This document shows, one piece after another, positions 1 to 34,345 of a DNA stretch of 34,345 bases. Made by a program: the position numbers and the translations under genes. The notes under the pieces are model-generated. The model searched no databases. It was not told the DNA's origin and saw only the letters and a program-made list of their open reading frames with translations. The DNA lies in the NCBI GenBank assembly GCA_046596735.1, contig JBKJLP010000260.1:1-34345 (forward strand), given 5' to 3'. How positions within the stretch are numbered: the first letter of the stretch is position 1; each line of letters opens with the position of its first letter. The stretch is from Mycobacteriales bacterium (GTDB lineage: Bacteria; Actinomycetota; Actinomycetes; Mycobacteriales; SCTD01).

Positions 1-147
1 GCCGACGACGGCGAAACCACCTGCGACAACATGGTCCTGCTCTGCCGCAGACACCACACCGCCTGGCACCAAGGCCGCATCACCCTCACCGACCTCGCCG
101 TCCCCTGGCTCAGCATCCCCGTACCCAGGCCACCACCCCGCGAGTAA
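1..147 (+). CDS. HNH endonuclease, C-terminal fragment (5' end lies outside the window)
   Basis: Frame 1 is open from the window edge to TAA at 145-147. It reads ADDGETTCDNMVLLCRRHHTAWHQGRITLTDL... The C-x2-N...LLCRRHH-x2-WH pattern is the HNH nuclease core seen at the C terminus of actinobacterial DUF222/13E12-type HNH proteins. Confidence 0.65.
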   Translation, partial: ADDGETTCDNMVLLCRRHHTAWHQGRITLTDLAVPWLSIPVPRPPPRE

Positions 148-231
148 CTGCGTAGTGGCGCACTGAATGACCCCCCTGGCTACAGACTCCCTGCCGAGGC
201 GTGCGATCTTGACGCCCGAATCGGAGGCAAC

Positions 232-696
232 ATGCATCGCGTCTGGGCGTTTCTCACGCTTGCACTCGTCGCTGGGTGCGCCACCAGCGCCGGGCCGGGC
301 ACCGCCTCGACATCGCGACCGCAGACTCCCTCAGCCGAACCGAGCGCTTCCGGGCTGACCTTTCTTGGAGAGGCTGACTACGTCGGGCCCACCTGCGATG
401 GCGGGCCACGCATAAGCCGCGACGACGAGCCGGATTACCCCGACTGGGTGATGGTTGACGGCAGGCGCTACTTCCTGCACGAGAAGGCCGAGCCAGACAC
501 GCGACTCGGGCCAGTGATCCTCCGCGTTCGCTGCACCCTTGGCTACTCCGGCACCCGGCCGTCGTATACGCCACGCTCGGGAGATTCCACGTTCCTCGGA
601 GTAGGCACGGCCGTCTACAGCGTCCAAGGGGCGTCTCGCGCCACGCTGGTCGCGACGGATACGCGCGACGGCGTCGAGCTCTGGGGCCCCGAGTAG
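232..696 (+). CDS. Putative lipoprotein of unknown function
   Basis: ATG at 232 is preceded by GGAGG at 222-226. The N terminus MHRVWAFLTLALVAGCATS has a hydrophobic signal sequence and a lipobox (LVAGC). I recognise no catalytic motif. Confidence 0.6.
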   Translation: MHRVWAFLTLALVAGCATSAGPGTASTSRPQTPSAEPSASGLTFLGEADYVGPTCDGGPRISRDDEPDYPDWVMVDGRRYFLHEKAEPDTRLGPVILRVRCTLGYSGTRPSYTPRSGDSTFLGVGTAVYSVQGASRATLVATDTRDGVELWGPE

Positions 697-834
697 CCAC
701 TTCCTGCGGTCTCAGCGGAGGTTCTGCCGGTCGTACAGCGCTCGGGGGTGCTCTCGGGTCACCTGCCGGCGGGCAGGGATCGGTGTGCCGGTGTCGAAAC
801 GGACAGGTAACCCTCTCGCACCCCCCGGAGCACC

Positions 835-2610
835 GTGAAGCGCCTTCTCGTCCTGACCGCCGTCCTTGCCGTCGGGCTGCCCTTCGGTTCGCACGCCCTG
901 GCGTCTCCCCAGATCGCTCCTGGCGACGGTGAGGGCGTTCCGTCGCTGACCGCCGAGGTGGTCGACACCGGAGTCGCGCTCAGCTGGGAGAGCATCGCCC
1001 GGGGCAACGCGCACCTGGACGAGCCGCTCCAGGTCGTCCGCGACGGTGCCGTGATCGCGGACGTGGAGCACGTAGCCACGTCGTACGAAGACCGGTCCGC
1101 TCGGCCGGGCACGACCCACTCCTATCAGGTGGTGCGCACCGACAAGAAGGGCGTTGCGTCGTCCGTCAGGGTCACGACCCCGGAGTACCTCGTGGGGGCG
1201 GCGACGCGTGACATCACCCCCGACGGCATCGTCAACCTGGGTGGGTTCGGACTCGGCAACGGCACAGTGATCCCCAACGCGATCGTGGGACGCGGCGGTC
1301 GCGGGGAGACCAAGGGCGAACGCATCAAGGTCCGGGCCATGGTCGTCGACGACGGCACGACTGCCGCCGCGGTCGCCGACCTGGAGCTGCAGGGCTACTT
1401 CGCGGCCTATCAGAAGGGGCCCGGCCTCCAGGACATCGCTGCGGCCATTGCTCGCGAGGTACCACGGCTGCCGGTGGGCAACATCGTGCTGGCCAGCGAC
1501 CACAGCCACAGCGCCCCCGACACCCTCGGCGTGTGGGGCGGTCCGCAGGCCGGCTACCTCGAGTTCATCAAGCAGCAGGTCGTGGAGGCGGTCACCGACG
1601 CCTACTCCCAGCGCGGCTTCGCGTCCCTCGCCGCCGGGCACTCCGACGCCTCCGATCTGGTCTACAACCAGTCCTGCACTGAGGGCCTCAACCAGAGCAA
1701 GAAGGCCGACTACCCCGGCCCCGACGTCTGCGCGACGCCGGGCAAGGACGGGATGGTCCGCGTCGTTCAGGCCACCACGCCGAGCGGCCGTCATCCCCTG
1801 ACCTACATGGTCTTTGCCGCGCACGCGACCGCCGGCGGTGGCAACGGTCTGCACGGCGATTGGCCGCAGTTCTTGTCCGAGGCGATGACCGCTCGCTACG
1901 GCGGCGTCGGCCTGGCCATGGTCGGCGCCCTGGGCGGGACCCAGCCGTGCCGGACGGCCTGCGCGTTCACCAAGTCGACCAACCCGGGATACAACGTCAG
2001 CGATCGCAAGACAGCGATCGTCCTCAACTATGGCGCCCATGTCGAGGCGGCGCTGAGCACGGCGAAGCCGGTGCACGGTCCGGTGCGCGCCGCGCAGGGG
2101 TTCATTCGCGAGGCCATCACCGGACCGGCGGTGACCGCGCTGTTTACCGCGGGCAAATACGCCGGCGCCGAACTGCTGCGGAACCACGACGCCCCCTGGG
2201 TCAACGGCCCGACGATCCGTACGGTCGTTGTCGTTGTCCGCATCGGCGACGTCGTCCTCGCGGCGACCCCCGGCGAGGGTTTCCCGCGGATCCGGCAGGA
2301 CATCGCCGACGCCCTCGGCAGCGGCGCCCAGGAAGTCATGACCCTCGGGTTGGCCAACGACCAGCTGGGATACCTGATCTCGCCGGCTGCCTACGTGCCG
2401 ATCATCGCCGCGGAGGTGCCGGTCAACGACAACATCATCTTCAACGTCTCAGCCACGATCGGGGACCACGTGGCCTGCGCCAACATTCGCCTGGCCGGCA
2501 CCCTGGGCCTCAAAGTCGTCACGCCGGTGACCTGTGCGCCGTACGGCGTCCAAGACGGCCAGGGCGACCCCATCGGTGCCGTCCCGGTCGGCGGGCTCGT
2601 CCTGCCCTAA
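835..2610 (+). CDS. Secreted hydrolase, neutral/alkaline ceramidase-like, with an N-terminal FN3-like module
   Basis: GTG at 835 has GGAG 4 nt upstream. The signal peptide is MKRLLVLTAVLAVGLPFGSHALA. An FN3-like stretch (LTAEVVDTGVALSWE...HSYQVVRTD) follows. Then come AATRDITPDG..., IKVRAMVVDDG and LASDHSHSAPDT, which resemble the N-terminal and Zn-site motifs of non-lysosomal ceramidases. The family assignment is from memory of motifs only. Confidence 0.55.
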   Translation: MKRLLVLTAVLAVGLPFGSHALASPQIAPGDGEGVPSLTAEVVDTGVALSWESIARGNAHLDEPLQVVRDGAVIADVEHVATSYEDRSARPGTTHSYQVVRTDKKGVASSVRVTTPEYLVGAATRDITPDGIVNLGGFGLGNGTVIPNAIVGRGGRGETKGERIKVRAMVVDDGTTAAAVADLELQGYFAAYQKGPGLQDIAAAIAREVPRLPVGNIVLASDHSHSAPDTLGVWGGPQAGYLEFIKQQVVEAVTDAYSQRGFASLAAGHSDASDLVYNQSCTEGLNQSKKADYPGPDVCATPGKDGMVRVVQATTPSGRHPLTYMVFAAHATAGGGNGLHGDWPQFLSEAMTARYGGVGLAMVGALGGTQPCRTACAFTKSTNPGYNVSDRKTAIVLNYGAHVEAALSTAKPVHGPVRAAQGFIREAITGPAVTALFTAGKYAGAELLRNHDAPWVNGPTIRTVVVVVRIGDVVLAATPGEGFPRIRQDIADALGSGAQEVMTLGLANDQLGYLISPAAYVPIIAAEVPVNDNIIFNVSATIGDHVACANIRLAGTLGLKVVTPVTCAPYGVQDGQGDPIGAVPVGGLVLP

Positions 2611-2616
2611 GCCTCG

Positions 2617-2901
2617 CTAGTCGGAGCGGAACTCGACCTGCTCGATCTCGATGCGGACCTCCTGGATGCGGACCATCACGCGCTCGCGCAGGTCGACAGG
2701 AAGCGGGTCACCGCCACAGCAGCGGGCGACCAGCGCCTTCACGTCGTTTTCCAGGCCGTACTGCCGAAGGCAGGGCGCGCACTCATCGAGGTGGATCCGG
2801 ATGTGGCCGTGCGCGTGGGCGTCATCCTCGCCGTCGAGGTAGAGGTAGACGTTTTCCAGCACCTCGCTGCACGGCGTGGCGTGCGGATCTCCGCAACTCA
2901 C
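2617..2901 (-). CDS. rshA: Anti-sigma factor RsrA/RshA (zinc/thiol redox-sensing, ZAS family)
   Basis: The protein [25 protein letters not shown]...[32 protein letters not shown] aligns closely with Streptomyces RsrA, including the H-x3-C-x2-C ZAS motif and the CC pair. Its GTG start overlaps the sigH stop in a GTGA junction. Confidence 0.92.
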
Positions 2902-3515
2902 GAGTCGACCCCCGCATCGACGCCGGTCTTGACCAGACCACGCTCGACGGCGTAGTCGGCGAGCAAAACCTTGAGCCCGCGGCGGCCGCGGTGCAGCCGG
3001 CTCATCACGGTGCCGATCGGCGTCCCCATGATCTCAGCGATTTCCTTGTACGAGAACCCCTCGACATCGGCGAGGTAGACCGCCATGCGGAAGTCCTCGG
3101 GGAGCTGCTGCAGGGCGTCCTTGACGTCGCTATCCGGCAGGTGATCGAGCGCTTCCATCTCGGCGCTGCGCAGGCCCGTGCTCTGGTGCGCCTCCGCCGA
3201 CGCGAGCTGCCAGTCCGTGATCTCGTCGGTCGGCGAGGTCAGCGGCTGGCGCTGCTTCTTGCGGTAGTTGTTGATGAACGTGTTGGTCAGGATGCGATAA
3301 AGCCAGGCCTTGAGGTTGGTCCCCTCCTGGAACTGGTGGAACGCCGCAAACGCCTTGACGAACGTCTCCTGGACCAGGTCCTCGGCGTCCGCGGGGTTGC
3401 GCGTCATCCGCATCCCGGCCGCGTAGAGCTGGTCGAGGAAGGGCAGCGCGTCGCGCTCGAACCGCGCGCTGCGCTGCTCGCTGGTCTCGGTCTCGACCGT
3501 GCTCACCTCCGCCAT
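2898..3515 (-). CDS. sigH: ECF RNA polymerase sigma factor SigH/SigR
   Basis: Region 2 ([20 protein letters not shown]...[20 protein letters not shown]) and region 4 ([39 protein letters not shown]) are typical of SigH/SigR. ATG at 3515 has GGAG 5 nt upstream. The ORF stays open upstream to an ATG at 3647, giving a possible longer isoform (see findings). Confidence 0.9.
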
Positions 3516-3696
3516 GCCTGCTCCGACGACAGCGGGCCGACGGAGGGTCGAGTCTACCCGGGTACGACCACCCGGGCCTCCGGGAGCCGGGCGCCGGACA
3601 GCCTTCGCCACCGGGGAAGCGGCGCCGGTCGCGCATACGGCGGGCATCGGGCCTCCCTGTCACTGCACGGCCCCGGTGGCCGCTCGTGTCCGACAC

Positions 3697-3724
3697 AACA
3701 CAGGACTGCAGGCCAGCGATTCCC
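3697..3724 (-). promoter_or_regulatory. Candidate SigH/SigR-dependent (autoregulated) promoter
   Basis: The minus strand reads GGGAATC-N17-TGTTG. GGGAAT is the complement of 3724-3719 and GTT is the complement of 3699-3697. This fits the GGAAT-N18/19-GTT type consensus reported for SigR/SigH promoters. It lies about 180 nt upstream of the 3515 ATG and about 45 nt upstream of the 3647 ATG. Confidence 0.5.
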
Positions 3725-3763
3725 GCTCCGCTCACCCGAGCGCCACCCACGTACGCTGGCGAG

Positions 3764-4423
3764 GTGGACGGCCACCACCCCGCAGTCGAGCAATACCTCG
3801 AGACAATTCTCGAACTCGAAGAGTCCGGCATCGTCCCGTTGCGGGCCCGGATCGTGGAACGGCTGGGGGTCTCGGCACCGGCGGTGAGCGAGACGGTCAA
3901 GCGGCTTGAGCGCGAGGGCTACCTCACCCTCGACGATGAGCGCGTCATGCACCTGACCGACACGGGCCGCGCCTACGCGACCTCGGTGCTGCGTCGACAC
4001 CGCCTCGCCGAACTGTTGCTCGTCGACGTTCTTAAGGTGCCCTGGTCCCAGGTGCACGAGGAGGCCTGTCGGCTCGAGCACGCCATCAGCGACAACCTCG
4101 AGGCCCACCTCGTGGCACTGCTCGGCGACCCAGGGGTCTGCCCGCACGGCAACCCGATCCCCGGCTCAGCCAACCTCGTCGACCTCGGACCGCTGCAACC
4201 GCTGGGATCGGTCGCGCCGGGGGGCACCTGCATCGTCCGCCGCATCGATGAGCACCTGCAGACCCAGCTCGATCACATGCGCCACCTCGAGTCCGCCCGT
4301 GTGATGCCCGGCCAGTCCGTCCGGGTCACGTCCAGCGACGCGGGCAGCATGACGCTCGACGTGGCCGGAGCGACCGTGTCCGTGCCGGCCACGGTCGCCG
4401 CCAACGTCTACGTCAGCGTCTGA
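3764..4423 (+). CDS. DtxR/IdeR-family metal-dependent transcriptional regulator with C-terminal SH3-like (FeoA) domain
   Basis: VEQYLETILELEESGIVPLRARIVERLGVSAPAVSETVKRLEREGYL...RRHRLAELLLVDVL..VHEEACRLEH...CPHGNPIPG aligns residue-for-residue with IdeR when the GTG at 3764 is used as the start. The H79/E83/H98/C102/E105/H106 equivalents are present, and the M10 equivalent is Gln. The ORF is also open from the GTG at 3686, an alternative start. That extension has no IdeR counterpart and overlaps the candidate sigH promoter. Confidence 0.85.
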   Translation: MDGHHPAVEQYLETILELEESGIVPLRARIVERLGVSAPAVSETVKRLEREGYLTLDDERVMHLTDTGRAYATSVLRRHRLAELLLVDVLKVPWSQVHEEACRLEHAISDNLEAHLVALLGDPGVCPHGNPIPGSANLVDLGPLQPLGSVAPGGTCIVRRIDEHLQTQLDHMRHLESARVMPGQSVRVTSSDAGSMTLDVAGATVSVPATVAANVYVSV

Positions 4424-5031
4424 AGCAGGTCCCGCACGGCGTCGCCGACCTCGACGAGCACGTCCGCGCGCGACCTCCCGTCGCGTAGCCGTACGGCAAA
4501 GCTGTGGTCCGCCCCGGCCACCACCCGCACCTGGCGTCCCGGTGTCTCGTCGGGCACCCCGAAGGCGTCCCGCGAACCCTGGACCACCAGCAGCGGGACC
4601 TCGACCTGGTCGAGCTCAGCCTGCCTACTCCGCTCCGAGCGCGGCGGGCACAGCGGGAACGCCAGCGCCAGGACGGCGGCCGCGCCCAGCCGGTCAGCCG
4701 TGCGGCAGGCCACCCGGGCACCCGCACTGCGCCCACCCAGGACCAGCGGTCCGGGTCCGGCGACGGCCGTCACGACGTCGAGCCACGCCGCGTCCAGGTG
4801 CGCCGGCGCCTCGGCGACCCGTCGTCCCGCGACCCGCCACGGCTGGTCGACTCGGACGACCCGCCAGCCCAGCGCCACAGCGACCTCGGTGGCGGCGAGC
4901 AGATCCGGCGCCTCGGAGCCGCCGCCAGCGCCATGGCCCAACACCAACAGCCCAGCCGGATCGCGCTCCGGTCCCGCTTCGTAGAGCCGGGCCGGTCCCC
5001 GCGTCGTCGTCAGGAGCCGCGGGGAAGCCAT
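4408..5031 (-). CDS. Alpha/beta-fold hydrolase (dienelactone hydrolase / KANL3-Tex30-like)
   Basis: Motifs are LLVLGHGAGGG, the nucleophile-elbow-like LVLGGRSAGARVA, LLVVQGSRDAFG and GADHSF. I take the start at ATG 5031 (MASPRLL...). The 5032-5235 extension of the ORF is Arg/Ala-rich and overlaps the next gene. Confidence 0.7.
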   Translation of the reverse strand: MASPRLLTTTRGPARLYEAGPERDPAGLLVLGHGAGGGSEAPDLLAATEVAVALGWRVVRVDQPWRVAGRRVAEAPAHLDAAWLDVVTAVAGPGPLVLGGRSAGARVACRTADRLGAAAVLALAFPLCPPRSERSRQAELDQVEVPLLVVQGSRDAFGVPDETPGRQVRVVAGADHSFAVRLRDGRSRADVLVEVGDAVRDLLQTLT

Positions 5032-5047
5032 GTGCTCGGGGGTGGGC

Positions 5048-5389
5048 CTAGGCGGCTTCAGCCTTGGCCTGGCACTCCACACAGCGGCTCGCCTCAGGCC
5101 GGACCTGCAATCGCGCCTCGCTGATCGCCGTACCGCAGTCGATGCACGTGCCGTACGTGCCGTCGTCCAGGCGGCCCAGTGCCGCGACGACGTGCGTGCG
5201 GTGTTCCGCCGCAGCCTCGCGCATCGCCTGCTCACGGTCGTTTTCGGTGAGGTCGCTGGCGGCGTCCGAGGAGTTCTGCTCGTTGTCGCCGGCCTCGTCG
5301 GCTTCGTCGTCCACCGCCTGGCTTGCCGCGGTGGCGTCGAGCTCGGTCAGCATCTGCGCAAGCTGCTCTCGGGCGTCCTGCAGGTCCAC
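5048..5389 (-). CDS. TraR/DksA-family C4 zinc-finger protein
   Basis: The C terminus CIDCGTAISEARLQVRPEASRCVECQ is a C-x2-C-x17-C-x2-C finger. The N-terminal half is helical and acidic. GTG at 5389 has GAGGAG 5 nt upstream, so I prefer it. An in-frame GTG at 5407 is an alternative start. Confidence 0.8.
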   Translation of the reverse strand: MDLQDAREQLAQMLTELDATAASQAVDDEADEAGDNEQNSSDAASDLTENDREQAMREAAAEHRTHVVAALGRLDDGTYGTCIDCGTAISEARLQVRPEASRCVECQAKAEAA

Positions 5390-5497
5390 GGGGGCTCCTC
5401 GGGTCACATTCGGGTGCGGTCGTCCGGGGAGTCCGGGCGCGTGCAGGTTGCCTCATGACTACCCGATCCTGGGCGAAAGAGGCCTGCGGTGGGGCTA

Positions 5498-6160
5498 TCA
5501 GGCGATCGGCTCCACCAGGTCCGGACCGTTGTTGCGGACATTGCCCACCGCCGACGAGACCGGCCACGCTTGCAGGACCCCCGGCAGCGGCGCCAGCAGG
5601 ACGTCGTCGGGGTCCTCGACATCGGGCGCCAGCCACGTCGCCCAGGCCTCGCGCGGCACCAGGACCGGCGTGCGGTCATGGATATGCCCGAGCTCGTCCG
5701 ACGCCTCAGTGGTGAGCACCGTGCAGGTCCACAGTGAGCTGCCCTCAGGTGACTTCCAGACCTCGTACAACCCCGCCATCGCCAGTGGCGCGTTGTCCGT
5801 CGATGACAGGAAGTACGGCTGCTTGCCGCCATCGTGGCGCTGCCACTCGTAGTAGCCGTCGGCAGGGACCAGGCAGCGCCGGCGCGCGTAGGCCGCCCGG
5901 AAGGCGGGCTTGTCGCGCACGGTCTCTCGCCGAGCGTTGATGAACCGGGCCCCGGTTTTGGGGTCCTTGGCCCACGACGGCACCAGCCCCCACCGGACCA
6001 CCCGAAGCTGTCGCTGCTCCTCGCGCTGCAGCACCACGTAGACCGGGTCCGTCGGCGCCACGTTGTACGACGCGGGCAGAGCCTCCTCCACAGGGGCGTC
6101 CACCTCGAAGTGGGCGGACAGATCGTCTGCGGGACGAGAGCTGGCGTAGCGGCCGCACAC
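5498..6160 (-). CDS. SOS response-associated peptidase (SRAP; YedK/HMCES family abasic-site processing protein)
   Basis: The N-terminal MCGRY supplies the catalytic Cys2. YNVAPT, VRWGLVPSW, INARRET and GYYEW are the canonical SRAP motifs. Confidence 0.92.
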   Translation of the reverse strand: MCGRYASSRPADDLSAHFEVDAPVEEALPASYNVAPTDPVYVVLQREEQRQLRVVRWGLVPSWAKDPKTGARFINARRETVRDKPAFRAAYARRRCLVPADGYYEWQRHDGGKQPYFLSSTDNAPLAMAGLYEVWKSPEGSSLWTCTVLTTEASDELGHIHDRTPVLVPREAWATWLAPDVEDPDDVLLAPLPGVLQAWPVSSAVGNVRNNGPDLVEPIA

Positions 6161-6192
6161 GGTCAGTCCCGGTCGGTGTTCAGGCGGTGAGT

Positions 6193-6233
6193 CACCCTGC
6201 TGAGCCTAGGCGGGCCTTAGGCTCAGCAGGGTG
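6193..6233. repeat. Perfect 16-bp inverted repeat (hairpin/operator candidate) in a divergent intergenic region
   Basis: CACCCTGCTGAGCCTA (6193-6208) and TAGGCTCAGCAGGGTG (6218-6233) are exact reverse complements separated by the 9-nt spacer GGCGGGCCT. The element sits between the SRAP gene start (6160, -) and the GNAT ORF. Its right arm covers the first candidate GTG (6231). Confidence 0.85.
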
Positions 6234-7376
6234 CCGTCCCCTGCCGTGCGTCAGAGCTGTGTGCTCACCGGTGACGACGCCCTTCGCGGGCTCACCGAGA
6301 TCGAGGGTCTCCTTGAGGAGACCGGCGCGCCGATCACCGCACGGGTGCCGTGGCTGCGCGCCTGGGCCGGCGCGACGCAAGACCTTCCGGTGCTCGTCGT
6401 GGCGCACGCCGGTGGCAGGCCGACGGCCGCTGCACCCCTAGCCATGCGGCGTCGCGGGCCGGTGAGGGAGGTCCTGGCCTGGGGCCATCAGGACAGCGAT
6501 CGGGTCTCTCTTCCGGCTCGGACGCCGGCCGATGCTGGCGAGCTGGCCCGGGCCCTCCACGCCTATCTGCGCGGCCTGCGCCGACCCTGGACCCTGCGCG
6601 TGGAGCAGTTGCCGGTGGCCGATGGTGCCGGCCTCGCCTTGGCCCGCACGCTTCCCCGGGCCGCACTGAGCGAGGGCGACGTCAGCCCACGGACGGTTTT
6701 CGGTCCCGAGCGCACGCTCGCCCAGCACCTGAGCCGCAACGGTCGCCGCAGTGCCCTCCAGGCGGGCAACCGGCTGGCCGCGGCCTCGCTCGACCCGCAG
6801 GTCGGCTACTGGCGTAGCCCCGACGACGTCCGGCGGCACCTGGCTGACCTGGAAGGGTTGCGCCGTCGACGCGACCATGCGCTCGGCCGACCCAGCGCCA
6901 TGGACGACCCCGCCCGGCGGGAGTTCTACCGCACCGTCGTCCTCGGCGCTGCCGCTACCGGCGAGCTCGAGCTGGCCACCCTGCACGTCGACGGGCGCCT
7001 GGCGGCGTACGACGTCTGCTTCATCGACCACGGCTGGCTCCGGCTGTGGGACGGCCGGATCGAACCGGACCTGGCCCACTACGGCGTGGGCAAGCTGCTG
7101 GACGCTCGGGTACTGGAGCGAGCACTCGCCGATCCCACTCTGCTGGGTGTGGACTGGATGCGCGGCGACGAGCCGTACAAAAGTCGCTCGGCCAACGAAC
7201 GGGTCGCGCACGAACACCTGCACGCGTCGTCGTCCGCCGCGGCGTGGGCGGTCTCGTTCGGCGGTCGCGCGCTGCGCAGCGCCGCCCGCGCCCGAGCCGC
7301 GGAGCATCCTGCCGTCCTGGAGCACTGGCGCAAAGCGAAGACTCGGGCTCTGGAGTTGCGCCGCGGGGCTGGCTGA
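6231..7376 (+). CDS. GNAT-fold acyl/aminoacyl transferase, CelD/BioF2/FemAB-like (Acetyltransf_6 type)
   Basis: The C-terminal half contains HVDGRLAAYDVCF..., VGKLLD... and VDWMRGDEPYKSR, typical of CelD/BcsL-like GNAT proteins found in polysaccharide loci. The start is uncertain. GTG 6231 lies inside the inverted repeat, and in-frame GTGs at 6246 and 6261 are alternatives. Confidence 0.65.
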   Translation: MPSPAVRQSCVLTGDDALRGLTEIEGLLEETGAPITARVPWLRAWAGATQDLPVLVVAHAGGRPTAAAPLAMRRRGPVREVLAWGHQDSDRVSLPARTPADAGELARALHAYLRGLRRPWTLRVEQLPVADGAGLALARTLPRAALSEGDVSPRTVFGPERTLAQHLSRNGRRSALQAGNRLAAASLDPQVGYWRSPDDVRRHLADLEGLRRRRDHALGRPSAMDDPARREFYRTVVLGAAATGELELATLHVDGRLAAYDVCFIDHGWLRLWDGRIEPDLAHYGVGKLLDARVLERALADPTLLGVDWMRGDEPYKSRSANERVAHEHLHASSSAAAWAVSFGGRALRSAARARAAEHPAVLEHWRKAKTRALELRRGAG

Positions 7377-7389
7377 GCGACAGCTCAGC
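7372..7389. terminator. Short hairpin spanning both stop codons of a convergent gene pair
   Basis: GCTGAGC-GACA-GCTCAGC is a 7-bp perfect stem with a 4-nt loop. The left arm contains the TGA of the GNAT gene (7374-7376). The right arm contains the complement of the TGA of the deacetylase gene (7385-7387). There is no U-tract, so terminator function is uncertain. Confidence 0.3.
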
Positions 7390-8146
7390 GCACCGATCCG
7401 AGTAGCGAGTGCGCCGCCCGCCGGACCGGCCCGAGCCGACCCACGGAGGCGTAGCCGACAGACCAGGCGCGGCTGAGCTTGAGCCGGAAAGTGCGGTCGG
7501 TCTCCGTGGCATTGACGTCCGTACGCCGGATGGCGTAGCGCCCGTGCGGGTCGTGCACCGCAAAGCCCGCCTCGTAGCCGGCGTCGCGCACGGCGTCGCG
7601 AGCACGCGCATCGTGGTGGCCTGAGGCATAAGCGAACGCGCGCGGCGGCGCTCCGAGCAGCTCACCGAGCGCGTCCCGGGTGGCGTGGACCTGCTGCTGT
7701 AGCGCCGCCGGGGACAGCCCGGGCAACAACGTGTGATCCCAACCGTGCGCCTCGACGCCGACACCGCCGGCGACGAGCTCCCGCAGGCCCTGCGCCCCGA
7801 GCAGTGGTTCGTCAGGCATCTCCGGCATCCACCCGGATCGCCCGTCCAGCCGACCGGGGAGTGCGAACAGCGTCGCGGGCAAGCTGCGCTGGCGCAGTTC
7901 GGGCAGAGCCAGCTCCAAGGTGTTGACGTAGCCATCATCGATCGTCAGCAGCAGGCTCTTGCGCTTCCATGAGCCGCGGCCCAGCCCGGTGAGGTAATCG
8001 TCCATCGTGAGCGGCGCGAAACCCAGCCGTAGGACGGTGTCGAGTTGTCGCCCGAAATCGTCGGGGGCGACAAACAGCCGGTGCGGGTCGGTGGCGTCGT
8101 CGCGGGCCCCGAAGGCGTGGTACATCAAGATCAGCGGTCGGTTCAC
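7385..8146 (-). CDS. Polysaccharide deacetylase (NodB homology domain)
   Basis: Motifs are LLLTIDDGY (the TFDDG-type motif 1), ATLFAL and EAHGWDHT (the H-x3-H motif 2). The GTG start at 8146 forms a GTGA overlap with the stop of the upstream co-polymerase gene. The longer ORF to 8386 would run through that gene. Confidence 0.85.
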   Translation of the reverse strand: MNRPLILMYHAFGARDDATDPHRLFVAPDDFGRQLDTVLRLGFAPLTMDDYLTGLGRGSWKRKSLLLTIDDGYVNTLELALPELRQRSLPATLFALPGRLDGRSGWMPEMPDEPLLGAQGLRELVAGGVGVEAHGWDHTLLPGLSPAALQQQVHATRDALGELLGAPPRAFAYASGHHDARARDAVRDAGYEAGFAVHDPHGRYAIRRTDVNATETDRTFRLKLSRAWSVGYASVGRLGPVRRAAHSLLGSVR

Positions 8147-9552
8147 AGGTCGTTCTCCACGAGCGACGGCCGTTGATAGCCCGACGCGCGCGAGGGCGCC
8201 CTCCCGCCATTGAGGACTGTCCCCACCAAACGCAGTTGTAGCGCCGCCACGACCGAGACGGCGTCGGTGACCTCCTGCAGCGCGGTCCCCACGGCCACGA
8301 CGAGCAGCACCCCCTGTGCCATCGCCACGACGCTCCGCGCGTCCTCGTCCTGCAGCGGGGGGCAGTCCAGCACGACGAGGTCGCACTGCTCACGGAGGCG
8401 CTCGAGCAGGTCAGGCAGCATCCGACGCATCTCGGCGACGTCGGCCGGTCGGACGTCGGTGGGCAGCACCCGCACCCCGTCCACCGGACCCTCGTGCAAA
8501 CTGCGCTCGAGCTGACCGGTGCCGCGCAACGCCAGGGCCATCGCGGGAGGCTCGAACGGCCCCAGCGCCAGCGTGAGCCCAGCCCGCTGCGTGTCAGCGT
8601 CCAGCAAGACCACCCGCTTACCAGCGCGGGCCGCGGCGGCGCCCAGCGCGGTCGACAGGGTCGTCTTGCCGTTGCTGGTCGCCGGGGAGGTCACGGCAAG
8701 CGACCGCAGCGGAGCCTCGAGGTCAGCCCGCTCGAGCTGCAGCCAGGCGGCCCGCACGGCTGGCCCCAGCAGCGGATCGCTGACTTCCACGGTCTCGCCC
8801 CGGGACAACTGGGACGAGGCCGGCAACCGGCCGAGCACCGGCACTCCAGCGGCCCGCTCGAGGTCCGCTGGAGTGAGGATGCGCGGGCGCAGGCGCTCAC
8901 GGGTCAAGGCGACGGCCACGCCGGTCAGCACGGCCGCGAGGAGACCGGCGATCTCCAGCAGGCGGCGCGGCGGCCCGGACGGTGAGTCGGACGGGAGGGC
9001 GCGAGCCACAATTTGCGCCTCGAGCAACTCGTCGGCACGGGCGTAAACCAGCGCGGCATCACCGAAGGCATTAGCCACTTGGGCAGCCTGGCGGCTCGAC
9101 CCCAACGTGACGGTGACCGTCAGGTTGGCGGTGTCGGTCTGGATGGACGCGTCCGACGAGCGCGACAGTGTGCTGTCGTCCACGCCCGTCGCGGCGGTGA
9201 CGCGGGCCAGGGTGCTGGGCGCGGCCAAGAACGCGACGTAACGGGGCAGGACCAGCCGAATGACGTCGGCACCGACCGACGACCCCAACCGCGGCGTAAA
9301 CGACAGCGTCGTCTCGGCGGTGTAGACGGCCGGCCGGGACTCGGCGTAGACGGCGACACCCAGGAAGACCGGCACGGACACCAGCAGCAGCAGGGCCAGG
9401 TTGCGTCGAAGGCCCGCGGCCACCGCGGCCAAGCCATGCTCCTCGGTGCTCAGCTCGACTCCGGCGGGGCTCAGGGACAGGGCGCTCCGGCGGAGACGCA
9501 GGCGGAGCATATCGCCCGAGGGGGCTCGCGGCAGCGGGTTCGCGCGAGACAC
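8143..9552 (-). CDS. Polysaccharide co-polymerase (Wzz domain) fused to a BY-kinase-like P-loop ATPase
   Basis: Two TM segments (LALLLLVSVPVFLGVAVYA and LLEIAGLLAAVLTGVAVAL) flank a periplasmic-type domain. The C-terminal domain has Walker A-like SPATSNGKTT, Walker A' VVLLDADTQR and Walker B DLVVLDCPP. The start is uncertain. I favour GTG 9552 (GGAG 10 nt upstream). ATG 9510 and GTG 9591 are in frame, but the codons in 9553-9591 are A/T-ending and look non-coding. Confidence 0.8.
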   Translation of the reverse strand: MSRANPLPRAPSGDMLRLRLRRSALSLSPAGVELSTEEHGLAAVAAGLRRNLALLLLVSVPVFLGVAVYAESRPAVYTAETTLSFTPRLGSSVGADVIRLVLPRYVAFLAAPSTLARVTAATGVDDSTLSRSSDASIQTDTANLTVTVTLGSSRQAAQVANAFGDAALVYARADELLEAQIVARALPSDSPSGPPRRLLEIAGLLAAVLTGVAVALTRERLRPRILTPADLERAAGVPVLGRLPASSQLSRGETVEVSDPLLGPAVRAAWLQLERADLEAPLRSLAVTSPATSNGKTTLSTALGAAAARAGKRVVLLDADTQRAGLTLALGPFEPPAMALALRGTGQLERSLHEGPVDGVRVLPTDVRPADVAEMRRMLPDLLERLREQCDLVVLDCPPLQDEDARSVVAMAQGVLLVVAVGTALQEVTDAVSVVAALQLRLVGTVLNGGRAPSRASGYQRPSLVENDL

Positions 9553-9655
9553 GGCATTCACGCTCCGTAAGGCACAATTACTCTCTGTCACCCGTTTGGG
9601 CCATCCAGCGGTGGGCTCAAACGACGAACCTCTCTATGTCAACCCGTTCACTCGG

Positions 9656-9745
9656 GGTCGTTCGACAAGGGCAAACCCGCCGCGAGGCGGGGACGCAAAG
9701 CCACGGGACTCCTGTTGGGAGTTAGCCGGGTCACCGAAGACGACC
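9656..9745 (+). promoter_or_regulatory. c-di-GMP-I (GEMM-I) riboswitch aptamer
   Basis: The RNA reads GGUCGUUCGACAAGGGCAAACC-CGCC-GCGA-GGCG-GGGACGCAAAGCCACGGGACUCCUGUUGGGAGUUAGCCGGGUCACCGAAGACGACC. The blocks GGCAAACC, a GNRA-capped stem, GGGACGCAAAGCC, and UAGCCGGGUCACCGAAG match the Vc2 aptamer as I remember it (..ACAGGGCAAACCAUUCGAAAGAGUGGGACGCAAAGCCUCCGG...GUAGCGGGGUUACCGAUGG). The outer stem pairs GGUCGU/UCG (9656-9664) with CGA/ACGACC (9735-9745). The element lies in the 5' leader of the + strand hydrolase gene. Confidence 0.78.
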
Positions 9746-9777
9746 GGTCCTGAGCCAGCCCTCTGGGAGCCAGGACC
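9746..9777 (+). promoter_or_regulatory. Candidate riboswitch expression platform (hairpin that sequesters the RBS)
   Basis: GGUCCUG (9746-9752) pairs perfectly with CAGGACC (9771-9777). An inner CCAG/CUGG pairing is also possible. The hairpin encloses the GGGAG Shine-Dalgarno (9765-9769) and ends 1 nt before the GTG start at 9778. Confidence 0.45.
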
Positions 9778-11136
9778 GTGACCGTCCGTCGCCAGCTTCG
9801 TCGTAGCCTGACAGTGCTCTCCCTCGCCACTGCCCTGCTCGGAACGGGAGCCGTCGTGGCCACCTCCGCCTCCGCCGCCACCCCGGCCGGTCGTCCGCAG
9901 GTCGGCGTGCAGTTCAAGGGCATGTGGTCGGACTACACCGACACCCAGCGCGCCGCTGTGCTCGACAAGATGGCCGCCGCGAAGCTGGACACGGTCCGCA
10001 TCGACGTCAGCTGGGCGATGCTCCAGCCGACCGGCCCGGACAGCTACGACGCGTGGGGCGTCGGGTTCGTCGACAAGGTCATCACGATGGCGAACAGCCG
10101 TGGACTGACCCCCCTGATCACGCTCTGGATGTCACCCTCATGGGCCAACGGCGGTCGCAGTGACCGCACCCTGCCGAACAACCCGGCGGACTACGCCCGG
10201 GCCGCCCAGTGGGCCGCTGCCAAGTGGGCCGGCAAGGTGGGCGCCTGGGAAGTCTGGAACGAGCCCAACAGCAACGACTTCATGGTCGGTGCGAGCCCCA
10301 CCGCCTACGCCAACCTGCTCAAGGCCGCGTACCCCGCCTTCAAGGCCGGCGACCCGAACGCCACCGTCGTCTCCGGCGGCACGATGTACGTCGACACCGA
10401 CTGGATCGCCAAGATGTACGCCGCCGGCGCTGGTGGCAGCTTCGACGCCATCGCCGTCCACCCCTACATGGGCGTCGCCGACCTGGCCCCCGAGACCGCC
10501 GATGACGGCACCCAGTGGACGCTGGCCCACGTCTCCGCACTGCACGACCTGATGGTCTCCAAGGGCGACGGTGCCAAGTCGATCTGGCTGACCGAAATGG
10601 GCTGGAGCACGCACGCCACCGCCGCGGGCGCCCCCAACTGGGAGCGCGGCGTCAGCGAGGCGGTCCAGGCCGACTTCACGGTCCGTTCGATCGCCTTCAC
10701 GGCCAGCAAGCTCCCGTGGGTCTCCCACATGTTCTTCTACACCGAGCGCGACCAGGTCGACAGCCACATCCAGGACAACAACTACGGCCTGCTGCGCCGC
10801 GACCTGAGCCCCAAGCCGGTCTACACGGCCCTCGCCGCCCACCTCGCTGGCAGCAGCACGACGGCCCCGGCTCCCGCACCGCTGCCGGTCATCCCGCCGG
10901 CCGCCCCGGTCAGCAGCACCACGACGACCACGACGGCCACGACGGCTCCCGCCGAGCAGGTCGCCACTCCTGAGGTGCGCCGCACCCTGCGGATCAGCAC
11001 CAAGCCGCGCCGGGCGCAGGCCAAGCTCGCCGCGATCCAAGCCGCGACAGTCACCGCGCCGGTCGTCGGTCCGGCCTTGCGCCGCTACCCGCTGTCGTTC
11101 ATCGGCCCGCTCGCCCTCGGCGCGGTTCGGGTCTGA
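9778..11136 (+). CDS. Secreted clan GH-A (TIM-barrel) glycoside hydrolase, PslG/GH39- or GH5-like
   Basis: The signal peptide is MTVRRQLRRSLTVLSLATALLGTGAVVATSASA. Motifs are VRIDVSWAMLQP, WEVWNEPN (acid/base Glu) and WLTEMGWST (nucleophile Glu). The C terminus carries a Pro/Thr-rich linker (SSTTTTTTATTAP) and a basic/hydrophobic tail. The exact GH family cannot be decided by eye. Confidence 0.75.
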   Translation: MTVRRQLRRSLTVLSLATALLGTGAVVATSASAATPAGRPQVGVQFKGMWSDYTDTQRAAVLDKMAAAKLDTVRIDVSWAMLQPTGPDSYDAWGVGFVDKVITMANSRGLTPLITLWMSPSWANGGRSDRTLPNNPADYARAAQWAAAKWAGKVGAWEVWNEPNSNDFMVGASPTAYANLLKAAYPAFKAGDPNATVVSGGTMYVDTDWIAKMYAAGAGGSFDAIAVHPYMGVADLAPETADDGTQWTLAHVSALHDLMVSKGDGAKSIWLTEMGWSTHATAAGAPNWERGVSEAVQADFTVRSIAFTASKLPWVSHMFFYTERDQVDSHIQDNNYGLLRRDLSPKPVYTALAAHLAGSSTTAPAPAPLPVIPPAAPVSSTTTTTTATTAPAEQVATPEVRRTLRISTKPRRAQAKLAAIQAATVTAPVVGPALRRYPLSFIGPLALGAVRV

Positions 11137-11140
11137 CCGG

Positions 11141-12607
11141 TCAGGTCGACTCCAGGGCCGCGGCCGCCGGGTCAGGTCGGACAACGCTCAGTGCCAGCGC
11201 CAGCCCGACGAGGAACCACAGCAACGTCGCGATGAGGGCGCTCAGCAAGGTCACGTCGAACAGGCCCTGACCGACGAACGTCGCCAGCGCCGCCCCGACT
11301 CCGGCAGCCAGGCTCCCGTCGACCTCGTTGAGTCGCCGCGCGGCACGGAGCGCGGCGAAGCCCAGCGACAGGGTGAAGCCGAAGACCAGCACCACACCCG
11401 GTCCGCCAAGCTCGGCAGCCACGTGCAGCGGAAGGTCGTGCGCGTGCAACGCTGAGACGGTCCGCGCCCGCGAGGCGAGCCGGGACGAGACGTAAGGGAA
11501 CGCCCCCGGCCCTTGACCGAGCCACGGCGAGTCACGGAACTCGCGCAGGGCCTCGCCCCAGATGGTCGTGCGGTCGTCGTACGGGTTCTTGTCGGCACTG
11601 CCGATGCTCGTGAACCGCTCGCCCACGATCTGCAGCTCGCTGGCTGCCGGGGTGAGCGTCGCCGCGACGACAAGGGCGAGCAGCAATGGGGGGGCCAGCC
11701 GCACCAGCGCCCGGCGTGCGCGGCGCTGCAGAATCAGCAGTGCCAGGAACCCGGCGATGCAGCCGATCCACGCACCGCGCGAGAGCGACAGGCCCACTTG
11801 GAGCAGCGCCAGCGCACCCACAGCCCCCGCGGCCCAGCGCCCCCGGGCCGTGCGCGCGCCTAACCCCGCACCGATGGCCAGCAGCAGCACCGCCGCCGCA
11901 AATGAGCCGGCCTGATTGTGCTCGGTGAACAAGCCCTTGGAACCGCTGACGTTGGTCGCCCCCGCAGATGCGGACACCGTTCCCGAGACGACGAGCCCGA
12001 GCGCGCAGACGGCGCCGCCCGCGGCGAGCGCGGCCGCCACGAGGCGGCGCACGTCGGTGATGCGCCGGCACGCGCCGACGACGGCTAACGCGAGGAGCAG
12101 CCCGACGATGACGCTGGCGTCGCGCCGCAGGGCGATCTGCAGCTCAGGCGCCCGCGAGGTCGACAGCAGCATCTGCAGGATCAAGCCCATGGCCCACCAG
12201 GCGGGCGGCGGGAACGGCAGCGGACCCACGCCGCGGTTGAGCCGAGTCAGGACCACCACGCCCGCAGCGAGCAGCGCGGCGGCCTGTACCAGCGAAAGCA
12301 GACCGCCCGCGACCGAGTGATCGCCGGCGGCGATGCTCAGCGGCACCGCCGCCACCGCGATCACCGGCTGGCGCAGCGCCACGGCAACGAGGATCACCAG
12401 CGCCGGCAGCGCGACGACCAGGATCGGGCTACCTGCCGTGCCCACGGCACCCAGAAGCACGCCGAGCCCGGCTGAGACGAGCAGGATGAGCAGCACCAAC
12501 AGCGGTGTGGGGAGTCGGCTGACCGCGGCGACGAGCCGGGAACTCCCCCACTCGACCTCGCGCTCATCCGCGGCGATCACCGGCGGGCGGAAGGGCGTCG
12601 AGGTCAT
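11141..12607 (-). CDS. O-antigen ligase/polymerase-like membrane protein (Wzy_C domain)
   Basis: It is polytopic with more than 10 hydrophobic segments. It has the characteristic LSLSRGAWIG loop motif. The ATGA junction at 12604-12607 couples it to the upstream glycosyltransferase gene. Confidence 0.75.
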   Translation of the reverse strand: MTSTPFRPPVIAADEREVEWGSSRLVAAVSRLPTPLLVLLILLVSAGLGVLLGAVGTAGSPILVVALPALVILVAVALRQPVIAVAAVPLSIAAGDHSVAGGLLSLVQAAALLAAGVVVLTRLNRGVGPLPFPPPAWWAMGLILQMLLSTSRAPELQIALRRDASVIVGLLLALAVVGACRRITDVRRLVAAALAAGGAVCALGLVVSGTVSASAGATNVSGSKGLFTEHNQAGSFAAAVLLLAIGAGLGARTARGRWAAGAVGALALLQVGLSLSRGAWIGCIAGFLALLILQRRARRALVRLAPPLLLALVVAATLTPAASELQIVGERFTSIGSADKNPYDDRTTIWGEALREFRDSPWLGQGPGAFPYVSSRLASRARTVSALHAHDLPLHVAAELGGPGVVLVFGFTLSLGFAALRAARRLNEVDGSLAAGVGAALATFVGQGLFDVTLLSALIATLLWFLVGLALALSVVRPDPAAAALEST

Positions 12608-14715
12608 CGCGCCGACCGGCGCCGCTCGATCACGCCGAGCAGGCAGCCATAGGCCTTGGCGAGGTCCTTCACGCCGAGCACGACCGGGACCAGGGCAGCG
12701 GTCCGGACCGGCTGCGGCTGGCGGACGGCCTTAGCAACCGGGAGCGAGAGGTAGGCGGCGGCCCCGAACGCCACGGCGGCGCGGCTGCGCGAGCCACCCG
12801 CCAGGACGAGCAGCGGCGCTACGGCCGCAGCCGCGCCGCGGACGGCGTTGCGGGCGACGACCACACGCTCACCGTAGAGCCCGTCGCCACGTCCGTAGCT
12901 GCGGTACATCCTGGCCGTGGCGACCAGCGTCGCGTGGTGCTTCCAGATGGCGGGGCTGTCGGTCTGCAGGACGCAGCGGCCACCGGACTCGGCGATCGCG
13001 CGCCCGAAGGCGATGTCCTCTCCTGCCCGCAGGTGCTCGGGGAATCCGCCGACGCGTTCCCAGGCCGTACGCCGGAAGGCCACCGAGCGGCCGGCCGGGC
13101 GGGTGGCGTCGAACGAGCGGCCAAAGAGCCGCGCGTACCAGCGAGCGACCGGCCCTGGGTGGCGGGTGTCGCCGAGATCCGGGTAGAGCGCGACGGCCAT
13201 CGCTGCCTCGACCGGCGTGTCCCGGGTGACCTCGTAGGCCCCCATCACCAGATCGGGCGCGGGGTCGTCGGCCAGCGCCGTTCGCATCGCGTCCAGCCAA
13301 CCGGGCGGCAGGTCGTTACCCGCATCCGTGCAGACGACAAGCGGGTAGCGGGCCGGGGTGATGCCGGCGTTGCGCGCCGCAGAGGCGCCGCCATTGATCG
13401 CCAGAGCATGGACCGTGAGCCGTGGCTCCTGCCCCGCGAGGGCAGCCAGGAGCGCGGCGGTTCCATCGCCGGAGGCGTCGTCGACCACGACGAGCTCGTC
13501 GTCCGGGCCGAGCTGCTCGCGCAGCTGCTGGAGCAGCGCCTCGACGGTCTGCTCCTCGTTGAAGACGGGTACGACCACGCTCACCGGCGGCTGCCCCACG
13601 TCGCGGCCGGCCCCCGGTCGGCGGGCGGCAGCGCTCAGAACGCCAGCGAGCCGGTCCGCACTGGCGTGCGCGCTCGGATGCATCGCGACCAGTGCGCGGC
13701 AGGCGGCCGAGGCTGCGGCATGCACGGCCGGCTCAGCGAGGCGGCCCAACGCCGCGGCGATCTGCCCGGGAGCAGCGGCGTCAACGACCTCCCCGGCTCG
13801 GCCGGCCAGCCGGCGGGCCACCGGACCACCGCCGGTCGTGACGACCGGCACGCCCGCTGCCATCGCCTCCAGGGCGGTCATGCCGAAGCCCTCTCCGAGC
13901 GGGTCGCCCGCGCGCCCGGGCTTGGTCAGCACCGCGAGCGCGTCGAAGGCGCCCACCAGCCGCGAGGCGCCGGGCAGGTAGCCGCCCAGCTGCACCCGGT
14001 CGCGCACGCCGGCGCCGGACGCCAGCGCCTCCAGCCGGGTTCGTTCGCCGGGGTGGGCAGGATCGTCGCCGCCGAGCACGACGAGATGCCAGCGTTCGCC
14101 ACCGGGAAGCGACAGCGCCGCGATGGCGTCATCGACGCCCTTGTAGCCGACCAGCCTGGTCACCATGGCGAGCACCGGTCCGTCCGGGCGTGACAGGCCA
14201 GCCTCGACGAGGGCGGCCCAGGCACCGTCGCGAGGTAGCGCCGCCGGCGGGAGCGGCGGCTCGATCACGACGCCGTCGTCGCGACCGGTCGCCACCAGGA
14301 CCTCCTGCGACGGCCCGATCACCGCGTCAGCGGCGCGGGCCAGTCGACCGACCGCGCCCTCGAAGGCGTGATCGTGGCGGGCGAACACCAACGGGACTCC
14401 GGCGAGCCTGGCCGCGGGCGCCGCGACGAACTGCGCCTTCACGCCGTTGGCCAGCACCACGTCCGGCCGCAGTCGGCGCAACTGGCGGGCCAGCGCGAGG
14501 GCGGGCAGCACCAGGTCCACCGGGCGGGTGCCGACCTCGAGTACGTCAACGGGAATCCCGAGCTCGCTCAGTCGATCGCGCAGCGGGCCGTCCTGCAGCA
14601 GTAGTGCCCGCACCTCCAGCCGACCGGTGGCGCCGAGCAGCTGCAGCAGCCACTCCTCCTGCCCACCCACCACGGCGTGCGGCGCGATGACGAGCACGTC
14701 CAACCGTCGACTCAC
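12604..14715 (-). CDS. Bifunctional glycosyltransferase: GT4 (GT-B) N-terminal domain fused to GT2 (GT-A) domain plus C-terminal TM segments
   Basis: The N-terminal part has LDVLVIAPHAVVGGQEEW and EGFGMTALEAMAAGVPVV (an EX7E-type GT4 motif). The C-terminal part has VSVVVPVFNEEQTVEALL, VVVDDASGDGT and TDAGND (GT2 motifs), followed by hydrophobic helices. GTG 14715 forms a GTGA overlap with the flippase stop. Confidence 0.8.
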   Translation of the reverse strand: MSRRLDVLVIAPHAVVGGQEEWLLQLLGATGRLEVRALLLQDGPLRDRLSELGIPVDVLEVGTRPVDLVLPALALARQLRRLRPDVVLANGVKAQFVAAPAARLAGVPLVFARHDHAFEGAVGRLARAADAVIGPSQEVLVATGRDDGVVIEPPLPPAALPRDGAWAALVEAGLSRPDGPVLAMVTRLVGYKGVDDAIAALSLPGGERWHLVVLGGDDPAHPGERTRLEALASGAGVRDRVQLGGYLPGASRLVGAFDALAVLTKPGRAGDPLGEGFGMTALEAMAAGVPVVTTGGGPVARRLAGRAGEVVDAAAPGQIAAALGRLAEPAVHAAASAACRALVAMHPSAHASADRLAGVLSAAARRPGAGRDVGQPPVSVVVPVFNEEQTVEALLQQLREQLGPDDELVVVDDASGDGTAALLAALAGQEPRLTVHALAINGGASAARNAGITPARYPLVVCTDAGNDLPPGWLDAMRTALADDPAPDLVMGAYEVTRDTPVEAAMAVALYPDLGDTRHPGPVARWYARLFGRSFDATRPAGRSVAFRRTAWERVGGFPEHLRAGEDIAFGRAIAESGGRCVLQTDSPAIWKHHATLVATARMYRSYGRGDGLYGERVVVARNAVRGAAAAVAPLLVLAGGSRSRAAVAFGAAAYLSLPVAKAVRQPQPVRTAALVPVVLGVKDLAKAYGCLLGVIERRRSAR

Positions 14716-16211
14716 GGCCGGCGGGCCAGGGTCCGCACCAGCCGCAGTTGCTCCGGGAACAGCCACCGGGCCAGCAGCACCCAGGTCGCCAGGTAGACCA
14801 GCCCTCCGACAGCGCATTCGACCAGCACCGGCAGGTGCATCAGCAGCATCGCCGCGATCAGCGGCGGCAGCGCGAGCAGCGGTAGCCGCAGTGCGCGATC
14901 GACCCGCAGGTAGCCCATCGTGGGGCCGGCCAGCAGGATCGCCAGGAACCCCTCAGCGGCGTAGGACACGGTCGTCGCTATGGCCGCCCCGGGGCCCCCG
15001 TACAGCGGGATCACGACGAGGTTGAGCGCGATGTTGAGCCCAGCGCCGCCAAGTGTCGACAGCAGCACAGCTCGGTTGCGCTTGCGTGCGGTCAGCGCCT
15101 CGCTGGCCAGATAACTCAGGGCGAACGCGAGCGGGGCAGCGGCCAGCAGCCGCAGGGTGAGCGCGCTCTGCCCGGAGTATTCGGCGCCGAACAGCAGCTG
15201 CAGGAGCCGGGGACCTTCGATGATCAACAGTGCGCCGTACGGGACGAAGACCGTCGCGACTGCCGACAGCCCCTGCTCGGCCAGCGCCACGGCCTCGCTG
15301 TCCTTGAGCGCCCGACTCATCGCCGGGAAGATCGCCCGGGTGACCGCCCAGTTGACGAACAGCACCGTTTCAAGCAACCGGTAGGCGACGGCGTAGGACG
15401 CGAGTTCCTCGTCGCCGCGGATGAGGCCGAGCAGCACCGCGTCGAGGCGGAACAGCGCCATCGCGACAAGCGTGTCGATGCCCAGGACGAACGACGACCG
15501 CCACATCAGCCGCAGTTGCGGCCCGGTGACCGCCGACCAGTCCGGCCGAATCTGCAGGATGCGCAGCGCCCGCCAGGTCAGCACCTGCCCGAACACACTC
15601 GCGACGAGGTAGACGACCGCCACCGAGACGAGCCCCGAACCGCTGCCGAGCAGGGCGATGGCGAGCACGGCGGTCGAGAGCCGCTGGGCAATGAGCGCCA
15701 CGGACGTCCGGCCGCGCTTCTCCAAAGCGCCAGCCGCAGACCGCCCGGCGTCGCCGTACGTGTCGAGAACGGTCGCGAGCAGGATCAGCAGCAGGGCGAC
15801 GGAGGCCTCGGTCGAAGGGCGACTCAGTGCCCCCAGCCCGCCGCCCAGCAGCAGGACCGGCACGGCGAGGATGGAGCGCAGCGCAAGGGTCTGCGCCAGC
15901 GCAGCCCCGAGGTCGTTGGGGTCCGCGCTCCCCCGGCGGATGAGGACGCTGTCAAAGCCCCAGGCGGGCAGCGTGGCCAGCAGCATGCTGAAGGCCAGGG
16001 CGTACGAGAACGCGCCGAATCCGGCGGCTCCTAGGCTGCGAGCCGCCACGATGGTGAAGACCAGGGTGGCGACCTTGCCGGCCAGTTCGGCGCCCGCGAC
16101 GATGGCCACGTTGCGCGCCGCTCGTGACCCTGCGTCCCCCTCAGGGACACTGGGTGACGAGTCGCCGGGAGAACGCGTCTTCCGGGCCACGACATGATGT
16201 TCCCACGACAT
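14712..16211 (-). CDS. Polysaccharide flippase (Wzx, MOP superfamily)
   Basis: The roughly 500 aa protein has 12 or more TM helices. The N-terminal NVAIVAGAELAGKVATLVFTIVAARSLGAAGFGAFSYA is typical of Wzx/PST family members. I take the start at ATG 16211. The ORF extension to 16352 would overlap the divergent kinase gene. Confidence 0.75.
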   Translation of the reverse strand: MSWEHHVVARKTRSPGDSSPSVPEGDAGSRAARNVAIVAGAELAGKVATLVFTIVAARSLGAAGFGAFSYALAFSMLLATLPAWGFDSVLIRRGSADPNDLGAALAQTLALRSILAVPVLLLGGGLGALSRPSTEASVALLLILLATVLDTYGDAGRSAAGALEKRGRTSVALIAQRLSTAVLAIALLGSGSGLVSVAVVYLVASVFGQVLTWRALRILQIRPDWSAVTGPQLRLMWRSSFVLGIDTLVAMALFRLDAVLLGLIRGDEELASYAVAYRLLETVLFVNWAVTRAIFPAMSRALKDSEAVALAEQGLSAVATVFVPYGALLIIEGPRLLQLLFGAEYSGQSALTLRLLAAAPLAFALSYLASEALTARKRNRAVLLSTLGGAGLNIALNLVVIPLYGGPGAAIATTVSYAAEGFLAILLAGPTMGYLRVDRALRLPLLALPPLIAAMLLMHLPVLVECAVGGLVYLATWVLLARWLFPEQLRLVRTLARRP

Positions 16212-16248
16212 CCGCTGAACCCGCTGCGCAACGGAGAGGTGCCCCGAC

Positions 16249-17094
16249 GTGTCCCACCAGGCGCGGGCTGCCCTGGCGGCGGCGCTCGCAGACGCCACAG
16301 CAGCGGCCGGTGAGCCGCTACACCCCCAAAGCCGCGGGGCGTGGCAGGCCAATCAGGTGGCGATCGGCGCGAGCGTGGTGGCCTACCTCGGCGCAAACGA
16401 GCAGTCTCGCGCCCGGATCCGCTCCGAACGGTTGCGGTTGGCGTGGGCCGCCGCTGCCGACGTCCCGGTGCCCGCCGTACGCGCTCAGGCTGACGACGAC
16501 GCGTGGCTGCTGGTGCAGCGGGTCCCCGACGACGAGGTCTACGGACCGGCGTACGTCGATGCGGCCGCCGCCGCAGCCACGGCCTTGCGCACGGCTGGCG
16601 ATCCGCCGCCTGACGCCGGGCTGGCCCGATCCCGGCGGGCGCGCCGCAGCGACCTGGTGCCCAGGCTGGCCCGCGCCGCGCTCAGCCCGTTGCGGATCGC
16701 TGAATTTCGCGCGCTGCGCGCCGAAGTGGCCGCTCTGCCCGAGGATCGATTCGTCACCAGCCACGGGGATTTTCACCTCGGCAACGTCCTGTCGGACACG
16801 GGCCGCCGCGTATCCGTCGTCGACTTCGAGTTCCTCGGCCGAGGTCACCCCGCCGACGACCTCATGTCACTGTGGGTGGACCTGGTAGACCCGGCTGACC
16901 GCCAGCGGCTGTTGCGCCTGGCCTGCGACACCGTGGACGTCCCGCGTGCCGAGGTGCTGCTCTTCGCGCACTGGCTGGCCGTACGCCACCTCGCCGAGCT
17001 GGTGACCGGGGTGCCTCTGCTGCGCCGTGATCGACCGGAAGTGCGGGTGGCGGTCACGCGGGTCACTGAGGCGCGCGCGCTTCGCGGCGGGTGA
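16249..17094 (+). CDS. Phosphotransferase-family kinase (APH/choline-kinase fold)
   Basis: SHGDFHLGNVL (HGD-x4-N catalytic loop) is followed by VVDFEF (the metal-binding Asp). The size is about 280 aa. The substrate is unknown. Confidence 0.7.
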   Translation: MSHQARAALAAALADATAAAGEPLHPQSRGAWQANQVAIGASVVAYLGANEQSRARIRSERLRLAWAAAADVPVPAVRAQADDDAWLLVQRVPDDEVYGPAYVDAAAAAATALRTAGDPPPDAGLARSRRARRSDLVPRLARAALSPLRIAEFRALRAEVAALPEDRFVTSHGDFHLGNVLSDTGRRVSVVDFEFLGRGHPADDLMSLWVDLVDPADRQRLLRLACDTVDVPRAEVLLFAHWLAVRHLAELVTGVPLLRRDRPEVRVAVTRVTEARALRGG

Positions 17095-18265
17095 TGACGC
17101 GGCGGATCCGGGCCGGTACGCGCTTGGTCACCGCCCGCGCCTGGCGCCAGAACGGCGCCGGATCCTGCGCCGACCAGACCGGGCGGACAGCCCCCCGGCC
17201 GGCGAGCATCGTGGCCGTTAGGTCGGCGATCAAGGACGGCGTGCGTTGGCGCGCAGCCCGGCGAAGGTCGAGCCCCAAGGCTTGGAAGTGCGCCGACGAC
17301 GTGGCGATCGTGGGCCAGGCGTGCTCACCCAAGGCGTCGCACAGCCAGGTGTCGCACAGCGACATGCCGGCAGCTTCAGCCAGCGCCATCGTCCCGTACG
17401 GACGCGGGTTGGCATCGATGAGGTGCAACCGGCCGCCTGTGTCAGCCAGGAATTCCAGTTGCACCAACCCCCACCACTGGAGTTGGTCCAGCAGGCGGTC
17501 AACGGCCGCCACCAGGTCGGGCGGCGCCGGTTCCAGCGCCCCCCGTACGCAGTTGCCCGCAGGCACGGGGTAGACCCGGCTGGCCCGCTGGTGTGAGCGA
17601 GCGAGCACGACCCCCGACCGGCTGCGGACCACCACATGGGCGACGAGCCAGCCGTCGATGGGCTCCTGGTAGATGGCCTGGGCGCCAGCCGCCCTGACGT
17701 CGTCCGCCCGGCGCAACGCGGCAACGCCGTCCTGCGTGACGACCGTCTCGACGCGGTCCGCGGCGTCGACCACGCCGTGCACCCTGGGCTTGACGACCGC
17801 GCGACCGGCGAAACTCGGCACGTGGCCCGCCGCGGCGGCCTCCGTGAGGGGACTGTTCAGCCCGCACGCACCGGCGGCATCGCTGAGCAGCATTTTGTCC
17901 AAGATGCTCACCACGCGGGCGTGCGCTGGATAGGGCAAGGTGATCCCAGGAAGCAGGTCCCGGTGCTCGGACAGCAGCAGCAGCTCGGCGTCACCGCAGG
18001 GGACCACGACCCTCGCGCCGGTGCGCGCCGCCACGTCGCGGACGTCCCCGAGCCATTCCGTGGTGGTGACCGAATTGATGTGACGCACCACGCCGCTGTC
18101 GCGACAGGCCCGCGACACCGTCGCGATGGACTGCCCGCCCGGTGCACCGATCACGACCCGCCACCCGGCCGCGGCCAGCGATCGAGCGGTCGCGAGCGCG
18201 GTGACTCCGGATCCGTCTTCCACCAGCAGGACCGTGTGCCCGGAGCGGACGGGCGGCGAGGTCAC
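17063..18265 (-). CDS. ATP-grasp domain protein (carboxylate-amine ligase-like)
   Basis: It has an N-terminal Rossmann-like VLLVEDGSGVTALATARSLAAAGWRVVIGAP. The central and C-terminal parts (AVVKPR..., YQEPIDG, VQLEFL...LHLIDANPRPYG) are typical of uncharacterised ATP-grasp ligases. GTG 18265 forms a GTGA overlap with the GT4 stop. Its 3' end overlaps the kinase gene 3' end by 32 nt. Confidence 0.7.
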   Translation of the reverse strand: MTSPPVRSGHTVLLVEDGSGVTALATARSLAAAGWRVVIGAPGGQSIATVSRACRDSGVVRHINSVTTTEWLGDVRDVAARTGARVVVPCGDAELLLLSEHRDLLPGITLPYPAHARVVSILDKMLLSDAAGACGLNSPLTEAAAAGHVPSFAGRAVVKPRVHGVVDAADRVETVVTQDGVAALRRADDVRAAGAQAIYQEPIDGWLVAHVVVRSRSGVVLARSHQRASRVYPVPAGNCVRGALEPAPPDLVAAVDRLLDQLQWWGLVQLEFLADTGGRLHLIDANPRPYGTMALAEAAGMSLCDTWLCDALGEHAWPTIATSSAHFQALGLDLRRAARQRTPSLIADLTATMLAGRGAVRPVWSAQDPAPFWRQARAVTKRVPARIRRVITRREARAPQ

Positions 18266-19380
18266 TCCCGATTGGACCACGCCTGGTGCAACGCGAACAC
18301 GCGGTCCTGCAACCGAATAAGGAAACTGTCGACGGAGAACTCCTCGGCGCGGGCCCGCAACGCGGCCACGTCGTAGTCCTGCGGGCGGAAGATGCGCAGC
18401 GCCTGCACCAGCGAGGCGACCGTTTGCTCGGCGAAGAAGTCGCCCGTGACGCCCGCGACCACGGTCTCGGTGGCGCCGCCGCGGGCCAGCGCAAGCACCG
18501 GCGTGCCACTGGCCATCGCTTCGAGCGGTGTCAGGCCGAAGTCCTCGTCCGCCGGGAAGATCATGGCCCGCGCCTGCCCGTACTCCCGCGCCACCTCAGC
18601 GTCAGAGACAGCTCCGGTGAACACGGTGCGCGGGCCGGCCAGACTCTCCAGCCGCGGCCGCTCGGGGCCATCCCCCACGACCCGCAGCGGCAGGTCCAGC
18701 TCGGCGCAGGCGCGCACAGCCAACGCGACCGACTTGTACGGGATGAGGCGTGACACGACGACGAAGTGGTCGCCGCGCGCTTGGTCGGTGGTGAAGCGAC
18801 GGATGTCGACGGGCGGGTGCAGCACCTCGCTGTCGCGGCGGTAGTACTTCTCGATCCGGCGGGCGACGACGGCAGAGTTGGCGAACAGGTGATCGGGGCG
18901 TTGGGCGGCCGCGAGATCCCATTGACGCATGCGCCCGGCGAGTACGGGCAGGGCTAGCCGGACGAGCGGATCGAGCCGACCGAAGCCCGGGTTGGCCAGG
19001 TAGCGCTGGTAATCGCTCCAGTAGTAGCGGGTCGGTGTGTGGATGTAGGCCAGGTGCAGAGTGTCCGGTCCCGTCAGGACGCCTTTGGCCTCGCAGTGGT
19101 CGGAGGTCAGCACGACGTCGTAGCCGGACAGGTCGAACGATTCGAAGGCGCGTCGGCGCAGCAGCGGGAAAAGTTGATGGCGGTGCGAGAGCGGCCACGA
19201 CTGCAGAAACGACGTACGCACGTCGCGGGAGGCAAAGTCCGGCAACGCACCTCGGTCGTACACCGAGGTGTAGATCGGCGCGCCGGGAAAGGCTTGGCTG
19301 AACGCGTCCAGGACCCGCTCGCTGCCACCCTGATTCGTCAGCCAGGGGTGGACGAGGGCCACCTTGAGTTCGGTGCTCAC
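18262..19380 (-). CDS. Glycosyltransferase family 4 (GT-B)
   Basis: Motifs are KVALVHPWLTNQGGSERV at the N terminus and EDFGLTPLEAMASGTPVLA (EX7E). The GTGA overlap at 19377-19380 couples it to the upstream deacetylase gene. Confidence 0.85.
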   Translation of the reverse strand: MSTELKVALVHPWLTNQGGSERVLDAFSQAFPGAPIYTSVYDRGALPDFASRDVRTSFLQSWPLSHRHQLFPLLRRRAFESFDLSGYDVVLTSDHCEAKGVLTGPDTLHLAYIHTPTRYYWSDYQRYLANPGFGRLDPLVRLALPVLAGRMRQWDLAAAQRPDHLFANSAVVARRIEKYYRRDSEVLHPPVDIRRFTTDQARGDHFVVVSRLIPYKSVALAVRACAELDLPLRVVGDGPERPRLESLAGPRTVFTGAVSDAEVAREYGQARAMIFPADEDFGLTPLEAMASGTPVLALARGGATETVVAGVTGDFFAEQTVASLVQALRIFRPQDYDVAALRARAEEFSVDSFLIRLQDRVFALHQAWSNRE

Positions 19381-20183
19381 CCGGCCAGCAGCTCAGAAAC
19401 GCTGGTCGGCTCCAGACCGCGGGCGCGCAACCTGGCAAAGACCCGGGGAAGGGCGTTTACGGTCTCCGGGTGGCCCAGGTGCAGCTGCACGATCGACCCT
19501 GGACGACTTCCGCTGCCCACGATCCGCACGATCACTCCCGCCCCCGGGTCTGACCAATCGCGCGGATCGACATCCCATCCGATGACCTTGTCGTAGCCAG
19601 CCTTCGCGGCGAGGTGAAGCAGGATAGGCACCGGTAGGTCGACCTCGGGCGCCAACAAGCCCATGCCAGGTCCGCCGGTCTGCTTCACCAGGACGTCGCG
19701 GCAGCGCTCGATCTCGGTTCTCATCACGGACGGCGTGATCCGACTGAAGTCCGGGTGGCTGAAGGAGTGATTGCCCAGTTCGTGGCCGGCTGCCGTGATC
19801 GCTTTGGCGACCGTGGGCTGGTCGAGCAACCAGGTACCGATGGCGAAGACGCTGGCCGTGACCTGCTCCCGCTTCAGCACCCGCAGCGCGGCGTCGGTCG
19901 TCCTGCGGTCCCCGTCGCCGTGAAACATGATTCCGACTTTGTTGACCGTGCGCGAGCCCTTCGGGATGAACGCCGCGCGGTCGGCAGCAGCTGCCGCGGC
20001 GGTCGGGTCGCTGAAAGCCTCGGCCGCGGTGACCGGCCGTCGCGGCCCAGCGGGGACCGGGGCGTCAGGTTGAGGGGCGGGCGCTGTCGCGGACTGACGC
20101 GCCGCGCACGCCGCGACCGAGCCAGCCACGACCGCCGCACCCGCGCCGCGCAGCAGCGCGCGTCGGCTGAGACCAGCGCTCAT
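19377..20183 (-). CDS. Exported polysaccharide deacetylase (NodB domain) with Tat-like/lipoprotein-like signal
   Basis: The signal region is MSAGLSRRALLRGAGAAVVAGSVAACA (twin-Arg followed by AAC). The NodB motif 2 is GNHSFSHPDF. Motif 1 is atypical (IMFHGDGD rather than TFDDG). The ATGA overlap at 20180-20183 couples it to the priming transferase gene. Confidence 0.8.
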   Translation of the reverse strand: MSAGLSRRALLRGAGAAVVAGSVAACAARQSATAPAPQPDAPVPAGPRRPVTAAEAFSDPTAAAAAADRAAFIPKGSRTVNKVGIMFHGDGDRRTTDAALRVLKREQVTASVFAIGTWLLDQPTVAKAITAAGHELGNHSFSHPDFSRITPSVMRTEIERCRDVLVKQTGGPGMGLLAPEVDLPVPILLHLAAKAGYDKVIGWDVDPRDWSDPGAGVIVRIVGSGSRPGSIVQLHLGHPETVNALPRVFARLRARGLEPTSVSELLAG

Positions 20184-21676
20184 GCACCTGCCCGCTTCAA
20201 CACCTGGCCTAGCGTACGGATCATGATCTTCAGATCAGCCCACAAAGACCAGTGTTCGATGTAAAAGTTGTCAAACCGTGCACGGTCCTCGATAGAGGTG
20301 TCGCCGCGCAATCCATGCACCTGGGCCCAGCCCGTCAGCCCGCTCGGCACCCGGTGTCGGGCGGTGTAGCGCGGGAAGGTCTGGGTGAAACTGTCGACGA
20401 AGAAGGGTCGCTCGGGGCGCGGCCCGACCAACGTCATGTCGCCGCGCAGGATGTTCCACAGTTGGGGCAGCTCGTCCAGGCTGCTGGCCCGGAGGGTGCG
20501 ACCGACGATGCCGATGCCCGACGGGGCGACGTTCCACCGGGTCTGCGACTCAGTCTCGGTGGCCGGCTTGATCGAACGGAACTTCAACACCTGGAAGTTG
20601 CGTCCGTCCAGACCCACCCGCTCCTGGCGAAACAGGATGCCGGGGCCTCCCTCGATCCGCACGGCGAGCGCGCACGCGGCCAGCACGGGAGTCAGCAGCA
20701 GTAGCGCCACGGCGGACAGCACGACGTCCATGACCCGCTTCAGCGCCCAGGTCGGCGACTGAAAGGCCGGCCGCTTCAGGCGGAACAGCGGGATGCCCCA
20801 GACGTTTTCGACGTCGCGGCTGCCGTGTTGCAGCTCAAACAGTCGCGGCACGAAGAAGATCTCGACCTCGAGCCGGTCGCAGGTGCGGATGATGTCGACC
20901 ATGTCGGACTCCGGCAGAGAGCCGAAGGCCACGATGACGTCACGCACCCCGAACTCGACGACGACCTTCGCGAGGTCCGCCGCTCCACCCAGCACGGGGA
21001 CGAGCCGGGCGTCCGCGTCGAGCAGGGGGTTGTCGTCGAGGAAGCCGATGGGCTTGAGCCCGTATTCACGGTGTGACACCAGCGTCGAGGTGAGCAAGCC
21101 ACCGACGCGGCCGGCACCCAGCACGAGAGTCGGGTGAGCGACCCACCCCTTGGCCCGGAAGTAACGCACCACCTGGTAGCCGATCAGCCGACCGACGAGC
21201 ACGAGCAGGGCACCCACGAGTGCCGCGGCGAGCAGACTGGCCTCGAACTCAGCGCCACCGCCACGGAGGAGCAGGCCGCCACAGACCACGATCGCCGCGG
21301 CGGACAGCGTGCGGCCGAACAGGCTGGGCATGTCATCCAGCAGCGAGAGGGTGAGTCGGCTGCGATAAAAACCGGCGGCTGCGAAGAGAACCGCTTGAAG
21401 CAGGACGAAAGCCACCTCGAGCCGCAGTGGGGCCGCCGACAGGCGCAGGGCCACGATGAGTGCGCCTGCGTCCAGCGCAGCGAGGAACGGGCGAACGCCG
21501 TAGCGCAAGATCGTGCGGTCGGGGATCCACGGGCGCAGTCGTTTCAGCCCCTGGGTGTCGTCCGTACGACTGCGGCCATCCAGGCCTAGGGTCGGGGCAG
21601 ACCGGCGGGGCGCCAACTGACGATCGGGTAGCGGCAGAAACGGACGCCGATTCGGATCCAGGGCCTTATGCGCCAT
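20180..21676 (-). CDS. Polyprenyl-phosphate glycosyl-1-phosphate transferase (WbaP/CpsE/EpsL-type priming enzyme)
   Basis: N-terminal TM helices are followed by a central Rossmann-like domain. The C-terminal bacterial sugar transferase domain has LKRVMDVVLSAVALLLLTP, FRQERVG, VLKFRS, DELPQLWNILRGDMTLVGPRPERP and the tail KIMIRTLGQVL. Confidence 0.9.
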   Translation of the reverse strand: MAHKALDPNRRPFLPLPDRQLAPRRSAPTLGLDGRSRTDDTQGLKRLRPWIPDRTILRYGVRPFLAALDAGALIVALRLSAAPLRLEVAFVLLQAVLFAAAGFYRSRLTLSLLDDMPSLFGRTLSAAAIVVCGGLLLRGGGAEFEASLLAAALVGALLVLVGRLIGYQVVRYFRAKGWVAHPTLVLGAGRVGGLLTSTLVSHREYGLKPIGFLDDNPLLDADARLVPVLGGAADLAKVVVEFGVRDVIVAFGSLPESDMVDIIRTCDRLEVEIFFVPRLFELQHGSRDVENVWGIPLFRLKRPAFQSPTWALKRVMDVVLSAVALLLLTPVLAACALAVRIEGGPGILFRQERVGLDGRNFQVLKFRSIKPATETESQTRWNVAPSGIGIVGRTLRASSLDELPQLWNILRGDMTLVGPRPERPFFVDSFTQTFPRYTARHRVPSGLTGWAQVHGLRGDTSIEDRARFDNFYIEHWSLWADLKIMIRTLGQVLKRAGA

Positions 21677-21810
21677 GGTCCACCGACTTCCTCAGTTGTG
21701 CCCGGGTCCCGTGCCGCCCCAGGCGAAGATGACTCCTCAACGGCTTCGACTGCTACGCGCAGTTACTTAAGTATGACGGTCCGGGTGCGAAATGGCCACC
21801 CGCCTCACAG

Positions 21811-23130
21811 GTGCACGTGGTGTGCCGTCCTGACGCCTACGCTGTGGCCGTGCCCGTGCCCGCGCCGCCGTGGGCTGCGCCGACCGCCCTCGCGCCCCTG
21901 CACGCCGTCGTGGCCCTGCCCGGGAGCAAAAGCGGCACCAATCGGGCCTTGGTGCTGGCCGCCCTGTCGCCCGGTCGCTCGGTGCTGCGTCGCCCGCTCC
22001 GCAGCCGAGACACGACCCTCATGGTGGCCGCCCTGAGCACGCTTGGCGTGAGCGTGGTCGATGACGGTCCCGACTGGGTCGTCGAGGGTTCAGGCGAAGC
22101 ACGGCACGCGGTGACCGATCGGGTCGATGTCGGCAACGCCGGGACGGTCGCCCGCTTCCTCCCGGCCGTCGCCGGCCTGGGTCACGGTGCTGTCCGCTTC
22201 GACGGCGACCCGCGGGTCCGCGAGCGACCCCTTGGTCCGTTGCTGGCGGCCCTGCGTGAACTGGGCGCCGACCTGGACGGTGTCCGGTCACTCCCCGTGA
22301 CCGTGACGGGCCACGGCGGGATCCGCGGTGGAGCGGTAACCGTGGACGCGACGGAGTCGAGCCAACTGATCAGCGGACTCCTGCTTGCCGCACCCCGATT
22401 TGCCGAGGGGTTGACGGTGCGACACGCCGGGGGGCGACTGCCGAGCGCCCCGCACGTGGCCATGACAGTGCAGGCGCTGCGCGACGCAGGGGCGACCGTC
22501 ACTCAGGGCGACCTGACCTGGCGGGTGGAGCCGGGTCCGCTGCAGCCGCGCGACGCCACGGTCGAACCGGACCTGTCCACCGCAGCGGCTTACCTCGCCG
22601 CGCCTCTCGTTGTCGGCGGCTCGGTCACGGTCACCGGCTGGCCGCGCGAGACCGTCCAACCCGGCGCGGTGCTGCCCGACCTGCTCGCCGCCATGGGCGC
22701 CGTGGTGTCGCGTACGGACACCGACGTCACGGTCAGCGCCGGGTCGGGGCTGCGCGGGATCGTGGCCGACCTCGGCGATGCCCCTGAGCTCACCATGGTC
22801 CTGACCGCCCTGGCCGCGCTCGCCGACTCCCCCAGCCGCTTCACCGGTGTCGCACACATCCGCCTGCAGGAGACCGACCGGCTGGCCGCCCTCGCGACCG
22901 AGCTCAACCGCATCGGCGGCGACGTCCGCGAGTTGCCCGATGGCCTCGAGGTCAACCCGCGACCGCTCACCAGCGGAGTGCTGCGCAGCTACGACGACCA
23001 TCGCATCGCGATGGCCTGGGCCGTGCTGGGCCTGGGTGTCGCCGGCATCGAGGTCGAAGACATCGCCACCACCGGCAAGACCGTTCCCGACTTCGCCGGG
23101 TCCTGGCACCGGATGCTCGCCGCCGAGTGA
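21811..23130 (+). CDS. aroA: 3-phosphoshikimate 1-carboxyvinyltransferase (EPSP synthase)
   Basis: Motifs are LPGSKSGTNRALVLAAL, NAGTVARFL, DHRIAMAWAVLGL and the overall length. The start is uncertain. The ORF begins at GTG 21811. In-frame GTGs at 21844, 21850 and 21856 fit the length of the mycobacterial AroA N terminus better. Confidence 0.9.
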   Translation: MHVVCRPDAYAVAVPVPAPPWAAPTALAPLHAVVALPGSKSGTNRALVLAALSPGRSVLRRPLRSRDTTLMVAALSTLGVSVVDDGPDWVVEGSGEARHAVTDRVDVGNAGTVARFLPAVAGLGHGAVRFDGDPRVRERPLGPLLAALRELGADLDGVRSLPVTVTGHGGIRGGAVTVDATESSQLISGLLLAAPRFAEGLTVRHAGGRLPSAPHVAMTVQALRDAGATVTQGDLTWRVEPGPLQPRDATVEPDLSTAAAYLAAPLVVGGSVTVTGWPRETVQPGAVLPDLLAAMGAVVSRTDTDVTVSAGSGLRGIVADLGDAPELTMVLTALAALADSPSRFTGVAHIRLQETDRLAALATELNRIGGDVRELPDGLEVNPRPLTSGVLRSYDDHRIAMAWAVLGLGVAGIEVEDIATTGKTVPDFAGSWHRMLAAE

Positions 23131-24092
23131 GCCCGCGCGAGCTCGACGAAGACGACGTCCGCATCCGACCAGGGCGCGGCTCCCGACCACGCACGCGGAC
23201 CCGGCCGGTTCATGAGGACGCCCACGCCGCCGTCGTCGTCACCGTGGACCGCGGCCGCTACCGACTGCGGCTCGCGGACGGCGGGCAGGTCAGTGCGGTC
23301 CGCGCCCGCGAGCTCGGCCGGCGAGCCGTCGTCGTCGGCGACCTCGTCGCCGTCGTCGGCGATGTGTCCGGCGGTCCGGACGCCCTCGCTCGCGTCGTGC
23401 GGATCGAGCCGCGCACCAGCGTGCTTCGGCGCACCCCGGACGACAGCGATCCGATCGAACGCGCGGTCGTCGCCAACGCCCAGATCCTGGTCGTTGTTAC
23501 TGCCCTGGCCGACCCGGTCCCGCGCCCCCGCCTGATCGATCGCTGTCTGGTCGCGGCGTACGACGGGGGACTCGAACCCTTGCTCTGCCTCACAAAATCC
23601 GACTTGGCTAGCCCGGACGACCTACTAGCTCTCTATCGGCCGCTCGGTGTCGAGGCGGTCGTGACCTCGCCGGATTCGGGGGTCGCCGAACTCGCCGCAC
23701 GGCTGGGCAACCGCACGAGCGTGCTGTTCGGTCAGTCCGGAGTGGGCAAGTCCACGCTGGTGAACCAACTCGTCCCGGACGCGTTCCGCGCGGTCGGCGA
23801 TGTCAGCGGCGTCGGCAAGGGACGGCACACCTCGTCGTCGGCCGTCGCCCTCGAACTACCTGGTGGTGGAACCGTGATCGACACCCCCGGCATCCGATCG
23901 TTCGGCCTCGGCGCAGTGTCACCGCATCGAGTCCTGGCCGCGTTTGAGTTGGGCGCCGTGGCCGAGGAATGCCCGCCCGGCTGCAGCCACCTTCCCGACG
24001 CACCGACGTGCGCGCTGGACGCGGCTGACATCGACGCCGGCCGGCTGGATTCCCTGCGCCGCCTGCTGATTGCCCTCTCCGGCGACGACTAG
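23127..24092 (+). CDS. rsgA: Ribosome small-subunit-dependent GTPase A
   Basis: It has an OB-fold N terminus, a circularly permuted GTPase (LTKSDL then GQSGVGKSTLVNQL) and GRHTSS. The C-terminal Cys/His cluster is CPPGCSHLPDAPTC. A GTGA overlap joins it to the aroA stop. Confidence 0.9.
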   Translation: MSPRELDEDDVRIRPGRGSRPRTRTRPVHEDAHAAVVVTVDRGRYRLRLADGGQVSAVRARELGRRAVVVGDLVAVVGDVSGGPDALARVVRIEPRTSVLRRTPDDSDPIERAVVANAQILVVVTALADPVPRPRLIDRCLVAAYDGGLEPLLCLTKSDLASPDDLLALYRPLGVEAVVTSPDSGVAELAARLGNRTSVLFGQSGVGKSTLVNQLVPDAFRAVGDVSGVGKGRHTSSSAVALELPGGGTVIDTPGIRSFGLGAVSPHRVLAAFELGAVAEECPPGCSHLPDAPTCALDAADIDAGRLDSLRRLLIALSGDD

Positions 24093-24158
24093 GGCTCAGC
24101 TCTGCGTCGTCGTTCGTCGTCGGCGAGCAACCCCCACAGCGCCGTCATGGCCGGCCAG

Positions 24159-25289
24159 CTAGTCGACCGCTACCGGTTGCTCGTCGGCACCGACCGCGAT
24201 GGTCTCCTCGATCTCGGTGATGCGCCGCTCGACCTCGGCGGCCTCCGTCCGATCGCGGTCGAGCTTCTCGGCCACGTCCTCATCGTTCTTCATCAGGGCA
24301 TCGAGGTCAGCATCGCCCATCTCGAACACCCCCATGTCGGCGTAGGCGCGCTGCACCTTCGGACCCCACAGTCCGATGTCCTTGACGATCGGGACGATGC
24401 GCGTGAACAGCTGATTGCGGAACATCTGCATGAACTCGGACTGGTCGACGTAGGCGTCGCACTCCTTCTCATCCAGGCCGACGGTCGCCCAGACCTCCTT
24501 GCCACGGATCCGGTCGCGCATCAGATAGCAGGCCTCGACGACGAACTCCTCGCGTTCGTCACGCTCGCTGCTCGTCAGGTCGGCGTAGGCGTCCTTGAGC
24601 GCGAGTCGGCCGAAGGCCACGTGGCGCGCTTCGTCCTGCATGACGTAGGACAGGATCTGCTTGGGGAGCGGCTTGGTCGTCATGTCGCGCAGCATCCCGA
24701 ACGCGGCGAGCGCGAGGCCTTCGATAAGCACCTGCATACCGAGGTAGGGCATGTCCCAGCGAGAGTCGGTCAGCGTCTCCTCGAGCAGCTTGGAGAGGTT
24801 GTCGTTGATCGGATAGAGCAACCCGATCTTCTCCTGGAGGAAGCGCGCGTAGGTCTCGGCGTGCCGGGCCTCGTCCATGGTCTGTGTGGCCGCGTAAAAC
24901 TTGGAGTCGAGGTCAGGGACCGACTCCACGATGCGGGCCGCGCAGATCATCGCGCCCTGCTCGCCGTGCAGGAACTGACTGAACTGCCACGCCGCCTGGT
25001 GGCGGTTGAGTTCCTGGCGGTGCTGCACGGTCATCTTGTCCCAGATCGGCGTGCCGTAGATGGCGCTCACCGAGTCAGGCAGGCCGAGGGAGTCGTACGG
25101 ATCGACCTCGAGGGACCAGTCGATACGGGAGTTCTGATCCCACTGCTTGTCCTTGCCCTTCTGGTACAGCGACAACAGCCGGTCCCGGCCGGCGTCGTAC
25201 TCCCAGTTGAAGCGCGCGTCCCCCGCCATCGGCACGTCCCAAGTCGTGGCAACGTCGACCGGCTTGGCGTACTTGTCCGAAGTGCTCAT
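24159..25289 (-). CDS. Ferritin-like di-iron carboxylate protein (AurF-like di-iron oxygenase family)
   Basis: There are two E-x2-H motifs in helices (TMDEARHAETY and MQDEARHVAFG). HGEQGA and LIEGLA glutamates are spaced as in di-iron oxygenases. The protein looks soluble. An ATGA overlap joins it to the TetR gene stop. Confidence 0.65.
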   Translation of the reverse strand: MSTSDKYAKPVDVATTWDVPMAGDARFNWEYDAGRDRLLSLYQKGKDKQWDQNSRIDWSLEVDPYDSLGLPDSVSAIYGTPIWDKMTVQHRQELNRHQAAWQFSQFLHGEQGAMICAARIVESVPDLDSKFYAATQTMDEARHAETYARFLQEKIGLLYPINDNLSKLLEETLTDSRWDMPYLGMQVLIEGLALAAFGMLRDMTTKPLPKQILSYVMQDEARHVAFGRLALKDAYADLTSSERDEREEFVVEACYLMRDRIRGKEVWATVGLDEKECDAYVDQSEFMQMFRNQLFTRIVPIVKDIGLWGPKVQRAYADMGVFEMGDADLDALMKNDEDVAEKLDRDRTEAAEVERRITEIEETIAVGADEQPVAVD

Positions 25290-25852
25290 GCGGGGGTTCC
25301 TCCAGGGAGCAGGCGGTCAACGAGGTGAGCGATCTGGCGAGCCGTCACATCGGCAGGAGCCGCCGGCGTGACGATGTGGCTGACGGTGAGGCGGACGACG
25401 GTGTCGGCGACGAAGTGCAGGTCGCCCTCGGGCAGGTCGCTCCAGTGGTTGCGCAGGTAGGCCACGTGCCGCTCCGTGACCGCGGCAATGAGCGCCTCGG
25501 ACCGGGTGGTGAGGAACGGCAGCAAACCGTCGCTGCCGTCGTCGGTGAGCACCGCCTTGATCAACGGGTCGTCTGCAGCGGTGCGCAGCGTCCAGGCGGT
25601 CGAGGCCGCGACGGCTTCCGAGGGCGTGCCCTCGGAGCCGGTGAGCTCGGCCTCTGAGCCGTCGACAAAGCGGGCGGCCTCCCGCAGCGCGAGAGCCTGG
25701 GCGAGGCCGTCCTTGGTACCGAACTCGGTGTAGAGCGTCTGTCGGCTCACCCCTGCCGCAGCAGCGACATCGGCCATCCGCGCCCGTGACCAGCCGACAG
25801 TGACGGCAGCGTCGTACGCCGCGTCCAGGAGGGCCGTACGGATCGGTGACAC
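25286..25852 (-). CDS. TetR/AcrR-family transcriptional regulator
   Basis: The N-terminal HTH is ARMADVAAAAGVSRQTLYTEFGTKDGL. The size is about 188 aa. The GTG start is at 25852. Confidence 0.88.
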   Translation of the reverse strand: MSPIRTALLDAAYDAAVTVGWSRARMADVAAAAGVSRQTLYTEFGTKDGLAQALALREAARFVDGSEAELTGSEGTPSEAVAASTAWTLRTAADDPLIKAVLTDDGSDGLLPFLTTRSEALIAAVTERHVAYLRNHWSDLPEGDLHFVADTVVRLTVSHIVTPAAPADVTARQIAHLVDRLLPGGTPA

Positions 25853-25859
25853 AGGTCAC
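25846..25859. promoter_or_regulatory. Short inverted repeat overlapping the TetR start codon (possible operator)
   Basis: The repeat is GTGAC-ACAG-GTCAC. A TTGACA hexamer lies on the minus strand at 25884-25889, about 32 nt upstream of the GTG start. This would imply a leaderless or near-leaderless transcript. I could not find a good -10 hexamer. Confidence 0.25.
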
Positions 25860-25896
25860 ATGCTTTACATAAACGACCGTGGTGTCAAGTAGGCGT

Positions 25897-28695
25897 TCAG
25901 AAGGCTGACGGCAACACACCACTGCGGGCGATGGCCCGCTCGTCGGTGCCGAGGTAGGACGCGATGACCGCCGGGTCGTCGCGGACCTGCAGAGGACTAC
26001 CCACCGCCAGCGTCTTCCCGATCGCCAGGCATTGCACCCGGTCGCTGATCGACATCACCAACGGGATGTCGTGTTCGACGATGACGAGCGTCGCGGACAA
26101 CTCGTCGCGGATCCGCAGCAGCAAGGGACCGAACACCTCGGTCTCGCGCTGGGCGAGCCCCGCGGTCGGCTCATCCAGCAGCAGCACCCGGGCGTCCTGC
26201 GCCAGCAAGCAGGCCAGCTCGACGATCCGGCGCGTGCCCGTCGACAGGGTGCGCACGGAAACGTCGGCGTAGCGGTCCAGCCCGAGCAAGCCGATCGCGT
26301 CGCGGGCGACCGCCTGCTTGCGCCGCTCCCCCGTGCGGGCTGGCGGCAGGCCCAGCATCGAGGGGACCAGTTCGGCCCGCTCCCGCGATTCCAGCGCGAC
26401 CAGCACCGACTCGCGCACGGTCAGGTCATCGAACAGCCGGGCGTCCTGAAAGATCCGACCCAGACCCAGCCGGGCCCGCAGGTGGGCAGGCACGCCGGTG
26501 ACGTCCTGACCGAGCAGGCTGACCGTGCCGGCATCGGCGCTGACGAACCCTGAGGCGACGCCGAGCAGGGTCGACTTGCCCGCCCCGTTGGCACCGATCA
26601 GCCCGAGCACCTCGCCGGGGTGGACGACAAGGTCGACCCCGTCGAGCGCGGTACGGCCGCCGAAGTGCACGCCGATGCCGCGCAGCGACAGGACTGGGCC
26701 GGGCGGCATCGGCACCAGGGCGTTGTGGCGCAGGCTTCGTACGACCGCGGGCGGCCGCGGTGGCGGGATCGTGCGGCCGCGCGCGAGCGCGCCGAGAATC
26801 GCGTTGCGGCCGAGCTGGAGCAGCGACCTGAGTCCTCCGGGCAGGTAGAGCAGGAGCAGGAGCAGCCCGATGCTGCTCGTGAGCAGTCGGACCACGTCGC
26901 CGCCGCCAAACAGCGCCGGAATGCCGAAGACGTAGGCCGCCCCGAGCACCGCTCCCGACACGCTGCCCACCCCGCCGATCATCACCAGCGCGACGACGGT
27001 GAGGGAGTCGTACACGGAGAACTGCGTATAGCCGACCGAGCGCTCCAGGCCGGCGAACATCGCACCGGCGAAGGAGGCCAGCCCACCCGAGATCGCAAAG
27101 GCCAGGAGAAGAGAGGCGACCGGCGAAACAGTGAGCGAAGCAGCTCGGTCCGGGTTGGAGCGGGCGGCGATGATCGAGCGCCCGATGCCACTGCGGCGCA
27201 ACGCTGTCACCAGCAGCGCACAGCCAGAGAGAGCCGCCAGGCACAGGTAGTAGTAGGTCGGTCCATTGCGCAGGTCGAGCCCCAGCAGCCGTCCGGGTTC
27301 GAAGGTCAGCACCTTTGCGTCGCCCACCAGGAAGCCAGCCTGGAACAACGAACTTGTGGCCGCGACGGCGAAGGCGAGCGTCGTGACAGCGAGAAACAAC
27401 CCGCGGACGAGGAGCGCTGGCAGCCCGATCACGAGCGACGCGACAACTCCCAGGATGGTCGCCTCGGCGACGGCTGCAGGGAAGGGAACCCCGCGCTGTA
27501 CGAGTGCGGCCGCCGTCATCGCCCCCAGCCCGTAGAAGGCGATCTGGCCCAGCGACAGCTGCCCAGCCCACCCAGTGAGTACGACCAAGGACAGCCCGAC
27601 GATCGCGAAGGGCGGGACGCGCGAGGCAGCCGACAGTTGGCCCGCGTCGAGCCCGAGGAGTGGCACACACAGAGCGGCGCCACCGGCGACCGTCCAGCCG
27701 ATCGCCCCGGAACGTTCGGCCCACCACACGCCGCGCAGGGCGGCCGGAATCGGCCGGTCTGCGGCGAACACTGCCAGCGAAGCTGCGTCAGCGCTGCGCC
27801 CCCCACGTCCGTCGCGGAACGCTCGGTAGAGCACCAGGGCGAGGACCGCGAAGAACAGCGACGCATCGAGGTAACCCGTCTTGCCAGGGAAACTCACCTG
27901 CAGCACCGCGTCGGCGATGCCGATCACCACCCCGCCGACAAGGGCAAGGGGCAGAGAAACCAAGCGCCCCACCAGGGCAGCGGCGAGCGCCCGCAACAGC
28001 AACGCGGGTCCGAAGCCGATGTCGACGGAGCCGACCCGGCTGCGCAGCAAGCCGTTTGCCAGCACCACGGTAAGCACCGCGACGCCGCCGGCCAGCGCCC
28101 AGACCAACGTGGAAACCTTGCGGGTCGAGATACCGGCGAGCTCGGCCGCGTCGGCGTTGTCCGCAGCGGCCCGGACGGCGAGCCCGGTCGGCGTGCGGTT
28201 GAGGAACACCGTCAGGGCCAACACGGCTGCCGGGATCATCCCCAGGGTGAGGAAACCGGTGCCGTCGATGGTGACGCTGCCCAAGGAGACGACCCGGTCG
28301 ATGGCCTCGGGGAAGGCCGCCCCCGGAGTGGAGACGTCCGGGAGCGCGATCTGAGCGACCAGCAGTAGCTGCGAGACACCCAGGGTGGCGACCAGCAGCA
28401 CCACGCGCGGAGAGTTGGCCAGTCGACGTACGACCACCAGCTCCACCAACGCGCCGATGGCTGCACCGACCGCAATGACCACGGGTAGCGCGGCAAACCA
28501 CGGCACGCCTCCATCGATGACCATGCGGGCGAGCAGCGCAGCCCCGAAGGCACCCGTCTCAGCGTGTGCCAGGTTGACCACGCGACTGGCCCGAAAGACC
28601 AGGACCAGTCCAGCCGCCAGCACGCCGTACGACAGCCCGATGAGCAGGCCGGTCACGACGATCCCGGCAGAGAAGTCCAACCCCAGCAGCGTCAT
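25897..28695 (-). CDS. Fused branched-chain-amino-acid-type ABC transporter: LivH-like permease + LivM-like permease + LivG-like ATPase in one polypeptide
   Basis: The N-terminal part (MTLLGLDFSAGIVVTGLLIGLSYGVLAAGLVLVFRASRVVNLAHAE) is LivH-like. The middle part (GWAGQLSLGQIAFYGLGAMTAA) is LivM-like. The C-terminal part has GANGAGKSTLLG, LGRIFQDARLF, LSTGTRRIVELA and LLLDEPTAGL (an ABC ATPase, about 25897-26700). ATG 28695 lies 4 nt after the stop of the upstream binding-protein gene. The ORF extension to 28926 overlaps that gene. Confidence 0.85.
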   Translation of the reverse strand: MTLLGLDFSAGIVVTGLLIGLSYGVLAAGLVLVFRASRVVNLAHAETGAFGAALLARMVIDGGVPWFAALPVVIAVGAAIGALVELVVVRRLANSPRVVLLVATLGVSQLLLVAQIALPDVSTPGAAFPEAIDRVVSLGSVTIDGTGFLTLGMIPAAVLALTVFLNRTPTGLAVRAAADNADAAELAGISTRKVSTLVWALAGGVAVLTVVLANGLLRSRVGSVDIGFGPALLLRALAAALVGRLVSLPLALVGGVVIGIADAVLQVSFPGKTGYLDASLFFAVLALVLYRAFRDGRGGRSADAASLAVFAADRPIPAALRGVWWAERSGAIGWTVAGGAALCVPLLGLDAGQLSAASRVPPFAIVGLSLVVLTGWAGQLSLGQIAFYGLGAMTAAALVQRGVPFPAAVAEATILGVVASLVIGLPALLVRGLFLAVTTLAFAVAATSSLFQAGFLVGDAKVLTFEPGRLLGLDLRNGPTYYYLCLAALSGCALLVTALRRSGIGRSIIAARSNPDRAASLTVSPVASLLLAFAISGGLASFAGAMFAGLERSVGYTQFSVYDSLTVVALVMIGGVGSVSGAVLGAAYVFGIPALFGGGDVVRLLTSSIGLLLLLLYLPGGLRSLLQLGRNAILGALARGRTIPPPRPPAVVRSLRHNALVPMPPGPVLSLRGIGVHFGGRTALDGVDLVVHPGEVLGLIGANGAGKSTLLGVASGFVSADAGTVSLLGQDVTGVPAHLRARLGLGRIFQDARLFDDLTVRESVLVALESRERAELVPSMLGLPPARTGERRKQAVARDAIGLLGLDRYADVSVRTLSTGTRRIVELACLLAQDARVLLLDEPTAGLAQRETEVFGPLLLRIRDELSATLVIVEHDIPLVMSISDRVQCLAIGKTLAVGSPLQVRDDPAVIASYLGTDERAIARSGVLPSAF

Positions 28696-28699
28696 CCGA

Positions 28700-30334
28700 T
28701 TAGCGGAAGCGTGCGGCAAAGAGGTCGGTCTGCGGCTTCCAACACTTGCAATCCAGGAAAGCCCGCGAGATCCGCACCGCCTGCGGGGCGTCGTAGCGAT
28801 TGGCCGTGAACGACGATGGACCGTACGCCGGGTTGGCGAACGACCCGACCGACCCAACGGCGCGCACGAAGCTGGCTCGAGTCGGATTGACGCCAGCCCG
28901 CTCGAAACCCTGGCGAAGCACCTCAAGAAGACCGCAGACGGCCAGTGCGTTGAAGTAGCTGCTGTCGGCGGCGTTACGGTCGATCCTGGACCTGGTCTGC
29001 GTCTCGTACGTCCTACGGCAGGAGGCGTCGATGGCCGGCTCCGGCTTCCCCACGCGGCCCTCGCCGACGCGACCAGACGTGACGGAAAGCGCCCGCTTGA
29101 AGAAGCTGTTGTTCTGACCGTCCAGGAAGGAGTCGCCGTTCATCGCGAAGTCGAAGTCACTCACGGCGTAGGCCGGGGCGCAGCCGTTAAACCGCTCGGC
29201 ATTGCTGTTGAACTGGTCGGCGTAGAGCTCGTTGACGAGCAACAGGACGTAGTCGACTCCCTTGGTGCAGAAGTCCTGCGCAATGACCGGGAGCTGGCGT
29301 AGGGCAAGGGCGACGTCGCTGGAGGACGTCACGCCCTCAGCGGCTTGGTGGCCATGGTTTTTCAGGGCGGTCACGACCGCCTTGCTGTCGGGCTCGAGGT
29401 AGCCGTCCTCATAGAGGACCCCAACCTTTTTGCCCGTGAACTCACCGATCCGGTTGAGCTCGTTCTCCATGTTGAGCACGGTCCGCAAGGTCGACGGCTG
29501 GGTGGTGACGAGGTAGCCCTTGGCCGCGCCGTAGTAGCCGGAGACGGCACCGTCGTTGGACAGGAACGGCAGTTTCTGGTCGACCGCGCACTTGAGGATC
29601 GGGTCGCCGTAGACGCCCAAGACCTGCAAGACCGCGAAGACCCGGTCGGTCTGCCCGAAGGACGTGCACGCGTCGCGCATCGTCTGCTGGTCGGTGATGT
29701 CCACCTTGCGGTACGTGACCTTGAGGGTGCGACCCCCGATCCCTCCCTTGGCGTTGGTGCCGTTGACGTAAGCGTTGACGTAGGCCATCTGTGACGCGAC
29801 GTCGTAGCCGGGGACCGTCGCCCCGACGTCGCTGGCACGACCGAAGTCGATGAGGAACGCACCGACCGTCAACGTCGTGGCGGTGACGCCCTGGTCTGAC
29901 GCGGTCCGCGCGACCGAGCCACCCCCGCGCGACCCGCCGGTGCTCGATCCGCCGGATCCAGTGGCGCTGCCGGCCGGACCGCTCCCTGACGCCGATCCAG
30001 CAGCGCCAGCAGAGCCTCCCGAGCCGGTCGCAAGCCCACTCCCGCCAGCCAACAGTCCGGTGACGTCGCCACCCAGAGCCGCCGGACCCGTCGCCGGGCT
30101 GCCCGGCGCGGCAACGCCACCGTCGAGCGGCGCGCCCGGGGCGAAGCTGCTCGGACCGCCTGCGGCGAGACTGCCGTCGCTGTTGCTGCTGGGTCGATCA
30201 CCGATCGCCAGCGGGATGCCGACGGACACGGCGAGCAGCGTAGAGACGGCGCCGGCGAGGAAGGCGTACGTACGCCCGCGGCCGGGAAGCGGTGGTAGTT
30301 GGGGTGCCGGCGCTGGCGGCATGGACTCGGTCAC
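28700..30334 (-). CDS. ABC transporter substrate-binding protein (LivK/Peripla_BP_6 type) with N-terminal TM anchor and long Gly/Ser/Ala-rich tether
   Basis: The TM anchor is YAFLAGAVSTLLAVSVGIPLAI. A roughly 100-aa low-complexity segment (GGSGLATGSGGSAGAAGSASGSGPAGSATGSGGSSTGGSRGGG) follows. Then comes a type-I periplasmic binding fold with GGIGGRTLKVTYRKVD, VFAVLQVLG and KVGVLYEDG. The GTG start forms a GTGA overlap with the upstream gene. Confidence 0.8.
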   Translation of the reverse strand: MTESMPPAPAPQLPPLPGRGRTYAFLAGAVSTLLAVSVGIPLAIGDRPSSNSDGSLAAGGPSSFAPGAPLDGGVAAPGSPATGPAALGGDVTGLLAGGSGLATGSGGSAGAAGSASGSGPAGSATGSGGSSTGGSRGGGSVARTASDQGVTATTLTVGAFLIDFGRASDVGATVPGYDVASQMAYVNAYVNGTNAKGGIGGRTLKVTYRKVDITDQQTMRDACTSFGQTDRVFAVLQVLGVYGDPILKCAVDQKLPFLSNDGAVSGYYGAAKGYLVTTQPSTLRTVLNMENELNRIGEFTGKKVGVLYEDGYLEPDSKAVVTALKNHGHQAAEGVTSSSDVALALRQLPVIAQDFCTKGVDYVLLLVNELYADQFNSNAERFNGCAPAYAVSDFDFAMNGDSFLDGQNNSFFKRALSVTSGRVGEGRVGKPEPAIDASCRRTYETQTRSRIDRNAADSSYFNALAVCGLLEVLRQGFERAGVNPTRASFVRAVGSVGSFANPAYGPSSFTANRYDAPQAVRISRAFLDCKCWKPQTDLFAARFR

Positions 30335-30975
30335 GAAGTACTCCTCAGCGGGGTCAGGGACACGCGGTAGGACTGGGTGGATCCGCCCGGTACGGCGGCG
30401 ACGGCGAAGCCACGCGGATCGTTACGGGCAGTGAAACGGCTCAGGTCGAACGTGTAGCGGCCGCCCGCACCGAGCACACCGGGCGCGCACGCTCCAGCGT
30501 CGAAGGGCACGGCCGGCCCTGGACGCCCCGCGCGCCAGTCGGCGGTCCTGTTGCGGCAGGCCTGCAGGCTGGGGCTGCTCGGACCGGACGAGCCGTCCGG
30601 CGACGCGACGAGGACGAGGCGGCTCTGGTTGCCGGCAAGGCGTACGTACGAGGTCGTGGTCGGCACGCCTTTGTCGACAGCCACCGGAAGCGCCCCGACG
30701 GGCACCCGCGCGCCGTCCGTGGTGCCGCTCGTCGCGAAGCCGCTCTCGACCACGCGTAGGCCCACGTCCTGAGGGCCCACCGCCGCGGCCGGGTCAGGCG
30801 TGATCGACGCAACAGGGGCCGCAACGGGTTCGGCCTGAGCCACCAGGCGGTGGCGTTGGTCGAGGACCGGTGGCAGTGACGTGGCCAGCAGAACGCCACC
30901 CAGGACGATTCCCAGCGACAGGGTCCAGGCCTGGCCAGACGTGAGGCCGAGGCGGCGTAGGTAAGGCTCGATCAT
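30331..30975 (-). CDS. Membrane-anchored hypothetical protein (no recognisable domain)
   Basis: There is a single N-terminal TM (WTLSLGIVLGGVLLATSL). An extracytoplasmic beta-rich region with two Cys follows. 4-nt overlaps are present at both ends: ATGA with the MFS-ATPase gene and GTGA with the binding-protein gene. G/C-rich third codon positions support coding. Confidence 0.6.
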   Translation of the reverse strand: MIEPYLRRLGLTSGQAWTLSLGIVLGGVLLATSLPPVLDQRHRLVAQAEPVAAPVASITPDPAAAVGPQDVGLRVVESGFATSGTTDGARVPVGALPVAVDKGVPTTTSYVRLAGNQSRLVLVASPDGSSGPSSPSLQACRNRTADWRAGRPGPAVPFDAGACAPGVLGAGGRYTFDLSRFTARNDPRGFAVAAVPGGSTQSYRVSLTPLRSTS

Positions 30976-33263
30976 GACTGGACCCCGCCGAGGAAGACCG
31001 CGCGGGCGAGGTCGTCGCGGGCCAGCAGTTCGGCCGCCGAGCCAGCGAAGCGGATCTGACCCTTCTCCATGAACACGGCCCGATCCGCGACCGAGAGCGC
31101 CACGTTGAGCGACTGCTCCACGAGCACCATCGTGACGCCCTGCGCCTTGAGCCGCTCGACGACGACGAGCAGGTCCTGCACGACTACGGGAGCGAGCCCG
31201 AGAGACAACTCATCGATGAGCAGCAGACGGGGCCGCAGCAGCAGTGCCTTTCCGATCGCGAGCATCTGTTGTTCGCCGCCGGACAGGGATCCCGCACGCT
31301 GATCGAACCGCTCCCCCAGCCGGGGCAGCAGAGCCACGACCTCCTCGACGCGGGACCTGATCTCGACCCGGTCCCAGCCGAACCGATGCGCGCCGGCCAG
31401 CAGGTTCTCCGCGACGGTCAGGGACGCGAAGACGGCCTTGCCGCCAGGCACCTGCACGATGCCGAGACCGACCCGGGTCACCGCGTCGGTAAACGTCATG
31501 GTCCGGCCGTCGAGGCGCAGCACGCCCCGCGACGGGGTGAGCAGGCCCGACACCGCGCGCAGCAGCGTCGACTTACCGGAGCCGTTGGTGCCGAGCAGAG
31601 CCAGCACCTCGCCCTCGCGCACGTCCAGGTCGACGCCGAATAACACCTGCACCGGTCCATAACCGGCGTCCAGATTGCGCACCTGCAAGACCGGCACCTC
31701 GCCGCCGGCGCGAACCCGCACTGCCTCCGCCTGCTCCTCTTTGACCTCTTCGACGGTCAGTGACAGGTCCCGTCGGGCGAAGCGGGCGCCATAGGCCGTC
31801 AGCGCCGCCGCTCCCAGCGAGGCTGGGACACTCACGACCACGAGGGCCGTACGCGGACCGTAGGCGTCGCTGACCAAGCCGGTGATGACGTTGCCCAGCA
31901 ATCCCCCCAGCAGCAGGATGTAGATCCCCAGCAGGGCATAGCCCAGGGTTCGCAGCCGGGTCGGGACGACCGCCGCGACGAACACGTAGACCGGCACCAG
32001 CCCGAGCTGCAGGAAGAGCTTGGCGACGCCCATACCGGCGACGAGCCCGACGACGCCGCCGGGCAGGTGCAGCGCGATCGGCAACAACACCGCGAAGGCC
32101 GCAGACGATCCGGCCATGAACAACACCGCCTTGGGTGGGCTCTGTCGGAAGAGCCGATCGCCGATCACGCCGCCGGTGATGACGCCAATCAGTGACACCG
32201 CCTCGACCGCCGCCACCGCGTAGCCGCGCTCGAGGGCGTCCAATCCGTAGGACCGCTCGAGCAGCAGACCGAAGTACGTGGGGACGCTGGTGATCGAAAA
32301 GCCCAGCACCCCGACGCCAACGAGCAGGAAGAACAGCGTGCGGATGGACAGCAACCGCTGCACAGCGGGCCCCAAGGCCACCGGGGGTTCAGTGATCCGG
32401 TCCCCCGCGAGCCGCTCGGCCTCCTCCTCGCCGAGGACGGCCGCCAGGTCACCCCGGCCGCGGGCCGGTTCGCGCAGCCGCAGGGCGGCGAGCCCGGCGG
32501 CGAGGGACAACACCCCAAGGACGACGTACGCGGCCCGCCACCCCTCGTTCCCGCCGGCCACCGCGGCGATGCCGCCGGCGAGCAGCGGACCGACGATGTA
32601 GCCGAGCGAGGGCATGAGGTTGTGCACCGAGAAGACCTTGGCCCGCCCGCGCAGCGGGTAGGCGTCGGCGAGCAGCGAGGAGTTGACCGGCAGGATGCTG
32701 GCCTGGCCGGCCCCGGTCACGAGCCGGGCAGCCGCGAGCTGCCACACCGCCTGCACGGTCCCGGTCAGCACCGTGGCGACCGCGGCAACGGACGCGCAGG
32801 CAGCCGTCAGTCGGGTGCGACTCACCCGGTCGCCCAGGATCCCCAGGGGGATGGCTCCGACGACGAAGGTCAGTGCGGCCAGGCTTGCCACGACCCCGAG
32901 CCCGGTGTCGGACAGGCCGAGCGAGCGCTGGATGTCCGGACCGAGCACGGACAGCGCAGCACTGCCGGCATAGTCGAGCAGGTTGAGCAGCGACAGCACG
33001 AGCAGCAGCCCGAGCCCGCCCGCAGCCACCGTCTCGCGCAGGCTGAGTGCCGCACCGCCCACCCCGGGCAGCAGGTCGTCGGGTAGCTCCACGACCTCGG
33101 GCGATGGATCGCCCGAGGAGGCACGGTCCCGCGCGGACTCAGCGGCAAGAAGCGCCACGGTCAGACTCGCCGGATCCTGCGCCGACGGCTCCGTACCCAC
33201 GGCAGCATCGAGCTGCGTCGAGGTCACGGCGATGGCTCCGTCAGGTCGGTGGTGGTCGGACAA
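30972..33263 (-). CDS. MFS transporter domain fused to a LivF-type ABC ATPase domain
   Basis: After an N-terminal cytoplasmic extension of about 75 aa there is a roughly 12-TM MFS region with motif A (GILGDRVSRTRL). A charged linker (EEVKEEQAEAVR) follows. The C-terminal ATPase has LQVRNLDAGYGPVQVLFGVDLDV, GTNGSGKSTLLRA, LSGGEQQMLAIGKAL and LLLIDELSLGLAP (about 30972-31695). The start (TTG 33263) is uncertain. Confidence 0.8.
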   Translation of the reverse strand: MSDHHRPDGAIAVTSTQLDAAVGTEPSAQDPASLTVALLAAESARDRASSGDPSPEVVELPDDLLPGVGGAALSLRETVAAGGLGLLLVLSLLNLLDYAGSAALSVLGPDIQRSLGLSDTGLGVVASLAALTFVVGAIPLGILGDRVSRTRLTAACASVAAVATVLTGTVQAVWQLAAARLVTGAGQASILPVNSSLLADAYPLRGRAKVFSVHNLMPSLGYIVGPLLAGGIAAVAGGNEGWRAAYVVLGVLSLAAGLAALRLREPARGRGDLAAVLGEEEAERLAGDRITEPPVALGPAVQRLLSIRTLFFLLVGVGVLGFSITSVPTYFGLLLERSYGLDALERGYAVAAVEAVSLIGVITGGVIGDRLFRQSPPKAVLFMAGSSAAFAVLLPIALHLPGGVVGLVAGMGVAKLFLQLGLVPVYVFVAAVVPTRLRTLGYALLGIYILLLGGLLGNVITGLVSDAYGPRTALVVVSVPASLGAAALTAYGARFARRDLSLTVEEVKEEQAEAVRVRAGGEVPVLQVRNLDAGYGPVQVLFGVDLDVREGEVLALLGTNGSGKSTLLRAVSGLLTPSRGVLRLDGRTMTFTDAVTRVGLGIVQVPGGKAVFASLTVAENLLAGAHRFGWDRVEIRSRVEEVVALLPRLGERFDQRAGSLSGGEQQMLAIGKALLLRPRLLLIDELSLGLAPVVVQDLLVVVERLKAQGVTMVLVEQSLNVALSVADRAVFMEKGQIRFAGSAAELLARDDLARAVFLGGVQS

Positions 33264-33303
33264 GTCTCGCAGTCCTTCGTCCCGACCAGCCTGTACGGAT
33301 GGC

Positions 33304-34345
33304 TCAGCGGACCGTGAACTGCAGATCCGGGCTTCGACCCTCGACGTGGGTGAGGTCGGAGGTCGTGGCCGCGAACAGCGGAAACGCCCCTGGCACGGTG
33401 AAGCGGTGGCTCGCCGCCCACACGCCCGAGCCGTCCACGGCGCCCCGACTCACCCGCACCGGACCTCGCGCCGTCATCGCGAACACCGTCACCAGCTGGC
33501 CCGGTCGGATCGGCCGGACCTGGCCGGTCATCGTGAAGGTCCGGGCGGCCGTTTGCACCGTGCGCAGCGAGATCCACGGGGACACACCGACGACGATGCT
33601 GTCGCTTTCCTGCCCGCCGATGCGCACCTTGAGGCGGGTATTGGTCTGCGGGGCGACCACGAACGTGTAGGCCCCGGTCGAGGTCGCGGTCGTCGTACGA
33701 ACCACCCGGTAGTCCGTCGAAGGACGGCTGTAGGCCAGCAACTCCACGGTCTGATCCGGATCGGCGGCGCCACCCATGCTGGCCGACATCCCGGTCCGAA
33801 TCAAGGCGGATCCGTTCTCCAACGTGGGAGCTGGCGGCGGTGCCTGGCTCCCCCCGGGAACCGATGACGGCGGCGGTGGGGTGAAATCGACGTCGGCGAC
33901 GGTGGCGGCGCACGGGTTGACGTAGAGCCCGACCTCCTTGTGGCGCACTCCCTCTGTTGTCGTCGTCCACACCTGGTAGCGCTGGTTGGCGGCGAGGTTG
34001 GGCACGATGTAGGTGCCGTCGCTGCCGACCGTGCCGACGTTCCAGCCCAGGGTGGGCCGGCCCACCGGGTCGTAGCGATCAATCGACCACGCGATGGCCC
34101 TGGTCAACGTGATGGGGGCGCCGTCCTTGGTGGCCCGGCCGGACACCTCACCGGTGTCACCGCCGGCGGAGCAGATCAGCGGCAGGCGCAGATCGATGTC
34201 GTCGAACGTGGGCGTCTTGACGTTGTGGCGCATGGCATGTCCGTAGCGCGTCTCGGTCGTCACGCCCTTCTCGTTCTTGGGATAGACCTCGAGGTACACG
34301 TTGGCGGTGTTGGCCGGGATGGTCGCGTTCCACCGGATCGTCGCC
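33304..34345 (-). CDS. Hypothetical secreted/surface protein, C-terminal part (5' end outside the window)
   Basis: The frame is open from the right window edge (..ATIRWNATIPANTANVYLEVYPKNEKG..) to the stop at 33304. The protein is beta-rich, with segments resembling carboxypeptidase-regulatory/Ig-like folds (GTYIVPNLAANQRYQVWT, GAYTFVVAPQTNTRLKV). There is no catalytic motif. It is the first visible gene of the Liv-type operon direction. Confidence 0.55.
   Translation of the reverse strand, partial: ATIRWNATIPANTANVYLEVYPKNEKGVTTETRYGHAMRHNVKTPTFDDIDLRLPLICSAGGDTGEVSGRATKDGAPITLTRAIAWSIDRYDPVGRPTLGWNVGTVGSDGTYIVPNLAANQRYQVWTTTTEGVRHKEVGLYVNPCAATVADVDFTPPPPSSVPGGSQAPPPAPTLENGSALIRTGMSASMGGAADPDQTVELLAYSRPSTDYRVVRTTTATSTGAYTFVVAPQTNTRLKVRIGGQESDSIVVGVSPWISLRTVQTAARTFTMTGQVRPIRPGQLVTVFAMTARGPVRVSRGAVDGSGVWAASHRFTVPGAFPLFAATTSDLTHVEGRSPDLQFTVR

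Follow-up and report, generated by a model that had tools for sequence, protein, structure and literature searches.

The DNA analysed here (hereafter the window) is a stretch of 34,345 nucleotides from an uncultured soil actinobacterium of the Mycobacteriales; the sequences are all MAG-derived, and none belongs to a cultured organism. Between positions 6231 and 21676 it contains a block of twelve adjacent genes, delimited by GC3 frame analysis and Pfam/NCBIfam scans. These are listed below with the RNA features and the neighbouring genes.

2617-2901, minus strand: rshA, 94-aa zf-HC2-type protein with HxxxCxxC
2898-3647, minus strand: sigH (TIGR02947, 356 bits)
5498-6160, minus strand: SRAP peptidase, left boundary gene (PF02586, 258 bits)
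6231-7376, plus strand: Acetyltransf_6 GNAT, predicted FemX-like tandem, probably cytoplasmic (PF13480, 76.9 bits)
7385-8146, minus strand: NodB/CE4 deacetylase without signal peptide, NodB1 (PF01522, 74.7 bits)
8143-9591, minus strand: Wzz-like co-polymerase with BY-kinase-type P-loop domain (TIGR01007, TIGR01006/TIGR03007, sub-cut-off)
9661-9739, plus strand: predicted c-di-GMP-I-clan riboswitch aptamer (RF03167, 70.7 bits)
9746-9777, plus strand: putative expression platform hairpin (MFE fold)
9778-11136, plus strand: secreted PslG-like endoglycosidase, clan GH-A (PDB 4zn2/5bx9; Pfam Cellulase, 48.4 bits)
11141-12607, minus strand: Wzy-type polymerase with Wzy_C domain (PF04932, 77.6 bits)
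12604-14715, minus strand: GT4-GT2 two-domain glycosyltransferase (PF00534 and PF00535)
14712-16109, start possibly up to 16211, minus strand: Wzx flippase, Polysacc_synt (PF01943, 89.4 bits)
16249-17094, plus strand: APH-fold small-molecule or sugar kinase, probably cytoplasmic (PF01636, 70 bits)
17063-18265, minus strand: ATP-grasp ligase of a large uncharacterised family (predicted structure and Foldseek)
18262-19380, minus strand: GT4 glycosyltransferase (PF00534, 76.5 bits)
19377-20183, minus strand: NodB/CE4 deacetylase with Tat-type signal and lipobox Cys, NodB2 (PF01522, 73.1 bits)
20180-21676, minus strand: Bac_transf primer, large polyprenyl-phosphate hexose-1-phosphate transferase, PGT (TIGR03025)
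21811-23130, plus strand: aroA, right boundary (PF00275, 347 bits)
23127-24092, plus strand: rsgA, right boundary, after aroA (PF03193, 153 bits)

The complete twelve-gene Wzx/Wzy locus proposed in an initial annotation was borne out by the GC3 frames and by Pfam/NCBIfam scans of each product, which recovered the expected domains; the ATP-grasp match fell below its cut-off and was settled by a structure model. The same annotation had placed the block between sigH and aroA-rsgA, which holds at the right, where aroA and rsgA follow directly, whereas the left neighbour is SRAP and the sigH-rshA pair lies four genes further left (IdeR, an alpha/beta hydrolase, a DksA-like gene and SRAP intervene). 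A GGAAT-N19-GTTG motif is located at 3696-3723, by the sigH-rshA pair. Gene starts were refined against orthologues, as several longest-ORF starts lay too far upstream. The block is organized as three minus-strand operons, each convergent with one plus-strand gene that forms a separate transcription unit: PGT-NodB2-GT4-ATP-grasp converges on APH, Wzx-GT4/GT2-Wzy on the hydrolase gene and Wzz/BY-kinase-NodB1 on GNAT.

All the core Wzx/Wzy machinery is present in the block. The PGT scored 372.8 bits against TIGR03025, above its cut-off of 295.55 bits, and 344.9 and 234.9 against the WcaJ and WbaP models, both below cut-off. The Wzz/BY-kinase-like protein, with 60.6 bits for TIGR01007 and Wzz-type matches to TIGR01006/TIGR03007 (all sub-cut-off), displays two TM segments (~65-83 and 211-229) and Walker A, A' and B motifs, and the Wzy_C protein shows about 11 TM segments in its profile. 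The 703-aa start of the GT4-GT2 fusion agrees with orthologues and with a 4-nt overlap with the Wzx stop, and the candidate starts of Wzx were likewise weighed against orthologues. Of all genes in the block, the other GT4 has changed least, with 93% and 87% identity to its two orthologues.

The hydrolase matched PslG with an E of 2e-24, keeps both catalytic Glu motifs (WNEPN and TEMGWS) and carries an N-terminal signal peptide ending in ASA. The aptamer in the 5' leader of its gene exceeds the gathering score of RF03167 (59; E 5e-15) and was found at the same position in 2/2 orthologous contigs, each represented by two overlapping loci (L088/L081 and L089/L083), being almost invariant across orthologues while the flanking sequence diverges. 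The hairpin that follows encloses a GGGAG Shine-Dalgarno (SD) sequence (9765-9769) and abuts the GTG start; orthologues retain its GGTCC/GGACC stem and the GGAG. No intrinsic terminator was found in the leader, and the stability of the whole-leader fold did not stand out from that of shuffled sequence (z = -0.86). The aptamer and the hairpin point to a c-di-GMP-sensing riboswitch that may act by sequestering the SD sequence, both its ligand and its expression platform being putative.

Considering that actinobacteria make many wall-linked glycopolymers, the product could be a covalently wall-anchored secondary cell-wall glycopolymer (teichuronic-acid-like or arabinogalactan-like) instead of a released or matrix EPS, and both the inclusion of ligases in the Wzy_C family and the weak matches of the GT2 and GT4 domains to TuaG and TuaC are in line with this idea. 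However, every Tua score is far below cut-off, Pfam/NCBIfam scans detected no LCP (LytR-CpsA-Psr) ligase or ABC exporter gene within the block, and a Wzz/BY-kinase, a PslG-like hydrolase and a c-di-GMP riboswitch (here predicted) are characteristic of loci for matrix or capsule EPS, so a wall polymer seems unlikely.

SRAP and aroA are direct neighbours, and sigH lies a few kb upstream of them, in about 45 mycobacterial loci, in agreement with the conserved sigH-aroA interval that the initial annotation described for M. tuberculosis, and likewise in two of the next-nearest MAGs (L002 and L004). In other relatives this junction is occupied by a LIV ABC transporter (L005, L007 and L047), a sigma/anti-sigma pair with DoxX (L009) or a GMC oxidoreductase (L032). 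The adjacency and this variability speak for the block being a recently acquired, horizontally transferred accessory island between SRAP and aroA. Conversely, the two closest long-contig relatives (aroA 80% and 79% identical, rsgA 91% and 84%) contain all twelve genes in unchanged order and share the flanks on either side, evidencing a clade trait and not an accessory island. Thus, the lineage-specific insertion proposed earlier stands with respect to the SRAP-aroA adjacency in mycobacteria, L002 and L004, but the block is not strain-accessory. It bears no mark of recent insertion: neither tRNA, integrase, transposase nor flanking direct repeat was found at the block, its GC (0.715 vs 0.699) and GC3 (0.864 vs 0.866) match those of the flanks, and its codon usage correlates with theirs at r = 0.97 (0.94 between left and right flank). 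In addition, the polysaccharide cluster of a distant Frankiales MAG (L085) differs from the block, but its PGT is an orthologue in the same position next to aroA, with an identity (57%) equal to that of the housekeeping genes (56-61%). The site may have housed polysaccharide genes for a long time and been remodelled, and recent acquisition of the block as an island is decidedly improbable.

Regarding the tailoring enzymes, no TM segment or signal was found in GNAT, NodB1, APH or ATP-grasp, and catalytic motifs are intact in the last three as well as in the hydrolase. The predicted structure of GNAT (pLDDT 92.6) has as best PDB folds FemX, the aminoacyl-tRNA-dependent peptide synthases Sbb17/Sba18 and the MprF C-terminal domain, suggesting a FemX-like acyl/aminoacyl transferase with a fold closest to aminoacyl-tRNA-dependent transferases. 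NodB1, whose 253-aa start was fixed by orthologues, weakly matches the PgaB N-terminal region, has TIDD and HGWDH motifs that are invariant, L085 and L212 included, and would be cytoplasmic as it has no export signal. NodB2, with the N-terminus SRRALLRGAG...VAAC and an invariant Cys26, looks like an exported Tat lipoprotein; its HSxSH, DPRDW and LHL motifs are invariant. APH displays an HGDFHLGN catalytic loop and a DFE motif and has only four close homologues, every one from this clade. The assignment of ATP-grasp, with a Pfam score of 23.8 under the cut-off of 29.1 bits, was confirmed by its confident structure model (pLDDT 90.1), which Foldseek (E about 1e-16) matched to biotin carboxylase, PurK, L-amino-acid ligase and PylC, these fold matches being generic (TM about 0.6, 13-17% identity).

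A profile search recovered 3,590 cluster representatives of the ATP-grasp family at E<=1e-30, some fused to Acetyltransf_6, GT4, a thymidylate-kinase-like domain or a methyltransferase. Its relatives are repeatedly found next to genes for NodB, Acetyltransf_6 proteins and glycosyltransferases; they adjoin NodB in L085, L212 and L213, and core genes in L212 (Wzz/BY-kinase and Wzy) and L085 (PGT and Wzx). Judging from these fusions and neighbours, the family appears to be linked to glycan loci. The initial description of the tailoring set as unusual agrees with the fact that ATP-grasp and GNAT have neither a curated NCBIfam equivalog nor a sequence-level PDB relative; the set is apparently uncharacterised, yet not unique, as its combination recurs in unrelated contigs and gene fusions. 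The predicted riboswitch, the PslG-like nature of the hydrolase and the distinction between a signal-less NodB1 and a Tat-lipoprotein-like NodB2 are new with respect to that description.

Some of APH, ATP-grasp and GNAT might be passengers that serve other ends than the polysaccharide, such as modifying antibiotics or making small metabolites, given that APH weakly matches APH(3') enzymes, that the three plus-strand genes are transcribed separately and that no other genes of the block have diverged as far as APH (55-79% identity to orthologues) and ATP-grasp (61-67%). On the other hand, each orthologous locus has all three genes in unchanged positions, ATP-grasp shares 4 nt with GT4 inside one operon, its family is fused elsewhere to GT4 and Acetyltransf_6, and APH scores far under the resistance-family cut-off (36.6 vs 205 bits), leaving this explanation with a very small chance of being right. 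That the Wzy_C protein is instead an O-oligosaccharyltransferase or ligase which transfers a short glycan onto proteins or lipids, producing no polymer, is extremely improbable: PglL/PilO-type O-OTases and WaaL ligases share the Wzy_C domain and NCBIfam gave no polymerase-specific assignment, but the Wzz-BY-kinase fusion and the secreted endoglycosidase would have no sensible role without a polymer, and a second Wzy_C gene is absent.

Altogether, the block is probably a locus for a Wzx/Wzy-dependent heteropolysaccharide (biofilm matrix or capsule) that has been inherited vertically within the clade and is linked to c-di-GMP signalling. In the proposed pathway, PGT would load hexose-1-phosphate onto polyprenyl phosphate and the three glycosyltransferase domains would assemble a repeat unit with some four sugars, at least one of them an N-acetyl-hexosamine. 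At the cytoplasmic face, NodB1 would strip an N-acetyl group off the lipid-linked unit, GNAT, the ATP-grasp ligase or both could re-acylate the freed amine, the donor being an amino acid or other carboxylate, and the APH-fold kinase may phosphorylate a hydroxyl or substituent. The unit would then be flipped by Wzx and polymerised by Wzy, with the Wzz/BY-kinase-like protein setting chain length. Outside the membrane, NodB2 would partly de-N-acetylate the polymer, and the endoglycosidase, in an amount set by c-di-GMP through the SD-sequestering leader, would trim or release it. A cationic, aminoacylated or phosphorylated polymer is plausible from the gene content, and we infer its chemistry, including the substrates of ATP-grasp, APH and GNAT, which are purely inferential. 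Counted against this reading are the non-canonical first motif of NodB2 (FHGDGD), the one conserved C-terminal Tyr, not a cluster, of the BY-kinase-like domain, the lack of nucleotide-sugar genes within the block and an ATP-grasp relative whose context is not glycan (L087).

The locus belongs to a well-known kind of polysaccharide cluster; as anticipated in the initial annotation, no characterised actinobacterial pathway corresponding to it was found. The XrtA/PEP-CTERM EPS loci of Proteobacteria likewise bring together a large PGT, a BY-kinase, a NodB deacetylase and a FemAB-like GNAT. The block weakly matches TIGR03006 (deacetylase), TIGR03007, TIGR03013 (PGT), TIGR03018 (tyrosine kinase) and TIGR03088, all well under curated cut-offs; TIGR03019, presumably the FemAB-like model of those loci, gave no match in the NCBIfam scan, and the block, unlike them, has no exosortase or PEP-CTERM context.

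An exported CE4-type deacetylase is shared with the PNAG, Pel and galactosaminogalactan systems (PgaB, IcaB, PelA, Agd3), in which partial de-N-acetylation of a HexNAc matrix polymer after export renders it cationic and adhesive, as proposed here. Those are synthase-dependent homopolymers, whereas the block encodes a Wzx/Wzy system with three GT domains and an extra cytoplasmic deacetylase. Psl of Pseudomonas aeruginosa, whose production depends on c-di-GMP, is also made by a Wzx/Wzy-like EPS locus with its own secreted/periplasmic clan GH-A endoglycosidase; however, it is a neutral polymer without deacetylases, ATP-grasp, kinase or GNAT, its remaining genes are not orthologous to those of the block, and regulation in the block would occur via an RNA aptamer. 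The best-scoring model of this aptamer is the GGC variant RF03167, from whose consensus it departs at three well-conserved columns (G/A/A), which we take, based on the Vc2 sequence, to be the parent-class nucleotides. Similarly to c-di-GMP-I (GEMM-I) riboswitches (Rfam clan CL00126), which typically reside in 5' leaders of environment/surface genes (PMC7266159), it is full-length and precedes a gene of this kind.

In the holdfast (hfs) system of Caulobacter crescentus, the cytoplasmic deacetylase HfsH and the FemX-like GNAT HfsK tune a c-di-GMP-linked Wzx/Wzy adhesin (PMC5362036). The block resembles it in a Wzx/Wzy-dependent polysaccharide begun by a large PGT, a cytoplasmic NodB-type deacetylase, a FemX-like GNAT and a c-di-GMP input, here predicted from sequence. 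Its PGT scored 152.9 bits against the HfsE model, far under the equivalog cut-off of 750. Neither Hfa anchor genes nor genes for Wza-type outer-membrane export are seen in the window, and its host is an actinobacterium of Gram-positive type. In holdfast c-di-GMP binds HfsK, whereas here it would act through a riboswitch on the hydrolase gene, and the block contains, in contrast to holdfast, ATP-grasp, APH, a second exported deacetylase and a PslG-like hydrolase.

The window is about 70% G+C and long spurious ORFs are therefore plentiful; real genes were singled out by third-position GC (GC3) analysis, domains were taken from Pfam and NCBIfam scans, and gene starts were adjusted by comparison with orthologues. 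Twelve contiguous genes were found between 6231 and 21676, and the domains listed for them in the initial annotation were borne out by the scans and by a structure model of the ATP-grasp protein:

From 6231, plus strand: GNAT, CelD/FemAB-like (PF13480)
7385-8146, minus strand: NodB1, a NodB/CE4 deacetylase of 253 aa (refined start)
Minus strand, in one operon with NodB1: Wzz-like protein fused to a BY-kinase-type P-loop
9778-11136, plus strand: glycoside hydrolase
Minus strand: Wzy_C protein
12604-14715, minus strand: GT4-GT2 fusion of 703 aa (refined start)
Minus strand, refined start 16109, possibly 16211: Wzx
Plus strand: APH-fold kinase
17063-18265, minus strand: ATP-grasp protein of 400 aa (refined start)
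Minus strand: separate GT4
19377-20183, minus strand: NodB2, the second NodB/CE4 deacetylase
Minus strand: PGT, a large Bac_transf primer (TIGR03025, 372.8 bits vs a cut-off of 295.55)

Once the starts are refined, the minus-strand genes fall into three operons whose members overlap by 4 nt at stop and start, and each operon converges on a single plus-strand gene: PGT-NodB2-GT4-ATP-grasp on the APH gene, Wzx-GT4/GT2-Wzy on the hydrolase gene and Wzz/BY-kinase-NodB1 on the GNAT gene. A perfect 13-bp inverted repeat at 6196-6230 (CCTGCTGAGCCTA ... TAGGCTCAGCAGG) extends precisely to the GTG with which the GNAT gene starts and may act as an operator or form a hairpin in the leader; palindromes also occur at the equivalent position in the two closest orthologous contigs (L088 and L089), where the sequence differs and self-complementarity is kept (AGCGTAG/CTACGCT and CAGCCTA/TAGGCTG).

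The block is very probably a functional Wzx/Wzy polysaccharide locus. The PGT (polyprenyl-phosphate glycosyl-phosphate transferase), which exceeds the TIGR03025 cut-off and reaches 200 bits with PF02397, has the profile of an initiating transferase and scores nearer to WcaJ (UDP-Glc type) than to WbaP, under both cut-offs. Wzx (PF01943, 89.4 bits) and Wzy (PF04932, 77.6 bits) are both present, with multi-TM profiles, and the Wzz-like protein shows the ~130-aa loop between two TM segments of a Wzz/PCP co-polymerase, matching TIGR01006 and TIGR03007 under their cut-offs. Its BY-kinase-like domain (TIGR01007, 60.6 bits, under the cut-off of 108) carries Walker A, A' and B motifs (SPATSNGKTT, VVLLDAD and LVVLDCPP); a C-terminal tyrosine cluster was not found, the last 30 residues holding a single Tyr that is kept in both orthologues (SGYQRPSL), whereas the BY-kinase of another contig with an ATP-grasp relative (L212) carries a YYY cluster. 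No nucleotide-sugar genes were found within the block. Wzx/Wzy polysaccharide loci are common, and the block as such is no surprise.

The initial annotation placed the block between the sigH and aroA-rsgA neighbourhoods. On the right, aroA-rsgA indeed adjoins it directly, but its left neighbour is the gene of an SOS-response-associated peptidase (SRAP, 5498-6160), and sigH (TIGR02947, 356 bits) and rshA (94 aa, HxxxCxxC) are separated from the block by four genes, SRAP itself and those of IdeR, an alpha/beta hydrolase and a DksA-like protein. An aroA scan was performed with one genome per species and the window proteins were mapped onto the 80 loci returned. SRAP abuts aroA in about 45 mycobacterial loci, ~100 bp apart and with sigH 2.5-8 kb upstream, in agreement with the earlier statement that only a few genes separate sigH from aroA in M. 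tuberculosis. Among the next-nearest MAGs, in which aroA is 69-76% identical, SRAP directly adjoins aroA in two near relatives (L002 and L004). Other relatives hold unrelated cargo at this junction: a LIV-type ABC transporter, with binding protein and permease/ATPase, in L005, L007 and L047 (~5.5-10 kb), a sigma/anti-sigma fusion or pair plus DoxX in L009 (6.9-9.9 kb) and a GMC oxidoreductase in L032 (8.5-10.1 kb). The SRAP-aroA adjacency together with the differing cargo in relatives points to a conserved interval whose junction is a recurrent variable point.

The closest relatives were reached through ATP-grasp and GNAT homologues. The two with long contigs, GCA_038232675.1 and ERZ25039498 contig_38409 (80% and 79% identical to the window in aroA, 91% and 84% in rsgA, 95% and 90% in AurF), carry all twelve block genes in unchanged order, between a common left flank, rshA-sigH-ideR-hydrolase-(methyltransferase)-dksA-SRAP, and a common right flank, aroA-rsgA-(DUF2087)-AurF-TetR-ABC; fragments of the block occur on several shorter contigs. 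Two small genes of both relatives (L081/L083 and L088/L089) are absent from the window: a DUF2087 gene, which in the relatives separates rsgA from the AurF-like gene (window 24093-24158), and a Methyltransf_11 gene, located there between the genes of the alpha/beta hydrolase and the DksA-like protein (window about 5038-5047).

These comparisons bear on the proposal that the block is a lineage-specific insertion. That proposal holds as to the conserved interval and the lineage-specific nature of the block; the block is, however, a trait shared by the clade and bears no mark of recent insertion. An accessory nature is contradicted by the synteny comparison, with the same twelve genes and flanks in the two closest long-contig relatives, and the block appears to be clade-specific, not strain-accessory. 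A recent-island origin was rejected, as no integrase, transposase, tRNA target or flanking direct repeats were found in the window and there is no compositional signal, block vs flanks giving a GC of 0.715 vs 0.699, a GC3 of 0.864 vs 0.866 and a codon usage correlation of r = 0.97 (0.94 flank vs flank). In a distant Frankiales MAG (L085, aroA 56% identical) a different polysaccharide cluster adjoins aroA, comprising a PGT, Wzx, two ATP-grasps, a thymidylate-kinase-like protein, NodB and three GT4s, and its PGT is 57% identical to that of the window, the same level as seen for the housekeeping genes. On the most economical reading, the block would represent an ancient polysaccharide locus fixed next to aroA, which some lineages have remodelled while others have lost or replaced it. 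The synteny comparison also shows the SRAP-aroA junction of Frankiales-like Mycobacteriales to be a variable point and perhaps an ancient locus for polysaccharide.

Control of the block by SigH, considered on the basis of the proximity of sigH, was dropped because the search for SigH-type promoters yields only the sigH site and probable chance matches. A GGAAT-N19-GTTG motif (3696-3723, minus strand) precedes the sigH start by ~50 nt and is consistent with autoregulation from a promoter of the SigH/SigR type; the motif search found no comparable site ahead of the polysaccharide operons. Three motifs were observed vs 1.16 expected, a number reached in 9 of 100 shuffles, and the two matches besides the sigH site, one of them inside aroA (22134-22159, minus strand), are probably due to chance. 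Elsewhere in the window the following features were observed:

24159-25852, minus strand: AurF-like di-iron oxygenase and TetR regulator, adjoining rsgA
25897-28926, minus strand: fusion of a branched-chain amino-acid permease and a LivG-like ATPase
30972-33263, minus strand: single uninterrupted ORF with an MFS transporter domain (residues 90-446) and an ABC ATPase domain (543-685)
835-2610, plus strand, and 28700-30334, 30331-30975 and 33304-34299, minus strand: four sizeable ORFs with coding-type GC3 and no Pfam/NCBIfam match

The MFS-ABC fusion, which neighbours the permease fusion, is unusual. The AurF-like/TetR pair is 90-95% identical in close relatives, above aroA (about 80%), and the ORF at 835-2610 encodes a clear N-terminal signal peptide.

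Within the tailoring set, the two deacetylases are predicted to occupy different compartments. NodB1 has neither a signal nor a TM segment, and its TIDD and HGWDH sequences (the Asp-Asp motif and the His-x(3-4)-His metal site) are invariant in five sequences, while the twin-arginine signal of NodB2 leads into a lipobox whose cysteine is conserved; HSFSH, DPRDW and LHL are present in NodB2, and its motif 1 is FHGDGD rather than TFDD, invariant in three orthologues. The GNAT was modelled as a tandem GNAT (pLDDT 92.6) with Foldseek matches to FemX (1xf8, E 2.6e-12, TM 0.58) and Sbb17 (9wqx, E 4.6e-12), and its nearest solved folds (FemX, Sbb17/Sba18 and the MprF C-terminal domain) are all aminoacyl-tRNA-dependent transferases; by sequence it matches PF13480 (Acetyltransf_6) only, with no FemAB Pfam match, and does not fall in the FemAB family. 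The ATP-grasp protein is the weakest domain call of the block (23.8 bits, under the Pfam cut-off); its AlphaFold model (pLDDT 90.1) matches biotin carboxylase, PurK, L-amino-acid ligase and PylC (Foldseek E ~1e-16), and K124, K159, Q200, N286 and R288 stay unchanged throughout the family alignment, in keeping with the conserved Lys and Glu/Asn Mg-binding residues of ATP-grasp ligases. PDB sequence searches gave nothing meaningful for the GNAT or the ATP-grasp and only a 64-residue match to APH(3') for the APH.

Identity to the two close relatives is 67% and 61% for the ATP-grasp, 79% and 55% for the APH and 93% and 87% for the GT4, and Wzx goes down to 58% in one of the two comparisons. The ATP-grasp, the APH and, in that comparison, Wzx have diverged far more than the GT4 or the flanks, which is what diversification of specificity-determining genes would be expected to produce. 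A GNAT from an NCBI MAG (P0020, MEO6205203) is 93% identical to that of the window, and an ATP-grasp (P0002, MEO6205052) is apparently only 64% identical to that at 17063-18265; neighbouring accession numbers suggest that both derive from one assembly and, if so, the ATP-grasp would diverge or be exchanged much faster than its neighbours.

The view of this tailoring set as a one-off did not hold, as the combination recurs in other contigs and in fusions. A profile search with the ATP-grasp returned 24,196 cluster representatives at E<=1e-3 and 3,590 at E<=1e-30, with fusions among the top matches to Acetyltransf_6, GT4, a thymidylate-kinase-like P-loop, a methyltransferase and a GINT1_N domain. 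On the contig with the ATP-grasp-Acetyltransf_6 fusion the gene order is Wzz/BY-kinase, Wzy, fusion, kinase-like protein, NodB and beta-helix enzymes; another ATP-grasp relative adjoins a GT2 with NodB nearby, a distant GNAT homologue neighbours a second Acetyltransf_6, GT2s, a methyltransferase and NodB, and one ATP-grasp relative lacks a glycan context. Based on these fusions and glycan neighbourhoods (four independent contexts and five fusions), NodB, ATP-grasp and FemX-like GNAT, with some kinase, appear to form a recurrent module. As far as searches show the module is uncharacterised, and no characterised actinobacterial system for an ATP-grasp/NodB/FemAB EPS module was found in the literature.

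An Rfam scan detected a c-di-GMP-I-clan (CL00126) aptamer at 9661-9739, plus strand (RF03167, 70.7 bits vs a gathering score of 59, E 5e-15), located on the sense strand in the 5' leader of the hydrolase gene, in a 187-bp divergent spacer and 38 nt upstream of the start. It is found at the equivalent place in both orthologous loci and is nearly invariant, while the spacer around it diverges. The top-scoring model, RF03167, is the GGC variant, the mark of which we take to be a G replacing A after GACGC at a ligand-contacting position, a column that would map to the binding site by Vc2 numbering; the window reads GACGCAAAG where the RF03167 consensus is GACGCGAAg. At three well-conserved columns that mismatch this consensus the window RNA has G, A and A, presumably the ordinary c-di-GMP-I class nucleotides judging from the Vc2 sequence, and c-di-GMP would on this basis be expected as the ligand. 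Downstream of the aptamer, the GGGAG Shine-Dalgarno lies inside a predicted hairpin (9746-9777) that runs up to the GTG start, and no terminator was found in the leader; control of the hydrolase is probably translational. The whole-leader fold is not unusually stable (z = -0.86), so neither an ON nor an OFF mechanism is assigned. A metagenome scan with a generic aptamer pattern gave at least 120 loci, none of those listed encoding block proteins, and is uninformative on the distribution of the riboswitch-hydrolase pair.

The hydrolase bears a signal peptide and aligns with PslG (PDB 4zn2) at E 2.3e-24 over residues 43-368, the catalytic barrel, its WNEPN and TEMGWS corresponding to WNEPN and TEWGWS of PslG. 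Such motifs presumably carry the catalytic Glu pair, and the alignment identifies the protein as a putative PslG-like clan GH-A endoglycosidase with both catalytic Glu motifs kept. With moderate confidence, the product of the block is regarded as an EPS of the matrix or capsule type, made under the influence of c-di-GMP.

Judging from where the proteins localise, their intact motifs, the similarity of their folds and the association of their genes, the repeat unit would be deacetylated and then reacylated in the cytoplasm, and the polymer would be deacetylated and trimmed by the PslG-like enzyme after export; taken singly, these steps range from doubtful to about evenly balanced. An N-acetyl group would be removed and an amino acid or other carboxylate religated onto the lipid-linked unit. 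As a tentative generalization, and one we consider rather unlikely, cytoplasmic NodB, ATP-grasp ligase, FemX-like tandem GNAT and an interchangeable kinase (APH-fold in the block, a thymidylate-kinase-like P-loop elsewhere) would constitute a widespread module editing lipid-linked repeat units, yielding N-aminoacylated or peptidyl, possibly phosphorylated, exopolysaccharides; in the actinobacterial clade of the window this module would reside in a c-di-GMP-riboswitch-gated locus.

To our knowledge, few enzymes are known for the amino-acid or acyl decoration of bacterial polysaccharides. The block provides a compact and conserved case of an uncharacterised ATP-grasp family beside a cytoplasmic deacetylase and a FemX-like transferase, an arrangement that offers a testable route to how such decorations get onto these polymers. 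In Actinobacteria, where, as far as we know, little has been mapped of how c-di-GMP controls matrix polysaccharides, it also ties a PslG-like matrix hydrolase to a riboswitch of the c-di-GMP type. Orthology of the PGT to HfsE is not supported (NF050817, 152.9 bits vs a cut-off of 750). The best-studied analogue of the deacetylase and GNAT pair of the block is the Caulobacter holdfast, to whose HfsH and HfsK the pair is likened by description: the cytoplasmic deacetylase HfsH and the FemX-like GNAT HfsK tune a Wzx/Wzy adhesin, and HfsK is a c-di-GMP effector (PMC5362036).

Follow-up and report, generated by a model that had tools for sequence, protein, structure and literature searches.

Does the gene for a matrix-cutting enzyme inside an actinobacterial exopolysaccharide locus respond directly to c-di-GMP through a riboswitch in its own leader, and if so, does the ligand turn the gene on or off? 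The question is raised by a Mycobacteriales window (here meaning the whole 34,345-nucleotide stretch of DNA that was analysed), which carries a Wzx/Wzy-type exopolysaccharide locus of ~70% G+C, in line with the initial annotation of a Wzx/Wzy locus from a high-GC actinobacterium. The hydrolase gene is the only plus-strand gene between a BY-kinase-like gene and a Wzy gene, arranged as follows:

8143–9591, minus strand: Wzz/BY-kinase-like P-loop protein, divergent neighbour, not under the riboswitch (Pfam CbiA, AAA_31)
9778–11136, plus strand: regulated gene, predicted 452-aa secreted PslG-like clan-A glycoside hydrolase (Pfam, PDB, translation)
11141–12607, minus strand: Wzy-type polymerase, convergent neighbour (Pfam Wzy_C)

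The predicted hydrolase matches the Pfam families Cellulase/GH5, Glyco_hydro_cc, and GH39, and its residues 43–368 align with the PslG structures 4zn2/5bx9 in the PDB (E 2e-24). It carries NEP and TE catalytic motifs (WNEPN and LTEMGW) and a Pro/Thr-rich C-terminal tail; the match to 4zn2, together with a signal-peptide-like N-terminus, agrees with the secreted PslG-like enzyme that had been proposed from the sequence. Many homologs bear the JGI name "polysaccharide biosynthesis protein PslG." Because the reading frame opens at 9754, only GTG 9778 and GTG 9814 are possible as starts, and because the Wzy gene converges on it, the hydrolase gene is monocistronic. Among related loci (designated by L numbers), the BY-kinase-like neighbour is also present in L161, L162, L163, L167, L090, and L015, and the Wzy neighbour in L161, L163, L166, L090, and L100. 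A Pfam scan of the larger window ORFs found no GGDEF/EAL genes, and a scan for sigma-70-like promoters found nothing; TANNNT motifs located 5' of the aptamers were inconsistent among leaders.

The leader of the hydrolase gene contains the following aptamer features, for which Vc2 of Vibrio cholerae provides the reference numbering of the ligand-contact bases:

9656–9664, plus strand: P1 5' strand GGUCGUUCG, pairing with 9735–9745 (unconstrained MFE)
9661–9739, plus strand: aptamer of the c-di-GMP-I clan as defined by Rfam (RF03167 model positions 1–80 of 80)
9665–9677, plus strand: block ACAAGGGCAAACC (read from the sequence)
9670, plus strand: G9670, equivalent of Vc2 G20, ligand contact (model position 10)
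9671–9696, plus strand: P2 arm, consisting of G9671-C9696, C9672-G9695, and a 6-bp stem (cmscan alignment)
9690–9702, plus strand: block GGGACGCAAAGCC (read from the sequence)
9697, plus strand: A9697, equivalent of Vc2 A47 (model position 37, where the RF03167 consensus is G)
9699–9732, plus strand: P3 arm, with lower helix 9700–9706/9726–9731 and upper hairpin 9707–9712/9718–9723 (cmscan alignment)
9723–9739, plus strand: block UAGCCGGGUCACCGAAG (read from the sequence)
9733–9734, plus strand: A9733 and C9734, equivalents of A91 and C92, the latter of which pairs with one guanine of the ligand in Vc2 (model positions 74–75)
9735–9745, plus strand: P1 3' strand CGaaGACGACC, with A9737 and A9738 bulged (unconstrained MFE)

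The three blocks lie in the order and spacing that the initial annotation had described for GEMM-I, each where it had been placed, and the closing helix P1 (9656–9664/9735–9745) likewise forms as described, with 9 bp around a two-A bulge at 9737–9738. The P1 core pairs C9663-G9736 and G9664-C9735 match pairs 3-77 and 4-76 of the Rfam model, and the 3' strand (9735–9745) is invariant across seven orthologous leaders; its distal part, CGACC, is predicted to have an alternative pairing with the start-codon region. The hairpin ACUCC-UGUUG-GGAGU was also found as annotated, at 9708–9722, where UGUUG forms the P3 loop. The description of P2 needed partial correction: the GCGA loop at 9682–9685 is indeed a GNRA tetraloop, but its stem (9676–9681/9686–9691, within the hairpin CCCGCC-GCGA-GGCGGG at 9676–9691) has six base pairs and not four. 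The aptamer ends 32 nt 5' of GUG 9778, on the sense strand and in the 5' UTR, and the unconstrained MFE structure of 9650–9785 comprises the aptamer plus a hairpin over the Shine-Dalgarno sequence. The roles of G20, A47, and C92 as Vc2 pocket bases have been described previously (PMC11218506).

Rfam cmscan placed 9661–9739 (plus strand) in RF03167 with 70.7 bits (gathering score 59, E 5e-15), and a second family of clan CL00126 also reached at least its own gathering score, so that the clan was matched above threshold with the GGC variant as its top model. A model built in this analysis (R1) scored 87.4 bits over 9655–9745. The c-di-GMP-II clan (RF01786), which the initial annotation had named as the other class to search for, gave no match in 9500–9900 at E values up to 10, and none at gathering score anywhere in the window. 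In all eight further relatives that were scanned, a second family of the clan likewise reached its gathering score; RF01051 was the top match in two of these eight and in three further relatives, and it scored 40–62 bits (gathering score 35) on the sister leaders L082, L083, L084, L105, and L038.

The helices are also supported by covariation. In an alignment of 17 aptamers, the window included, 98.4% of cells were paired, with compensatory changes at 11/18 pairs. None of 500 shuffles matched this covariation, slid controls were 30–46% paired, and an independent MAFFT alignment returned compensatory changes at 10/18 pairs. Such changes affected four of the six pairs in the P2 stem and seven of the eight modelled pairs in P3, while P1 formed in every leader folded, although with differing sequences. 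The pocket columns are similarly conserved (A47 is A in 17/17 related aptamers, G20 is G in 15/16, and C92 is C in 15/17 and U in two), and the P2 tetraloop is of the GNRA type in 17/17 (GCGA, GUGA, GCAA, or GAGA); the GAAA/11-nt receptor pair is absent from the aptamer. The covariance-model score, the covariation, and the ligand-contact nucleotides all bear out the original proposal of a GEMM-I (c-di-GMP-I) aptamer. It is thus highly probable that 9656–9745 is a functional class-I c-di-GMP aptamer (GEMM-I) with a canonical G20/A47/C92 pocket, located in the 5' UTR of the monocistronic PslG-like hydrolase gene, and c-di-GMP itself is the ligand to be expected.

For both the window and most relatives, RF03167 outscores the other Rfam families, which could alternatively mean that the leader belongs to the GGC variants, with an altered binding site and maybe a different ligand or affinity. 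We take "GGC," from the RF03167 consensus, to denote G20/G47/C92. The name-giving G at model position 37, however, is A9697 in the window and A in 17/17 aptamers, the consensus G at model position 74 is A9733, and some sister leaders from that alignment have RF01051 as their top family. Since the canonical contacts G9670, A9697, and C9734 are present, the leader appears to be an ordinary c-di-GMP-I aptamer, and membership among the GGC variants is very improbable. Given A47 throughout and the sisters that prefer RF01051, the higher RF03167 score most likely reflects the short, GC-rich helices of these actinobacteria and not the pocket. Hence, the plain c-di-GMP-I label used initially suits the leader better than Rfam's top label, whose defining G is absent. 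A 3',3'-cGAMP riboswitch (GEMM-Ib) was considered and rejected, as this type is reported by Kellenberger 2015 and Nelson 2015, both cited in PMC7266159, to need A in place of G20, and the window has G9670. The resemblance might also be due to chance, or the leader might be a decayed, non-functional copy, as L001 and L002, the nearest hydrolase homologs among the reference genomes, lack the aptamer and L081 has a seemingly decayed one. Nonetheless, the E value of 5e-15, the fully intact pocket bases, the strong compensatory changes, and the near base-for-base conservation of the leader among orthologs whose proteins are only 71–84% identical make either reading exceedingly unlikely.

The ordinary c-di-GMP-I aptamer is tied to the same type of gene well beyond the window. 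We identified 18 homologous leaders 5' of PslG-like hydrolase genes with the same arrangement. The aptamer is present in 6/6 orthologs of 71–84% protein identity (L161–L166), and it lies on the same strand as, and directly 5' of, a hydrolase homolog in L003, L015, L023, L082–L084, L089, L090, L100, L105, and L111. The order of kinase gene, riboswitch-hydrolase unit, and Wzy gene is syntenic among relatives. These comparisons show that, in syntenic Wzx/Wzy loci of actinobacteria, the aptamer has stayed directly 5' of the hydrolase gene in orthologs and paralogs alike. The leaders of four aptamer-less close homologs (L001, L002, L004, and L005) had no common alternative motif. The pairing of riboswitch and hydrolase recurs in many related soil actinobacteria, and what is new here is this conserved pairing of a c-di-GMP riboswitch with PslG-like hydrolases in Actinomycetota.

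Between the aptamer and the start codon, and in the 5' flank of P1, are the elements through which ligand binding could be read out:

9651–9655, plus strand: 5' flank CUCGG, candidate anti-sequestor together with 9656–9660 (pairs with 9745–9754 as the register-shifted P1')
9746–9777, plus strand: Shine-Dalgarno-sequestering hairpin (MFE −17.2 kcal/mol)
9765–9769, plus strand: Shine-Dalgarno sequence GGGAG, 8 nt 5' of GUG (read from the sequence; paired in all folds)

The folding of GGUCCUG...CAGGACC over GGGAG, suggested in the initial annotation, was recovered as a hairpin that is conserved in orthologs. It starts at the base after P1 and encloses GGGAG, and its last base immediately precedes GUG 9778. 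Its lower stem pairs GGUCCUG (9746–9752) with CAGGACC (9771–9777); in the upper part, the Shine-Dalgarno sequence is paired with a C-rich stretch. Across seven orthologs the arms change little or not at all, in contrast to the variable loop, and all predicted full-length states contain the hairpin. A search of 9400–9900 revealed no terminator-like site, and the sequence downstream of the hairpin is GUGACCGUCC, with no U run. Because the window offers no terminator-like site, we infer that control is exerted at translation initiation.

The initial annotation had considered the direction of the switch not tellable from the sequence, which proved largely true even after modelling, although our predictions lean somewhat toward an OFF switch. 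In this model, bound c-di-GMP would lock P1, which would leave GGUCCUG free to pair with CAGGACC and thereby occlude the ribosome-binding site. Without ligand, 9651–9660 (5' flank and 5' strand of P1) would slip onto 9745–9754 to form P1', a helix that would hold the 5' arm of the sequestor and expose the Shine-Dalgarno sequence while the mRNA is being made. High c-di-GMP (the matrix-building state) would consequently yield less of the matrix-cutting enzyme, and low c-di-GMP would yield more. P1' is the MFE structure of 9651–9754, as well as of nascent transcripts ending at 9753–9776 in 5/5 orthologs. The CUC of the 5' flank is conserved even in L165, whose farther-upstream sequence has diverged, and two orthologs have A in place of G9654, facing U9751. 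Four independent leaders (L082, L105, L023, and L084) show a similar complementarity of the 5' strand to the 5' arm of the sequestor. Individual shuffle p values for anti-sequestor complementarity range from 0.035 to 0.26, with that of the window's P1' helix only 0.26, and their Fisher combination is ~0.01. In full-length leaders, P1' lies 0.5–9 kcal/mol above the aptamer state and 5–16 kcal/mol above the ground state, and would therefore be relevant only kinetically. Another candidate anti-sequestor, pairing 9704–9710 (the P3 5' strand) with 9746–9752, was rejected (−53.2 versus −61.7 kcal/mol when enforced, with the Shine-Dalgarno sequence mostly still paired).

In the more distant relatives L003, L015, L089, L090, and L100, two to four Shine-Dalgarno bases lie 11–18 nt after the P1 core, within its 3' continuation, where they pair with the 5' strand that continues P1; in L100 the ribosome-binding site is inside P1, and in L083 the P1 continuation ends just before AGGA. 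With the aptamer enforced, opening the ribosome-binding site was predicted to cost 3–10 kcal/mol more in L003, L089, and L090. It is because the Shine-Dalgarno sequence lies inside the P1 continuation in several distant relatives that OFF is favoured. For the clade of the window, both equilibrium states contain the Shine-Dalgarno hairpin, and opening the ribosome-binding site costs 12–28 kcal/mol whether or not the aptamer is enforced; the modelled equilibrium energies do not separate ON from OFF, or on their own produce switching, in this clade.

An ON switch would result if, in ligand-free RNA, CGACC (9741–9745) extended the hairpin over the start codon and buried both the Shine-Dalgarno sequence and GUG. 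Bound c-di-GMP would then lock P1, remove the extension, and free the start codon, such that the hydrolase would be made alongside the polysaccharide; hydrolases encoded in exopolysaccharide loci are in fact often co-expressed with the synthesis genes. In L161, L162, L165, and L163, the extended hairpin is predicted to lie 4–7 kcal/mol below the aptamer state, a gap that the ligand could overturn. It is the ligand-free MFE structure in four close orthologs, the RNAalifold consensus of five orthologs (93% of its cells are paired), and the MFE structure once the transcript passes ~9783. When the modelled RNA ran 35 nt into the coding sequence, an enforced aptamer also cut the cost of opening −18 to +10 by 1–8 kcal/mol in the clade of the window. 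The counts from five close orthologs do not discriminate P1' from the extended hairpin since both are almost invariant. Against the ON model, the 7-bp, −17 kcal/mol hairpin keeps the Shine-Dalgarno sequence buried in the bound state, only three of the five extension pairs are intact in the window itself (where the aptamer state is already the MFE structure), and L082 has the same hairpin design without the extension. As several distant relatives have the Shine-Dalgarno sequence inside P1, which is an OFF arrangement, the ON model would make the sign of control differ between orthologous genes whose loci are syntenic, and we regard it as rather unlikely. Control could instead act on transcription or on the fate of the mRNA, via Rho-dependent termination, termination at the hairpin without a U tract, or decay. 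L111 has a strong intrinsic terminator after its aptamer (a GC stem of 13 bp, then GUUUAA), and translation-coupled Rho termination commonly accompanies translational switches. This is improbable for the window, however, given the lack of a terminator-like site and of a U run noted above, and given a Shine-Dalgarno sequence inside a hairpin with GUG at its foot, which is a translational-type platform conserved in seven orthologs.

The preferred reading thus remains an OFF switch acting on translation. The more specific proposal, that in soil Actinomycetota c-di-GMP directly represses hydrolase translation via the riboswitch through P1/P1' register slippage during transcription, is plausible but tentative, and we would sooner doubt than rely on it. 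If true, it would let these bacteria choose between building and cutting the matrix by a switch that needs no protein effector and sits within the exopolysaccharide locus.

The c-di-GMP riboswitch class has long been known and already controls matrix, adhesin, and motility genes, so the initial annotation's view of an unusual regulatory design was overstated, and knowledge of how the class works is unchanged by this leader. To our knowledge, no c-di-GMP riboswitch of Actinomycetota has been characterised experimentally, and our search for literature on actinobacterial c-di-GMP riboswitches or on riboswitch control of PslG found only reviews. In this phylum, c-di-GMP signalling is known mainly via protein effectors, such as BldD and RsiG in Streptomyces (PMC7005675). 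The leader offers a compact, testable case with 18 natural variants before one enzyme family, whose platforms include Shine-Dalgarno-in-P1, separate-hairpin, and terminator arrangements. It leads to the prediction that the hydrolase of this exopolysaccharide locus is part of the c-di-GMP regulon, a link that helps to connect a Wzx/Wzy cluster, otherwise anonymous, with a role in the biofilm matrix. The leader also serves as a warning for annotation, as best-of-clan Rfam labelling turns canonical A47 aptamers into "GGC variants."

Compared with known systems, the window leader, which we take to be collinear with the Vc2 aptamer, shares with RF01051 and Vc2 a junction of three helices, the blocks GGCAAACC and GACGCAAAGCC, the P2 GNRA tetraloop, a place in the 5' UTR, and a downstream gene tied to a sessile lifestyle. 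The pocket bases are shared as well, with G9670/A9697/C9734 of the window equivalent to G20/A47/C92 (PMC11218506). The window leader differs in coming from a high-GC actinobacterium and in having a short P3, GCGA instead of GAAA, an unusually long P1 of 9 bp, a separate Shine-Dalgarno hairpin abutting P1, and RF03167 as its best Rfam model. Overall helix lengths and GC-rich stems are shared with the RF03167 GGC variant, whereas the consensus G at model positions 37 and 74 is replaced by A at both in the window. With translational OFF switches in which P1 or a neighbouring helix masks the Shine-Dalgarno sequence, it shares a ligand-stabilised aptamer that is compatible with an inhibitory helix, but the clade of the window is predicted to use an extra hairpin and a slipping 5' strand (P1'). 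Cd1 of Clostridioides difficile is a c-di-GMP OFF switch (PMC10118264). Cd1, however, acts by termination and not by Shine-Dalgarno masking. With respect to the regulated enzyme, PslG of Pseudomonas aeruginosa is a GH39-like endoglycosidase of the psl locus, and a search of the accessible literature turned up no riboswitch acting on pslG. The window hydrolase resembles PslG in its NEP and TE motifs, in being secreted or anchored, and in being encoded inside an exopolysaccharide biosynthesis locus, but it belongs to an actinobacterial Wzx/Wzy locus, in which its gene has its own leader and putatively its own promoter, on the strand opposite to its neighbours.

Read directly, positions 9400-9960 of the + strand hold every GEMM-I block that the initial annotation had listed in the leader of the hydrolase gene:

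9665-9677, + strand, ACAAGGGCAAACC
9676-9691, + strand, P2 hairpin CCCGCC-GCGA-GGCGGG, 6-bp stem with GNRA loop at 9682-9685
9690-9702, + strand, GGGACGCAAAGCC
9708-9722, + strand, hairpin ACUCC-UGUUG-GGAGU
9723-9739, + strand, UAGCCGGGUCACCGAAG

The GCGA tetraloop reported there was found, on a stem of six base pairs rather than four. The proposed closing helix P1 was confirmed (9656-9664 with 9735-9745; 9 bp, A9737 and A9738 bulged), as was the pairing of GGUCCUG (9746-9752) with CAGGACC (9771-9777) around the GGGAG Shine-Dalgarno (9765-9769). This downstream hairpin stops one base short of GUG 9778. An unconstrained MFE fold of 9650-9785 recovered P1, P2, P3 and the downstream hairpin.

The gene behind the leader is an ORF of 452 aa (9778-11136, + strand), which can start only at GTG 9778 or GTG 9814 because the reading frame opens at 9754. 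The predicted protein has a basic, then hydrophobic, signal-peptide-like N-terminus, WNEPN and LTEMGW motifs, a Pro/Thr-rich C-terminal tail and Pfam matches to Cellulase/GH5, Glyco_hydro_cc and GH39; its closest solved structure is PslG (E 2e-24, residues 43-368). The end of the gene (10890-11136) encodes a Pro/Thr/Ala-rich low-complexity linker, then a basic and a hydrophobic tail, which suggests that the hydrolase may be tethered to the envelope rather than freely secreted. It is the sole + strand gene in the exopolysaccharide block of the window (G+C 70.5%):

6231-7376, GNAT-like acyltransferase
7385-8386, - strand, polysaccharide deacetylase
8143-9591, - strand, Wzz/BY-kinase-like P-loop protein
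11141-12607, - strand, Wzy
12604-14817, - strand, GT4-GT2 fusion
14712-16352, - strand, Wzx flippase
up to 21676, - strand, GT4, second deacetylase and priming sugar transferase

Because the next gene converges on the hydrolase gene, riboswitch control would be limited to the latter. Upstream of the aptamer, ACCCGTT occurs twice (9591-9597 and 9642-9648), and CACCCGTT(T/C)GG is also kept upstream of the aptamer in the homologous locus L082 (about 105-120), where the remaining spacer has diverged; this conserved motif may serve as an operator or as part of a promoter. Elsewhere on the - strand, two long ORFs combining a permease (BPD_transp_2) with an ABC ATPase (25897-28926) and MFS_1 with an ABC ATPase (30972-33263) may be true fusions, or longest-ORF artefacts spanning adjacent genes.

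With the hydrolase protein as query, reference genomes and metagenomes yielded 160 loci carrying homologs (L-numbered here), and relatives were screened with Rfam and with R1, a covariance model based on nine aptamers. An aptamer lies directly upstream of the hydrolase gene, on the same strand, in L003, L015, L023, L082, L083, L084, L089, L090, L100, L105 and L111; in L111 the gene starts 140 nt past the aptamer and encodes an SLH-like N-terminus. A protein-database search added closer orthologs (71-84% identity), and the aptamer was present at the same spacing in all six whose contigs were examined (L161, L162, L163, L164, L165 and L166, with L164 and L166 truncated 5'). L161, L163, L090, L015 and L100 share the order kinase / riboswitch-hydrolase / Wzy, and the named relatives that match best belong to Frankiaceae, Mycobacteriales and unclassified Actinomycetota MAGs. 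The aptamer is absent in L167 (a 61% homolog), in L001 and L002 (58-62% identity) and in many further homologs. Hence, the association is frequent, not universal.

Other RNAs were seen near homologous genes. In L081 (2280-2345), whose hydrolase is 63% identical, the leader contains GUGCAAAC...GUGACGGACGGCC with a shortened P2 and, by its sequence, looks like a decayed GEMM-I; neither Rfam nor R1 matched it. Two loci with PslG-like hydrolases (L085 and L106; 55% and 51% identity) lack a class-I aptamer and match c-di-GMP-II-GAG (RF03169) at about 62 bits (gathering score 40) on the strand opposite the hydrolase (573-674 and 212-321, respectively, both - strand). In L085, the match lies past a 502-aa ORF occupying the place of the window's BY-kinase-like gene and lies in front of a small secreted Ala/Asn-rich ORF. 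In L085 and L106, the neighbourhood of the hydrolase gene thus contains a c-di-GMP-related RNA of another kind. A Thermomicrobia MAG (L038) has a class-I aptamer (2509-2584, - strand; RF01051, 58.5 bits) some 430 nt upstream of its hydrolase homolog; being on the opposite strand, this aptamer would control a divergent gene.

Covariation was evident when nine aptamers were aligned by MAFFT without structure information: 10 of the 18 predicted pairs had compensatory changes. This result agrees with that from 17 aptamers in a model-fitted alignment, which leans to the model, where standard pairs filled 98.4% of cells (shuffles, 83.8%; slid partners, 30-46%), 11 of 18 pairs showed double changes, and none of 500 shuffles matched any observed covariation measure. 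P1 formed in all leaders despite differing sequences, and the P2 tetraloop was GNRA in 17/17 aptamers.

The sole Rfam match in a scan of the whole window was 9661-9739 (+ strand) to RF03167 (c-di-GMP-I-GGC), over the entire length of the model (70.7 bits, gathering score 59; E 5e-15); for the window aptamer, a second family of the same clan also scored at least its own gathering score. A permissive scan of 9500-9900 added clan siblings only and gave no c-di-GMP-II clan match (RF01786), a check that had been suggested initially. The RF03167 consensus has G at junction positions 37 and 74, versus A9697 and A9733 in the window. Window positions were aligned to the prototype Vibrio cholerae aptamer Vc2, and RF03167 model positions 10, 37 and 75 are presumably Vc2 G20, A47 and C92. 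These three bases are central to c-di-GMP recognition (PMC11218506). In Vc2 numbering (based on this alignment and PMC11218506), the window pocket is G9670, A9697 and C9734, the canonical 'GAC' and not 'GGC'. By this numbering neither the GGC variant nor the cGAMP-sensing subclass fits: the base taken as defining the former is absent, with A9697 where the consensus has G, and the A20 of the latter is absent, with G9670 in its place. Because the pocket is GAC, RF01051 gives the top score for sister leaders within the same alignment (40-62 bits, gathering score 35) and G occurs at the A47 column in 0/17 related aptamers, we conclude that the window RNA, which has most of the defining features tested, is by sequence an ordinary c-di-GMP-I aptamer predicted to bind its ligand. 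The top score of RF03167 most likely stems from a seed similar to short, GC-rich actinobacterial helices.

The Rfam best-of-clan rule gives the c-di-GMP-I-GGC label to window 9661-9739 and to the aptamers of L003, L015, L023, L089, L090, L100, L111 and L161-L165, none with G at the A47-equivalent position; such labelling of A47 aptamers can mislead automated annotation. Natural pocket variants also occur among hydrolase-linked aptamers, with C at the G20 column (L084, 1445-1541) or U at the C92 column (L105, 1427-1519; L082, 173-259), and may differ in affinity or specificity.

No terminator-like site was found in 9400-9900. The hairpin at 9746-9777 (-17.2 kcal/mol) encloses the Shine-Dalgarno and has the start codon at its foot. 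Seven orthologous leaders vary in the hairpin loop but not in either arm or in the P1 3' strand that comes before the hairpin, which argues for a functional hairpin, with control probably at translation initiation. In predicted folds, three mutually exclusive helices use the same strands: P1 with the 7-bp hairpin (state A); the hairpin extended by pairing of CGACC (9741-9745) with the start-codon region, P1 being lost (state B); and P1', a register-shifted helix of 9651-9660 with 9745-9754 that leaves the Shine-Dalgarno free (state C).

Predicted energies of the three states (kcal/mol), which ignore tertiary structure, ligand and ribosome
Window: A -61.7, B -58.4, C -53.0
L161: A -62.5, B -67.7, C -58.6
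L162: A -61.9, B -66.9, C -54.6
L165: A -60.0, B -66.9, C -51.2
L163: A -51.2, B -55.3, C -50.7

As transcript length increases, the MFE passes through the same four stages in five of five orthologs: P1 with 3' ends at 9746-9752, P1' from 9753 to about 9776, and in longer transcripts P1 with the hairpin, then the hairpin with its extension.

The clearest evidence on the direction of the switch comes from distant-relative leaders with the Shine-Dalgarno at P1, which are predicted OFF designs. The Shine-Dalgarno of L003, L015, L089, L090 and L100 is 11-18 nt past the P1 core, and the 5' continuation of P1 pairs with two to four Shine-Dalgarno bases; in L083 this continuation ends just before AGGA. 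Limiting the ensemble to folds with the aptamer formed adds +3 to +10 kcal/mol to the cost of opening the ribosome-binding site for L003, L089 and L090, and the change is about zero in L015 and L083; in L100 the site lies within the enforced P1. A strong terminator in L111 is part of the same MFE as the aptamer and has no strand in common with P1, which is again the usual OFF layout; by its sequence, this platform would be transcriptional in a family whose platforms are mostly translational. This intrinsic terminator is a 13-bp GC stem followed by GUUUAA, and tandem PslG-like paralogs follow it (1557-3382 and 3346-4206), the first SLH-like N-terminally.

A separate Shine-Dalgarno hairpin is present in the window clade (the window and close orthologous leaders), L082, L105, L023 and L084. 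All of these leaders show complementarity between the hairpin's 5' arm and the P1 5' strand with its flank; the helix so formed is predicted for truncated transcripts. The complementarity is weak singly (shuffle p 0.035-0.26), with a Fisher combination over five independent designs of p about 0.01. As orthologs in syntenic loci are expected to respond with the same sign, OFF was chosen for the window: c-di-GMP would lock P1, the hairpin would form and translation would fall, and without ligand P1' would transiently hold the hairpin's 5' arm so that ribosomes load. We place this direction only slightly above an even chance, because the ribosome-binding site of the window clade is predicted to be closed in both equilibrium ensembles (predicted cost of opening, 12-28 kcal/mol), P1' is never the predicted ground state of full-length leaders, and the A/B energy gap is ON-like. 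Ligand binding typically overturns gaps of this kind, and a shift from state B to A would free the start codon; in the window itself, loss of two out of five pairs weakens the state B extension.

The riboswitch class, its fold and its ligand logic were known already. In the literature searched, there appears to be no description of the repeated occurrence of this riboswitch before PslG-like hydrolase genes in Wzx/Wzy loci of actinobacteria, of the range of expression platforms ahead of one enzyme family, or of the predicted slip-strand arrangement of the window clade. No surprise for specialists, the window riboswitch is nonetheless a good experimental entry to RNA-based c-di-GMP signalling in Actinomycetota.
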